Of a stretch of DNA of 64,000 bases, positions 1-64,000 are shown piece by piece; the first letter of the stretch is position 1, and the number at the start of each line of letters is the position of its first letter. Source of the stretch: Guillardia theta CCMP2712 (taxonomy: Eukaryota; Protista; Cryptophyta); NCBI RefSeq assembly GCF_000315625.1, contig NW_005434594.1, forward strand, positions 304,482-368,481. Direction: 5' to 3'. Both the position numbers and the translations under genes were made by a program. The notes beneath the pieces are model-generated. The model saw only the letters and a program-made list of their open reading frames with translations. It searched no databases and was not told the DNA's origin.

Positions 1-563
1 GTGCTCCTCGCAGCTCGCCAGGTTCCACAGGGTACCGCTCCCCTCCCTCTGGACCGCCACGACCCCCTTGTGCTTCCTCATGGCCTCGGCAACGGCTCGG
101 ATCGCTCCGAGCTTCACCATCTCCTCCTTCTTCTCCGGGTTGGACGACAAGCTCTGCAAGATTCCGCATGCCAGCCACTGTACCCTGGCGCTCATGACGT
201 TCTCATGCATGGTGGAGATGACGGCGCGGGGGTCAGAGCGTATGTATGACCAGAGGACGCTGCCGAAGGGCCCGCTGAGCATGTAGCAGATGAAGACAGC
301 CAAGGAGGCTCTTCCTCCAACGGCTCCTCGCGCCTGCATAGCGACGAGGACAAGTTCGTTCTTAGCGCTTACCTCTGCGCAGACCCACCGGAGCTCAAGA
401 CGCACCAGGTGGTCGGCCAGCTGGACTTCGATAGCCTCCAGCTCCTCTCCATGGGGTCCAGCATGCAGCTCGTTGCCGGCCAGTCGTGCGCGTCCCCTGC
501 GGCAAGAGGAAGGGAGTCTCTCGTCAGGGGCTCCCGCTCGCCTTCGTCTCGAACTTTCTTCAT
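1..563 (-). CDS. Armadillo (ARM)-repeat protein, 5' part; runs off the window start
   Basis: Minus-strand translation of 1-330 gives RAVISTMHENVMSARVQWLACGILQSLSSNPEKKEEMVKLGAIRAVAEAMRKHKGVVAVQREGSGTLWNLASCEEH, a typical ARM repeat. Probable GTAAG..GCAG intron at ~334-372. Start (ATG 563) is tentative. Confidence 0.65.
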
Positions 564-594
564 CGTGGCTGACGACGAGCAGAGGAAGCGATGG

Positions 595-3094
595 ATGCTG
601 GAGATCGTGCTGCAGGTGGACTCGAAGCTGAAGAGCAAGAGATCGCAAGCTCTTGCTCAGCGATGCTCGTCTCTGGAGTCCGAGCTTGAGAGAATAGCAG
701 GACAGGCACAGCAGCTCCTGTCACACTACCTAGAGCTGAAGCGAAGTTACGACTCGGTTTCGGAGCAGCTGTTGAGACGGGATGAGGAAGTGAAGAGGAG
801 GAGCGAGGAGGACGGAGCGTCGTTGAGATGCTTGCAAGACAGAGTCGGGCTTGCAGAAGGCATGATCACCAAGACAAGACAGAAGCTGCTGTTGAAGACG
901 TTGAGGTGTGAAATCGAATCCGAGCAGAATAAACACATCTTGGCACGGATTGCTGTGGAGGCATTCTTCATGAATGCCCAACATGCGAGATGTGAGAGGC
1001 ATGCTATGATAATATACAGGAAGAGATCAGCAATCAACTCTCTCAGAGGGTCGTTCGGTGTTTGGAGGACGCTGAGTTCTTCCTCCTCCCGCCTGCGGAG
1101 ATTCTTGATAAGGGAGAGGAGAAGCTTGCTGAACGACAAGTTTGAATGCTGGAAATCTCTTGTGCCGGGCAGAGGCAAATCATTATGCCGTTATGCACTT
1201 GTCAGGTGTATTATGTCCAAGGCGATGGAAAGAAGAAGCCGGAGAGAGAAATTCATTGCTCTTTGCAGTCTTCGCAAACTTGTGCATATTAGAGGGCTCG
1301 AGAGACACAGAGAGATTTTGTTTGATGTAAGAATGGTAAGGAGGAGGAGGAAAACTTTCTGGGGTCGCTGGTTACGTAGGGTGGAGCAGACCAAGTTTCT
1401 TGGGAGGGCGGCAAGGCAACGGCGATGGGAACTTGTTTCCTCTGCTACGAGGTCGTGGCGAGGTGTTTGCGGCAGTTCGAACTTGATCGACAAAGTTGGC
1501 ATGCTGGCAGTCAGGCGGACGAGACGTCAGTTGCTCTCTTGGATCATCATCAACCTCCGCCGCCATGCTCACTGTCGTGCAAGAGCAAGGGACGCCTCCA
1601 CCAGGTGCAGGAGCAGGAAGAGGGCGAAATTTCTGTCGTACTGGAAGGATTGCCTCCGTTCACAGCAGGAGCAAGCGCAGAGCTCAGATCGTCTTCTCCG
1701 CATGAGGGAGCGGCAGGTAGCAAGAGACTGTCGCCACCTTCACCTCGCAGCCTGGAGGGGGGCCACGAGCCTGAATAGACGCAGCAAATTCCTCCTCCTC
1801 AACGCTCGCCGGGTTGCCTCAAGAAATCTCCTCCTCCTCTGGCGCTCGCGTGTTGACGTCAAGCTCGTCCTTGGTCGTCGATTCTTCAGTCTCACAAGCA
1901 GATCTGAACATGCGAGCAAGGCGACGGTGATGGCGGCGTGGAGGAGCGTGCGATCAGGTGCTGCGCTGCTTCGCTCTCCTGTGCTTCCTTTCCCTTTCCC
2001 ACCACGATCTCCTCCTACACCACCAACACAACTCCTCCTCCTCCTCCTCCTCCTCCTCCTCCTCCTCCTCCTCCTCCTCCTCCTCCTCCTCCTCCTCCTC
2101 CTCCTCCTCATTGACCTTCGGACGAATCCACAGATCGTCAGAGGTTGAAGCGAGCTAGTCGCGTCGTCTCCTCCTCCTCCCTCCTTCTGCTTCTCCGCCG
2201 TTGCTTCATCCCCTGGCTGCTTCATACTCGCCGCCTTGCCGTTGCCCGGCATCTCCAACAGCAGGTGAGACGGTCGAGGGATGGGGAGGAGGGTGAGAAG
2301 GACGAGCAGGAGCGCGTCCACCTACTTGCTCGCTGCGTGCTGGGGATGAAGGAGGCGGCGAAGAAGGGGAAGGAGGTACTAGATGCCCAGCACCTGCCAT
2401 GATTCTCAAGATGCTCGACAGGTTTGCGAGGAGGCTGAGGGGAGGAGGAGAGGAGGACAAGTGCGGAGGAGCTGTTCAAGAACGTTTCTGCTCCTGTGGA
2501 AGGAACTTCAATCTCAAACCTTTGCTCGCATGCAGCAAGTGGACATTAAGGTGCCAACAAACATTACTTCTCCTGTACTTCCCCTTCCTACTATCACCCC
2601 TACCGCTCAGCATCTGCCCCTCTCCTCCAACCTTCTCCCCTCCTCGTCTTCCTCCCTCCTCTCCTCGGCCTCTTTCCTTCTCTACCCTCCACTTCCTCCC
2701 TCCTCTGGCCCCTTCTCTCCATCATCCCAAACCCAGGCCCCATTCCCCTTGCTGTCTCCCCTCCTCTCCCTCCATACCTTGACGAGCCGGAGCAGCCGCT
2801 TGCTAGAGCCTATGGAGCATGGAAGCGACGGACGTGCCGGCAGGGAGGTCGGAGCTTCTCCTCCTCCTCTCCTTCTCTGAACGACTCGCAGCATCGCGCG
2901 CGACCCTTGTAAGGGCGCAGGAGCGTCAGGTGCGGATGTTTACCAGGTGGACTTGCAGGACGTTGTTGAGCGCGTGGAAGAAAGAGGAGAGGGAGAGGAA
3001 GAGATCGAGGCAGCTGGAGAAGACATTCAGGACTCGTTCTGCTCGTCGTTTCCTCGTATCCTCGTTCCACGTCTGGGTTCAGACAAGTTTGTGA
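595..3094 (+). CDS. Coiled-coil + Sfi1-like Trp-repeat protein (putative centrin-binding), multi-exon
   Basis: Long ORF 409-2148 and further exons to ~3090 carry repeated L/F-x-x-W-R/K motifs (SFGVWR, KFECWK, FWGRWL, FLSYWK, LAAWR, VMAAWR, CFIPWL, LLSAWK) after an N-terminal coiled coil. Start and end are approximate. Confidence 0.55.
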
Positions 3095-3634
3095 GATTCT
3101 ATGGGCGGACCTCTGTTTCATTATCCTCTCCCCATCGCTCTTTTTCCCCTTCCTCCTCCCTTCCACTTCTCCTCCTCGTCTCTTCCTCGTGCTGTTTTCC
3201 TTCTCCTTCTCCTTTCTGCTAGAGTTCCAGCCTCGAATGATTTATTCAGCCTCTCGTATGCCAGTCCCTTTCTTCTATCAGCCTCCTCTTCCTTCGACTC
3301 TTCCTCTACTTACCCCCTTCCCCCTTCTTCCCTCTCCCCATTCCATGCGCTTTAACAGCCTATGGCACATCTGGCTGACTGTAATTGTTGTAACTTGGTA
3401 ACTGTGACTAGTCACTGTAGAATGAACTGTAATAAACGTACTACTCTCAACTTGACTAACCGTTGAACCGTCTTGCCAGGCTCGGTCAGAAACCCAGGCC
3501 GGGCCTCCGGCGCCCAGCGTATGAAGGCTCGGATGGTCCATTGACTCGCCACTGGGCCGACGCAGTCGGACCCCGAAGAGTTGAGTAAACTTTTTCTAGG
3601 CTTTGACTTTTTTTTCAATCGTTCTCTATCCGAC

Positions 3635-5444
3635 ATGCAAGCGCTGAACGACGAGCAGTGGCGGCACCTGAAGGAAGCGTGGTGAGATGCGTGACGAAAG
3701 GAGGAGGAGGAGGAGGAGGAGGAGGAGGAGGAGGAGGAGGAGGAGGAGGAGGAGGAGGAGGAGGAGGAGGAGGAGGAGGAGGAAGGGACTCCCGGATTTG
3801 CGTCAGTCAGCTACAAGTTCCACCGTCTTCACCGCCATTGAACCCAGCTGCGGCCTTAGCAGCAGAGGAATGCTCAGTTACAACATTGGCCCTCCTTAGA
3901 TTAGCAGGAATTGATATTGTGTAGGAGGTCCAGGGGAATGAAGTTTGGATGAAGAGCAGTTCTTACGGAGAAGTTGATCGATGCATCATACGCAGATGAC
4001 AAGCTAGACGCAGGAGCAATGCGTTTATGGGCTAGAGTAGACAAGTAGACGAGTGCTAGACTAGACGAGTAAAACTGGGCCAGACGTCCTTAATGCTGCC
4101 TCAGGAGGATCTTTGACACGGACAAGGATGGGAGGATTGGCGTGCAGGACCTCAAGCTTGTCATGCAATCTTTCGGCTATGAACACTCCGAAGTCAGCTC
4201 ATTACTTTCCAGTTGCCAGTCTTCCCCCCTTCCTTCCCTTCCCTTCCCTTCCCTTCCCTTCCCTTCCCTCAAAGTCTCTTCCCTCTCTCTTAGCCCTCCC
4301 TTCCTATCCTTATTGACGTTCCTCTGCTCTAAATATACGATGACTTCAGGAAGAGTTTGAAAGTTATCTGGACGACCTTCCGATCAGTGTGGAAGGAGAC
4401 AGGTGCCGGAGATACGATCGCAGTCATTAACATGTTCTAAATCAGTCGCAGGTACATGGATTTCCCACAGTTTGTTCTCTGGGTAGTCAAGCTAGGGGAA
4501 AGGATTGAAGAAGAAGAGCAAGAGGCAAAAGTGATACCATCGCATCCCCTGCCCTCCTCGTGTCATGACAAAGAGAGTTCAGATCAAACGAGAGAAGGAG
4601 CTGGAGTACAGGATAGAGCTCATGCCGCGAGGGTAGCGTCAGATGTGCTTGTTTCTGAGACTGAACAAGGAGAAACCAGGAAAGAAGTTGAGAGAGTCAA
4701 ACTAGAACTTGCCGAGGTCAAAGAAGAGAGGGAGGAAGTATACAACATGTGAGTATGTCTAACTGCTACGACATGTTTGCGACGGCCCAGACTCAGTCGC
4801 TGATGATGATGGTTTCAAAGAGTGATAGAAGAGCAGCGGCAAGCTTTCAAGGATCTGTTCCTCGACCTCGATGCGCAGTCAAAGGGATACCTGACCCAAC
4901 AAGTTCGCTTCATGCAACTCCTTCTCTTCCTCCTCACTGCTACAACAGGACATCACCAACCTGGCCAAGAAGCTGGGGAAGCCATGGACAGAGCACGAGT
5001 ACGATGCGATGATGCATGCTGTACCTAGACCACCCTGCCCCCTCCTCCAATCACATCCCTGGCAGGTGACATTGCCGGGGGAGGCCAGACGAATCGACCT
5101 CGACAAGTTTTGCAAGATCCTCCACGCGCCTGTGGGAGGAGGAGGAGGAGGAGGAGGAGGAGGAGGAGGAGGAGGAGGAATTGGGGCCCGTCATGACGGC
5201 ACGTGGCAGGTAGCATGGGATGAGCCGGAAATGTATCCCTGCCAGCGGGCGATCGTTGAGCAGCACGCAAGAGAGAAGGTATGGGAGGTGGAGGAGACTT
5301 TCAACGCGACTGAATGTGCTCGGATCTCAGCTGGAGAAGGAACTGAGCGCGTTCAACGTTGACAAGCAGGCGGCAAAGAGGAAGCAAGCGAGCAGATGTG
5401 CGATCATGTGAAGGTTGAAGGTGATGCAAGGGACGCGGAAGTGA
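3635..5444 (+). CDS. Calmodulin/centrin-like EF-hand protein, multi-exon
   Basis: Exons read MQALNDEQWRHLKEAW / RIFDTDKDGRIGVQDLKLVMQSFG / YMDFPQFVLWV / QRQAFKDLFLDLDAQSKGYLTQQ / RRIDLDKFCKIL, i.e. two EF-hand pairs separated by a coiled coil. The 3' end is approximate. Confidence 0.75.
3700..3783 (+). repeat. (GGA)n microsatellite in intron
   Basis: Perfect GGA run directly visible. Confidence 0.95.
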
Positions 5445-5531
5445 TGGGGATAACAGCAGAAAACAATTTATTATATATGAATGTAGCAAGGTATCAGATG
5501 ATTCAAAAGGAAGTCTTCCGTGGCCTTGAAC

Positions 5532-6587
5532 TCAAATCGGCTCCATGTACTGCATGTTTGCTTGCAGGAGCATGTCTACTTCCTTGATGTCGTCGGATGG
5601 TCTTCGTGAGAGGATCAAGCTTCCAAACGAACCCTTCCTGGAGAGGCTCTCCGGGAACGAGGTTGGATCAAACTCCATCTTGCCTGCGGGCTCGAAGTAC
5701 TCCTCGGAGCTGTAATTGCTGCTATCCTGGTCGTTATCCTGCGTCGTTTGCGAGCTCTCGTCCTCAGCGTTCCCTCGGAACGCAGCTCCAGCTCCAGCTC
5801 CAGCTGAAACAAGCAGTTCAGGATGCATAGCGCTGAGATCGCTCCTGTAGGCCGCCATGTCGTACTCTAGAGCCGCCTGCGGCTCCCTGCTCTGCAGGAA
5901 CATCTGGCGCTCACGATGCCGCCGCTGTGCGTCCCTATTCTGCGCCCTCCGTCTCTCAGACTTGACAGTGACGAAAGGCTCGGTAGCTGGTGGAGGCGCC
6001 GCCACGTTCTGCTCGAACCTCTCAGCTCCCTCCATCACGTCCTTGTGCATGCACATGTTGCTCTGACGCGCTTGCGCATCGGAGCTCGCAGGAACTTGCA
6101 GGACACATGGCTGACCCTCGAACGGGGCGGGCAGCGAGCAGCCGTAGAGCGCAGCAAGGTGGATGGGATACTCTCCCTTGAACTTGGCACTCACGTCTGC
6201 CCCGGAGTTGACGAGCGTTCGAGCATCCGTGCAAGGGTTTGTGCTCCTCTCCAGCTCGGCTACTCGCTCCTTCAACCTTGACACCTCCTCTCGAAGCTTC
6301 ACATTGTCAGCCTCGGTGATCTCCAACTTCTTCGACAGGGTCTCGTTGCGGGAGGAGATCTCGGATATGCCGCTCTCGAGCTTCTGCACATGCGTCCGGG
6401 CCTGATCCCTCGATTTCTTTGCAGCAAGACGATTCTTGATCGTCCTCACCCGGTTTCGAATTTCCCGGGTCATTTCGTACTCTTGGCCGTACATGGTTGG
6501 GTAGCCCTCCTCTACTTGCTTCTGAGTGTGCAGGAGCATAGCAAGCTCCTGCTCTAGGGCTGAATGCGGCTGAGATGGCCTACGCAT
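5532..6587 (-). CDS. bZIP transcription factor with a single ankyrin-like segment and a second basic region; intronless
   Basis: RTIKNRLAAKKSRDQARTHVQKLE + heptad leucines; LVNSGADVSAKFKGEYPIHLAALYG; RRRAQNRDAQRRHRERQ. First ATG is at 6587. Confidence 0.85.
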   Translation of the reverse strand: MRRPSQPHSALEQELAMLLHTQKQVEEGYPTMYGQEYEMTREIRNRVRTIKNRLAAKKSRDQARTHVQKLESGISEISSRNETLSKKLEITEADNVKLREEVSRLKERVAELERSTNPCTDARTLVNSGADVSAKFKGEYPIHLAALYGCSLPAPFEGQPCVLQVPASSDAQARQSNMCMHKDVMEGAERFEQNVAAPPPATEPFVTVKSERRRAQNRDAQRRHRERQMFLQSREPQAALEYDMAAYRSDLSAMHPELLVSAGAGAGAAFRGNAEDESSQTTQDNDQDSSNYSSEEYFEPAGKMEFDPTSFPESLSRKGSFGSLILSRRPSDDIKEVDMLLQANMQYMEPI

Positions 6588-6859
6588 TTTTGACAAATTG
6601 CAGAACTATGTGGTGGGATGGTGGGATCGGCAGGGAAAGGGGCGCACTTGGGGGCGTTGGAAGCACAACAGAAGCTTGAGTTGCGATAACAAGAAAGGAG
6701 AGCGAGGAGTGAAGGAGTGGGAGACGGAGAGGAGGAGGATGGAAGAGAGAGAAGGTGGAAGGAGGGGGGGGGGGGGATCAAACAAGTTGCCTGAGGGCAG
6801 TGCCAACGGGCTGGACAGGAAACGCTGAGAAGGGGGCAAGACAAGGTATAAATTCTTTT

Positions 6860-8450
6860 CAAGGGGGTTGAGAAGTGGAGGGAAGGGGGGTGGGGTTGTC
6901 CAAGGCGGGGGTACTCCAGAACTATCATTGTACCCCCTTCTTCTACTGTAAAAAGTGGGTAGGGGTAAGGGGACGGATCTGGCTGTACCCCAATTTATTA
7001 ACCTGCGCCGGTACACCCACCCCCATTCTCTTGTGCGTTTCTACCCCCACCCCCGCTAACCTCATGACATCGCAATACGACCCTGCCCCCCCCTACCCCC
7101 ATCCCAGTGGTAAAAATCTGCGATAGGACTTATTGAGCGTCTGTAGCACCACCCACCCCCTTGCCTCTTCTGGGGTGTTAGGGGGTAACGATGAGACTCT
7201 TGGGGGAACCAACCGTTGCAAGATATCTTAAAATATTATTTTAAAATAGGTAGATGCTGCGAGATAGAACTGAGATCCAGGCGAGATCTGCAGTGGTTCG
7301 GAGGTCCGTCAACTGCAGTCGTCGTAGAGGGCGAACAGACCCTTCGGTCCTCCTGTAGACCAGGGGGTGGTATGGCTGGGCGGGGGACAACGACGGGTAG
7401 TCACGATTGGGTTCCTGGTAATTTGGCTGTCACGAACTTGAATCTTTTCGAAGCAGTTTTAAGTTTTAAAGTCGGGGGCAAAGGTCATGGCGCTGTCCAT
7501 AGGTCCCAGTTAAATGACACCAAAAACTATGTTTTCGTTTCATGCCCTTGCGTGGGGTCAAGGAGGGACCATGGGTCTTTTGAATTAGTGATCCACATAC
7601 AGAAATGGATGGGGATGGGGGGAGGGGACACCTGCGCCTATCGCACTATTGCCGCGCACAGCTGATACCTGGCAAGCTGCTGACCGTCACGGCTTCAGGG
7701 ATAAAACTCAAGAGCTCGGAATTTTAAAGCCTAGAGAGCCATGCGCACCACTAGGTAAAAAAAAAAGTGACGTGCGGTCAAAGTGCGGGGCCCCTTCAAC
7801 GGTACGGTCGGTCAAGTTTTGAGTAAACAGTCCGAGTCAGTCCGATCACGCCCTTGCGGCCCGAGCCGGCCCGGCCGCCGCGCCGCCGCCGCCGGCCCGG
7901 GCCGGGCCCGTCCGCTGAGTCACTGTGGCACGTCACGCGCCGCCGTACTAGCCTTGGAGACTTCTCAAGTTTTTTCAAAGTCAAGTTAAAAATCAGTATG
8001 AGGACAAGTATGATGGGACTGATTCTTGAAGTTCAACGGGCCGCCAGGCCCTGAGCCTCGGAGGCCGGGCCAGTGAGGCCGCCCGGCCCGCCCTGTCAAA
8101 CTGAAGTTACTCATGATACTGAGCCAGTGAGTCAGGCCGCAGTCACCGTGCCACCGTGCGGCCCGGCGCCACTGACCGTCACGGGGCGGCACCCCGGCGA
8201 CTCGGCCGCCCGGCGCCCGCCGGCCCGGGCGGAGTCATCCGGCGGCTGATTGTCAGGCGGCCGCACTCAGTGTAGTGTCGGAGGCCCTGAGGCCCCGGGC
8301 CCAGCGGTAGTCTTTCGCGGCCCCAGCCTGGCAGTGCTCCTGGGCCCACAGTGCGGCGGCGGCCGCCTCCTCAGTCTCAGTACTAGCGGCTCTCTAGGCG
8401 GCCGCGCGGCCGGGCGGCGGGGTGACCCGGGCCCGGGCCCAGAAATGCGC
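6860..8450. promoter_or_regulatory. Intergenic module: TACCCC/GGGGTA-rich block (6860-7650) + palindromic GC-rich block (7780-8450) between divergent bZIP and UTP23
   Basis: No credible ORF; dense ACCCC/GGGGT words followed by CCGG/GGCC/GTCA words; the same architecture recurs through the window. Confidence 0.5.
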
Positions 8451-8736
8451 ACGTGAAAATTGAGGGAGGGAAGGAGGACGGGGGGGGAGGCAGGAGAGGC
8501 AGGAGAGGCAGAACCAAGGAGGAGTGAAGGGACGAAGCGGTTGAGGGAAAATCAGGATGATTGAGGAGAGAGGAGAAACGAGAGGGGTGAGGAAGGGGAC
8601 TTCACACAGCGGACGAGGAGAGAGGGCGGAGTTGAAGCAGGGATCTTGGTTGCTATGGATAGAAAGAGTGACCTTGCCGCACTTGTAGAGGGTTTGACAG
8701 GGGCGGCAGGTAGATCAAGAGGAAACCAGAGACAAG

Positions 8737-9554
8737 ATGAAAGTGAAGCAGAGCAAGCAAGTTCGGAAGCTGATGTCTCTGTACAACCACACCTTCGGCT
8801 TCAAAACTCCCTACCGAGTCATTTGCGACGGCAACTTCTTGCAGGTTTGATGCTGAGCCGCTCCGTTGCCACTCGCTCGCTGTCATTTTGACTCCTTTCC
8901 CTCCCCATCCTTCCCTCTCGTTTCCTACATAGAGAAAGTGCAGGAGCAGGAAGGAACAGCGGAGTTTAATTTCGTCTCATGCTCTCCCTCTTGCTCTCCA
9001 CCTTTCATCTCCCGCGCCCCTCCCAAGCTTTCCTCTCTCCTCGCCATCGCCCTGACCCTCCCTTGACAGGCAGGTCTGGACCTGAAGCTATACCTTAAAG
9101 AAGCCGTCCCTGCCCTGCTCCAAACCCCTTGCAACCTTGTAGTCACAAACTGTGTAAGGAAGGAGCTATCGAAGATAGGAGACGCCGTCTCCGGCGCCTC
9201 CCTCATAGCCAAGCGCTACGAATGCATTCGATGCCAGTGTCCCGAGGGGCTGGCGAGGGAGTGTATTCAGAGGATAGTGGCAGACGGAAACCCTCAGCAC
9301 TATGTGGTAGCGACGCAGGACAAAGTCCTCAAAGAAGCCTTGAGGAAGGTGGAGGCTGTTCCCTTGCTGTACATCACGGGCAACAAGGGGTCGGGGAGAA
9401 TAGCACTCGATCCCCCGTCAGCAGCTACGCTGGAGGGAGCCAAGAAAAGTGAGTTTGCCTCCTATAGCAGCGTCTCCCCTCCTGCTCCTCCTGCTCCTCC
9501 TGCTCCTCCTGCTCCTCCTCCTCCTTGCCCTCCTGCTGCTCCTCGTCCTCGTCC

Positions 9555-9622
<68 letters not shown>

Positions 9623-10145
9623 GTCGTCGTCGTCGTCGTCGTCGTCGTCCTCCTCCTCGTCTTTTCTCCCCTCATGCGTTTTGGTAGGGGAGAAAGAAAA
9701 GTGCAGCGCAAGCCCAAAGGAAATCAAGGTACCCAACCTCTACCTTCTTGTTGCCCCACCCCGCGCCTGCCTCTTCCCCTCCTCGTCCTTATCATCCCCC
9801 TCCCCTTCTGGACCTCCTCGTCCTCCCCTGCCCTTCTCTTCCTCCCTTCTCTTCCTCCCTTCTCTTCCTCCCTCCATCTCCCCATCCTCCTCCTGTCCCT
9901 CTCAATTCACATGAGACGATAGACAATCAAGAGGAAATTGACGGATAGCGAGGACGATAAGGAGGAGGAGAAACCATCCAAGAAGTGGAAGGGACCGAAA
10001 GGTAGGGACGAGGAGCTGGTAGAGGGCCATGGCGAGGAAGAGAAGTTTTGTTAGGTGGATGGGAAACAGAAAGAAGAGGTAGGAGGACGAGAAGGAGGAC
10101 CAGAGATATAAGAATGGAAACGAGGACAAGGACGAGGAGGACGAG

Positions 10146-10193
<48 letters not shown>

Positions 10194-10481
10194 GACGAGG
10201 ACGAGGACGAGGATATGGTGGCGGAGGGAAGAGATCAGGTTGAGAACGCGGGGGCAGGGAACAAGGAGGATACACAAGCATGCCTGACAACATGGACGTA
10301 CAGGAGTAAACCCATTATCAGTCAAGAAGCCGTCAAAACCGAAGCAGCAAGGTAAATCAACTAGCTGACAAGCGCTGAGAGAAATGCTTACGTAAGTTCA
10401 TGAAGTGAGCGCGAAGAAGAAGAGGAGGAAGCATAAGAAGAAGAATGCAACCAATGCCTCTACCAGCACTCCCGGTGCATG
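8737..10481 (+). CDS. UTP23: rRNA-processing protein UTP23 (Fcf1/PIN family), ~6 exons
   Basis: MKVKQSKQVRKLMSLYNHTFGFKTPYRVICDGNFLQ / VVTNCVRKEL..GASLIAKRYE..C.C..ECI..GNPQHYVVATQD..LRKVEAVPLLYI / KWKGPKGVNPLSVKKP; Lys-rich tail. Confidence 0.93.
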
Positions 10482-10534
10482 AATAGTTGTACTTTATTCC
10501 TGTGTGAACTAGAAAATGAAAACTCAATCTTAGA

Positions 10535-11297
10535 TCAGGCACGATCAAAGTTCGTCTTTCCCAGAGTTCTGAGAGCACCCTCATCAAACGTTGTCTACAA
10601 CAAGATGAAAGGAACCAAACCTGATAGCTGGCATCACTCTGATAAGAAGCAACGCCATATCCTCTTGCACTGCCACGACACGTTCATCAGACTCGCAATC
10701 AACCACAGAAGAGTTTCTCGCCTGGTAGCCTGCGGGATCGGCAAACTTGAGTCCATGCTGGAAAAGAGCTTGTATGTGAAGGGAATCGAAACAATCTGTA
10801 GGGCAGGACACAAATCAACAGCGCTGTCAGCAAAGAACAGGAGCAACCTTGATCATGAATTGTATGATAGACATTCCCAATACAAACTTGGCTGTTCCAA
10901 CGGGAGGAAACGCGTAATCCTCCCACTCATTCTGCGCTTCTTGCATCTCAGCACCTGTTGCGAAGGTAAGACGCTGCTAGTTTCCCGAGCCTGTTGTGGT
11001 CGACCTGATATCTGATTCCCGTATATATACATCCAAATGAAATCCGTCACGCATGACAGGAGCAAAAATACAAAGTAGAGTTTTGTAGCTTCGCATCGTT
11101 TCCCTGAGACGGAGATTTCAGCTTCAGAAACAAACCAGGCAAGGTGACAAGTACCGAAAGAAGCGTAGAGTCCTAACAGAGCAAGCGCGCCATTGTTGTC
11201 AGTACGGGTGATCGATGTGAAGAATGAGATTCCCTGCGATGAGTTTGGTCAGGGAAGGACAGGCGAAGAAAGCAAGTCGTCTGGTCATGTCAACCAT
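10535..11297 (-). CDS. Small multi-TM membrane protein, AGTRAP-like, multi-exon
   Basis: Spliced reading RTDNNGALALLGLYASF / LYFVFLLLSCVTDFIWMYIYG / KFVLGMSIIQFMIK / IVSIPFTYKLF matches the AGTRAP-family pattern. The 5' end may extend further upstream. Confidence 0.5.
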
Positions 11298-11789
11298 ACA
11301 CCACCTCCTCTATATTTGTCCTCTTTCCTTCTCCTTCTGTTTCTTCTTCCTCCTTACAGCCCTACCTCCTGAGTTTCGCTCGTTTCAGATCTCAGCTAGT
11401 GCTCTTGGCTCTCACAGCACTTGCAGGACCGTGTACGGATGATGTTTCCTCCAACATAACTCAGAGGTCTCTCGAGAACTACCTAGACATCGCTCTTGAG
11501 AACTATCACGGGATTATAATCGTTTTCGATCAAAACTTGTCGCAGACACAGGATATCTGACTTTCTGAATGTTCATTTTTCTTAATTCTCGCTGTGCACT
11601 GTCTCTTACTAACGAACTACTACATCTCTTCGTTTTCTTCCATCATCATATCCTTCAGTCTACTTCAACCATCAAACTTTTTATCTCCCACCATTCCTGC
11701 TCAGCATATCTCATGCATGTCATAAGCATCACACCTGTCACAACAAAATTCCTTCCTGACAATGGAAATAACCACCATAACCAAAACTA

Positions 11790-12140
<351 letters not shown>

Positions 12141-12411
12141 CTCATCCTACTACAATCTTCACCTCCATCAACATACGACAAGGGGGGAGAGGGGAATATC
12201 TTACAAACTGCATTGACGTGAAGCGAACCAGCCATACCGCAAGCGCCTCCGGGTCCTCCGGCACCATTCCCATCACCGCTTCCATCGCCACGTCTTTCCG
12301 GACACCGTTACACGCGAAACGGTAATTGGGCAATGGTCATCGCGGGGAGGAGGGATATAATCGTGCGAGGGGCGAGGAAGGGAAGTGGAGGGGAGAAGGA
12401 GAAGGAGAAGC

Positions 12412-12454
<43 letters not shown>

Positions 12455-12573
12455 GGTGAGGAGATAGAGTGATCAGGAAGGAGAGGGGAAGAAGGGAGAG
12501 AGTTGTTCTTGCTTGCTTGCTGTCGTCTCTTACAGCTCTCATTGGTCAACATTCAACCACCCAACTTCTCAAC

Positions 12574-13268
12574 ATGGCGGACGATCGTCAAACCTCTATG
12601 CAATTTTGCAATGAGTGCAACAATCTCATGTATCCCAAGGAGGTCAAAGATGAAACAGATCCTACAGAATCAAGACTTGTCTATGTCTGCAAGGCTGCAA
12701 ACTGCATAGTCTCCGCGAAATCCCGCAAGCAATGTATTGATGCTGAGAGTACCATGGTGTGGAAACACGTCGTCCAACATACCATGAAGTACGTACCTGG
12801 TCCCTTCTCCTTGCTGTCACGCCATGCACTCCTATATCCACACTCCCTCTTTCGCTCCTCTCTGAACCAGCTCCCCTGTCTCGATGTTTCTCCTTCTCCT
12901 CCTCTTCTGACCTCCTTGCTCCCTCCCTTGATGTCTCGGTGACGCGTTGATGGACAAAAGGGCCGACGACTTTGTAAACGCGGACATCACCCAAGATCCA
13001 ACCTTGCCTCGAACTCGCCATGTTACATGCTCCAAGGTACTCTGAGCTTCATACCTTGAACAGCACCTGACGGTGGATCTTGCCTTGCAGTGCAATCACA
13101 AAGAAGCTGTCTACCTGCAGGCTGTCTCAGGTCCTCAACAAGGAATCTCGCTCTACTTTGTTTGCTGTGGTTGCAACCACACGTAAGGGGATCATGTTTG
13201 TGAAATGTTAGGAGTGACTTTGTCATAGGTGGAAGCAAGATGGCAAGTCAATGTCAAGCATGGAATGA
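12574..13268 (+). CDS. RPB9: RNA polymerase II subunit RPB9, multi-exon
   Basis: MQFCNECNNLMYPKE..LVYVC..C / DITQDPTLPRTRHVTCSK / CNHKEAVYLQA / LYFVCCGCNHTW. Confidence 0.95.
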
Positions 13269-14255
13269 TGTTGACGTGAACAGCTTTCTTGTTCTATACC
13301 TGAGCTTTGCTGATTTCCTTGGTTGGGAAACACATAGCGGGGATGAATCCAGTGACTTTGCCAAATAAAACCAACTAAGATTAGCACCCTACACGTTCTT
13401 TAACAACCTGATGTGAAACTGATGGCCTCACGCGGTACGCCTATCGCTGCTGTGAACACATTTTGCTTTGTTGAACAAGTTCAATTCAGGCAGGCGACAA
13501 AGAAGCAGCTATTCCATCCAAGCCAACGATAAGGAAAACATGAGAGGCAGCGTAATCAGCTGCTTTCTTACTAACCCGAGCTGGAATAGACGTGACTGGT
13601 TGGGGAGTTGGGGATAGTGACCAAAACCAGCAGCGCAAGGCTCCTGCAAGGAGGACAGGAAGGCCCAGAGGGCGCCAAAGGGGATCGAAGATACTGCGCA
13701 GACATCACGGTGCCATGAAAAGCTGGTACCTCATACTCCGCCGCCTAATCGCATTAGAAACCCACTCCACCGTTTACTTGTAACGGTGATCCGAAAACTT
13801 CCAAAGATATCGTAAGGCGTCAGGACAAGCAGCAGCTGAGCCTAGTCAAGGAAACCAGCAGGAGCTAAACTACATGACCTCAACGATCACGAACGCTGCA
13901 GCAAAGTACCTGATCATAACTCAGCCAGGTAATGAAGCGGGCATTACAGGGTTATTCAGCGCTTCCGACGATGACCGTCAAGACCACAAGCCTGCTTCGT
14001 GACAAGGGCACTAGCGACTGCTCGTTGTTTGGGTCAAATAACTCTCACGAGATGCCTGCTGTTTTCAGAACAGAACTCCGCTGTCGACCCCTCGACTGAT
14101 TGCACAAAAGAAACCAACACTGACCTTCAGGGTGTAAGCGCTAGGGTTTGACACCTTTGATGTTTCATGTCATGGGTCGATTTCACACGAAATGAGACGA
14201 TTCACTACTGGATGACTCGCTTCTTCACCAGCGACAGTCCATCATCAGATTTGAG

Positions 14256-14612
14256 GGTCGTCAGGCGGGACGATGATGCGACCTCGCTCGGCTCTCCCGC
14301 ACACGCCTCTGCGCAAGGTAGACCTTGCTGTCGGACCCGGACAGCGCGGGAGGAGCTGACGAGCACTGAAGAGCAGCGAGGATCGGAGGCATGCTGAGGG
14401 TGACAGGAGTGCTGGACCTCCCGACCTCTTGAGTCTGCAACCAAGTGTGCGATCCAAGAGATGATGGGCAGAATGTCGTTCTGATACATGTCGGGCAGGA
14501 TGGTTCGGTAGCCCAGGGAGGGCAGCTGACTTGTGAAAGCGAAGAGTAGAAGCTGAAGATATCTCCTCTCGTGCGCAGCCGGAGGTTCTTCACGCCCTTG
14601 GCCTTGAGGTCT
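14256..14612 (-). pseudogene. Inverted, internally deleted partial copy of the adjacent GH5-like gene
   Basis: Reverse complement matches ~15321-15391, 15434-15498, 16114-16293 and 16327-16339 in order, with a frameshift and large deletions. Confidence 0.9.
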
Positions 14613-15131
14613 TGCTCCATCTATGATCAGACTCCGCCGGGATGAGAACGGCGCGCCCGGGCGAGATCGGGAAGAGGCAGCGGCGCTAAGGGATGGAGCG
14701 AGCACGGAGCACCAGCAGCAGTTGCCACCATCTCCGTGGTCAAACAGGTGGTCAAATGGCTGTTGAAGAGCTAGTACCTTTCAAGGCATCTCCGATTCTT
14801 TAAGTCGGCCTCTAAGTAAAAAGCAGTATCCATAGACCCCTCCACATCGCAGACACCAAGATGTGACCCACTTTGGTCACTTCAGTCACATTGGTCAGCA
14901 TCGCAGAGAGATCGGCGGGCGGCATCAAGAGAGGTAGGGGTCAATGGATACAGCTTCTAACTTAGAGGCTGACTTAAGGAATCAGAGGTGTGCTCCCCTG
15001 ACTGTTGGATATCAAAGGCTCTCGCTCCTCGAGCCTGTTGGCCGGACCGAAACGATGCGATCATCAGATTCGCGCCAACAGAAATTCAAGGATCAGTACG
15101 AGGATGGTTCAAAGAGACATCATCGTGCGCC

Positions 15132-16334
15132 ATGCCGTCGTCGGTGGCGTTCGCCGCGTACTTCATGTTGCTGACCCTTGCCCTCGGCACCGCCTCTGCC
15201 ACCTCTTTCTCCTCCCCCCTCACTGGCGCTGAATACCAGGCGAGGATCGGCTGGGGGTTTGACACGGATTTCTTCAAGTCGGAGAATGGCATGAAGAAAT
15301 ATGATTCGCAGATCATGGCAGACCTCAAGGCCAAGGGCGTGAAGAACCTCCGGCTGCGCACGAGAGGAGATATCTTCGGCTTCCACTCTTCCACTGAGCT
15401 TGCCGACAGCGCGAGCTTGAACAAGCTGTTCCAGGGCTACCGAACCATCCTGCCCGACATGTATCAGAACGACATTCTGCCCATCATCTCTTGGATCAAC
15501 GATGAGTCAGAGGTGCAAGCCACAGATGCGCAGGGCGAAAACTTTGTCGAGTGGTGGAGGAGGGTCGCGGTGGCTCTCAAGGACGAGCCCTACGAGCTTG
15601 CCTTCAACCTCTTCACGGAGATCGGAACAGGTAACCTGAAGGACAACCCAGCGAAGTACAACGACTGGACTCGTCGCGCCATCTCCGCCATCCGCACCTC
15701 AGGAGGAAACAACGCCTACCGAGTTATCATTCTAGGAGCTCCGGCCAAGGATGCAGACTCCCTCTCCAGGATCGACACGTCCATCACGAGCGGCCAGCAT
15801 TACCTCATGGCAGAATGGCACCTGTATGCCTCTGGCCCGAACAAGCAGGTAGGAGGACAGAAGTACTGGGCAGGCACCGGAAGTGCTGAGGATCGTGAGC
15901 GGGTTAACAAGGTCTTCAGAGACGCAGTGGGGTGGACGGCGACTACAAACATCCCGACCTGGATCGGTGCCTGGATGCCCTATGACAACATCGATGCCTC
16001 GCAGAACCAGGAGGAGGTGGAAGCGTTCGCCTGCTACTTCAGTACCGTCGCACGGCAAAACGGCATCCCGTGGTCCATGAACAAGCTCGACAACTTCTAT
16101 GACGTGCGGACGAACACTTGGTTGCAGACTCAAGAGGTCGGGAGGTCCAGCACTCCTGTCACCCTCAGCATGCCTCCGATCCTCGATGCTCTTCAGTGCT
16201 CGTCAGCTCCTCCCGTGCTGTCCGGGTCCGACAGCGAGGTCTACCTTGCGCAGAGGCGTGTGCGGGAGAGCCGAGCGAGGTCGCATCATCGTCACGAGAT
16301 GCACAGGAGGATGGTTGCACCTGCAGCCGCCTGA
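15132..16334 (+). CDS. Secreted glycoside hydrolase family 5 (cellulase-like TIM barrel) protein; intronless
   Basis: Signal peptide MPSSVAFAAYFMLLTLALGTASA; GVKNLRLR, LAFNLFTE, AIRTSGGNNAYRVII, AEWHLYASGP, IPTWIGAWM, GIPWS motifs. Confidence 0.85.
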   Translation: MPSSVAFAAYFMLLTLALGTASATSFSSPLTGAEYQARIGWGFDTDFFKSENGMKKYDSQIMADLKAKGVKNLRLRTRGDIFGFHSSTELADSASLNKLFQGYRTILPDMYQNDILPIISWINDESEVQATDAQGENFVEWWRRVAVALKDEPYELAFNLFTEIGTGNLKDNPAKYNDWTRRAISAIRTSGGNNAYRVIILGAPAKDADSLSRIDTSITSGQHYLMAEWHLYASGPNKQVGGQKYWAGTGSAEDRERVNKVFRDAVGWTATTNIPTWIGAWMPYDNIDASQNQEEVEAFACYFSTVARQNGIPWSMNKLDNFYDVRTNTWLQTQEVGRSSTPVTLSMPPILDALQCSSAPPVLSGSDSEVYLAQRRVRESRARSHHRHEMHRRMVAPAAA

Positions 16335-16741
16335 CGACCGGCACACTTGCAGATTGAGAATCGTCTTGATCGAGCAAGATGCCGTTAGTCAGCACAGCAC
16401 TATGGATCTGCTCCATAAGAGGCCTGCCACTTGGCTCTGTTGTCTTGATCCTTGATTCTCCAACTCGATCGTTAGGCTCATCGCGGTCAATTTGCATTGT
16501 GAGGTTTTGTGTTGCATCGAATAAGAACACACTTCACTTCAACACTGCAATTTGACTGTTTGTCATGGTTTGTTTCGGGCGATCAACTTTCGGTGGAGTC
16601 AGGAGCACAGCACAAAGGAAGAACGGATAATATTTCAACTTGAGCCGCAAGCTCAGTCGACATCCTTTACTTCCATGTAACCTCAGCAGAGGCTGAGAGC
16701 ATAGCCCAGGCCTCGTGCCGCTCTCCTTGCACTCGAGAGCT

Positions 16742-17498
16742 TTACATTTGTCTTTGACGGCGCATCTGGCTGCGCTTGCGCTTGGCTTCCTTGTCCTTAC
16801 CTGAGGTAGCAGGGGGTCAGGCAGAGGGAGGAGCGGTCTACCCTGCAATACTTACGGATCTTCTTCTCGTTGTTGCTCTCAAACCTGCGGCGTCGCTTCA
16901 GCTCCATGAGGTGTCCGGACTTGCTCACAGCAATCTAGAGGAGGAAATCGCAAGTCGTCAGGCCCGATGGGAAGCGTTGACTCTACTTTCACCTTGAACC
17001 GCCTCATCGCGCCCTCGATAGGCTCGCCCTCCTTGACTTGTACCTTGATGTCCACCATCGTAGGCGCAACGATGTTGGCCTGGACTCAACTGTCATGCCA
17101 ACTGATGACTCGACATGCTCGATCGAGCTTCTTGGAGGGGCATCAGACTTACGGGCTTGCGCGATGTGACGGGGGTTGCAGGGATTCTGTTGCCCGCCAT
17201 GAGGCCGAAAGAAGAGGCCGGGGTGAAGAATCCTTCCACACCGGTGAAGAAGACCTGAAATTTATGTTTGAGTAAGCAGAATACATCATTGATTGTTGTG
17301 ATCATGAAAGTTCGAGTATCTGTTGAGTTGCAAAGGCACAAATACGATTCTTTGATCGCTCTCCCTGCAACCTCACAACCGCACACAGTTCGAAGTTGAA
17401 GGCACGGATTGAGCAAGGAACGGGCAGAGAGCTCTTCGAAGCTCTCAGACAAGCTCAACAACATGTTTCATCCTTCCTCTCCTTTCATCGCTTACCAT
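16742..17498 (-). CDS. rps21: Plastid-targeted ribosomal protein bS21, multi-exon
   Basis: MVDIKVQVKEGEPIEGAMRRFK / IAVSKSGHLMELKRRRRFESNNEKKIRK / KEAKRKRSQMRRQRQM*; leader VEG-FFTPASSFG; probable ATG|GTAAG first exon at 17498. Confidence 0.85.
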
Positions 17499-17564
17499 GG
17501 AGGCCGCAACCAATAGAAAGCGACTTGTTGTCTGCATAGCTGTCACCCTATGCAAGTTTCGGAT

Positions 17565-18155
17565 GCAAGGGGTAGTACCCTACCATGATTGTGTAGCTTC
17601 CATCCTTCATATTTCAGTGGGTCAGGGTATACACCCCTACCCCATTATACAAGCAGAAAGAAAGGACCACCCCATCTGACTCGCGGATGAGTTTGTCAGC
17701 GACATATGACCGGTGGTCTTCACATAAACCAGAACGTGACCAACCCCCAACCTCATAACTAATAATCATTGAATAAAATTCAAGTACCCGGCTCCTTGAG
17801 TGCCAGGATCGCGTCGGGCCCACTCAGGGCGGCTCCGACGGACGGTGTCACTGGCCGCCGCCGCCTCAGTCCCCCCGGTAGGTGACCGTTACAAGTGAAC
17901 CCTCCGACTCATCATGGCATCCTGCCCACTCAGCGCCTGACCCCCCACTGAAACTAAAGTGACGGTACGGGTCCGGTGTCGACCCCCCGGGCCCGGGGTG
18001 ACTTGACTCAGCCAGTCCGGCGGCACGGGCCCCGGAGTCCCGGACCAAGCGAGCCCGGCCCCGGGGGGCGCCCGGCGAACCGTTGAACTCCGGCCGCCGC
18101 CGAACGCCAGCGCTGAGCATTTAGTTATCCAAGATAAGTCAGTACGAGGACCAAC
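17565..18155. promoter_or_regulatory. TACCC block + GC-palindrome block between divergent rps21 and acyltransferase genes
   Basis: Same word content as 6860-8450; ends with TCAGTACGAGGAC (18139-18151). Confidence 0.5.
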
Positions 18156-18429
18156 TAGTTAGCAGTTGATGCCTCCCCCGATCTGTTTGCTTGCTGGCGA
18201 GGCGAGCTCGGATGTAAGGAGCCGCTTGCTACGGGCACGAAAGGCGGTAGGCTCGGAGCTGCCGGGAGGAGAAGCCGAACGGTGAGAAGAAGAGGCAGCG
18301 GGAGAGGAAGAGGAAGAGGAAGAGAAACAGGAAGAGACTAACTGACGAAGACGACGAGGAGGAGGAGCTGTCGCTGTAGTAAAAGGCGTAGTGTGACTCC
18401 GGAAAGACTCTCCGGAGCACTGGGAGGAG

Positions 18430-18576
18430 GAGGAGCAGGAGGAGCAGGAGGAGCAGGAGGAGCAGGAGGAGCAGGAGGAGCAGGAGGAGCAGGAGGAGCA
18501 GGAGGAGCAGGAGGAGCAGGAGGAGCAGGAGGAGCAGGAGGAGCAGGAGGAGCAGGAGGAGCAGGAGGAGCAGGAG
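18430..18576 (+). repeat. (GGAGCAGGA)n 9-bp tandem repeat
   Basis: Directly visible. Confidence 0.95.
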
Positions 18577-18769
18577 GCAAAATTTGTCAAGTATTTTGTG
18601 AGTGGAGAGCCTGAGGAGGATTCCAACAGGCAAGGAACATTTGCTAGCTGAAGAGGAACAAGAGAAAAGGAGCTGCAGGCAAAAGCATTCCGGCAAAAGA
18701 CAGCGGAAAGGTCTTGAATGTGACAAGAGGCAAGCAGCAACGAGATTGTGAGAGGACTGCAAGGTTGTC

Positions 18770-20176
18770 ATGTGCGAGAACTTTGAAGATCTGAAGTCCG
18801 TCCTCAACAAGTTGGACAAGGAGCAGATCCTGGCGGTCTTGGAGCAAGCGCTGAAGCAGCAGGGAGACGACACTCAGCTCTTTCATGCCATCAGAAGAGC
18901 AGCGCTGGTCCTCTGCCAGCAGCAGGCTGTTGCTCAGGGGGGCACGAGTGCTGTGAGCAAGTCCTGCTTGTCGTACCTCGCAAGACAGGACTTCCCCTCC
19001 TCCTTCAGCTTTCTCCCCTGCTCCGAAGACGACTGCTACTTCCTCGACCACCCTCACAAGCCTCAGTTCCTGCTGCTCAAGTTCCGCAGTGTCTTGGACC
19101 CTTCGCTCCTGTGCAGCTCCTTGTACTCGACCATGCAGCTATTCCCGAAGGCGAGCTCGCGGGTGGTCAGGCATGAGGACGGGAGGAAGTTTCAGCTGGG
19201 GGTGGAGAGAAGCTCCTTAACAGCAGTCAAAGTCTCCGAGGACATCATGGATGACTTGTCGACTCTACCGTGGGTTGTCTCAACAGTTCAGAGGAGCGTC
19301 TATCAAACGTCTTCGGTGCCGCTCCTCCAGTCCTACCTGCTCAGGTCCCAGGCAAGCTCCCAGGGCTCTTCCCTCCTCGTTGGGTTCCATCATGTGCTAG
19401 GTGACGGCATGTCCTACGCTTCCTTCATCTCGTCATGGTCGATGTTCTACCAGCAGGCAGTGGAGAGGAGAGCAGCCCCGGTTGAGGAGGATCAGGCTGT
19501 GTTGGACCTCGAGGGCTGCCTCTCCTACCCCGGGCCATCGCCAGGCTTCTCCCCGAGGATCTTACAGTTCACGTTTCAGCGCAGTGAGCTGGAGGAGAGG
19601 AGGAGCTGCATCCAACAAGGCGACTGCCACGTCAGCATCAACGACGTCCTCCTAGCTGAGTGCGCGTGCGCGCTCGCTGGGACGAGGTGCGCGGGGCAGG
19701 TCATGACAAGGGTCGTGGTGCTGGCGGACATGCGAGGACGAAGCCTGGAGGAGAAGGCGTGGGGGAATCACGTCGTAGACTTCCACCTCCTCCTCCCCGT
19801 TGCAGATCTGATGGAGGATGACGTCAGAGCAGTCGCTCGTCGGATCCGGAGCTGTGTGGACGCACAGACGGCCGAGCTGAAAGTCAGCAGGAAGCTGCTG
19901 GAGGAGAGGAACAGGGAGAGGGCGCAGGTACCGAAGCTGCTGTGCTGGAACTCATGGGCGAAGGCCGGAAACTTGTTCCTCTCCTCTCACTTCGGAGCCC
20001 CCGCTGGGCTTGCTGACTTCCGGTGGATGAATTCCATGTCGGTGGAGGACAGCAGCGTCGCCATGGTCCTGCCCCTCGTCGACCCGCCCAGCGCCATCGC
20101 CGTACAGCTCTGTCTTGACGACCCCAACGAGATCGAGAGCCTGGCGAGGCGATGGGGGACAGGAGTCATGCTATGA
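18770..20176 (+). CDS. CoA-dependent acyltransferase (HxxxD; BAHD/condensation fold); a 5' exon may start at 18169
   Basis: LLVGFHHVLGDGMSYASFISSW, VSINDVLLA, DMRGR, WGN and SHFG (DFGWG-like) motifs in a 468-aa ORF. Confidence 0.8.
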   Translation: MCENFEDLKSVLNKLDKEQILAVLEQALKQQGDDTQLFHAIRRAALVLCQQQAVAQGGTSAVSKSCLSYLARQDFPSSFSFLPCSEDDCYFLDHPHKPQFLLLKFRSVLDPSLLCSSLYSTMQLFPKASSRVVRHEDGRKFQLGVERSSLTAVKVSEDIMDDLSTLPWVVSTVQRSVYQTSSVPLLQSYLLRSQASSQGSSLLVGFHHVLGDGMSYASFISSWSMFYQQAVERRAAPVEEDQAVLDLEGCLSYPGPSPGFSPRILQFTFQRSELEERRSCIQQGDCHVSINDVLLAECACALAGTRCAGQVMTRVVVLADMRGRSLEEKAWGNHVVDFHLLLPVADLMEDDVRAVARRIRSCVDAQTAELKVSRKLLEERNRERAQVPKLLCWNSWAKAGNLFLSSHFGAPAGLADFRWMNSMSVEDSSVAMVLPLVDPPSAIAVQLCLDDPNEIESLARRWGTGVML

Positions 20177-20366
20177 CGATAGGGTGCGGGAGCAGGAGAA
20201 GGAGCAGGAGCAGGAGAAGGAGAAGGAGAAGGAGCAGGAGCAGGAGCAGGAAGAGATGTTGTTTGATCGCCAAAGCAGAAGAGAGTTTCATTCAGTGGAC
20301 ATGTCAAGAGTTTCATCTTTTGCTTCACCTCGCCTGATCGAATCATCAACTTCTCCTCTCCTTCAT

Positions 20367-21631
20367 TCACCTCTTGCTCACCGTCACACGCTCCCCGGCC
20401 GCCAGCATGAAAGTCAGATCCGGCAGCATCCCAAGAGCAGAGTTGAAGTCCCCAGCTCCCAGCGCCTGCGCGATGCTCGTCCGTAGAGCCTTGTGACGTG
20501 ATGCCGGCGACTCCTTGACGGACTGCCAGACCGTCAGCTGGCGAGTGGAAGCGAGAGGAGAAGGAGAAGGCACGAGAGGAGAAGGAGGAGGCACGAGAGG
20601 AGGAGAAAGGGGGAGGAGAGGAGTAGGAGGGCAGTTGGCGAGAGAGAGGCAGAAGGTTACAGTTGTCGGCGTTCCTCTCAGTTTCAACTCAGCAGTCACA
20701 TCTCGCGCCACCTCCCTCCTCCCTGCCAAGTTGACCTGAGAAACAGAAGCTCTCGCATCCCCACCAGCTGTCACCTCCTCCTCCTCCTCCTCCTTCTCCT
20801 GCTGCTGCTGCTGCTGTTGCTGTTGCTGCTGTCAGCGCTGCTGGACTTCTCTGCTGGACTTTCTCGACTGCCCTCCCGGGCTCGCCCATGCTGACCCTCC
20901 CTAAGTTTGTCCCCCTCGCTGCCTTGCCGGGGCTTCGACTGCCGCTGGTCCTGCTGCTGAGCTCTTGCCTGCCCGGGTGGGGGCCTGTGGGGGCGCAGGG
21001 TCAAGAGAGGGAGCAGTGAGGAGGAGAGATGGGAGAGAGAAGCAGGAGAGGTAGGAGGAAGGAAGGGGAGGGGTAAAGGGATGAGGATGGGGAGAGGGGC
21101 GGAGTGAGGGGAGAAGGGCAAGAAACGCCAGGAAGAGATCAGCGGAGAGAAGGGAGGGAGATAAGGAAGGTTGCATACTGTCATGGAAGAAAGGGAGGAG
21201 GGAAGCAGAAGCGGAAGCAGGTTGGAGAACGGGAGGAGGAGGGAGAGGAAGGAAGAGGAAGAAGAGAGGAGGGAGAGAGAAGGGAGATGGAACCGATGTA
21301 GTTGGAAAGGAGCCGCTTGTTCTCAGTAGACGTCTGGCAGTTGAAGACGACGAGGAGGAGTTGGCTTAGGTCCCACTGCGAGGAGTCAGCCCACTGCTCT
21401 CGAGCACAGGCGATGTTGTGTGCTGGTTGAGGACCGCGCTCAGCAAGACCCCAGCAGCAGCCCACCTCTTCCCCACCTGTGACACGGTCCTTACAGAGCT
21501 TCTGCCACAGCTCGAGGAGAGAGCCCTCAAGCATGTGCGGCGGAGGGTGGAGCGCAAAGAGTTTGCTCCCGTCCTCAGTGATCTCGCTCTGTGCGGAGAG
21601 AGTGTCAGGTGGAGGGAGGAGGGAGGAGGAA

Positions 21632-21714
<83 letters not shown>

Positions 21715-24700
21715 ACAGGAAGGAGGTGCAGGAGGAAGGAGGAGAAGGAAGGAGGAAGGAGGAAGAGCAAGAGGACGCTTCCTTACAGGCTCCTCGAAGT
21801 CTCCGAACTCGTCCTCGTCTTCGTCCTCGTCTACCTCCTCCTCCTCCTCCTCCTCCTCCTCCTCAGAGACAGGCACGCTGCTTGCTACGTCCTTGACCCA
21901 CGGCAAGCTGGAGTCCTTATCCTCAATCTTTGACATCACCACGAGTTAGCAAGCAGACGGTAGGAGGGGGCAGCGCAGACATTAAGATGCTCGCCGAAGG
22001 AGCGGAGAAGCACAGAACTTAGTCGCGCCACGTGCTCCTCCACTTCCCCTCGCTCCTCCCCAGCAGCTCCCGCCGGCCACTCGGACCCCATCGTTTCCTC
22101 CCCCTCCTCCTCCCCGAACGATCCGAACGCGTCGTCTCAGCACACAGTCAGCTACAGGGAAGGGCGTCGATGCCTTACCTCCGTCCTCCCCCGCAAAGGT
22201 CCCGAAGTCAGCATCGTGAGCCCCCTCCATTCCGCTCTCTCCTCCTCCTCCTCCTCCTCCTCCTCCTCCTCCTGAGCCCTGCTGCGATTCACTAAAGCCT
22301 CCTTCGGCGTCGTCAAAGGCGCTCGTCCCTCCCCACTCAAAGTCCTCCTCCTCCCCTCCAGCTTGTTCCTCCATCTCTGCTTCTGCTCCACCGAACGATC
22401 CGAAAGCTTCCTCCTCCTTGTCTTCCTCCTCCTTCCCTTCCTTCTCTGCTACAGACATTTCCGCTTCTCCTTCCCTTACATGCGCTTCATCATTCGGTAC
22501 CATGGTTTCAAGCCCAGGTTCATCTCCTTCTCCTCCTTCTCCTCCTTCTCCTCCAATGTCCCCTCCATCCCGCTCGTCGTCATCCTGACCAGCATCGAGT
22601 GCTTCCGCCGGCTCCTGTCCTGTCAACGTCACTCCTTGACCTTGGAAGGACGAGCTCGGCAGCTGACTTTCAGCCACTTCCGCCTCCTCCTCCCCCCACG
22701 CCGGGCTCCTGATGCCATTCACAAGCTCCTCCTCCAATTTGGTGTCCACTGTCTCCCCGTCCTGCTGTTTTGCTTCCTGTTCCACATCCTCTCGCTCTTG
22801 TTCTTCCTGGGGCTGTCCCTCTTCTTCCCTCTTCTCCTCCTTGTTCTCTTCTTCTTCCCTCTCCTCCTCCTTCTCCTCCTCCCCGTTCTCTTCCTCGTTC
22901 TCCTCCTCCTCCTCCTCCTCCTTCCCTTCCTCGTCCATTTCCCGCGCATTTTCAAACCGTGTGTCGGTTTTCTGCATCCCTCGCGCCTTCTCCTCCCCAT
23001 CTCTCTGTACAATCGCTTCCTCCCCCTCCGACCCGAAGAACGTAAAGCTTTCCACCGCGTTACCTTCCACTGGGACCTTATCCTCCACCGCCCCCTCCTG
23101 CTCCTCTTCCTCCTGCCGCTGCTGCTTCTCCAGCTGTTCCAGCTGCTCCTCCTCATCCACTTCCTCTCTCTCCTCCTCCTCCTCCTGCTCACGTTCCTGA
23201 TCCAGCTCCTGCTCCTCCTCGCGACCATCAGCAAAGACATCATCTCCTCTGCCGTTCTGGGCTTGCCGATACTGAGATTACACCATCAGTCGTGAAAACA
23301 ACAGAGAAGATTCATACCTCTCCCACCAAACTCTCCTCCTGCTCCTTCCCAGATCCCTTGAATGTCATCGGTAGCCTTTCAACATCACTACAGCAGCTAT
23401 CCCTCTTCCCTCCTCCCTTTGTCAAGCAAACAGCCTCCTCCTCCTCCTTCTCCATGCCGTCCCCTCCTCCCTCCCTCTCTTCTCCCTCCTCCTCCTGTGG
23501 TGGCGCTGCCGTGACGGTCTCTTGCTCCTCCCCCTCCCCGTGGCTCTCGAAAGCTCCGAAGCCCCCATCCTCATGCTCCCTTCCTGCGCCCTCCTCTTCC
23601 TCTAGCGGCGCTGCCGTGACGGTCGCCTGCTCTTCCTCCGCGTGGCTGTCGAAACGCCCCAAACTCCTCCTCCTCCGTCTCCTTCTCCTCCTCCTCTCCC
23701 CCCCCTCCTGCATCCCTCTCTGCTCCCTCCTCCTCCTGTTGTGGCNNNNNNNNNNNNNNNNNNNNNNNNNNNNNNNNNNNNNNNNNNNNNNNNNNNNNNN
23801 NNNNNNNNNNNNNNNNNNNNNNNNNNNNNNNNNNNNNNNNNNNNNNNNNNNNNNNNNNNNNNNNNNNNNNNNNNNNNNNNNNNNNNNNNNNNNNNNNNNN
23901 NNNNNNNNNNNNNNNNNNNCCGCCGTGATCGTTGTCTCCTGCTCCTCCCCCTCCTCGTGGCTCTCGAAAGCTCCGAAGCCCCCATCCTCATCCTCCTCCT
24001 CCTCCAGCAGCGGCGACGCCGTGACGGTCTCTTGCTCCTCCTCCTCCTCGTGGCTCTCGAAAGCTCCGAAGCCCCCATCCTCATGCTCCTTCCCTTCTCC
24101 TTCCCTCCCTGCCCCCTCCTCCTGTAGCAGCGCTGTCGTGACGGTCGCCTGATCCCCCCCATCCTCCGCATGGGTCTCGAAAGCTCCAAACCCGTCCTCG
24201 TCATGCTTCTCCTCCCCCTCCACGTGGCTGTCGAAAGCCCCGAACTCCTCCTCCTCCTCCTCCTGCATTCTCTCCTCTGTCGATTTCATCTGCTCAGTCC
24301 CTTCCCATCTATTACGCTCCAGGCGTGAGTCTCCTGCTTCGCTCCCCTGAACTCCAATCGTAGTCACCTCGTCCACGTGCGGTAGCTCCTGGCTCTCAAC
24401 AACGCCGTCGCCACGCATGCTCTCCTTCGATGAAAGCGCTTCCTCATTCCCGTTCACTGCTGCAACATGGTTGCTGCTGCTCGGCACATTTGTCTCCAAC
24501 ACTTCGCCTGTTTCTCCCGTCATTACTCCAAAACACCACCGAAACCACTCGAGCATGTCATACCCCTACCTTCTCCTGTGGTACTCTTCGACGGTCCTGC
24601 CTTGGCATCGCCTACTCCACTTGTACCTTCCACGGGCGTCACTGGGCTACCACAGACTGTGTCCCTCAGCTTACTTTCCGCACGAATCGATTCTTCCTCC

Positions 24701-24923
24701 TCGAAGTCCCAGCCCTCTGACAGCAAGGATTCGCTCCTATCTCGGACCTTCATCACCCATTCACTCAAACATCCAGCTCCTCCTCAAACAACACAACCTC
24801 CTCCTCCATCCCCGGGCCCGGCCCTTCATGCATGGACGAGACCGCCGGTCAGCTCAAATGCAGAATCTGTAAATCATCAGACAGGAGCAGATCTCTTTAC
24901 CTTCGACAGTTTCCTCCTTCGAC
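20367..24923 (-). CDS. Aftiphilin-like acidic clathrin/AP-1 accessory protein, multi-exon, spans an assembly gap
   Basis: Very acidic low-complexity ORFs with repeated DGGFGAF/EFGAF/AFGSF/DFGTF/EFGDF motifs and a C-terminal LPDLTFML, resembling the aftiphilin C-terminus. Start is uncertain. Confidence 0.65.
23746..23919. other. Assembly gap (N run) within a coding tandem-repeat array
   Basis: N bases. Confidence 1.
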
Positions 24924-24979
24924 TTCATCTTCCCTCTTCCCTTCACTCCTGTCTCAACCTGTCCCATCCTATCCCGTTC

Positions 24980-25175
24980 CCTCCTCTCCTCTCCTCTCCT
25001 CTCCTCTCCTCTCCTCTCCTCTCCTCTCCTCTCCTCTCCTCTCCTCTCCTCTCCTCTCCTCTCCTCTCCTCTCCCTCCTCTCCTCTCCTCTCCTCTCCTC
25101 TCCTCTCCTCTCCCCTCCTCTCCTCTCCTCTCCCCTCCTCTCCCCTCCTCTCCCCTCCTCTCCCCTCCTCTCCTC
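24980..25175. repeat. (CTCTC)n pentamer microsatellite
   Basis: Directly visible. Confidence 0.95.
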
Positions 25176-25194
25176 TTCATCTTCTCAGTTTCAG

Positions 25195-26300
25195 TCCACC
25201 CGGTCGTCCAAGGCCGATCGGGCCGGGCCCGGAGACCGGCCCGGTCGAGTTGACACCCGGTCCAGCACTGAAATTCTTTTTACTCAACTCACTTCCGCTT
25301 TGTCTCTTCTTGACCCTCTCCCTGTTTATACGGACGCCGAACAATCACCCACCCCTTCGACATGTCCGCACGTAATTTTTCATTATCACCCCCATTTACA
25401 CTCAATAATTACCGGAAATAGCAAGGTGGGTCACTACCCCTACCCTACATGATAAGTTCTACCCCATTCCATTCTGTACATGACAACTGTAAATAAAGGG
25501 TCGTTGCAACCCATCTACCCACCCCTAGTGTTGTGCTTTCAGGATGGTACAAGAGAACCGGTACATTTATCTGTGACACAACCTACATTTTGATGGTAGG
25601 GTGGTTGTTGACAAGGGTACATTTCATAGAGAAAGGGGTGGTATTAGGAACTAGGGGTAGTTAGGTCCATCGATTTCAATTGAAATGGTGGGGTACTCAC
25701 TTGGGAAATTTGGATGGTGGGGTAGGGTAAGTAGGGGTAATTTTATCCCAAAAAAAAATTGCGGGCTGTATGAGGTTGTAAAAAGAGTTTCTTTGTGGGA
25801 ATTTTTTGAAAATATCATTCCAAGATTTTGAAATTTGAAAATCAAACCTGAAATCTGTACCCTTCGATCTTCCCCCCCTACCCCACTCAATTGTACCCTC
25901 TGTAATAGCTGAGCGGACCCCCGATCGGCGTCCCTGGGTGGAGACATAGGGTAGGGTGGTATTTTGATGTGGGTGGGTACCGATAGCAGAAGGTAGGCCC
26001 AAGAGGTCCTAGAGAATACGCCTCCTGGTGAGGAAGGGAGGTGGGGGGTACTCTAGACTTAAAACACGGGTAGTCATGCTGAGGAAAAGGGGGTAAGGTT
26101 AATGAATTTGGGGGTCCGGCCGACGAGGCTGTAGAGGGGTGGGGGTAGGGCTATGCGAAGATTCCAACAAAGGAGGGGTGGTGCACACTACCCCATAATT
26201 CTGAAAACACCCCTATTCATTCCTATGACTACCCCCTCAATTCAGGCCACCCTTTACCACAAGTATTACCCCCACCCCCATCAAGCACAGACCTCCTGCC
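25195..26300. promoter_or_regulatory. Short GC block + long TACCC/GGGTA block upstream of the aftiphilin-like gene
   Basis: Word content as in other modules; TTTACTCAA at 25279-25287. Confidence 0.5.
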
Positions 26301-27339
26301 CCGGCAGCCCCCGCAATGCAGGAAGGGCTTTGGTAGAGCGAGAGGAGAAGCACGAGGAGGATGAGCACATCACAGCTGCAGGGGATCATTATCTTGCGAA
26401 ATTTCTCATGCAAAGTACAGAGAGGATTGAATGAGAGGACAGAGCAGAAAGTAGATCAGCAAACAGGAGGCAGCAAAGAGACTAAGGGCAGTGGGACACC
26501 TATGAAGGCGTAAGGGGAGGGTGAAAGTATAAGAGGAAAGGTGGATGAGGAGCAATGCGCAATCAAAAGATCTCAAACTTGTTCGATAAAAAATCGAACG
26601 GTCAGGACGAAAAGAAAGCTCTTGCGCTTAGATAGACGCTGGAATGCCTTGGGATGCCTCTAGGTGTGATTGAGGGGTAAGAGCTCGTTCGACTTTAGAT
26701 TGTGTTCACAGCAGAAGCTTTCTTGTTATTCATCCTGCCTCATTCATACGCGATTTCATGTTGAGATGAGTTTAGAAGAAGTCATCAGACACGTGGCCAT
26801 CCCACAGGAAGATGAAAACATCCAGAGGCAGGAATGGCAGAAGATAGATACTTTGTTATCAAGACCAAGAGAGTAGTTGTGAGTATGCTGCTGGTAACAT
26901 GCATATTTCTGCAGACAGCATCTGTGTGATGAGCACCTGTGTGATGAGATGAATGATAGAGGCATAGCACACAGATGCATATATGAGGTGTCTAAGCTGC
27001 ATGCTAGTGATTTACCGACGGAGCAATATTGTCCACACAAAACTGTGAGGCTAGAAATCATGTGACACGCTTGCCCCAACCTTGGAACCTGTTGAGGTTT
27101 TGAATGATGCTTGGTGTCGTTCTGATATTTTGCAGCAGATCTCTACTCTTAAGGCTCCCCCGCCAATATTAGCCACCCAACCATTTAGTATCCCAACTTA
27201 GACAGATCACGATGCCCAACCCCAGGATATGCCTTCTGGTTGCGCTTATTGCGGTTCGATCTCTACCGTTTTCGCCATGAGTTTCTCATGTCGATTTCAG
27301 ACTATGGTCGCGAACACAAGCACCATGAGAGTCCTTTGG

Positions 27340-29887
27340 ATGGGAGGAGACGACAAACCGGATTCTACCATGAAACGCAATGGTGACAAGCCAAGAGCAG
27401 GGTACGATGATAGCACGGACAAGCTGCTGCAGGTGAGTTCGGTAGGATGGTACAGACGGCAAGTCTGACCCGACCGTCACGTACAGGCAGCGATCAGGAA
27501 CATAGATCAGCTCACGAGCGTCGCAAGGGAGTTGTCTCAGGAGAACATCAGCCCGGCTGTGTTGAAATCTGCTTCAAGGACTGACCTGCCATCCTTGAAT
27601 GGGAACAAGGCCAACCAGCCTAAACCTGTGCAGAACTATCAGCCGCAGTGGAGCGAGCAGCCGCAGGAGCAGCCGAGGGCTCCTCCTCAACAGTGCGCTC
27701 TGACCTTCCGGCTCAAGAATGATATAACCCAACCCGGCGACACGGTCCTCGTCGTCGGAAACGTTCCAGAGCTGGGCGAATGGAAGCCGCAGCGCGCGGC
27801 AAAGCTGAGCACGAACTCGGGGAGTTTCCCGTACTGGAACGTGGCGATTACGTTGCGCCCGGGCTTCTCGCTCGAGTACAAGTTTGTGATCCAAAAGAGC
27901 GGTGGAGAACTAGTATGGGAGAAGGGGGAGAACAGGAAGATCAAGGTCCCTGTGTCCTCCAAGGCTACTGCTGAGAGCGCCTTCGGGGAGAAGGGAGAGC
28001 GAATCTCGGGAGTGGATGCTGCTGTGGTGGAAGCCAGGGCCCCCTCTCCCCCAGCTGCCATCGCCTTGTATGAGCCGGAGGCTCCGATGAATCAAGAGTC
28101 GGCGACGCTGCACCTGCGCGTCAAGTGCACGACGAACCCTGGGGAGAGCGTGTTCGTGTGCGGAGGTCACCCGTCAATCGGAGGATGGGACCCGGTGAAG
28201 GCCGTCATGCTGGTGTGTCGGAAACCGAGCCATCCCATAATTTTTTGCTCACTTTGCTCATGCAGAAAACCAACAAGGATGACTATCCCCATTGGAGCGG
28301 CACCATCCAAGTCCCCGTCTCCGCGGTGGAGTCACTGGTGGTGGAGGAGCCGATCTGACCTTGAGCCGTAGACTCAGAAGGAGAACATCCGCTACAAGTA
28401 CGTCGTCAAGGACTCGTAAGATTGTGTTTGTGCTCTTATGTGGCCCTTATCATCTCCGCCAGCAACGGGCAGTCTCGCTGGGAGGATGCGATCGCAGACA
28501 GGGTCCTGATGCAGGAGAGCAAGAAACCAGGGTGAGACTGGATGCTGCTGTCTTCCCTTCGCTCACTCCTTCGCTCCTGCAGCGGAGTCCTCAGCATCAA
28601 CATGCACACGTACGTCGACGATGGATCCTTCAACTGCCTGCAAAGTACGAGGAGGGGGGGAGGGGGAGGAGGAGCAGCAGCAGCAGCACTATCAGCTGAT
28701 GGCTGATCCGTGTGCTGTCGCAGGGGTCTGCACGTACGTTCGTGACGGCAAGGAGAGGCCGCGCACGCCCAGCACGGCTCTCGCCACTACTCCTCCTCCT
28801 CAGGTCCTCATGATTAGCCGACCTTTCCCTCCCTCATGACGTGTACGACAGATCCCAGCAGGTATGCAGGTGGTCAGCATTGACCAAGTGCGGCAGTGGG
28901 AGGTGAGGATGGCAGGCAGCTGAAGACTTCAGCTGGGTGACGGTACTGGTGGTAGGCGAGGGTGGCGGAGCTGGAGGATGAGTGCGAGTCGCTGAGGGAG
29001 AGGGCCCGTGCTGCGGAGGCGTCGGTGGACGCTCTGAACACGGAGCTAGAGGAGGCAAGTCCTGCGTGCCGTGCACATGGCCGAGGCTGAGGCTGCTGGT
29101 GCAGGAGAGGAGAGTGAATGAGGAGATCATGGAGCAGATGAAGTTTGTGGAGGAGCTGCTGCAGGTCTGGCCTCCTCCCCCTCCCTCTTCCTCTTAATTC
29201 CTTGCTCCTGATTTTCTTCACTTCTGTCCTCTCCTTCCTTCTCTCCCTCCTCTCGACCATCCTCTGCTCCCCGTACTCCTTGTCCTCCTGGTTTTGACTT
29301 GGATTGTGCAGCGCATGAAGAAGATGGAAGAGACTGTGCGGATTCTTCAACCCTCAGCATCTTCCTTGACCCTCCTTGCAGGTGACGACGCTCGAGGAGA
29401 CCAAGGACGTTCTCATCACCCGCAGCGAGTCGATGAACAACTTGCAAGCTATGGGCAGCCCCCCAAGGTTGGAGGAGGAAAGAGGGAGGGAGGGAGGGAG
29501 GGAGGGAGGGAGGGACGAGGACAAGGACGAGGACGAGGACGAGACTGACCGGATGCAGCAGCAGCGCAACCAAGAGCGCCAAGGAGGGGATCGCAGACTC
29601 TATAGAAGAAGGACTGGCGAACGCGAAACAGGTGAAACAAAGGAGCGAATGTCGGAGGAGTGGAGGGAAGGGCGACGGGAGGGAGGGGGAAATGGAGAAG
29701 GGCGGCGGACATGCACAGGGGAGGAGGAGAGAGGAGGGGAGGGGAGGGGAGGGGAGGGGAGGAGTTGAGAGAGGAAGGGAGAGGAGAGGAGAGGAGGGAA
29801 GATTTCTTGTTGACGGTCGGGCTTCAGATTCTCAACAACATCGACCGTCAGTTGACTCACAACCAAGCATCTTCCGTCCGAGCTTGA
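27340..29887 (+). CDS. Tandem CBM20 (starch-binding) + coiled-coil protein, multi-exon
   Basis: TQPGDTVLVVGNVPELGEWKPQRAAKL..FPYW..LEYKFVI..VWEKGENR and TTNPGESVFVCGGHPSIGGWDPVKAVML..YPHW..IRYKYVV..RWE; C-terminal coiled coil. No catalytic domain seen. Confidence 0.85.
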
Positions 29888-30099
29888 GCTTAGGACAAGA
29901 GTCTATTCTTTCATGCTGTACAGTTATCCCAGTTCTCTCCTATCCCAGCCTCCTTCTCTCTTCACTCGTCCTCGTCCTTCAACACTTCTTTCCCTTCTCT
30001 CTCCTCCTCTCCCTTCTTTCCTCGAACTCTCCTTGATTGCTCTCACTCGTCCTTGAGCTCTTGCAACCCTCCTGATCTCCCCCTTGACGATGGTTTTCT

Positions 30100-34104
<4,005 letters not shown>

Positions 34105-34432
34105 TCTGCGCCTGCTCTCCCTGACCTGCTCCGGGCTAGTTTGCAGATGACATATGTCGCTGTATGCATATCAGTCAGGAGCAGGCAGCAACAGCAGAGT
34201 CTTATCCTCCTCTTCAAACATCCATTACCAGCCTCCCTGCACTTCTCCCCGCCCTCTATCGTCCCCTCCTCCATGTCCTTCCAGACGTTCCTCGCCCTTC
34301 CCCTCGCAACCCCCAATGCTCTCCCCACCTGCTACGGTAGTCCTCTCCCCCTCACATCCCTCTCTTCCTCCTCCTCTCCCTCCTGTCCTCCTCCTCCTCT
34401 CCCTCCTGTCCTCCTCCTCCTCTCCCTCCCCC

Positions 34433-34500
<68 letters not shown>

Positions 34501-34668
34501 TCTCTAGCTCTCGCCCCGACCTACGTGCTGTCACACAATCCAGTCAAAATCTTCAGAGACCTGGCTCCCCGCATAAGTTGGGGAAGGATCTCCCGGGCGG
34601 TCCAAACTAGGGAAGTACTTCTTGGAGATTAACCGAGCCTCCGGTTGGTGGAAAGGGATTCGTCTGAA

Positions 34669-34768
34669 NNNNNNNNNNNNNNNNNNNNNNNNNNNNNNNN
34701 NNNNNNNNNNNNNNNNNNNNNNNNNNNNNNNNNNNNNNNNNNNNNNNNNNNNNNNNNNNNNNNNNNNN
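34669..34768. other. Assembly gap (N run)
   Basis: N bases. Confidence 1.
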
Positions 34769-34879
34769 CCTCTCTCTCCCTCTCGTCCTCCTCTCCTTCA
34801 TCTCTCTCCCTCTCGTCCTCCTCTCCTTCATCTCTCCCCCCCTCTCCTTCTCCTTGCTCCATGACAGAGCAGAGAAATA

Positions 34880-35560
34880 TTGCACATGCGGGATCAGCGC
34901 ATGCCGGGGATGAGGGGGGACGAGGGTCTGGGATTACTCGGATCCCCGAGTCCCGGAGTCCCGCCGCACTCGGAGGCTCGGAGTCCCGAGGCCCGAGTCC
35001 GGTAAGGTCAGGGCTCAGTATAATCGCATGCCGGACCCGGCGCCGTGAACAGTGCGGCCGGGCTCCCGGCGGGCCAATCAACTTGCCACTGATGATGACG
35101 TACTCCAGTGCGGCCGCCGGGACTCGGGACCGTCAGTCACTGTCAGGCGGAGTCTCGGATCCGACCCGGTACGCTGGCTGCCGGCCCGCCGGTTCACTGA
35201 CTGGCACTGCGGCAAGCCCTCAGGCGGTGACGGAGTGACCGTACGACTGTCGGAACTTCGACTCGGCGTCCGGCGGGCCCGCCCCACCGCCGTGTGATCG
35301 GACTCAGTAGGCTCCGCTCGGAAGCACTGCCAGTGAGTGACTTGCCAGTATGCATGGCAGCGACAAAGAACTTCGGAAGTTCAACTTGACATGATTTCAC
35401 TGATCAAAAACTGAGAAAGAGTAGCCGCTTTAACTCATTTTCAATCTGTCACTGGCCGGAGGCCGAAGTACAACTTGCCTGCGTCAGTCTAGAAAGTTCA
35501 GTGAATGCCGGGACCGTTGGGGAGAAAGTTATGGGCCAGGCCGCCCGGCGTAGGCTAGGC
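34880..35560. promoter_or_regulatory. GC-palindrome block upstream of DNAJC21
   Basis: CCGG/GAGTC/GTCA words; GAACTTCGGAAGTTC near-palindrome at ~35368. Confidence 0.45.
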
Positions 35561-35667
35561 TTGCTCAGATATCCGATGCTGAATGAAGGTGTTGGTCAGA
35601 AAGCCTCGCTATACTCTCTCGCCGCGCTCAGCAAAGTAGTGCCCTCCTCCTCGGTATATGCTGAGGT

Positions 35668-37078
35668 TCAGTTCGACGTTCCCGCAGCCTCCTTCTTCTC
35701 CTCAGTGGATGCCTCCTCCTTGGAATCCTGTTTCTGTTCCTCTTTCGCTCCATGCGGAGGATCTTCCTTGTCTGAGCGAACATGTCAGAGCCTCCTCCAC
35801 TCCCCTTATCCTCACCGTCATGGGCAGGGCTCCGACTCATGGACCGGCGACGGGATCCGGAGCGGGAGCGGGACCTTGAGCGAGAGCGAGGCCTGTAAGA
35901 TGAAGGATAAGACGAAGGAGCAAGAGAAAAGATGGGACTGTGAAAGGAGTGACATCACTTGCAGCGTTCCCGGGACCTCGATCTGTCGCGCCTGTCCAAG
36001 AAAGGGAAGGCAAGGGTCACGAGTGTTCGAGCTACTGGCAGGGTACACCCACCTCTCCCTCTCATCCTCCCGCTCTCTCTCCTCCGACGTCATCTGATCT
36101 CTGATGCGGCACACAGTCAGGAATACTTCAAGAGCAGCGGGGCTGAGCGGTCGTGACGGACCTGGGCTTCATGACACGGATGTAGCCCCGGTCAAACGGG
36201 TTTGAGAACTCAGTGTCATCGAACTTCTTGATCGCATAGTCCTGCAGTCATCCAACTGATCGTTAGATGGAGAGGTATGACACACTTGCAACACATACCC
36301 GATCGTCCTCGTTGGCGAATTCCACGATCCCGCCACCCTTCAATCAGCAACTCAACGATGTGGCTTTGACGACTCAGCACAATCTGCGCAGACCTGTCGA
36401 TCAACATCGGTGTAGACGATCTCTCCAGCCTGTCTGAAGAAGTCTTTGAGATCTTGCCATGAAGCTGCTCGGCATCGTCAACCTCTGCCGCATCCAGGAC
36501 GGCCCACCAACCTGACTTGGGCAGGCCGGAGATAATCACTCGATAGTCAGAGCGCCTCAGGTTGCGAGGAGGAGCTTTGCCCGACCCCCTCTTGTCGTAT
36601 CCGTAAGTCGCAGCCGTTCCACGCGACATCTCCACTCGCAGCCTTGCTCCTTCGAACATGACTCCATCTGTACATGGAAGTGCGCACATCCCTGGGGTCA
36701 GGACACGACAAGACTGCCATAGTCACATCTGACCTCGTCCTCGCACTGCGGCGAGCTGGTCAGCCACACGAACTCAAGGGAAGAAGTGACGAACGTACCA
36801 GCATCCTCGGCATCATACAGGTTGTCGAATTCAACAAACGCAAACGCAGGGGGCCTGCATGACTCATGACTCATGCCTCTTTCATTCACTGGAGCTCTTG
36901 CTCCCGTCTCACCTAGAAGGCGTCTTCACCTCAATATCGCGGATCCGTCCATACTTGTAGAACAGGTCATCAATATCTCTTTCTCGGATGTCAAGAGGCA
37001 AGTTTCCAACTGACCACCAACAAACATCAAGGCCCCATCCCATCGCGAGCCATTCTGCTCACCATAAACGCGGGCCAT
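35668..37078 (-). CDS. SRSF1: SR splicing factor SRSF1/ASF-like (RRM + pseudo-RRM + RS), many short introns
   Basis: [87 protein letters not shown] and an RS tail. The 3' end is approximate. Confidence 0.9.
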
Positions 37079-38123
37079 GGCCTGGGATCTCAGCAAGGGA
37101 CAACGCACCCTTCACCACACGGTCAGATATAAACCACAGCGTCTTGATGTGACTTCAGCTGCTGCTTCTGCTGCTGCTGTGTTGTTCGGTTCGCATCACT
37201 GGCATCGAGCCCATGTCGGTCTACCCACGAAGACCTCTTACCACGTCTTCGGATCGCTCTCCATCCCTCACCGCAGACACAAATTCGGCCATGACCATCA
37301 TCGCAGTTGTTGCAATCCTCCTCCATGCTGGCTATGCAGCAGTTTTCCTACCACCTGAAGGCCATGCTCTTCGCGCGACACAAAATCTCTCCGGGAAGCC
37401 ACCGGTCTCAACCCTCCAGGAGTGAAGCAGAGTCTCCTTCACCTCCCGCACATGACAGTTCTTCCTCTCCTGCTCTCTTTCTCTCTCACACACATCCTCC
37501 TCCTCCTCCTCCTCTCCTCCTCCGCTCCCGCCTTTCCCATTCGCCTCCACTACGCGTTCCTCTTCGCATTCTTCTTTCCTTTGACTATAGCATTTTCAAC
37601 CTGTAACACCCAAATTTGCTAGGGAGCCATGAAATTACAAAAAGACTTCCAGAACATTCTATCTCTTTTAGCTAGAATTTTTCTAAATTTCTGTCCTGAT
37701 GACAAAAATTATTGACTATAGATAGTACGGCACCGGACGGCGCCGGGCCCGGCCCGGCCGGGAGTCCGGGCCTCGCTACTTACACAGACTGTCATCACCC
37801 CCTTTCGTTCACGTATTTACACCGGTACTTCACCACATGGGGTACCCACCCCTCGTTCTGACTCTTGTACCCCCACATTTTAGTATTCGCACCCACCCTA
37901 CCCTAACCTACCCTGGTACCTAAAGGCACGTGGGGGGCCGGCCTCCTCTACCCCCTACCCCCACCCCCTCAAATTGTACCCCACCCTCGACAGACACTTG
38001 TGGATTTTACAATACCCCTGAAAGATCATGATAAAGTACCGGTCATTCCATGAAATGGGAGTAGAGCATGGGGTGCATAGAAAACGGAGATGGGGTGGTG
38101 GGGTACCAAACTAGGAGTCGGCG

Positions 38124-40351
38124 ATGGCGAAGTGGGTTGCTGCAGCTGCCGTGATGGCAACGATGATGGCTGGAGGAGAAGCCTGGACCATGTGTAAGTG
38201 CGCAGAGAAGAGATGATGAGAAAGATGCGAGATGGTGCTCCATGATGCCTCCCCTTGACGATCATCCAGAACTGATGTTTGTAGCTCATGAAGCGTGTTG
38301 AGGGTTGGGTTGATGTTGGAGTGGGGGGGGCGGGACGGTGATACTGGATGCTCGCTGTCAAGGTGTCGAGATGTTCGATATGGTTGATTGCTCATGGTGT
38401 TTTGATGATCCCGAGAAGATGGCATGTAATGAGAAATTCAGCTCTCGTGTGATGTTTGTCTTACCGTGTGGTGATGTCTGTACAACACAACTAGTGAAAA
38501 GCCATTTAATAGAAGCGATGAAAGGAGAAAGAGATGCACACAACAAATAGGAAAACCATGCAGATCGTATCCCTCTGGTGTATTTTGTTGCTCCTGTATT
38601 GAGTTTTCCCGATCTGATATGTGTTGCTTTAAAACACTTTCGGTCGCGCCTCACGCTCCTCCTGTTATCTTTTTGAAACATCATGCTATCGCATCATCTT
38701 CCCCACCACCACCTTCTCCTCCTCCTCCTCCTCCTCCTCCTCCTCCTCCTCCTCCTCCTCCTGTTGTATCCGCCTCCTCCTGGCCCTCGTCCTTGACATT
38801 TCTACACCTCACTGTCTGACTTTGGCTCTCGCAGCTCCTTCTCTCGGCGCTGCTCCCAGGCTCAGGACCTCGACTGGCGTCTCCACCATTTGCATGGGTC
38901 GTAAGGGAGCGCAGACTGGTCTCGGCAAGGGCAACGTGAGTTGATTAGGAAGGTTTTGAATGTGATAGAGATGGAGATGATGTTGATGGCGTTATGCCTA
39001 GACTAGCTTACTTTTCAGGATGTGTGCAACTTGTACAATCCCTGCCTTTGTCTCGTGTCTCATTTCTGTTTCATTTCTGTTCGTGTTTCACATCCTTGTT
39101 GTCCCTCGTCCTAGTCCCTTGCCCCGCAATCCTCTCCTTGTCCCTCTGTCCAAAATCTTAATCGTATCCCCTCACCACTCCTGTTCTCTTCCCTTTTCTC
39201 CTCTTCTCTTCTCCCCTCCCTTCTCCTCTCCTCTCCTCCCCTCTCCTCCTTCCCCTCTCGCTCCTTTCTCCCTTACATATCGAACATCTGACGCCTCGTC
39301 TCAGACCCGCACTGTTGTGCGCGAGAAGAAGAGCAAGGGCTCCTCCCAGACTGTCGTCAAGGTCAGGAAGGTTACCGGAGTCGACGTTACCAAGGGCATG
39401 ATCATCGCCAAGCTCGACAAGGCCACCAAGGAGAACTTTCCCTCTGAGATCCTCAACGAGAAGGTACCGTCCTCCCTCCTCCGCTCCCTCCCTTTCCTCT
39501 CTGCACTTTCCTACTCCTTCCTCGTCTTATTCCTTGCCTGGGATCTCTCGTCCCTGCTGGGAACTTGCGCTCCTCTGTCCTCCACCTCTTCATGCTGTTG
39601 CTGCATGGAGAGCGTTTGCTCTGACGACCCTCACGATTCCTCCTCCTCCTGTTGCCTCCCGTCCGCTCGTGGTCTTGACGAGGCCCCAGGTCGAGAAGTT
39701 CATGAAGGAGGAGGCTGGTTCCACCATGTACCCCAAGTTGATGCGCAAGGTGAAGCAGCCGGCGCTCCCTCGCTTCCTCTCTTCTCATGCCCTCGTGTAG
39801 ATCAAGGCCACCGCTGGTCAGTTGGGCGTCTCCATGCCAGACAGGTGAGGATGCAGTGCGAGTGCGGAGGGAGGGAGGGAAGAGGAAAGGGGGGAGAGGG
39901 GGGAAGGAAGGAGAATCAATATGCTTTCGGTATGTTTACAAGGCTTGTTGCAGGTGGTGCTATGAGGCCTATGCCAACCGCTACCAGCGTGAGAGTTTGG
40001 CCAAGAAGATCACTGCTGCCCAGGCACCTGTAAGTATCTCTTCCTCTTCCTCTTCCTCTTCCTCTTCCTCTTCCTCTTCCTCTTCCTCTTCCTCTCCTCT
40101 TCCTCTTCCTCTTCCTCTCCCTCTCCCTCACACAACTCCTTTGCGGCTTATGCCCGATCTTGTCCGGCCTCGCCTTTCACGTCTTCCTACTTTTCTCGTC
40201 TTCCTGTCCTTTTCTTGTCAGTCTCGTCCTCTTTATTCTGGTCTTGTCCCTTCATCTGAGTACTTCTATCCTCCCCTGAGCCTCGCCTCGTCGACTACTC
40301 ACTCTTGTGCAGGCTGAGGGCGAGGAGGCCAAGGAAGCGGCCGCTGCATGA
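38124..40351 (+). CDS. Plastid-targeted basic protein of unknown function, ~7 exons
   Basis: Exon 1 MAKWVAAAAVMATMMAGGEA-WTM splices in phase (38194-38834) to SPSLGAAPRLRTSTGVSTIC-MGRKGAQTGLGKGN / TRTVVREKKSKG..NFPSEILNEK / VEKFMKEEAGSTMYPKLMRK / IKATAGQLGVSMPD..; strongly C/G-ending codons. Confidence 0.8.
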
Positions 40352-40848
40352 AAGTAGCATGTTGTATAATCTCATACAGATGAAGATCTTCCTGCTTCAG
40401 AATCTCTCACGCGTTGTTGCCTTGACATCCTCCTTTCCGCACTCCTCTCTGAGTGATGCTCAAGCATCATGGATGCACCTGCTCATTTCGATCTCGGCTA
40501 GACTTTTCTCGGCAAGTCATACTGCGAGGATAGCAGAAAAGCAGAGGTTCTTTGTTGGCAGAGCGACATGTTTTGCCCAGCCGGTAGAATCTATTCGGCA
40601 GATAGAATATTCAACCCATGTCAGGCGTTGGTTTACGAATTTATATAGCAGCACAAAGTCAGGAATAACATTACTGTTGGAGGCAAACAATTCAAGCTCG
40701 AATATCACACAGGTAAAGTACACATTTAGGTTACAGCACAAACAATCCACCGGGTGGTGGAGAGATTAAGTAGCAGCACAGATGCCATCTGAGGAAGCCG
40801 GTTGCCAGGTGTTGAGATCGTTCTCGATCTCCTTCTGCGCATTTCCAG

Positions 40849-42309
40849 TTAGCCCTCCATGTCTTGAGACAAGTACATCTTCACCTGGTTGTCTCCCCAG
40901 TCATCAAAATTGTCCAGATCGTTGAAGGCAATCGTTGTGTCCATGATCTCATGGCAGATCAGGCTTTCTAAGATCGCATTCTCGGCTTCCACATGAGGGT
41001 TGCTCGAACCCTTCATGGGCGTGAAGGCCCTGGTCCTCATCCTGTCACCAGAGCTGATCGATGTACACAGATGTAGAACAGCATCGTCCGCAGGAATTCT
41101 AGTCGGAGTCTTGAGACGGTCAGGTGTGACTGATGGATACCCTTCCAATGTTGAGCCGTCCCCACACAAGAAGAAATGTTGAGGCGAGTGCAACATAGGT
41201 GACTTGATGCTGATCGGCCTGCTAGGTGAAGTCTGAGGGGTGAGAAGCTGCATGGGGATGCTGCCATCATCTCGATGCTCCGAAAGATCATCTTCAATGT
41301 TCCTCTCCTTCTTCACTTCGCATTCATTCAGTCCTTTGTCAATTGATGCACCTGCGCCTTCCTCAGACTTGACAGTCACTGTTTCTGATTTGACACGCGG
41401 CCAGCTCACTGCGTTGGCTTTGCATGGGATCGAGTTCACCATGTTCAAGTTGGAGACACCAAGGTCCAAGAACAAAGGTTTCGATTCAGGGATTCCGCTT
41501 CCAATCGAGGAGTCACAGAATGTAAGGATCTTGGCAGTATCTGGGGACCATGGACCACCGTCTTTGCATTCAAAATCAAGTCTCTTGCGAGTGACCTTCT
41601 TGAAGTTAGATTTTCTCCTTTTCTTGGGCTCACTCCCATCTTGGATAGTTGTATAATCTGAACAAGAGCTTCGTGGATGAACTTCTGAAAACATCACAAG
41701 TGGTCCCCCGAAGCCTGGATTGTATTTGGGCACTGGCTTGCTGGGAAGCATCACATTCCTTGCTGATCCAGGTACTGCAGAGACCATCTCCGGCTGCTTT
41801 GGGATTGAATAGCTAGGATGATGCATTGGACGCTCCATCCTTGGCGGCATTTCAAGACTCTGGTGGCTCAGGATTGGAACGTTCGGGGCCATGTCCGATT
41901 CGTTGTGATACTTTCTCTTACGGATAACCGACTTTCCATTCTTGACATGAATGCGCAGATAATGCATCTTACTGTGATACAGGCGATTGTTGAAGTAGGA
42001 GCATCTTTCGCAATGGTACCAACGTTTTGTCCCATCGTGCATCGTGAGGAGTCCAGGGTGCTCACTGCGCACCCACTCGCTCTCGTTCTTCCCCATCGGA
42101 GGACATCTTCGCTTCATATCTGCCATACTCGAGTGTGCATGCTCTTCATCTTTCTGTCCTTGATAGCATTCCAGGGAAGGCTTAGTGGGAGTCATGTCGC
42201 AACTCGACGTTCTTCGGCCGGGCTTGGACTGACGGAAGGTATCAACCACGCCAACGACTTTCTTGCCGGGAACGTTGGACTTGCTGCTTGCACTTGAGGG
42301 TCTTGCCAT
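40849..42309 (-). CDS. Single C2H2 zinc-finger protein (putative transcription factor); intronless, 486 aa
   Basis: WYHCERCSYFNNRLYHSKMHYLRIH; NLS-like PKKRRK; acidic C-terminus. Confidence 0.8.
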   Translation of the reverse strand: MARPSSASSKSNVPGKKVVGVVDTFRQSKPGRRTSSCDMTPTKPSLECYQGQKDEEHAHSSMADMKRRCPPMGKNESEWVRSEHPGLLTMHDGTKRWYHCERCSYFNNRLYHSKMHYLRIHVKNGKSVIRKRKYHNESDMAPNVPILSHQSLEMPPRMERPMHHPSYSIPKQPEMVSAVPGSARNVMLPSKPVPKYNPGFGGPLVMFSEVHPRSSCSDYTTIQDGSEPKKRRKSNFKKVTRKRLDFECKDGGPWSPDTAKILTFCDSSIGSGIPESKPLFLDLGVSNLNMVNSIPCKANAVSWPRVKSETVTVKSEEGAGASIDKGLNECEVKKERNIEDDLSEHRDDGSIPMQLLTPQTSPSRPISIKSPMLHSPQHFFLCGDGSTLEGYPSVTPDRLKTPTRIPADDAVLHLCTSISSGDRMRTRAFTPMKGSSNPHVEAENAILESLICHEIMDTTIAFNDLDNFDDWGDNQVKMYLSQDMEG

Positions 42310-42679
42310 TTTCGATCTGTTTCTGGAGGTTGCTTGTCAAGGGGATGTGCCTGAGAGCGGAGAACAGCCCTGACAAGCGACACAATCACCCGATCCCCCC
42401 TGCTCGATTCACGTGCGGGATCAGCGAGAGTGGCGAAGAGGGGAATAGAACGGAAGGGCAGCAGGAGATCACGGATGCAAGACCGGATCGGAGGAGTGCA
42501 GGAGGAGGAAGGGCGGGAGGAGGAAGGGCGGGAGGAGACGGGGGAGGAGGAGGGTGCGAGAGCGGCTGGGGGGAAGCAGGGAGCAGGCGGGGGAGGAGCG
42601 GGGGGAGGGGCAGAAGAAGATTTTTTCCCGCCAAAAGAGGAGCGGCGGGTTAACTAATCTGGCACTTTCCTTTGTTGGA

Positions 42680-44180
42680 TGCCCACACCCCTACCCCCCA
42701 TTTTACCCAAAAATTACCCACCTTTTGTACCCTGTTCCTCCAATCGAGAGTACCCTACCTGTGACACCGTTGCATGAGACCCCACCCCCCTATGAGAGGA
42801 ATTTCATCGGAGACTGACTAGGTACAAGTCAGTACCCCGACCTAGTCGATTTTACTTTAGATGTTACTACCCCACCCGCCTAACAGGACGGATGTTAATT
42901 AACGGATACCACCTACCCCCTCGCAGCACATTTTTCGCCCACCGATCTCCGGTCTACACCCCTATGGCGATGGACCCCCAGGTCACATTGAACCCCACCC
43001 CCCTTTTCCCATCACCTCCCATACATTTGATGGGCAACTTGCACCTACCCCTACCCTCCCAATTACACAAAATGAACACATTTGAAGACTACCCCTCGTC
43101 CGTCCACAATTATACCTACCCCACCCTTTTATATCAACCTGACCCCTGTAGAAACAACCCCTACGGTATGGGATTGCCATTTCTGTACCCGGTATGACCG
43201 TTTCTCAATGACCACCCCCACCCTAAAAACCGTGCTCCACAAAGAAAGAAAGGACCCCGTCACTTTACTACCCCACCCATTATTGACCAACGGTTACGAC
43301 TGCGGCGGAAGGTACCTGTGACCCCTTTTAAAAGTCCCTGACGTTTTTTCACCCGTCCTTTGAACAGTGTTCTACCCCTACTTATTCCCAACCTTGCTGC
43401 AATGAAGACTCATAGCACCGGTAGTGATCTCATGCGAGCGGTCACAATGGGACCCTACCCCCTTAATTATTCCCCAAAGTGACTCAGTCTGACCGGACCC
43501 AGGCAATATACGAGAGTTGCCAACAGCCTGAAACTTGCAACAGGTAGGAGCCACCCGTCCATTCTACCGCAAGGAATTGAATCTTGGGGGTAGTGGGGTC
43601 ACGGGATCGATCCGGCTGAGGACCGAACCGTGACTGACTCACAGTCAGCGGCCGGAGGTCGGGCCGGCCGAACTCCGAACCGTCACGGCCCAGCCGGGCG
43701 GCGGCCGCAGTCCGACGGACTCGGGCCCCGGCGGTCAGTCACCCGTCCGAGCACGCCGCCGCCGGGGCCCTTGAACGTGATCGGACCGTGCCCGGCGAGT
43801 CCGAGTCACCGTCACGGGCGCCCGGGGGCTCGGCTTTGGACTCGCCGGACCGCCGGACTCCCGGACTCAGACCGTACTACGGTACCGTGCCCGCCGTCGC
43901 TGGGTCACTGTCACTCGACTCTGATCGAACGTGAACTGAGTCAGCCCCGGCGGGTGTGACAGGGCCCGCTGCCCGGCGCGGCCCGGGCCCTCCCACAGTA
44001 CGGTCCGACGACTCGGATGCGGGCCGCAGTGCGGCCGCAGGGCAGCCCCGGGCGGCGGCTGCCAGACTCGTGACTCCAGGCTCTGACCGAGTCGGTCGCC
44101 GCCCGGCCGGATCATCGGAGCAGCGGCGGCCACCGCCGCGTCGCTGAGGCTGACTCTGTGACACGGTACCCACTGCGTAC
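42680..44180. promoter_or_regulatory. TACCC block (42680-43600) + GC-palindrome block (43600-44180) upstream of the C2H2 gene
   Basis: One of the clearest copies of the recurrent module. Confidence 0.5.
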
Positions 44181-44235
44181 GAATATGAGGCAAGTTCAGT
44201 GCCACGGTGCTGCTGTGTGGAGTGCCGCCGGGTCA

Positions 44236-45459
44236 TCATGATTTCTTCACTATTCGAATCTTGGATCCGTTCTTCACTCCTGCAGCGCCAATTTCAGAGT
44301 CCAGGTCCAGAACCTGTCAGGGTTGTACGGAAGGTCAGAAGGAAGCGAGCCGATGGTGTGAAGAATGCGTCTGGCATACCTTCCCCTTTCTCTCCGCCTG
44401 GTAGCTGCCGATGTCGTCCACTCCTACCTCGTTGCACCAGGCCTTGACCAGCAGTTTACATTTTTGCGTCGGCTTCACCGTTACTTCCAAGCTCGTGTCG
44501 TCTCCTCCGTAAATCACAAGATCCCATTTGTCTCTCTCCGAGTATTCGACCTCGTCTGAGTCCATGATTTCTTCTACAGCACCAGAGATCGTGCTCACAG
44601 CCTTCATCGTTACTTCTTCTCCAAAAAGCCCCCTTCCCGATCTAAGGTTGCCCAGCACACTCCCGAACAGCTTCCCCGTGCTCGATGCATTCACGACTTG
44701 TGAGACGGCTCCGGCGACAGAGTCAGCCTCCTGCTTCCACTCCGCAGCTCGCTGCCCTGCTTTCTTGGACAACTCGGCGCTGGAGATGGCATCCTTCACC
44801 ACGCGCGCATTCTTCCCTGCTTGAGCTGCTATCATCACGGGATCCATTACAGGGACGCTGAACCTATCGTCAGCCTGGTAGCGCCTCTTCCCTTTCACCA
44901 CGTCGACGTCAATCGGAACTCGATCGGGGTACGCTGCTGTCACGACGTCGGCTGGGGCTTCACAAAACTCGTAGACCTCTGGAATTCCAAAGGCATCCTC
45001 GATTGCGATGATCTTCTTGATGTAACTCTGGAAAGGACCTGGGTTCGCTTCCTCCCCGAAGATGTAGGGCTCAGGAGGGAGCGGGTCCATCTTGCTGCCA
45101 AACCTAGGTCTGACATACGAGTCTAGCTCCGAGAAGTCCTTCCACGTTCTTTGGAATAGCCATGTCCTCGGCTTCTCCCTTTCATCGTTCATGTATTCTC
45201 CTGCGAAGAAGAATGTTCCACCCATGTTTCTCTTCAGCGTCACCGAGACTCTGCCTTCAAGCATCATCATTCGGCGGAGCAACGACGTCTTCTGCTTTCT
45301 CTGTGACAGGCTAGGATAGTTCCCCATCCTCTGACCGGTGATGTAGCTTCCCTCGTTGAGCTTAAGTCCCCGCATCGGAGCCTCCACTGCATGGAACGCG
45401 AAGGCTGCAGGAATCGCAGCCATGCTCAGCGTGCCAAGCAGCACAGCCTGCATGGCCAT
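44236..45459 (-). CDS. Plastid-targeted protein with PX-like domain and C-terminal ubiquitin/SUMO-like domain; 2 exons (intron 44314-44379)
   Basis: Signal MAMQAVLLGTLSMAAIPAAFA-FH + basic transit peptide; WLFQRTWKDFSELDSYVRPRFGSKMDPLPP..FQSYIKKII..EVYEFCE; WDLVIYGGDDTSLEVTVKPTQKCKLLVKAWC..GK/VLDLDSEIGAAGVKNGSKIRIV. Confidence 0.7.
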
Positions 45460-45589
45460 CTCCCGATCTGCCCCTTCCCCGCTCAACCCCACCTAATTCG
45501 TGAGTTTCTGTTGTCGAGAAAACAAATAGAGTCCAACATGGATTCTATAAACCAGCAACGATTTTCCCTTGGCTCCAAAATAGCTTCTG

Positions 45590-46560
45590 ATCGGCCGCCG
45601 GCCGCCGCCCGGCCCGGCCGGACCCGGCGTCTCGGGGCCCGGGGCCGGTCGCCGGGGCGGCGAGTCCGTCCGAGGCTCGGACGCCGGTACTACGGTACTA
45701 CCGTAACACGGCCCGTGACTCCGGCCCCGCCAGGCTGCCACCGCTACTAGGACGGCGTGACTGCCGCGGCCCGCTCCGAGTCCCCGCCGGCCGGGCTCAG
45801 GCTCGCGGGGACGGCGGGCGGCCGGGCCCGTGAGACGGTCACTGCCCGGCCGGGCCCGCCCGCCGGGCCGCACCGTTAGCCTCGCTGCGTCACGAGTCAA
45901 CTTTGCTCAAAGCCAAGTTGAGCTGAGGCCGGTCGGAGCCGGGCTTGGCAGCCCCGGTGACCCGGTCAGCCGGGCCCGGCTGGCACTGGACGACTGAGTC
46001 GGCCCGCCGCGCGGCCGCGGTTGACTACTAGTGACTGATTTTTAACTTAACTTTGAGTAAACGTAACTACCACTGTCGCACAAAATCACGCCAGCCTCAG
46101 AGGCGGGGCTGCAGAGCGCCGCCTCAGGGAAATGATGGGATGTTGGTTTCGAGGTTCATTTTTGAAGTTTCAAATTGTGTCATTAATATTCCTTATTTCA
46201 GAGATTATTTCAAAAGTTCGTTTCAAATAATTCCTTCTCTCACTCCAGCAACGGAGGGGTGGAAGGGTCCATGACCCCTACCCTACCACCTTGTCGGTAG
46301 AACTCGATGCGAAATCGAGGGTAGGGGTGAACGTGGAAGCGGAAATAGGACCCAGGAGTGAAGGCATGTACAATAGTGGGTGGTCTAGCATTGGAAAATA
46401 TCGGGTAGGGGTTATCACCCCACCATGGATATTCGAGGATAATTTCATAATAATGAGGGGTTAATCATGGGTTTTGAATTCTATTGTAGGGTGGGGTATT
46501 TGATCAATGTTATCGAGGGGGGTAGGGTATTGTCGGAAATAGAGCAGAGGGTATAGAAGC
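45590..46560. promoter_or_regulatory. GC-palindrome block + conserved AT motif + TACCC block between divergent genes
   Basis: Contains ACTGATTTTTAACTTAACTTTGAGTAAA (46034-46061). Confidence 0.5.
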
Positions 46561-46806
46561 AGCGTCGGTGGAAGGGATCGGTATCAAGGTGATACGATAT
46601 GGCATGGCGTGATATGCAAACCGGCTGCCGCGATGTTGAGCTTTCTTCCCCTCCCTATGCACAATCAAAGCCGTGCGATTCTCTCTCGATGCTCCCTTTC
46701 TTTGAATACCGCGTCTTGATGTAACAGAGCAATTCAGCCCATTCTGATGATGTTTGTTTAGTGTTGGATAAGTTGAAAGTAGTAGTTTACTGATGATGTT
46801 TGGCAG

Positions 46807-46992
46807 ATGTTCCAGACCCTCTACGGCCAGACCGCTGCTGCCCTCTACGCCAAGGCCGCCGGCCAGAACGCCCAGGCCCGCCAGCTCTACAACGCCTCCG
46901 CTGACACCTACTACAAGGCCAACGATGCTGCTGCCTACGACGACTGGGTCCGCGCCCGCAACCACTGGGACTACTTCTACAACCGCTCGTAA
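46807..46992 (+). CDS. 61-aa Ala/Tyr/Asn-rich small protein, copy 1
   Basis: Extreme C-ending codon bias; identical protein encoded at 54423-54608; ATG directly after a CAG acceptor. Confidence 0.9.
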   Translation: MFQTLYGQTAAALYAKAAGQNAQARQLYNASADTYYKANDAAAYDDWVRARNHWDYFYNRS

Positions 46993-47120
46993 ATCCTAGA
47001 TTTCAACATCAATAAAATGAGAAAAACTTAATTTGCGTGCTGATACAACTTGTTATCATTGGATGGATGTTGTTGGAGTGGTTGCAATGTCACTCTTTTC
47101 ATATCTACAGCAATGTTTAA

Positions 47121-48425
47121 TCAGAATGTTTCATCTAGCATTACATCATTGTTCCGCAAATCTTCTTCCATCTGCATCCTGAAAATTCACAGTTAATATA
47201 TGGTTGATATCCTGCATTCAACACGTACTCGATTAGTTCAAGCATGGATTCGAACTCCAACCATGAGACAACACCGTCTCCGTCTGAGTCTAACGAGTTG
47301 AAGATGTAGTCAAACTGTGAGATGAAAATCAGCTTGTGCAACCAGCTCTATCACTCCTCACTCACCCTCTCATCGGAAACGCTCCCTCCCAAGGATCGCA
47401 GCGCGCTCTTCAACTCGTGGCCGTCGAGGTATCCTGACTTGTCGATGTCGAACTTGCTGAACAACTCTTGCCAACTGGTGTATCCTGCAGTCACTGGAAG
47501 TCCCGCCAGAATATCCTTCAATGCCTGCAGGCAGAGTCAAGATGCTGTGGAAGAATTCTAGGTGATGGATATGAGTTGCACTTTTCTTGAAGACATTCAG
47601 AGGTTGGATCCCAAAAATTTCTCTGTTTTTCATCGACAACATCAATAGCATGGATGACAAAGATGTGAAAGGATGACATCCGAAACCATAGCAATATCAA
47701 TCCCCATCCCATGTCTCAGGAGACCAATCACACTGAATCTACATCTCTGCCAACCAACCAATCGTAAACTGGTTGCCGATCTAGACAACGGACAATGAAA
47801 AGCATCTTTGGCACAATCTTGATATCAGGTCAAGAAGTATTAAGTTACGTCAATTCAACATACATGATGTCAAGACACAAGTCATTCCTTCAACTTGCTT
47901 TCACTGAAGAATGTATGTCGATGAACACTCAAAGAATGCATGTTCCCTCGCTGTCAAGTCACAGACACATTGAGCAGCCAGAACAAACATGTGCATCATA
48001 ACATCGCAATGGGAAAGACAAAAGAGCATTTCAATACGAGCGCAAGAAACAGACAGATCGCAGCTGCCCCAGCATTTACTGCATCGTGCGTTCTTGCACC
48101 TCGCAAATATTGCTTCACTCACCATTAAACCCGCGTTCGATCGGCTGGCATCCGACGTGAAATGTGCCATCGTCAACTTTGTCGATGGCATCGCTTTCCG
48201 CAAAGGAGGCAGTCTTCCTGTCAAGGCTCTGCCAGCAACTGCGAGGTTGCAACGGGTCGAGCAAGATAGTTGGGATGCAGCGCGGGAGAGAGAGGAGAAG
48301 GATGGGTCGAGGGAGGAGGAGCGAAGGATAGGAGAAGAGGGGAGAACATGGAATGCGTTAGCGATCCAGCATGAAGACGCCGCCATCGCAGCCGCCAGGA
48401 TTATTTTCTGGCCGTATCGCTGCAT
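47121..48425 (-). CDS. Plastid-targeted EF-hand protein, multi-exon
   Basis: Leader MQRYGQKIILAAAMAASSCWIANA-FH + Ser/Arg-rich transit peptide; C-terminal ELFSKFDIDKSGYLDGHELKSALRSLG / FNSLDSDGDGVVSWLEF. Middle exons are unresolved. Confidence 0.75.
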
Positions 48426-48734
48426 TGTTGCAACACTCCGCTTACTTTACGATCCTCTTGAATTTAGGGGGTAGGGTAGTACCACCTACCCTTTCAATTG
48501 ATCCCATATTTTGTGCTTCAAAGGGGTGGAGAGAAAACTGTAACCATTACCCTACCCCCCTTTAGGGATGTCAACAAAATTCAGAATAAGGGTGGGGTAG
48601 TATTCATCACCCTGCTGTTCTAGTACTCTTTAATCGATAATATGGAGGTAGGGTAGTACCACCCACCTGGGATGAAAGATGTGTTTCTCAAAGCATCGAA
48701 GTTTGTGCGACACATAAAGAGTTCGGAAGACAAG

Positions 48735-48900
48735 AGGGAGCGAGGGGATGGAGGGAGCGAGGGAGGGAGGGAGCGAGGGAGGGAGCGAGGGAGGGAGCGA
48801 GGGAGGGAGCGAGGGAGGGAGCGAGGGAGGGAGCGAGGGAGGGAGCGAGGGAGCGAGGGAGCGAGGGAGGGAGCGAGCGAGGGAGCGAGCGAGCGAGGGA
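48735..48900 (+). repeat. (GAGCGAGGGAGG)n-type purine-rich repeat
   Basis: Directly visible. Confidence 0.9.
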
Positions 48901-49294
48901 GAAAGATGAGTGGTAATGAGGAGGGGAAGGAAGCGACGAAGAGAGGACAGAGGGAGGAGGGAGGGAGGATGACATGGAGTAGAGGGAGGAGAGACTGAGG
49001 GAAGTGGAAGGAGAGGGGAGCTGGAATGCAACAGGCTGAACATGAGTGGAAAAATGAAAGCAGAGAAACTTGAGGAACCTGAGGAGGCAGCAGACTGACT
49101 GAGGCAGGGAGGGAGGGAGGGAGTGAGTGAGTGAGTGAGGGAGGGAGGGTTAGTCCTATCGCCCTAGTATCATGATACCACCTGAACATCGTCGTTGAAG
49201 TAGTTTGTAGAATCACAGCGTTCTCCTCACGGAATGTCAACGGGTTCCTCGCCCTGTCTTACTGTTCTCCTCGCAGGCAGCCACACCCGTCGAG

Positions 49295-50116
49295 ATGAGC
49301 AGGCAGACGTTGAACCAGGTGCTGAGGTCGTGCCAGGCGATCCTGCCCAAGAGCGAGAGCTACAAGACTCTGCTAGACAGCTCGGCGAACAAGCGAGGGC
49401 TGTCGAGAAAGCTGGACCTGCTGCTGCGGGAGGGGGTCCACGATATGAAGGTGTTCGGGCTGGGTTTCCTGAGGAGCATCGCGAGCAAGGATGAGTACGT
49501 TCACTTCACCTCCTGCTCCTTCCACTTCTACCGGGAGATGGAGCGAGAGCTCGACAGGAAGGCGGAGGAAGGGGCAGTCGTCGGCAGGCTGTGGAGAAAG
49601 TTCCCTGAGCTGCGCAGGGCGGAGAGGCTGAGGGAGGATCTGCGAAACGTGGGTGCAAGCTCGGATCCTACTCTTGTTCCGATGAGCCCTGCCACGACAG
49701 CATACTGCGCATCGATCCGCAGGGCGGGGGAGGAAGAGCAGGGAGTGAGGATAATCGCGCATATGTACGTGAGGTACTTCGCGGATCTTTTCGGAGGAAG
49801 GGCGCTAGGGGCGCCGACCAAGTACGCGGTGCAAGAGCTGAAGCAGAGCCCTCCTCTCTTCTACCAGTGGGATCGTACGGTGGAGCAGGACAGGAGGGCA
49901 TACATCGAGCGGCTCTATGTAGCCATCAACGAGGCGGCGGAGGAGGTGGCGAGCGAGGAGGTGGAGAAGAGGATTGTGGAGGAGGCGAGGAGCGCGTTCC
50001 AGCACAACGCCAACATATACACAGAGGAGGAGGGGCTGTACGGGAAAGCAGCGCAAGGTGCTTACAAGCTGGTGACGGGATACGCCATGGCTAAGGGCCG
50101 ACAGCTGATGAGATGA
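49295..50116 (+). CDS. Heme oxygenase-like protein
   Basis: FYREMEREL..FPELRRAERLREDL..SPATTAYCASI..IIAHMYVRYFADLFGG..LFYQW..IVEEARSAFQHN; candidate proximal His in LREGVHDM. Confidence 0.88.
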   Translation: MSRQTLNQVLRSCQAILPKSESYKTLLDSSANKRGLSRKLDLLLREGVHDMKVFGLGFLRSIASKDEYVHFTSCSFHFYREMERELDRKAEEGAVVGRLWRKFPELRRAERLREDLRNVGASSDPTLVPMSPATTAYCASIRRAGEEEQGVRIIAHMYVRYFADLFGGRALGAPTKYAVQELKQSPPLFYQWDRTVEQDRRAYIERLYVAINEAAEEVASEEVEKRIVEEARSAFQHNANIYTEEEGLYGKAAQGAYKLVTGYAMAKGRQLMR

Positions 50117-50384
50117 GACGGGATGTTGTAGTAGAACGTGTTTATTGTTTTTAGACTCAGATTACATGTAAGATATTAGAGATACAGGCAGACAAAGTGT
50201 GGGATGAGAGAATGGAAGAAAAACAAACTCTGTTCTCTCTTGCGAATTGCCTCCCTTATCACTCACTCACTCACTCACGAACCTCGGCCTGCGCTGCCTC
50301 CATTTCGGACCTCTTCTCCACCCCCCCCCCCTTCTCTCCCCTTCTTTCGTCTCTTCTTGCCTCCTCCTCGCCTGCCTTCTCCCC

Positions 50385-52230
50385 TCAACGCATGCTCACG
50401 CCGCAAACACTCTCAACCACTTCCGGTGAATCGTCTGTGAGGTACCTCGGAGATGAGCCCCGTAAGTTGGTCACTACAAAAGTCGGTCGAATCCTGCCAG
50501 TTGAGACAGTCGTGTAAGGCCTCTTGTAGCCTCCTCCTCCTCCTCCTCCTCCTCCTCCTCCTCCTCCTCCTCCTCCTCCTCCTCCTCCTCCTTCATTGAG
50601 CTGAAGGAACTTGAGCGATCTCAGAGACAAAGATATCTGCATCGACAGGTCGTCTTCCTCTACCCTCCCCGGCCGCTCAGGCTTGCATGAAGACGGGGCG
50701 ATCAAGGCAGCGAACGGCAGGTCGGACTGGTACTGGACGTTGGTGTCGGCAACCTGGATGGAGTAATCGGGGGAGGAGGAGGAGGAGAGCTCTTGAGCCC
50801 AGCCCTTCTCCTCCTCCCTCGTCCTGTTGTGACTCCCCTTCTTCTCCTTGATGACCCGCATCGCCGCTTCCCTCTTCCTCCTGAGGTCCTCCTCTTTCCT
50901 CTCCCGCGCCATTCTCAGCCTCTGGCTTCGCTCCTCCTTGGCCTGCTGCATCTTGGCAGCGGTGATCTGCGTGAGCGACGTGTAAGTCGACTTCACGCAA
51001 GGGAGGCGAGAGGAGGAGGAGAGAGAGAGAGGTGAAGGGATGAGGGGGGGGGGGGCTTCTGGTCTATGAAGGAGGACCTAAGAGGAGGAGAAACGAAGGA
51101 GGACGGACAAAGGATGAGGAATAGGTACCAGTGAACAGCACTGAAGAGGGAAGGAGGGAGGGAGGGAGGGAGGGAGGGAGGGAGGGAGGGAGGGAGGGAG
51201 GGAGGGAAGGATAGAGAGCGAGGGAGAGGGAAGAGGGAGGAAGGACAGAGAAGATTGAAATCAAATCACTTGATTCTTCATCTCCTGCATTTGGATTCTC
51301 CTTATCTGGTGCTCTTTCCGCATTTTCGTAACTTGCTCGTGCTTGGACTTGGAGAGCTTGTGAGAGGACGAGGACCGATCAACGAGCAGGTCCGGCAGCT
51401 CCCCGGAGTTCTCATCCTCAACGCTGTTGTCATCATCTGCAGCAGCACAGCATCGTCATCCCTGGCCTCCTCTAGGAGCCAACACATCGTGTCAAACTTG
51501 TACCTGAGGGCGACAGCCTCTCGTGGAACCTGCTCGGCGATCGGGACTTGGTTGACGGGCTTGACCTCCCGCTGAGCTCTCTCCACGTGCTCAGAGAGCT
51601 GGCCGAGCTTGAGCATCGTTCAGCCTTGAAGTGCTGGGGGATCACTTCATGCAGCTCTTTGTCCTTGAGGGAGGGGAACGTCGCAGTGTACAGAGCACGA
51701 ACGGCCTCGCGGCTGCGCTGCTCATTCGGATCCTCCGCCGTCTGTCTCCTCTCACAGCAGGAGGAAGCTCTTTGGCCCGCGCAGCACCAGTCTACATCCT
51801 CCTCTTTGGATTCGACGGAGAAGGCCAGCAGCTCTTCGATGCTCCGCTCCCTTGGGGTCGTTCGTACCCGCATGTAGACGTCCTCCCCTTCTTCCAGCTG
51901 TCGCCTCCACATTGAACTCTTGCTCAAACTGCGGTACCCCATCTCGCTCGCAGGCCTTGAAATTTTCTTCCGACGCATGTTGCTGCTGTATGACTTTTTA
52001 TGGTTCGATCGCTGTCAACTCAATCTTCCAGGCTTCCTCCAGTCTCTTCGTCACATCCGCACAAGCCCAACAGCAATAACTTCTCACTCAAACGAGCTTG
52101 TCCTTCTCATCAGTCATGTCTCCTGAAACACATCATGAGGAATCTGATAGAAAGCATTCAGTCTGATGCAGAAGACAGCCAATCTGCACACCAAACATCA
52201 GCAAGAGCAGTGACTTCAAGGTTCAGATGA
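50385..52230 (-). CDS. Hypothetical multi-exon protein with a charged coiled coil
   Basis: Coding-like ORF pieces (KMQQAKEERSQRLRMARERKEEDLRRKREAAMR; ALRYKFDTMCWLLEEARDD; FPSLKDKELHEVIPQHF) separated by splice-like signals. No family recognised. Confidence 0.45.
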
Positions 52231-52404
52231 TCATAGCTCTTTCGTGTTTATCAGCCTTTCCCCAATCTGTCTCTCCTGTCCTCTCTCCTCTTCCTCACTC
52301 TCCCTAAGTTCAGGCTTGCCGGCCTTCTCCTCCCCTCGTCTCCCCCAGTTCCTCCTCGTACTTTACTCCCTCCTCCTCGTCCTCGTCCTCCTCCTCCTCC
52401 TCCT

Positions 52405-52440
<36 letters not shown>

Positions 52441-53295
52441 CTCGTCCTCCTCGTCCTCCTCGTCCTCCTCGTCCTCCTCGTCCTCCTCGTCCTCCTCGTC
52501 CTCCTCGTCCTCGTCCTCGTCTTCGTCTTCTGCTCTCCCCTCCTCTCCACTGTCCTCTTCATTCCGGCGCCTCAACCATTCTGGTACCAAAGAGTGAACG
52601 ATCACGAAATACCCCTACCCCCCCACGGCCCTTATAAGAGGCACGATAAGAAGGGTACTTGAAGTATATCCACCCCCCATGTCAAATACATTCCCGTGGG
52701 GGTACTGTAATCTATTGAAAGGAGGGGTACTTCATAGTACTTGAAAGGGGTAGCTAGAATTCAAAGGGGGGTGGTGCCGGCACGAAAAAAGAAGTCAAAT
52801 GTACAACTTCTTATCAAATGGTTTGTAGTTTGTATGCTTGCTGAAGGTGCGAAAGGTAGAAGAATGAGAGGGAGAGAGAGGAAGATGAAAGGAGGGAGAA
52901 GGAGAAGGAGAGGGAGAGGGAGAGGGAGAGTTCAGGGCAGGGAACCAGGGCGAGGGGGAGAGGGAGGAAGAGAAGGAGGGTGGGAGAAACAGAAAACAGG
53001 GATAGGGACAAAGGGAGAAAGCGTGAAAGAGGGAGAGTAAGAGAAATTTGAATGAGCACACAAAAGTATTACTCGAGGGAGTGACGAAAATGAGGTAAAG
53101 AGGCAGGCAACACGACTGGGAGGACAAGAGGGAGGGATGGGTAGGGAGGAAGTGAGTGATTAATAGTGAGTGAAGAGGCTTTAGAGCTGTGCGACGTGGT
53201 TATGAAGTTATTGGAGTCAGTTGGTGTCACACCCCGAAGCTTTACGGGTTGCAGACGTCTACAGTGAATGCTCAACCTCCGCTGGATCACACATA

Positions 53296-53396
53296 AAGGT
53301 GAAAAGTAGAGGTAAGGAGTTTATTTGAGAAGTAACACAAACACAAAGGTGAAAAGTAGAGGTAAGGAGTTTATCTGAGAAGCAACACAAACACAG
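53296..53396 (+). repeat. Tandem duplication of a ~50-bp unit (AAAGGTGAAAAGTAGAGGTAAGGAGTTTAT..AACACAAACAC) x2
   Basis: Two near-identical adjacent copies. Confidence 0.9.
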
Positions 53397-54422
53397 CAAT
53401 GGTTCGTGGCGCACACAGCAAAGACAGACCACCTTAGCAGCAGTTGACGATCCTTTGTAGTCCAGGGTACTCCTGCTCAATAAGATTGCTTCCTGCCGAG
53501 GCTTGAGCTCACCTTCGCAGAGCTCTGAAAGAGGATTGCGACAGGTTGGAGAAGAGTAGGGTAGATGAAAATGCAGAGAATGGTTGAACTTGACTGTCAG
53601 TCTTTCTGCTCCCCAATGCTCGTCTTCATCACTTTAAGGGTATTGATTATACAGAGTTACATACATCATCACGACTCCTCAAGCGCGATCTTTGATCTTC
53701 TCGGCTCCATTCACACTTGTGTTGTCGAGTGAATCATAGTCGTTGATCATAATTGTGATGCTTTGAACGCATGATAAGTGGAGCGTTCATCCCAAATTTG
53801 AAGATCCGAAAAAGAACTTTTCCAGAGATTTTGTGCTTCATCGAATCATCGATTCTTTCTTCCCGTCGCTATGGTTGTAACAGTTTCCCGTGATCATTGT
53901 CGCAAATTTCATGATGATGGAAGGCAAATAAAGGAGAGAGAGAGGGAGATTAAGGAGGGAAAAGAGGTTGACTCAATTGTTTGTTCTTACTTTGCTCACG
54001 TTCATATCAAGCCATGTTCACTTTCTCCATCTGAGGTGTCATGAGCATCATCCCAGCTGCTCATCCGCTCAAATTGTGTTGGGACTCCATGTCAACGGCA
54101 TGAATTCATGGGAGAGATCTCTGCTCGATTGTCTCGCAAAATTGACAATGCACTGTCCTTGTTATCACTCAGTTCGAGCCAACCCCGTTCAGGGCGTAGG
54201 GTTGGCAGCATGTTGAAATGTCAGACATACTGCTTGTTTTGATGTTGCGACACATCTTGTTACCATAAAGCACTCTCGATCAACCTTATCTGTTCCATGC
54301 ATCGTTGAATATTGGGTCTTCGTTGCATCCAATCGATACACTTTGGGGCATTGGAATGAATAGTATTTTATTTCTTTAATGCGACAGTTACACTAATCTC
54401 AACATGCTACATACAACCGAAT

Positions 54423-54608
54423 TTACGAGCGGTTGTAGAAGTAGTCCCAGTGGTTGCGGGCGCGGACCCAGTCATCGTAGGCAGCAGCATCGTTGGCCTT
54501 GTAGTAGGTGTCAGCGGAGGCGTTGTAGAGCTGGCGGGCCTGGGCGTTCTGGCCGGCGGCCTTGGCGTAGAGGGCAGCAGCGGTCTGGCCGTAGAGAGTC
54601 TGGAACAT
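54423..54608 (-). CDS. 61-aa Ala/Tyr/Asn-rich small protein, copy 2
   Basis: Same protein as 46807-46992; probable 5'UTR intron 54609-54832 (GTGAG..CTAG) and a TATA-like TATAAG near 54870. Confidence 0.9.
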   Translation of the reverse strand: MFQTLYGQTAAALYAKAAGQNAQARQLYNASADTYYKANDAAAYDDWVRARNHWDYFYNRS

Positions 54609-54899
54609 CTAGAGAGAAGGAGTCAACAAACATTCAACACTTGATTCCACAACACAACCACATCTCCATCTATCTACCCTCACCCCAACTACACTCCCCT
54701 GATGCATGGGGAAGAGAAGGTAAGACGAAGAAGGTTCACTTCATCGCTCCACCATCTCTTCTTCCCTTCATCATCTCTTGACCATCATAATAAGATCCAC
54801 ACATATTAGCTTCAATGACATTTTCGTCTCACCTTCCTAGTGCGTGAATGTTGCTTGATCTCGTCTTATATTGAGCTCGTTCTATTTCCGGGATTCCCG

Positions 54900-56340
54900 A
54901 TTTAGACCACCCACCCTAATCGAGCTCCGTTCACAATTGTCCTCAAATGTACCCCTGTATTTCATAGTAGATCGATGGGTGAAAGACGATTTCTGATACA
55001 CACCGGTGATACAACCACCCCCTGTTGTGTGACCTGAGCGGTACTGTCGTGAGACCAGTAAGCACATACGGTAAGGTGGGTGGTGGTAAAATCCCAGGAG
55101 GGGTCATGGCTGTTTGAGGGGAAAGCTAGGGGTGTCAAGCTACCTACTGTTGAGTAAAGAAGGTTGGATGAGTCGGAGCCGCCCGGCACGGGCCCGGATG
55201 TCCGATTTGCCGCAGTTGCGGCCGGAACTGAGAATCGTCCAGGCCGGCCCGGCGCCCGGCCGCGGGCACTCACAGCTTCTGAGACGTCGATCAGAGTAGC
55301 CTAGTGCCGCACATCAGTGTGGCAGAAAGAAGGAGCGAAACTCAGAGCTGGCAGTGGGTCGGCCCGGGGCCCGGGACCCGGGCCGGGCCGCCCGGGCCGG
55401 CGTATGCGAGCCAAGCCCGCAGCATCATGAATCATCGGAGTCCGGGCCGGTGATCCGATCATCGGATCATCCGATGATGATCTCTCCCGGCCCAATGATA
55501 CTGGGCCGTCACGGCGCCGCGTGGCATACTATGGCATAGCCTAGCCTACGGTCACCGATCCCGGCACCGACCATCGGACCGGGCCAGCGGCCGCGCCGCG
55601 CCTGAGTGTCCGGGCCCCCAGCCACTGCAGCCTGGCCGGACCGGCGAACGGTCGACCCCGTCACTCAGAACTTCGGAAACGACCGTACTATACGAGCCCC
55701 CGGCCCTGTGTCAGCTCTCAGAGTCTCGCTTCTCCGAGTCTGCCGCAGTGCGGGCCGCTGCCACCGCGCACATGATCAGTCTTGACCCAGACAGCCAGGG
55801 CCTTGCGCCCGAGGCCGCAGTGCGGCTCAGTGCCGGCCGCGCCGGCCCGGGCCCTCACTGGCAGGGGCGGCCGCGAACTTCCGAAGCCTTGAAGGAAGCC
55901 CGGCTGCCGGCGGGGCCCGGGCCCGGCGGGGCCATAGCGTTGTCGGGTCAAGGAACTTGCTGACAATTGGGATTTGTACCATCTTCACTCAAAGTTAAGT
56001 TAAAAATCAGTACGAGGACAATAATGAACCAGATCCAGGCGTTTTCCAGTACAAAATTGTGTGTGAGTAAAAAATCCAAGGATTGGAAGGTTGGAAAATC
56101 CATTTCCAGCGCTGCAAGTTCAACGGCAACCGGGGGTAATTGAGAGCTTAGATAAGTAAACAGTTGTTCCTATTGCCTTTGCATAGGATCACTTAGGGCC
56201 TTGTATAGTGGAGTAATGATTTGTACCAGAACCTGATGGGTAGGCGTGGTAATATTTCAAATGATTCGAACCCAACGGACGCGACAGGGGGGTGGGGGGT
56301 ACAGGTCTTGGTCTGGTACTGTAATGGGTACCTTTTAAAA
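54900..56340. promoter_or_regulatory. TACCC block / GC-palindrome block (55170-55950) / conserved AT motif / TACCC block
   Basis: TTGAGTAAA at 55150; CAAAGTTAAGTTAAAAATCAGTACGAGGACA at 55990-56020. Confidence 0.5.
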
Positions 56341-58969
56341 TACATTTAGCAGAGGTGTCTCCCTCCCCATCTCCCTGCCCTCCACACTTGCGCATCCCTA
56401 TCCTTCCCTGTCCATGAGTCTCAGACTCTCGTCAGACCTTCCCTGATGACCCTCAACTTTCTTTGACGCCTCTGTCTGCCTTGTCCTTCCTCAACTTGCT
56501 GGAAATTCAAACTCTGAAACCATGCCCATGAGTTGACAAGCACTGAGTTTCTCAGTTTGAATGCGGGAGGAAAGATGATTCATGGAATGAAACCCAGGTG
56601 TGCATATATCAAGCTGATGGATACGAGTCGTATAGCACTGGCAAATGACTGTCATTTTACTTCTCAATGATACAGCATCAAGAACTTGCTCTCGATCCAT
56701 CAGTACTTGCAAAGGGTCATTTTTCAGACAGAACTTCGAGTTCATCTTTATTTTGCGTCGATCCACACGATGACATCTGGTTGATACACTATGTTTCATG
56801 AATAGTAAGAAAGAAAGGCTGAACTGTGCACCGCTTGATTGAATTTTCTACAATACTCTTCAATTGTGTAAGAGAGCATGTCACATGTAATCATACCAGG
56901 CAAACAAGTCACAGTATCGCTCCAAACCGCGTTGTGCTTGAAACTGAGACTCTACATGAAGATGTTATCGGACTAGTCGAATGATGTACAACTTTATGGT
57001 GATACGTGGTTTAGAACTGTTGCAAAGCGGAAATGGGAATATGTAGCGGCCTAGGTGATGTTTTCAACGTACTTCAATAAAACAAAGCCAAGTTGTTGCT
57101 AACAACATCATCATTTCTCCATGAGCCTGCATGACCTGATGTACATGTTAGAGAAGTCGATGCTCGTTCATCAAAAGAGTGGTTAGACAAGAAATTGGTA
57201 GATACTTCTGCGCAGCATTCTTGTGTATGTGGAATCGTGCACACTCACCGTCGTGTGGAAGTGTTTGCACATTCTTCTGCGCAAGTCTCATACCTTGTCC
57301 TTATCATCTGGAATGGTTGACTTTCGCTGCAAGTAATATGAGCAGCGCAAAGTTGGCAAACTTATCCATATGGTTGGAATGCCGGCGATGTATTGCAGCC
57401 TGCATAGCACCTGAGCGCTTTGTTCCACTTATCGCTTGGTTCCAAACAATTGATGATATCGCAGCATGCAACTCGCGTTGGCCCAAGGATGTCAAGCGAG
57501 GAAAAGATCAGAATGATGGAAGGGCAAGAATGCAGCGAATAAGAGAAGCTGGTCAGGCTCAGTTTACTTTGTGTAAGAAAATGCCAATGCTTTGTACATG
57601 TTAGGTTACAAAGAAAGAGGCAAGAAAGCTCTGGTATGAGAAGAAAGATTTATTCAAAAGGGTATGTCCATTTTCGTCTGCATGATTCAATCGGATCCAA
57701 CATCAATCAACTGCTCCTGATACCATGTCAGTCTAGTCAAAACAAAGATATCAGCACCTTGAAAATTTCTTGCTTCGACTCGAGGTGAAGGAAATGAAAT
57801 ATGTTTTACAATTCTATAAGGGGTATCGTTTTGTCGCTCAAAAGCGTCTTGATTGTAAGTCATCAAATGGAACACGACATGCAATCAATTTGCAAGTCAT
57901 GCCTTCATGTGGTACCTCATCACTGCCATTTGATGAATGCACTGGTATTCCTTGAAACTCTTTACATGCCTTGGCAATACTCTTGCATATTGCTCAGACC
58001 GCCCTCAAGCCCGACTCTTTGCAGCAGATTCCTATAAAATAAGTACAGATCATGCTTGCTTCATGACTTCCTACTTATTGCTCATGAGAGTCAATGTCAT
58101 CCATCGTACAGCGCCACTAGCGGACGGTCCGTGCGGAGTACTCCTTATTCAAGCTGCTAAACTTGAATCTATGATGATCAACCCTCTTTACATGTGTTTG
58201 CAATCACAGAGATGTTTTCAGACTGCTGCGCTCACACCCGGCCCAGATTCTGCAGGGATTGCCTCTGCTTGTCCTCGTCTGAGCTCTCCTGATGCAGATG
58301 AGTCACGTCTGCGTAACATTCACTTGCTAACCTTGGATATGCAACCAGGGAAGGGAAGGGGCAAGGCTTGAGAGCTCCCTCTGATCTACAAGGGTGGTCT
58401 ATGTTGGTCGGAGGCAGGGTAGGGTCCAAAACTTGACCCCATCGGAGAAGGCACTTTCACTGGGAAACAGGTGGGTCCAAAGCATCATAGTTTGAACAGG
58501 GGAGGTACCGCATCAACTATTTTGGTACAAGTTTTCCTAACAGTACTCGAATATGTACCATAAAATTGGTACTGTTGGTACAATTATTTGCTACCAGGAA
58601 GTACCCTACCCCCTTAAACAGGTCCCAACCAATTTGAATCAGCTCCCAGCCGTCTGACCCACTCCAGACCCCAACTGCCATTTGCTATTCACATATGTGG
58701 AAGGATACCCCCACAGAAAACTATTGGAAACCAGAGGGGTCAGTTGAGAGCGACAACGCTATGGCCGCTTCAAGTGTTGAACCGGGCCCGGGGAGTGCCG
58801 CACTGCGCAAACGGAAGTTTCTGCAAGAACTACTCCCACCCCTCAGGGCCTCTGGAAACAGTGACAAAGACTGAGATCGGACGTGACAGGGGTTCAGTCA
58901 GGCTTTTACCGTACGGCTGAGGGCCTCCCGAGTCCAGTTTTTATTGTTATTTTTCAAACTTTACTCACA

Positions 58970-59028
58970 AAGTTGCAAAGTTGCAAAGTTGCAAAGTTGC
59001 AAAGTTGCAACGTTGCAAAGTTGCAAAG
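58970..59028 (+). repeat. (AAGTTGCA)n 8-bp tandem repeat, ~7 copies
   Basis: Directly visible; one variant unit ACGTTGCA. Confidence 0.95.
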
Positions 59029-59347
59029 CTGTGGCCGCATCGGGGGATTTCATGGTGCTGGAATGCCAGGGCGGGAAGGAGGACTGCAGGCAATGGCGTT
59101 CGGCTTCCTGTGCGTCCTCCTCCTCTTCTTATCCATGGCAGTAATCCTCATGTTCCTGCGAGAGAGCATTGTCCTTGCTCTATGACAGACACAACCTCGC
59201 GCCATGGGGTGTTTTCCTTCGTCATTCTGACAGCCGAGGTTGCCTGGGGGTATTCCATGTCCATGATATCGAGCTAAGCTTTCTCAGTGTGATTGTATGG
59301 TTGAATGGGTACAAGTGAAGTGAATTTCTTCATTGAGTTCATGTTTC

Positions 59348-61323
59348 ATGGTCCATGTCCTTGTTGCTCTCTTGCTCGTCGGGGCGACCTCCGGCGCCAT
59401 GGTAAGCTCGGGAGCCATCGAGACTCTGAACGGGAGGATGGGAGCGAAGAGACACCAGGAGATATCTGTCTGTGGCATGCTGCTTCCTCCTCCGCTGGTC
59501 CTGCAGCTGAGAGGAGGAACAAGAGGTTCGTCGTCAGGTCGAGGATACGGTAGGGGAAGGAAGTCTAGCAGAGGTGATGAGAGCATATAGTCCTCCTCTT
59601 TCCCTCTCCCCGTCTCTTCATCTTCCTCCTCCTCCCTTTCTCTCCACCTTCCTCTGTTCCTCTTCCCCTCTCTTCACATCTCTTCTTCTTCCTCTCTTCT
59701 TCGCTTGTCCACATCCTTATCTTCTCCTTCTTTCGTCCTCTTCTTCTCGCTCTCTGACTTCTTTCACAAGGCGGGGTAGCTGAAGCCGTGTCCTCGGGGC
59801 AGGGCGGAGACCTAGATCTCACCTCCTATGACAGCAGGCAGCAAGCAAGTGTCTCAGAACTTCACAGCACACCGTCGCAGAACACGAGGAGCAAGGGCCG
59901 TCGACCCCCTGATAGCCTAATGGAGGTCGACAACGAGCAAGGACAATGTGCTGTCAAGACTCCCGCACAACAGAGGTGAACACTCGATGTTGAACGTGAT
60001 GCATGGACGCTGCGGGTGGCATGACACAAGTGATGCCAGAGCGCGGGCCACACGGTCGAGGATCGTCACCTTTGAAGAGCGGTCACCCACCGTTCACAAC
60101 AAGTCGAGCTACTTCCTCTACACTCCACTAGAGAAGCGCCTGCAGCAACTGTCCTCGACGTCGACAGGACGGCGCGGTCTCGCCTTTCTCACGTTGAGGT
60201 CGTGCTGTCGGCTGACCTGTCACTTGGTTCAGGTTCCAACAGCATGCGATCCTCGTCCCGCAGCTCCCTCCCCCACGAGCAGAACCTTCGGTCTCAACTC
60301 ATCCTTGCTCTGAAACTCGGCAGTTGACTGTGTCTGGGATGCAGGAGGAGTAGAAAGGGCCGTTCGAGGAGGAGCAGCGTCGAGAAGGCTGAGGATAGCC
60401 TCGCATCCGTAAATGATCTTTCCAGTGCTGACTGCCGCTGCTCATGGAGATCCTGTTGTTGTTGGCAGGCTCAAGATTCGATGGACCTTGACATTGAACT
60501 GTCGTCGAGCGTTGGAACTTTGTCGAGCATGGAGGCTGCGAAGCACTCGACCGAGTCGCCGCTTTCCTCCTCCTCCTCCACTTCAAGGTTGAAGGCAGCG
60601 CCACCGTCGCAGCGCTCGTCAAGGAGTGGGAGTGGGAGGAGGAGGAGAACTCCTTCGCGGTCTCTTGCCTCGCAGGAGAGCTCGATGTCAAGTAGGACAG
60701 GCTCGTCAAGGCAGTACAGGTCCAGAAGGACGTCGAGCTCGCATGCATCTGCATCGAAGCAGGAGAGCGAGGCGAATGTGTACGACGATGGCTGGCTGGT
60801 GCCGCACTACAACAAGTGGGAGGTTGAGACGCGAGCAGTGGCATTGCTAGTTCTTATGCTTGTTCAGGTCCCTTGCAAGTTTGTTGGATGTGACGGAGTC
60901 GAATGCAAACAATATGAGAAGAAGTGAGCTGGAGGGAGAGCAAATGGAAAAGCATCGGGAGGAAGTGGCGGGGGGGGGGGGGCTGGGAGGGGAGAGGGAA
61001 GGGGAAGAGGAGGATCGGGAAGAAGAGGAGAGGTAGGGGGCAGGAGGAGGAGAAGGAGTCAGTGGTGTTGGAGGTTGACGGGGAGAGGAGGGGAGAGATT
61101 CACGGGCTAACAAAAGAACATGCGCAGGGTCAAGACTCTGCGCAAGTGGAAGATTGGCGATCGAGTGATGACGATAGATGGAGCAGGGGAAGTGATCGAT
61201 AAGGATCTTTCTATCAGACCTTTTCGTGTCCGTCTTGACACCCAGGAAGAAGCTTGGTATCGCCCAAATGAGGTGAAGCATGATGATGATGACGATGACG
61301 ATAATGATGATGATGATGATGAT

Positions 61324-61379
<56 letters not shown>

Positions 61380-61411
61380 CGATGATAATGATGACGATGA
61401 CGATGACGATA

Positions 61412-61454
<43 letters not shown>

Positions 61455-63808
61455 TGATGAGGATGACGACGATGATAATGATGACGATTGAGATGACGAC
61501 GATGATGATGATGATGATGATGACGATGATGATGATAATGATGACGATGGAATTGATGATGATGAACATCAGATCAAGAGGGAACGGAAGCCCAAAGGTG
61601 AAAGTTTTCAGCTCTCTGCATCTCTGTTCGGCTTTGGAACAGACCTCCACAGCCAGGAGCAGGTCGATAAAACGTTCTCCGAGCTCTCCGACACCTCTGC
61701 CTCGGCCCCTCCGGAGGAGGAGGAGCCGGAGCCAACCGCTCGTTCCTTCCAAGACTACATCCGCCTGAAGCAGGAGGCGACTTTCCTTGATACCTTCGGC
61801 CCATACGCCGACAACTTTCGAGTCCCCTCCTACGTTCAGTTGCTAAGGGAACTCAACGACTCTGAAGTGCAGGGGAGGCTGTGGAGTGCTGACGTGGAGG
61901 TAGAGGGCGACAACGGCACAAGATGGTTCAGCTCGATCAGGATGGACGTGCTGCAGAACCTGACGGCTTTCACCTCTGAGAACCTCACGTTGGAGGACCT
62001 GTTTGTCAGGGACGAAGACGAGGAGGAGGTGAAGGAGGTGGAGCGATGGCGGGAGATGGCGAGGGAAAAATCGTGCCCGACATGGACGGAGAAGTTATTG
62101 ACAAGGATGGAGCCGGGGACAGATCAGCTGAGAACCAAGTCCTTGAAGGAGCTCCTGCAGCGAGCATACAACTTCACAGAGGAGGAAGCAAGGGTTGCCA
62201 AGAGGGCGTACCTGTCCATGGCGTCGTTGGGGAGGAAGCTGCGACTGTCCAACGTACGGCAGGCGGTGGAACAGGTGCTGAGTCGAGATTCAAAGTTCCC
62301 TGCAATGAAACCGATGGCGCGGCTGGTGAGGCAGATGTGCGAGCATATCCCGACGCTGGAGCTGTTTCCCTTCCTCAACATCGGGCATGAAGAGACGCTA
62401 CTGCCCGAGGAGAAGATGTGGGAGGTCGACACGGAAGAAGAAGGGGAGGGAGGAGGAGAGGGAGGAGGAGAGGGAGGAGGAGGCGGCGTCAGAGATCTCC
62501 GCGAGGGCTCGGATGGGATGGAAGGAGGAGAAGGAGTGGGAGCAAGGTGTCTTGGAGGGGAGGGAGGAGAATCGGTAGGCAAAGGAGAGAACTCATCTGA
62601 AGGAGGAGGAGGAGGAGGAGGAGGAGGAGGAGGAGATTTCAGACCAAAACCATCCTACAATGGGACGTACACGAAGATCGGCAAGGTTTACGAAACCGAC
62701 ATCCTCCTGCGAGACTTCTGGGATGCAAACTCAACCAACAGCCCTTTCGAGGCTCCTGATCCCATCCCGCTGGAGGTAACAAGAGGCACGAGGACGATGG
62801 GACCTGTTGACGCTTTGTGCAGGATTATGCCAGCGCTGTGTATGAGCTGCAAGATGCGATCGACGAGGAGAAGAGGAGGAGGAGGAGGATGGCAGGCAGG
62901 GGAGAGGAGGAAGGTGGGGAGGACGAGGAGGAGAAAGGTCCGTTCATCTTCTACGACGACGACGGCTCTCCATTGATGGGATGCGTTCACTGGAATGACG
63001 TGGCGGAGGGGAGATACGTATGGGGTTCTGATGAGGAGGAGGAGGAGGAAAACTGGAGGAAGAGAACGTCTGCAGATGCACTGGGTAACCCTGCTGCTGC
63101 TCCTCCTCCGCCATCTCCTCCTCCTCCTACGGAGACAGAAATGTCGCTAAGGAGCAGCTTCAACTTCTCTGCGATGTTCGCCAGCTCTCTTTCACGGGGG
63201 AGCCAGGAGCAGGAGCAAGAGGGCGAGAGAAGCAAGAGGAGGGCAATGGTGATGGAGGTTGGAAGCAGTGGGAGAAGTGGGAGGGAGGTGGGAGGGGAGG
63301 AGGAGGTGAGGAGGAAGGGGCGTGAGAGGAAGGAGGAGGGAGGGGTTGTCTTCATCGGCGGATACGACGGGTTCAACTACCTTTCGAGCCTCGACAAGTT
63401 CTGTCCCAGCAGCCTCACTTGGGACATGAAGTGCGCGAGTCTGCAGGGATATGACGGGTTAGTGTGGAGGATGAGGACGAAGACAAGGAGGAGGAGGATG
63501 ACGAGGAGGAGGAGGAGGAGGAGGAGGAGGAGGTGGTGGTGGTGGTGGTGGTGGTGGTGGTGGTGGTTGATGATGACGAGGAGGAGGACGAGGAGGACGA
63601 GGAGGACGAGGAGGACGAGGACGAGGACGAGGAGGAGGAGGAGGAGGAGGACTGACAGCTGAGACAGGATGGTGGCGAGCAAGCGAGGGTACTTTGGCGC
63701 TGCGAGGGTGGGGGGAAAGTCTTCGCGGTGGGAGGATTCTATGCGCTCACATCGGGGGGCAGGTGAGAAACTGTGACCTGTGGGACGAGTATCCTACTAC
63801 TGCTACTT

Positions 63809-63840
<32 letters not shown>

Positions 63841-63877
63841 AATGATGATGAAGATGAAGAAGAAGAAGAAGAAGAAG

Positions 63878-63909
<32 letters not shown>

Positions 63910-64000
63910 GATAATGATGATGATGACGATGATTATGGAGTTGATGGAGATGATGATGGAGATGACAATGACAATGGAGATCACAATCGAGATGATGAAG
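59348..64000 (+). CDS. Signal-peptide + LQLRGG leader protein with an SH3-like segment and C-terminal Kelch repeats; incomplete at the window end
   Basis: MVHVLVALLLVGATSG..LVLQLRGG; WKIGDRVMTIDGAGEVIDKDLSIRPFRVRLDTQEEAWY; VVFIGGYDGFNYLSSLDKFCP..W / KRGYFGAARVGGKVFAVGG. Joining all exons into one gene is inferred. Confidence 0.6.
61280..61565 (+). repeat. (GAT/GAC)n compound microsatellite, intronic
   Basis: Directly visible. Confidence 0.9.

Follow-up and report, generated by a model that had tools for sequence, protein, structure and literature searches.

Oriented CYACCCC arrays and palindromic GC-rich blocks upstream of genes in the nuclear genome of Guillardia theta

Genomic context of the tracts

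The window analysed here, 64,000 nucleotides in length, is part of the 408-kb nuclear scaffold JH993044.1 of Guillardia theta CCMP2712, whose genes carry spliceosomal introns, and has an overall GC content of 0.545 and a CpG observed/expected ratio (o/e) of 0.70. Gene context was taken from the NCBI gene calls. An earlier note had described about 11 intergenic tracts sharing an architecture without being alignable copies, and this description was borne out when blocks were called by an unsupervised word-density threshold: 9 segments of one kind (block A) and 8 of another (block B) were obtained, all within those 11 tracts and none elsewhere, genes included.

Nine of the 11 tracts sit in gaps between two gene calls and each of these faces at least one gene start, while tract 1 is bordered by a bZIP open reading frame and a gene call running past the end of the locus. 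The claim that every tract lies on the 5' side of a gene was upheld for these nine but not for tract 4 (34880-35560), as the surrounding region (30177-36804) carries no gene calls. All six convergent gaps with gene calls in the window were empty of islands, and two of its ten 5'-facing gaps also had none at the thresholds used. Two assembly gaps are present, one at 23746-23919 that separates diverged repeat copies within the 21323-24753 gene call, and one of 100 N at 34669-34768, with CT-rich low-complexity DNA on both sides and approximately 130 nt to the left of tract 4; neither is crossed by any of the statistics reported below.

Block A

The block A motif is C-Y-A-C-C-C-C. CTACCCC/GGGGTAG occurred 30 times in the 3.7 kb of block A in comparison to 3 times in the remaining 57 kb of the window, and CCACCCC, a cross-validation word chosen as having no definition letters in common with TACCC, was 17-fold enriched within TACCC-defined zones. 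Block A words are often paired as doublets with a spacing of 4-6 nt and are otherwise irregularly spaced; their many copies within a few hundred base pairs exceed chance, as is expected of a homotypic cluster. Neighbouring words shared the same orientation in 188 of 232 cases (161 +/- 4.9 in permutations), with approximately 20% of runs directed away from any annotated gene start.

Two A blocks adjoin the 5' ends of minus-strand genes: that at 6883..7230 the bZIP gene, and that at 17506..17760 the S21 gene. The large block at 25330..26305 consists of alternating strand runs (C8 G8 C3 G11 C6; with a stricter word C6 G8, C3 G7 C6), and that at 37773..38110 lies between an RRM gene (minus strand) and a plus-strand gene. 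Polarity is complete in the minus-oriented block at 42670..43480, where all 26 words read on the plus strand are of the C form and none is of the G form, so that for the minus-strand gene 40766-42309 the sense strand carries the G-words. The plus-oriented block at 46240..46560 also has its G-words on the sense strand and stops approximately 50 nt short of the first RNA contig belonging to a gene for a 61-aa protein. Block A is found alone at 48401..48671, where an EF-hand and a heme oxygenase gene diverge, and at 52579..52823, within a gap between two tandem minus-strand genes, on the side closer to the gene start; a weak block at 58533..58677 lies approximately 700 nt upstream of a 1067-aa gene.

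Block B

B blocks are CCGG/GGCC-rich with approximately 70% GC (range 0.62-0.71) and a CpG o/e of approximately 1.0 (range 0.8-1.07), and CGGCCCG/CGGGCCG was found 28 times in B and never in the remaining window. The block at 7799..8450 (GC approximately 0.7, palindrome-rich) is interrupted at 7973-8007 by a short conserved element considered below, and that at 17790..18130 is followed by a partial copy of the same element at 18137-18153 (+). Short B blocks occur at 25190..25270, preceded by a (CTCCT)39 tract at 24981-25176, and at 37720..37780, whereas the block at 34900..35340, approximately 130 nt to the right of the assembly gap, has no A partner. Flanking the minus-strand gene 44236-45459 are a block at 43592..44180, distal to the A block 42670..43480 and approximately 56 nt from the stop of the gene, and another at 45585..46037, on the upstream side and approximately 120 nt from where the RNA contig of the gene ends. 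The largest (55168..55960) has weak A words on either side, at 54912-55129 and 56130-56310.

Odd palindromes with arms of at least 4 nt numbered 102 in B, in comparison to 31.6 +/- 5.5 in dinucleotide-preserving shuffles, and the centre base was C or G in 94 of these 102. Short inverted repeats in B peaked at a spacer of one base (43 versus 8.8 in the window), a peak that recurred in other loci (84 versus 19.9, z = 16). Single-strand folding energy was inconsistent (z = -1.2 and -5.1). The palindrome arms have many different sequences, and such arbitrary arms point to a mutational origin through short inverted and tandem duplication rather than to a binding code. The earlier proposal of homotypic factor-binding clusters fits block A well, which repeats a single specific word in strand runs at a constant position.

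A second proposal, CpG-island-like promoters, was weakened. B blocks do reach the usual numerical limits (GC above 50-55%, o/e above 0.6, length of at least 200 bp), limits that discriminate poorly here because the o/e of the whole window is already 0.70, and B stands above this background at approximately 1.0. However, B is untranscribed: overlap with a transcription start or first exon was not seen, as mature-RNA contigs at one locus had zero depth over both of its B stretches (43600-44199 and 45600-45799).

The composition of B could alternatively be read as the mark of promoter-placed recombination hotspots or replication origins, in which GC-biased gene conversion and break repair make B and block A serves as a targeting or G-rich origin element. 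Hotspots and origins adjoin promoters in yeasts, plants and animals, the rise in GC and CpG from window to B levels would be expected, and templated inverted insertions are a known scar of break repair. We nevertheless consider this explanation quite unlikely, since it leaves unexplained why the words of A are strand-polarised with respect to genes and since G-quadruplex motifs (G3+N1-7) were not enriched in either block (A 0.94/kb, B 0.74/kb, 0.63/kb overall), in disagreement with elements of the OGRE type.

Transcripts, paralogs and a diverged relative

Assembled mature-RNA contigs provided the RNA evidence at one 6-kb locus (42000-47999), where a DNA contig from an independent 2021 run covers 42000-45885 with one difference and at baseline depth. 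The RNA contigs cover the genes, and their depth is zero over 42600-44199, 45600-45799 and 46200-46599; contig ends at 42464, 45465 and 46606 fall 50-220 nt outside the block edges. Trans-splicing affects a fifth or more of the genes of G. theta (PMC5619915), so that the real starts could be further upstream than mature RNA indicates.

The 61-aa gene has nine paralogs whose coding sequences are 96-99% identical, and their upstream 900 nt gave no alignments with one another. A common layout is nonetheless kept, with approximately 250-420 nt free of words followed by G-words on the sense strand and usually B beyond them. Eight of the nine have their nearest sense G-word between -255 and -422, and within -700 there are 45 G-words versus 12 C-words. 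An environmental contig encoding the same 61-aa protein had no such blocks. Together with the RNA contig ends and the distances to coding sequences, this layout places the A clusters near transcription starts.

A relative diverged by 2-4% was available as metagenome contigs of depth 3-6. Its B block corresponding to 43592..44180 differs by short tandem and inverted duplications, and of its three island insertions two each duplicate a 6-mer in tandem, while the third is an inverted copy of an 8-mer located 24 nt upstream. Inverted copying of nearby sequence over a few to tens of nucleotides, as in templated insertion, is thus seen in B, the inverted event in the relative being a single one at a depth of approximately 3. 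Over 46044-46407 (the linker and half of A) 6 of 364 positions differ (1.6%), in comparison to approximately 10% in the flanking non-coding sequence 46518-46833.

Distribution across six other loci

Six independent 20-kb loci on other scaffolds were analysed with unchanged thresholds. Islands were present in 11/11 divergent and 11/15 tandem gaps and in 0/11 convergent gaps (Fisher p = 1.6e-6), leaving four of the 26 5'-facing gaps without an island at the thresholds used, and the sole genic 'B' match was a coding 9-mer repeat. This agrees with the empty convergent gaps of the window and with the earlier note, which had placed no tract in a convergent junction and had named a genome-wide lack of enrichment at gene 5' ends as grounds for rejection. 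Convergent gaps are mostly shorter than 900 nt and their emptiness may in part be a lack of room, although two long ones (2,879 and 1,146 nt) were also empty. The distance from CDS start to island edge was 49-965 nt. In tandem gaps d5 < d3 held in 8 of 13 cases (Wilcoxon p = 0.08), which makes 5' anchoring a trend only, and where a tandem gap held both blocks A was closest to the gene start in all seven instances.

Two elements of the earlier description did not survive this comparison. A bipartite module had been proposed, but A and B are not obligatory partners, as their co-occurrence across gaps (both 8, A only 7, B only 7, neither 4) is approximately that of chance. A recurrence every 8-12 kb amounts to the mere spacing of 5'-facing gaps, with islands every 2-6 kb in the other loci.

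These data can also be interpreted as neutral by-products of local mutation in freely varying DNA without sequence-specific function, where A arises by slippage-like duplication of a C-rich word, B by foldback and tandem micro-insertions, and the 5' bias from 3' gaps being short and constrained. Such an origin would account for B symmetry that is independent of arm sequence, for the local duplications in the islands of the relative, for near-chance co-occurrence and 5' gaps without islands, for the shortness of most convergent gaps and for the missing blocks in the environmental contig. It is harder to reconcile with one specific A word that is sense-biased across nine paralogs, with a narrow proximal edge of A in promoters that do not align, with A being proximal in 7/7 two-block tandem gaps, with the lower divergence of A and linker than of their flank, or with long convergent gaps that are empty. 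On balance we regard a purely neutral origin as somewhat unlikely.

Absence of family homology and a dispersed element

When the tracts were compared to the window by blastn, the alignments to a transposon or satellite family that would have spoken against the earlier note were not seen, and the only matches were to a shared element of approximately 28-39 nt. No pair among the 17 blocks aligned by blastn, all-against-all blastn gave neither paired terminal repeats nor long alignable inverted arms, and TRF on the window and six other loci found no arrays in A and only micro-duplications of 2-4 copies in B. The tracts accordingly show neither the alignable copies or consensus of a transposable element nor the head-to-tail arrays of a satellite, and A and B blocks are single-copy by depth in the independent DNA assembly.

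The shared element has the core CAAAGTYAAGTTAAAAATCAGT and is seen at 7973..8007 (+) inside the B block 7799..8450, in full at 55987..56021 (+), bordering the B block 55168..55960 on its right, and as a 28-nt copy at 46034..46061 (-) whose sequence is present many times in the genome, with a summed contig word depth of 28,267 versus a baseline of 58.6. The presence of this conserved, high-copy element of approximately 28-35 nt at the edges of several B blocks, along with a true tandem (TATAGGG)n array in an environmental relative, could suggest a transposon or satellite family that had inserted by preference in front of genes and whose copies have since decayed into the tracts. We find this highly improbable, as each copy of the element stands alone, its left and right flanks being unrelated, and as neither the blocks nor the nine paralog upstream regions align, depth is single-copy, and arrays and terminal repeats are lacking. 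The earlier view that the tracts are maintained other than by transposition is therefore favoured, also by their tie to gene 5' sides, and an architecture kept without sequence homology indicates renewal in place rather than spread by transposition.

Comparison with known systems

The closest candidate parallel to block A is found in general regulatory factor motifs, such as yeast Reb1 (TTACCCG), the Rap1 doublets of ribosomal-protein promoters and the plant telobox (AAACCCTA). These clusters share with A an oriented and repeated C-rich word, often in doublets, which precedes the RNA start by a short distance and the ATG by a few hundred nucleotides. The G. theta word differs (CYACCCC), however, its arrays are far larger (10-26 sites per 0.2-1 kb), and they precede most sampled genes rather than one gene class.

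B blocks resemble vertebrate-type CpG islands as discrete GC-rich promoter-side blocks of 0.2-0.8 kb with undepleted CpG, but the G. theta background shows only mild CpG depletion (o/e 0.70), the blocks stay clear of transcribed sequence instead of straddling the start site, and they are saturated with palindromes that pivot on a single base. In terms of process, B is comparable to short-range template switching (PMC7954356) and to the foldback mechanism that leaves templated inverted duplications of 5-34 bp at double-strand breaks (PMC11724301), insertions for which Pol delta and end joining are responsible. Common to both is the inverted copying of neighbouring sequence over a few to a few tens of bases, including the one 8-nt event between reference and relative, whereas the G. 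theta events seem to be clustered, building up genome-wide into entire islands on the promoter side. Yeast mitochondrial GC clusters and green-algal organelle palindromic repeats (PMC4478555, PMC4524435) likewise fill intergenic DNA with short GC-rich, hairpin-capable palindromes. Those are alignable mobile families, in contrast to the G. theta blocks, which are nuclear (on the 408-kb scaffold), single-copy and unalignable, with arbitrary arms.

Interpretation

Our preferred reading, to which we give roughly even credence, is that the tracts are untranscribed spacer upstream of transcription starts and contain two independent sequence classes, a site array (A) and a mutation-built block (B). 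Block A would be a polar CYACCCC array directly upstream of the start of the faced gene, its G-rich form mostly on the sense strand, and most likely represents a homotypic cluster of oriented candidate sites for one sequence-specific factor. Such a putative factor would mark or open the promoter in the manner of Reb1, Rap1 or telobox-type sites. Block B, usually beyond A on the side of the neighbouring gene, was most likely built, and is most likely still being reshaped, by short templated insertions, some of them tandem and others inverted through foldback or template switching. If B is made in this way, its pattern records a local mutation process and not a binding code.

We found no published description of these G. 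theta islands in the literature, and they look like a previously undescribed, lineage-specific promoter-region architecture whose function is deduced from position. A broader and distinctly tentative proposal is that most G. theta promoters are under a lineage-specific, self-renewing system, in which CYACCCC arrays recruit a general factor and GC islands are rebuilt by promoter-targeted break-and-foldback insertion. If this were true, the putative general factor on oriented arrays would set both the site and the direction of transcription start, and regulatory DNA in this organism would be constant in form yet have no sequence common to genes, paralogs or, probably, species.

Localisation and gene context of the islands

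Word counts in 250-bp bins showed that the word clusters of the window are sharply localised, and a density threshold applied to the 64 kb returned nine A segments (TACCC/GGGTA-type words) and eight B segments (CCGG/GGCC words), all within the 11 tracts listed in the earlier note and none elsewhere. The 3.7 kb of A sequence contained 30 occurrences of CTACCCC/GGGGTAG, in comparison to three in the remaining 57 kb, CGGCCCG occurred 28 times in B and nowhere else in the window, and CCACCCC was 17-fold enriched in zones that, to avoid circularity, had been set by TACCC alone. The tracts of word blocks (islands, composed of A and/or B) are therefore real and localised, as had been proposed. The all-tract blastn comparison to the window found no alignment between tracts save one shared short element, and TRF detected no tandem arrays in the tracts. 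A transposon origin was rejected, as all-against-all blastn of the window and tracts gave just coding microsatellites and that short element, and a satellite origin was rejected on the negative TRF result.

The window was placed on scaffold JH993044.1 of GCA_000315625.1 (window coordinate = record coordinate minus 304481), where its single-exon heme oxygenase ORF and its condensation-domain ORF match gene products. The NCBI gene calls obtained cover 8770-30176 and 36805-64000, but not 1-8769 and 30177-36804. For nine of the 11 tracts, gene calls bound the gap on both sides and at least one gene start is faced (six gaps divergent, two tandem), while none of the six convergent gaps with gene calls in the window holds an island. 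Tract 1 (6860-8450) is flanked by a bZIP ORF identified by Pfam (5532-6596, minus strand) and a gene running off the locus end; tract 4 (34880-35560) lies about 130 nt to the right of a 100-N assembly gap (34669-34768, with CT-rich low-complexity DNA on either side), within a stretch without gene calls. The roughly 8-12 kb recurrence of large tracts only mirrors gene spacing. Rfam (gathering thresholds) and ARAGORN/tRNA scans found no RNA genes in the window.

Purine- or pyrimidine-rich simple-repeat tracts often occur between island and gene start (8450-8600, 24981-25176, 34769-34852, 42490-42608, 48734-48901 and 52350-52527), including (CTCCT)39 and (GAGGGAGC)21, and form a third recurrent spacer component whose strand relative to the gene varies. 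The GH5 cellulase gene carries an inverted partial duplication (14266-14612 vs 16296-15320; 97% and 85% identical) upstream of the intact copy.

All statistics were computed without crossing any assembly gap, including one at 23746-23919 that lies inside a called gene and is flanked by diverged repeat copies. In an independent 2021 run, one DNA contig extends from 42000 to 45885 with a single difference and at baseline depth (58.6), indicating that the A and B blocks in this region are correctly assembled and single-copy.

Transcription around the islands

Assembled RNA contigs in 42000-47999 cover the genes, with coverage ending at 42464, extending over 44236-45465 with a 66-nt intron and starting again at 46606. 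RNA contig depth was zero over A (42600-43599, 46200-46599) and B (43600-44199, 45600-45799), hence these blocks are absent from mature RNA. RNA 5' ends in the contigs of this one locus were located 50-220 nt from block edges. Trans-splicing affects at least a fifth of the genes of G. theta (PMC5619915), so primary transcription starts could be farther upstream than the RNA contig ends; the window does not contain the spliced-leader sequence of G. theta (PMC5619915).

Islands at independent loci

Six 20-kb loci with gene calls on other scaffolds, recovered through a 61-aa protein (46807-46989 in the window) with numerous coding sites in the genome, were surveyed with unchanged thresholds. Islands were found in all 11 divergent gaps, 11 of 15 tandem gaps and none of 11 convergent gaps (Fisher p = 1.6e-6), which upholds the earlier observation that convergent junctions lack them. 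No island base was found in 6,855 bp of convergent sequence, a comparison limited by the shortness of most convergent gaps; two long ones (2,879 and 1,146 nt) also contained no islands. Within tandem gaps, islands lay at a tight 49-965 nt (median 375) from the CDS start of the downstream gene and at anything from 12 to 4,895 nt from the stop of the upstream gene; the paired test shows a trend only (p = 0.08). The sole genic B hit, and the sole false positive of the CCGG/GGCC density threshold in 184 kb, was a (CACCGGCAT)x19 repeat in the coding sequence of a called gene (locus L006, 18225-18393).

The earlier note had described a bipartite A+B module. Eight gaps in the six loci had both blocks, seven A only, seven B only and four neither, which is about the co-occurrence expected by chance and indicates that A and B are separate modules rather than an obligatory pair. 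Where both are present they usually abut, and A was closest to the gene start in all seven tandem gaps with both blocks.

Upstream regions of the 61-aa gene paralogs

The 61-aa protein gene occurs in the window at 46807-46992 (+) and 54423-54608 (-), with other copies in L004, L006, L007, L008 (two copies), L010 and L011, the six loci on other scaffolds. Coding DNA of these nine copies is 96-99% identical, whereas their upstream 900 nt are unalignable except for one 40-nt match. All nine upstream regions share a layout of a word-free stretch followed by G-oriented A words (the G-rich form) and usually then B. In eight of the nine copies the sense-strand G-word closest to the gene falls between -255 and -422, and 45 G-words were counted within -700 of the nine genes in comparison to 12 C-words. 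These paralogs provide the strongest evidence of our analysis that position and orientation are kept rather than sequence.

The 61-aa protein had no convincing Pfam match. Its gene is very highly expressed (read depth about 64,000 vs <10 for neighbouring genes) and has about 30-fold DNA depth, and an index of a public sequence collection lists the identical protein in 943 blocks. Two environmental contigs encoding the identical protein at 94% DNA identity lacked the architecture: one had an ordinary GC-rich upstream region, and the other (L013) carried, at 1737-1962, a genuine (TATAGGG)n tandem array with a unit similar to the A word. This array may hint at the origin of such words or may be unrelated.

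Anatomy of A blocks

Alignment of 392 ACCC-anchored sites gave the core C-Y-A-C-C-C-C, with little information beyond it. The spacing of successive sites peaks at 4-6 nt, giving doublets such as ACCCCACCC and ACCCTACCC, and is broad otherwise. Words are grouped in same-strand runs, as 188 of 232 neighbouring pairs were co-oriented in comparison to 161 +/- 4.9 in permutations, and at 42670-43480 all 26 A words are on one strand. As we read the gap maps, in about four-fifths of A runs the sense strand of the faced gene start carries the G-form, and the exceptional runs are directed at the 3' end of a neighbouring gene. Neither G-quadruplex motifs nor their clusters were enriched in the blocks, and single-strand DNA folding of A blocks gave z = -0.5. 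The A block fits an oriented homotypic array of predicted binding sites.

Anatomy of B blocks

B blocks contained 102 perfect odd palindromes (single centre base, arm >=4) in comparison to 31.6 +/- 5.5 in dinucleotide-preserving shuffles, and 22 vs 3.0 with arms >=6; the centre was C or G in 94 of the 102. Even palindromes were about two-fold enriched in B, and A blocks and coding controls showed no palindrome excess. When spacers 0-12 were scanned, the peak fell on spacer 1 in the window (43 vs 8.8) and again in the six loci (84 vs 19.9; z = 16). About one third of B bases fall within single-pivot palindromes with dozens of distinct arm sequences, and this variety speaks for a copying process rather than a protein-binding code. 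The AP-1/GCN4-type heptamer TGASTCA was rejected as such a code: it is 8-fold enriched in B, but does not stand out among the many other words of these blocks with 5-30-fold enrichment. The CpG observed/expected ratio was about 1.0 in B vs 0.70 in the window. Folding energy of B as single-strand DNA was inconsistent (z = -1.2 and -5.1), so large-scale hairpin or cruciform formation is not a general block property.

Contigs from X14, a freshwater metagenome run, were 1.9-3.6% diverged in coding DNA over 42000-47999, suggesting that a close relative of the marine G. theta is present in the sample. Its islands differ from the reference by four indels (depth 3-6, direction unpolarised): two insertions duplicate the neighbouring 6-mer in tandem, a third exactly reverse-complements an 8-mer located 24 nt upstream, and a 4-nt deletion breaks a palindrome. 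This pattern matches what has been described for yeast double-strand breaks, where short inverted duplications arise by templating (PMC11724301). B looks like mainly the product of a local mutation process. In the same relative, 6 of 364 positions differ in 46044-46407 (linker and first half of A) in comparison to about 10% in the non-coding flank 46518-46833, which hints at sequence constraint at this one locus.

The proposal of a lineage-specific cis-architecture not arising by transposition is partly supported: A and B are promoter-side, non-transposon and lineage-specific blocks, B appears to be mainly a mutation product, and the two are not obligatorily paired.

Conserved short element

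The short element shared between tracts (core CAAAGTYAAGTTAAAAATCAGT, about 28-35 nt) lies at B-block edges at 7973-8007 (+), 55987-56021 (+) and 46034-46061 (-), with a partial copy at 18137-18153 (+); flanks are unrelated and orientation relative to B varies. In the 200-bp bin that contains the 46034-46061 copy, contig word depth sums to 28,267 vs a 58.6 baseline, and contigs diverge on both sides of the element, indicating very many dispersed genomic copies, by rough estimate of the order of a thousand. The six other loci contained one weak copy only. Comparison with the G. theta spliced-leader sequence (PMC5619915) ruled out that identity. The element matched no Rfam family, and metagenome scans recovered nothing apart from one chance match in a low-GC, apparently unrelated contig.

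Significance

Literature searches covering promoter motifs, intergenic palindromes and nuclear telomere repeats of G. theta yielded no published account of these islands, and to our knowledge the promoters of cryptophytes have hardly been characterised. A promoter-side grammar that is simple to recognise would let gene annotation place 5' ends and the direction of transcription directly, and would yield candidate promoter parts for cryptophyte transformation, while the CYACCCC arrays provide a concrete bait for a general regulatory factor. The nine promoters, alike in layout and unalignable, offer a clean system for studying architecture kept without sequence conservation. Short templated inverted insertions have so far been studied mainly at induced yeast breaks and in cancer genomes, and B blocks may preserve, in nature, a record of their build-up at particular genomic sites.

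What the first reader, a model, noticed from the sequence alone, without database searches (positions are those of the whole stretch)
44236..45459. PX-like + ubiquitin/SUMO-like domains behind a plastid-stroma-type bipartite leader
Seen: signal peptide ending AFA-F, a basic transit peptide, a PX-like segment (W..QRTWKDF..L....PLPP...YI..I......V.EF) and a spliced C-terminal beta-grasp-like domain lacking a terminal GG. Established: PX domains are cytosolic/endosomal phosphoinositide-binding modules, and Phe at +1 is associated with stromal import in red-derived complex plastids. Inference: eukaryotic membrane-trafficking modules repurposed inside the plastid or periplastid compartment, an architecture I do not recognise.
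Basis: partly seen in the sequence, partly recalled or inferred. Interest (0 to 1): 0.7.

Follow-up and report, generated by a model that had tools for sequence, protein, structure and literature searches.

The report
Plastid-addressed PX plus SUMO-like protein
The cryptophyte alga Guillardia theta expresses a small, apparently cryptophyte-only protein that joins two modules of the cell's trafficking and ubiquitin systems (a PX fold and a SUMO-like fold) to a conserved plastid import address, although the PX part has lost the residues that normally bind its lipid.

Summary
Window 44236-45459 (minus strand) is the two-exon gene GUITHDRAFT_143930 of Guillardia theta CCMP2712 (385 aa, filed as "hypothetical protein").

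- **Gene model:** Transcript contigs from three studies and raw RNA reads confirm the 66-nt intron. They also show that the first ATG (45459), and so the leader, lies on the mRNA.
- **Folds:** AlphaFold models give a PX fold for residues 68-170 (CISK-PX, Z 12.7, rmsd 1.8 Å, 96 of 111 aligned). They give a SUMO/ISG15/ubiquitin fold for residues 310-385 (TM 0.89, Z 13). No family member ends in Gly-Gly.
- **Leader:** A signal peptide is followed by Phe at +1 and a basic transit-like stretch. This recurs in 13 of the 15 leader-bearing sequences inspected; Phe is the only near-invariant leader column.
- **Family size:** A profile search of 1.84 billion proteins found 59 hits, 25 of them at E ≤ 1e-10. 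All named members are cryptophytes (Guillardia, Hanusia, Rhodomonas).
- **Paralogue:** A PX-less Guillardia paralogue shares the conserved motif, helix and Ubl, and has its own AFA-type|F leader.

The PX domain lacks at least two of the four canonical PtdIns3P-binding side chains (three in Guillardia) and is acidic. It is therefore more likely a protein-binding adaptor than a lipid sensor. Phe at +1 points to the plastid proper rather than the periplastid space. Localisation and function remain untested.

The parts
44380..45459 (-). Exon 1 (360 codons, Met1 to Lys360) of GUITHDRAFT_143930
   Evidence: Translation. It is 100% identical to P0001. Transcript contigs cover it up to 45463-45483.
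44314..44379 (-). Intron of 66 nt, GT..AG. Read-through would end in a stop after 14 codons and truncate the Ubl domain.
   Evidence: A joint skipping 66 nt is seen in 3 contigs from 3 studies and in 3 raw RNA reads. Sequence. The Hanusia model P0002 reads through at the same KGK position.
44236..44313 (-). Exon 2: 25 codons (VLDLDSEIGAAGVKNGSKIRIVKKS) plus TGA. It encodes the last strands of the Ubl domain.
   Evidence: It matches the C-terminus of P0001.
45397..45459 (-). Signal peptide, residues 1-21 (MAMQAVLLGTLSMAAIPAAFA), with the predicted cleavage AFA|F
   Evidence: Hydrophobic core with mean Kyte-Doolittle 2.1, and small residues at -1 and -3. This is a heuristic only; SignalP was not available.
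45265..45396 (-). Transit-peptide-like region, residues 22-65, beginning with Phe22. It has 8 K/R, 2 D/E and 6 S/T, and ends at a conserved Met cluster.
   Evidence: Phe22 is the only column of the leader conserved in 90% or more of sequences in alignment A3.
44932..45258 (-). PX-fold domain, residues 68-176: three beta strands, helix alpha1, a Pro-rich loop (DPLPPEPY), then helices alpha2-4
Evidence: pLDDT about 90. The family profile matches PDB PX chains at E 2.3e-5. Pfam PX is above the cut-off in homologues.
44533..44931 (-). Central conserved region, residues 177-309. It is predicted helical but modelled with low confidence, and no known fold could be assigned.
   Evidence: pLDDT 31-54 in both models. 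Many columns are invariant (PIDV, DPVM, AGK, SKKAG). Only sub-threshold Pfam hits were found (Senescence, Chloroplast_duf).
44614..44655 (-). Most conserved motif of the family, LGNLRSGRGLFGEE (residues 269-282), shared with the PX-less paralogue
   Evidence: Invariant columns. The same motif occurs in L008:1159-1647(-) and in P0020, P0027, P0028 and P0049-P0060.
44239..44532 (-). SUMO/ubiquitin-like beta-grasp domain, residues 310-385, interrupted by the intron, with no C-terminal Gly-Gly
   Evidence: pLDDT 88-94. SUMO1 4wjq_C matches at E 1.5e-6, TMt 0.89, rmsd 1.4 Å. ISG15 and SUMO1 match at Z 13.0-13.3. Pfam Rad60-SLD is sub-threshold only.

Best explanation
This is an expressed nuclear gene of Guillardia theta (GUITHDRAFT_143930). 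It encodes a member of a small protein family that, as far as named sequences show, is restricted to cryptophytes. The domain order is signal peptide, Phe-initiated transit peptide, PX fold, conserved helical linker with the motif NL(R/K)SG(R/K)GLFGEE, and a non-conjugatable SUMO-like domain.

Shown: the gene model, its expression, both folds, the conservation of the leader, the small size of the family, and a PX-less paralogue with the same motif-helix-Ubl module and its own leader.

Inferred: the preprotein enters the ER co-translationally. Because its transit peptide starts with Phe, it is passed across the periplastid membrane and both envelope membranes into the plastid proper, on the stroma side. 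There it probably acts as a soluble or peripheral scaffold. The PX fold has lost the canonical PtdIns3P pocket and is acidic, so it would serve as a protein- or peptide-binding module, like the non-lipid-binding PX domains of SNX5/6/32. The motif-helix-Ubl module shared by both paralogues would dock onto a common, still unknown plastid partner.
For: - **Identity and gene model:**. First ATG on the mRNA.
- **PX fold:** Z 11.9 and 12.7 against CISK-PX. The family profile matches PDB PX chains at E 2.3e-5. Pfam PX scores 23-34 bits in homologues, above the 21.6 cut-off.
- **Ubl fold:** TMt 0.89, Z 13. The C-termini of all members and paralogues lack GG.
- **Leader:** a signal peptide followed by F is seen in 13 of the 15 leader-bearing sequences inspected. 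These include Guillardia, Hanusia, several unnamed environmental lineages and the paralogue P0044. The two exceptions are P0031, which is N-terminally truncated, and P0083, which has L-L-F. F22 is the only near-invariant leader column. Net charge is positive.
- **Literature:** Phe at +1 within the ASAFAP motif is crucial for plastid import in diatoms and is conserved in cryptophytes. ASAFind specificity on G. theta was 0.88-0.97 (PMC4329603).
- **Loss of the lipid site:** in the alignment to SGK3 PX, R50 corresponds to Thr/Ser, K75 to Glu in Guillardia and Hanusia, and R90 falls in a 7-residue gap with no basic residue in any member. R90 is the most conserved PX residue, and R90A abolishes lipid binding (PMC2196448). 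Every human PX domain lacking one of the four side chains fails to bind PtdIns3P (PMC6449406). The PX domain has pI 4.76.
- **Family size and taxa:** 59 hits, 25 at E ≤ 1e-10, in 1.84e9 representatives. Named members are Guillardia, Hanusia phi, Rhodomonas sp. CCMP768 and R. salina.
- **Paralogue:**
Against: - No localisation data exist. SignalP and ASAFind could not be run, so the signal-peptide and cleavage call is heuristic.
- The leaders of related proteins are not independent samples.
- The conserved Met just before the PX domain could be an alternative start giving a leaderless cytosolic isoform.
- Loss of the canonical pocket does not exclude binding of other anionic plastid lipids (PG, SQDG, PA, PI4P) through another surface. 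One clade keeps the PPK Lys and a basic end of helix alpha1.
- The adaptor role and the docking partner are pure inference.
- The central 130 residues could not be modelled (pLDDT < 50).
- Most family members come from unnamed metagenome or transcriptome contigs, so 'cryptophyte-only' rests on four named taxa.
Confidence: 0.5

Rival explanations
1. The protein sits in the periplastid compartment (PPC), the reduced cytoplasm of the red-algal endosymbiont. There a PX and Ubl protein would be a relic of, or an accessory to, endosymbiont membrane traffic or the ubiquitin-dependent SELMA import machinery.
For: PX and Ubl modules are cytoplasmic by origin. The PPC is the only plastid subcompartment known to keep ubiquitin-system proteins (SELMA; established knowledge, references listed). 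The same type of bipartite leader is used for PPC proteins. A conserved Met at the leader/domain junction fits a formerly cytosolic protein.
Against: PPC proteins of cryptophytes and diatoms characteristically lack an aromatic residue at +1 (Gould et al. 2006, cited; details from my own knowledge). Here Phe is at +1 in nearly every member and in the paralogue. The Ubl domain cannot be conjugated because it has no GG.
Confidence: 0.12
2. The leader is only an ER signal peptide. On this reading the protein is a lumenal or secreted endomembrane protein, or remains in the chloroplast ER, and the 'transit peptide' is merely a linker.
For: The signal peptide is the best-defined part of the leader. 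Several family members have transit-like regions with a low net charge of +1 (P0064, P0080, P0014). No experimental localisation exists.
Against: Phe immediately after the predicted cleavage site is the only conserved leader position across clades that otherwise share no leader sequence. The region is depleted in acidic residues in most members. A PX and SUMO-like protein in the secretory lumen would be at least as unusual.
Confidence: 0.1
3. The PX domain is a working lipid reader inside the plastid. It would bind a phosphoinositide or another anionic lipid of the envelope or thylakoids through a non-canonical site and recruit the Ubl module to membranes, for example in thylakoid biogenesis or vesicle-like transport.
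For: The PX fold is intact and modelled with high confidence. Human group III PX domains bind other phosphoinositides without a canonical pocket (PMC6449406). K76 and R77 are invariant in A1/A2 and R104 in A1-A3. The P0003-P0007 clade keeps the PPK Lys and an R/K-rich end of helix alpha1.
Against: The secondary-site His/Tyr of helix alpha1 aligns with Asp in nearly all members. The domain is acidic, pI 4.76. Guillardia and Hanusia have Glu at the PPK Lys position. No amphipathic segment stands out in the linker (hydrophobic moment ≤ 0.44).
Confidence: 0.2
4. Dual localisation: the conserved Met at the leader/PX junction serves as a second initiation site. A leaderless cytosolic PX-Ubl isoform, perhaps the ancestral function, would then coexist with the plastid form.
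For: A Met lies 0-4 residues before the PX domain in 12 of the 13 aligned sequences (alignment A3); the Rhodomonas fragment P0031 has it 6 residues before the domain. Gene callers chose it as the start in three fragmentary models.
Against: All three Guillardia transcript contigs include the upstream ATG in a good context (purine at -3, G at +4), followed by several further in-frame AUGs, so leaky scanning is unlikely. In L004 the apparently leaderless model is an artefact of a frame shift. The conserved Met may be only a relic of the ancestral start.
Confidence: 0.08

Closest known systems
PX domains that do not bind lipid (human group I: SNX5, SNX6, SNX32, SNX14) and the SGK3/CISK PX domain as nearest solved structure
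   Same: The fold is the same: three strands, helix alpha1, a Pro-rich loop and a helical subdomain (Z 12.7, rmsd 1.8 Å to 1xtn_A). As in group I, at least one of the four PtdIns3P side chains is missing.
   Different: It sits behind a plastid-type bipartite leader instead of in the cytosol or on endosomes. The alpha2 N-terminus is shortened by 7 residues. The domain is acidic. Pfam score is below the cut-off in Guillardia. No BAR, FERM, kinase or RGS partner domain is present.
PX plus beta-grasp scaffolds of the cytosol: p40phox and Bem1 (PX ... PB1), and SNX17/27/31 (PX-FERM, whose F1 lobe is ubiquitin-like)
   Same: The order is the same, with a PX fold followed downstream by a ubiquitin-superfold interaction domain. 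That arrangement is used in those proteins for scaffolding (my own knowledge; not tested here).
   Different: Here the beta-grasp matches SUMO1, ISG15 and ubiquitin best, and neither PB1 nor FERM-F1 appears among the top 50 matches. The spacer is a family-specific 130-residue helical region. No sequence relationship was detected, and the predicted compartment differs.
Integral (type 2) ubiquitin-like domains such as Rad60 SLD2, Rad23/Dsk2 UBL and parkin UBL
   Same: It is a beta-grasp fold with no C-terminal Gly-Gly, embedded in a larger protein and presumably used as a docking surface. Rad60 SLD2 3rcz_A matches at Z 12.1 and Dsk2 UBL at Z 11.6.
   Different: Those domains act with the cytosolic or nuclear proteasome or SUMO machinery. 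No such machinery is known in the plastid stroma. Pfam Rad60-SLD reaches only 12.8-18.2 bits against a cut-off of 23.8.
Bipartite topogenic signals of stromal proteins in red-derived complex plastids (ASAFAP motif)
   Same: It has a signal peptide with small residues at -1 and -3, Phe at +1, and then a basic, hydroxylated transit peptide poor in acidic residues.
   Different: The cargo is not a photosynthetic or metabolic plastid protein. It is a pair of eukaryotic cytoplasmic-type modules.

Membership tests
PX domain (Pfam PF00787) | Score at or above the Pfam gathering cut-off (21.6 bits) | tested here: inconclusive
   Guillardia scores 13.9 bits and Hanusia 14.8 bits, both below the cut-off. 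Homologues P0003-P0007 and P0081 score 23.1-33.6 bits, above it. P0064 and P0078 score 16-18 bits.
PX domain (Pfam PF00787) | PX fold: three-stranded sheet, helix alpha1, Pro-rich loop, helical subdomain | tested here: met
1xtn_A matches at Z 12.7, rmsd 1.8 Å, 96 of 111 aligned on a model with pLDDT about 90.
PtdIns3P-binding PX domains (groups II/IV of Chandra et al. 2019) | All four side chains present: Arg and Tyr at the beta3/alpha1 junction, Lys of the PsiPxxPxK loop, and Arg in helix alpha2 | tested here: not met
   The motif RRY reads R-T/S-W/Y, so the 3-phosphate Arg is lost. No basic residue lies between G135 and Q144 in any member. The loop Lys is Glu in Guillardia and Hanusia. The rule comes from PMC6449406.
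Ubiquitin/SUMO-like beta-grasp domains | Beta-grasp fold | tested here: met
   SUMO1 4wjq_C matches at E 1.5e-6, TMt 0.89, rmsd 1.4 Å. Other matches reach Z 13.0-13.3.
Conjugatable ubiquitin-like modifiers (ubiquitin, SUMO, NEDD8, ISG15) | C-terminal Gly-Gly, exposed or released by processing | tested here: not met
   The C-termini read ..IRIVKKS..VVKA..VVQA..VVRA..KVIKA and ..AVVYV. The paralogues end ..VERAD..ITKIE and ..TVRGK.
Rad60-SLD (Pfam PF11976) | Score at or above the gathering cut-off (23.8 bits) | tested here: not met
   Scores are 12.8-18.2 bits in the members that hit at all.
Stromal bipartite targeting signal of cryptophytes and diatoms | N-terminal ER signal peptide | tested here: met
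   The hydrophobic core has mean Kyte-Doolittle 2.1, with an A-x-A site. This is heuristic only; SignalP was not available.
Stromal bipartite targeting signal of cryptophytes and diatoms | Aromatic residue (Phe) at +1 of the transit peptide | tested here: met
   The site is AFA|F in Guillardia. F is the only leader column conserved in 90% or more of alignment A3.
Stromal bipartite targeting signal of cryptophytes and diatoms | Transit peptide with net positive charge, rich in Ser/Thr and poor in Asp/Glu | tested here: met
   Residues 22-65 have 8 K/R, 2 D/E and 6 S/T. The net charge is weaker (+1) in three other members.
Stromal bipartite targeting signal of cryptophytes and diatoms | Demonstrated import into the plastid | not testable with these tools
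   This needs GFP fusion, immunogold labelling or plastid proteomics. No paper mentions the gene.
PX-BAR sorting nexins | BAR domain of three long helices (about 200-250 aa) after the PX domain | tested here: not met
   The linker is 133 aa, with predicted helices of at most 38 residues at low confidence. No BAR or Vps5 Pfam hit was found.

The most novel reading that the evidence does not exclude
The PX-Ubl protein and its PX-less paralogue are parts of a previously unseen, eukaryote-derived interaction system working inside the cryptophyte plastid. It could be a Ubl-docking pathway for protein turnover or assembly, or a membrane-remodelling route at the envelope or thylakoids. That would mean host or endosymbiont cytoplasmic trafficking and ubiquitin-type modules were re-addressed to the stroma by adding a bipartite leader to a formerly cytosolic protein.
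Probability: 0.12. Interest if true: 0.85.

Novelty: new variant of a known kind. Interest (0 to 1): 0.52.

Why it matters
PX and ubiquitin-like domains are hallmarks of the eukaryotic cytoplasm. Neither is an accepted component of the plastid stroma.

A conserved, expressed, lineage-specific family carrying both behind a stromal-type leader would be a clean example of cytoplasmic modules re-addressed into an organelle. The PX-less paralogue with the same Ubl module and leader strengthens the case. The family would also offer a handle on cryptophyte-specific plastid biology.

It gives a directly testable case for the Phe +1 sorting rule using an unconventional cargo. If localisation fails, the finding reduces to a divergent secretory or cytosolic PX protein of modest interest.

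Tried and rejected
- **Solved structures by sequence:** nothing for the whole protein, so it is not a modelled subunit of any solved cryptophyte photosystem or antenna complex.
- **Central region 177-309:** it stayed at pLDDT < 50 with alignments of 7 and of 32 sequences. The weak Pfam hits (Senescence at E 0.05-0.07, Chloroplast_duf at 0.02, YqeY, FlgK_D1) are inconsistent between members, so I reject them.
- **ESM Atlas:** the search by features gave no usable hit. The search by shape gave only Ubl-containing clusters at TM ≤ 0.33 and no two-domain look-alike.
- **Literature:** no paper mentions the locus tag or protein number. None combines PX domain with cryptophyte plastid or periplastidial compartment. 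PX, chloroplast and thylakoid together gave two irrelevant papers.
- **Earlier notes of this scan:** nothing by words, and nothing on this gene by place.
- **GC-rich flanks:** I examined them for terminal repeats of a mobile element and found only short low-complexity GC matches, so that idea is rejected.
- **Loose 30-nt contig end beyond 44232:** it has no match in the window. I treat it as an assembly chimera rather than a 3' UTR intron.
- **PX-BAR, PX-FERM and PX-PB1 readings:** considered and not supported (see the membership test).
- **Complex prediction:** not used, because no specific partner is claimed.
Full report
**What is there.** Window 44236-45459 holds one minus-strand gene sitting between two GC-rich (70-77%) low-complexity spacers.
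- The open frame starts at ATG 45459 and runs 360 codons to 44380.
- A 66-nt GT..AG intron (44379-44314) follows.
- A second exon of 25 codons ends at TGA 44238-44236.

I searched exon 1 by reference. It is 100% identical to the public protein GUITHDRAFT_143930 of Guillardia theta CCMP2712 (P0001, 385 aa). NCBI calls it a hypothetical protein, and UniRef gives it a name beginning "Ubiquitin-like domain". For whole-protein analyses I used the stored database protein P0001, whose C-terminus equals exon 2 as translated.

**Expression and start codon.** Contigs of three runs from three studies, and three raw reads of a 2026 RNA-seq run, carry the joint that skips exactly these 66 bases.
- The contigs reach 45463, 45472 and 45483. 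There is no ATG between 45483 and 45459.
- So the first AUG of the mRNA is the one that opens the leader, in a good context (G at -3, G at +4).
- Whether ribosomes also start at the Met cluster at residues 63-65 cannot be decided here.
- Coverage ends about four bases after the stop codon (44232).

**The two folds.**
- Pfam alone is weak on the Guillardia sequence: PX 13.9 bits (cut-off 21.6) and Rad60-SLD 12.8 bits (cut-off 23.8).
- Relatives clear the PX cut-off at 23-34 bits.
- A family profile finds PX chains in the PDB: designed CISK-PX at E 2.3e-5, then SGK3, SNX16 and SNX25.
- An AlphaFold model from a 32-sequence alignment has pLDDT about 90 over residues 66-175 and 305-385.
- Residues 68-170 superpose on CISK-PX 1xtn_A with Z 12.7, rmsd 1.8 Å and 96 of 111 residues.
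- Residues 310-385 superpose on SUMO1, ISG15 and ubiquitin with Foldseek E 1.5e-6, TMt 0.89, rmsd 1.4 Å and Z 13.0-13.3.
- No member of the family ends in Gly-Gly, so this is an integral Ubl domain and not a modifier.
- The 130 residues between the domains are conserved and predicted helical, but they stayed below pLDDT 50 and matched nothing credible.

**The leader.**
- Residues 1-21 form a hydrophobic signal peptide ending AFA.
- Phe22 follows.
- The next 44 residues carry 8 K/R, 2 D/E and 6 S/T.

The important point is comparative. Of the 15 leader-bearing sequences inspected, 13 have a signal peptide followed directly by Phe:
- Guillardia and Hanusia;
- the environmental lineages P0005, P0081, P0042, P0064, P0078/P0073/P0009, P0080, P0013 and P0014;
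- the paralogue P0044.

The two without a clear site are these:
- P0031 is N-terminally truncated, but it still shows ..SNA|F.
- P0083 has L-L-F after its likely cleavage site.

Otherwise the leaders are unalignable between clades. In alignment A3 the only leader column conserved in 90% or more of sequences is this Phe. One apparently leaderless model (P0003) turned out to have the MFARS... leader hidden by a 1-nt frame shift in the contig.

Phe at +1 within the ASAFAP motif is crucial for plastid import in diatoms and is conserved in cryptophytes. A predictor based on it had specificity 0.88-0.97 on G. theta (PMC4329603). That cryptophyte PPC residents lack the aromatic residue (Gould et al. 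2006) is from my own knowledge of the literature. The likely destination is therefore the plastid proper, not the periplastid space. None of this is experimental, and I could not run SignalP or ASAFind.

**Is the PX domain a lipid reader?** Probably not in the canonical way. Four lines of evidence point the same way.
- In the HMMER alignment to SGK3 PX, the family's invariant R-T/S-W/Y lies on R49-R50-Y51. The Arg that holds the 3-phosphate is therefore Thr or Ser.
- K75 of the PPK loop is Glu in Guillardia and Hanusia, although it is Lys in the P0003-P0007 clade.
- R90 falls in a 7-residue gap, and no member has any basic residue between G135 and Q144. [quoted passage not shown]
- In the systematic human survey, every PX domain lacking one of the four side chains failed to bind PtdIns3P, and a sizeable group bound no lipid at all (PMC6449406).

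The His/Tyr of the secondary site aligns with Asp in nearly all members, and the domain has pI 4.76. I therefore read it as a group-I-like, protein-binding PX fold. The rival reading, a non-canonical lipid site, stays open at about 0.2.

**Family and paralogue.**
- A profile search of 1.84 billion cluster representatives returned only 59 proteins at E ≤ 1e-3 and 25 at E ≤ 1e-10, most of them fragments.
- The only members with organism names are Guillardia, Hanusia phi, Rhodomonas sp. CCMP768 and Rhodomonas salina, all cryptophytes.
- At least six clusters below 50% identity exist, so the family is old within its lineage.
- The G. theta genome has at least 25 loci above the Pfam PX cut-off. This gene is not among them, so it is a divergent outlier.
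- The genome also holds a paralogue on contig 25 (GUITHDRAFT_152020, filed as a partial 123-aa model). It has its own ..AVATA|F leader, the same GGILGNLKSGRGLFGEE motif, a helix and a Ubl domain, but no PX.
- The paralogue is 33% identical to P0001:255-385, E 9e-24. Similar short proteins occur in the environmental data (P0020, P0027, P0028, P0037).
- The conserved unit is thus motif-helix-Ubl, and PX is an addition in one branch.

**Mechanism, with its status.**
- *Shown:* gene, splice, expression, folds, conserved leader, degenerate lipid pocket, narrow family, paralogue.
- *Inferred, about 0.75:* import across all four membranes to the stromal side.
- *Inferred, about 0.35:* the protein is a soluble or peripheral adaptor. 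Its PX fold would bind a protein or peptide, and its Ubl module, shared with the paralogue, would dock on a common partner.
- *Unknown:* the partner, and the role of the central region.

**Comparison with known systems.** It works most like cytosolic PX scaffolds that pair a PX fold with a ubiquitin-superfold docking domain (p40phox and Bem1 with PB1; SNX17/27/31 with FERM-F1), and like integral-Ubl adaptors (Rad60, Rad23/Dsk2). It is not a member of any of these:
- no sequence link was found;
- the beta-grasp is SUMO-like rather than PB1 or F1;
- the spacer is family-specific;
- the predicted compartment differs.

Full-text searches found no description of a PX domain inside a plastid or periplastid compartment. 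The nearest theme, PI3P and apicoplast biogenesis, concerns the cytosolic face. These searches do not cover subscription journals.

**Verdict.** This is a new variant of known kinds: PX and Ubl folds in a new architecture with a new predicted address. It is moderately interesting. Everything beyond anatomy hinges on a localisation experiment.

Noticed in passing
G000:C25:116040-116405 (-), equal to L008:1159-1647 (-): This is the PX-less paralogue GUITHDRAFT_152020. The public model is 'partial' (123 aa, ending ..KRMS), but the open frame continues into a complete Ubl domain. It has its own signal peptide ..AVATA|F and the same GRGLFGEE motif.
   Followed up: partly
P0002 (Hanusia phi, EukProt) C-terminus; window 44314-44379: The Hanusia transcript model reads through an unspliced intron at the same KGK position as the Guillardia intron. 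This gives it a spurious Pro/Gly/Arg-rich tail. The intron position therefore seems conserved.
   Followed up: partly
window 45265-45273 (Met63-65) and alignment A3: A Met lies 0-4 residues before the PX domain in 12 of the 13 aligned sequences (MLEG, MYEG, MGxGYxG); the Rhodomonas fragment P0031 has it 6 residues before the domain. It could be a relic of the ancestral start codon from before the leader was added, a processing-site feature, or an alternative start.
   Followed up: no
L004:1-330: The Logan contig encoding P0003 has a 1-nt frame shift. This hides an MFARS... signal peptide and makes the protein look leaderless.
   Followed up: yes
window 43600-44200 and 45560-46000: The gene (53-57% GC) is bracketed by low-complexity spacers of 70-77% GC built from short CCGG/GGCC-type repeats. 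No long terminal or inverted repeats were found.
   Followed up: partly
window 44228-44236: RNA coverage and all three transcript contigs stop about 4 nt after the stop codon, so the 3' UTR appears to be almost absent. One contig carries 30 unrelated bases beyond that point, which are not found in the window.
   Followed up: partly
window 49295-50116 (+): This ORF has a clear heme oxygenase domain (PF01126, E 2.4e-23). No signal peptide is visible in the ORF as it stands, so upstream exons are possible.
   Followed up: no
P0045, P0048 and P0084 (unnamed Logan contigs): These are distant PX-only proteins sharing RRTW...DF and VYEFLxxPADV with the family. P0045 has a leader ending ..VNS|F. They may be a related plastid-addressed PX protein in another lineage.
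   Followed up: no
G000, whole genome: Guillardia theta has at least 25 loci scoring above the Pfam PX cut-off, which is a rich canonical PX repertoire. The gene studied here is not among them.
   Followed up: no
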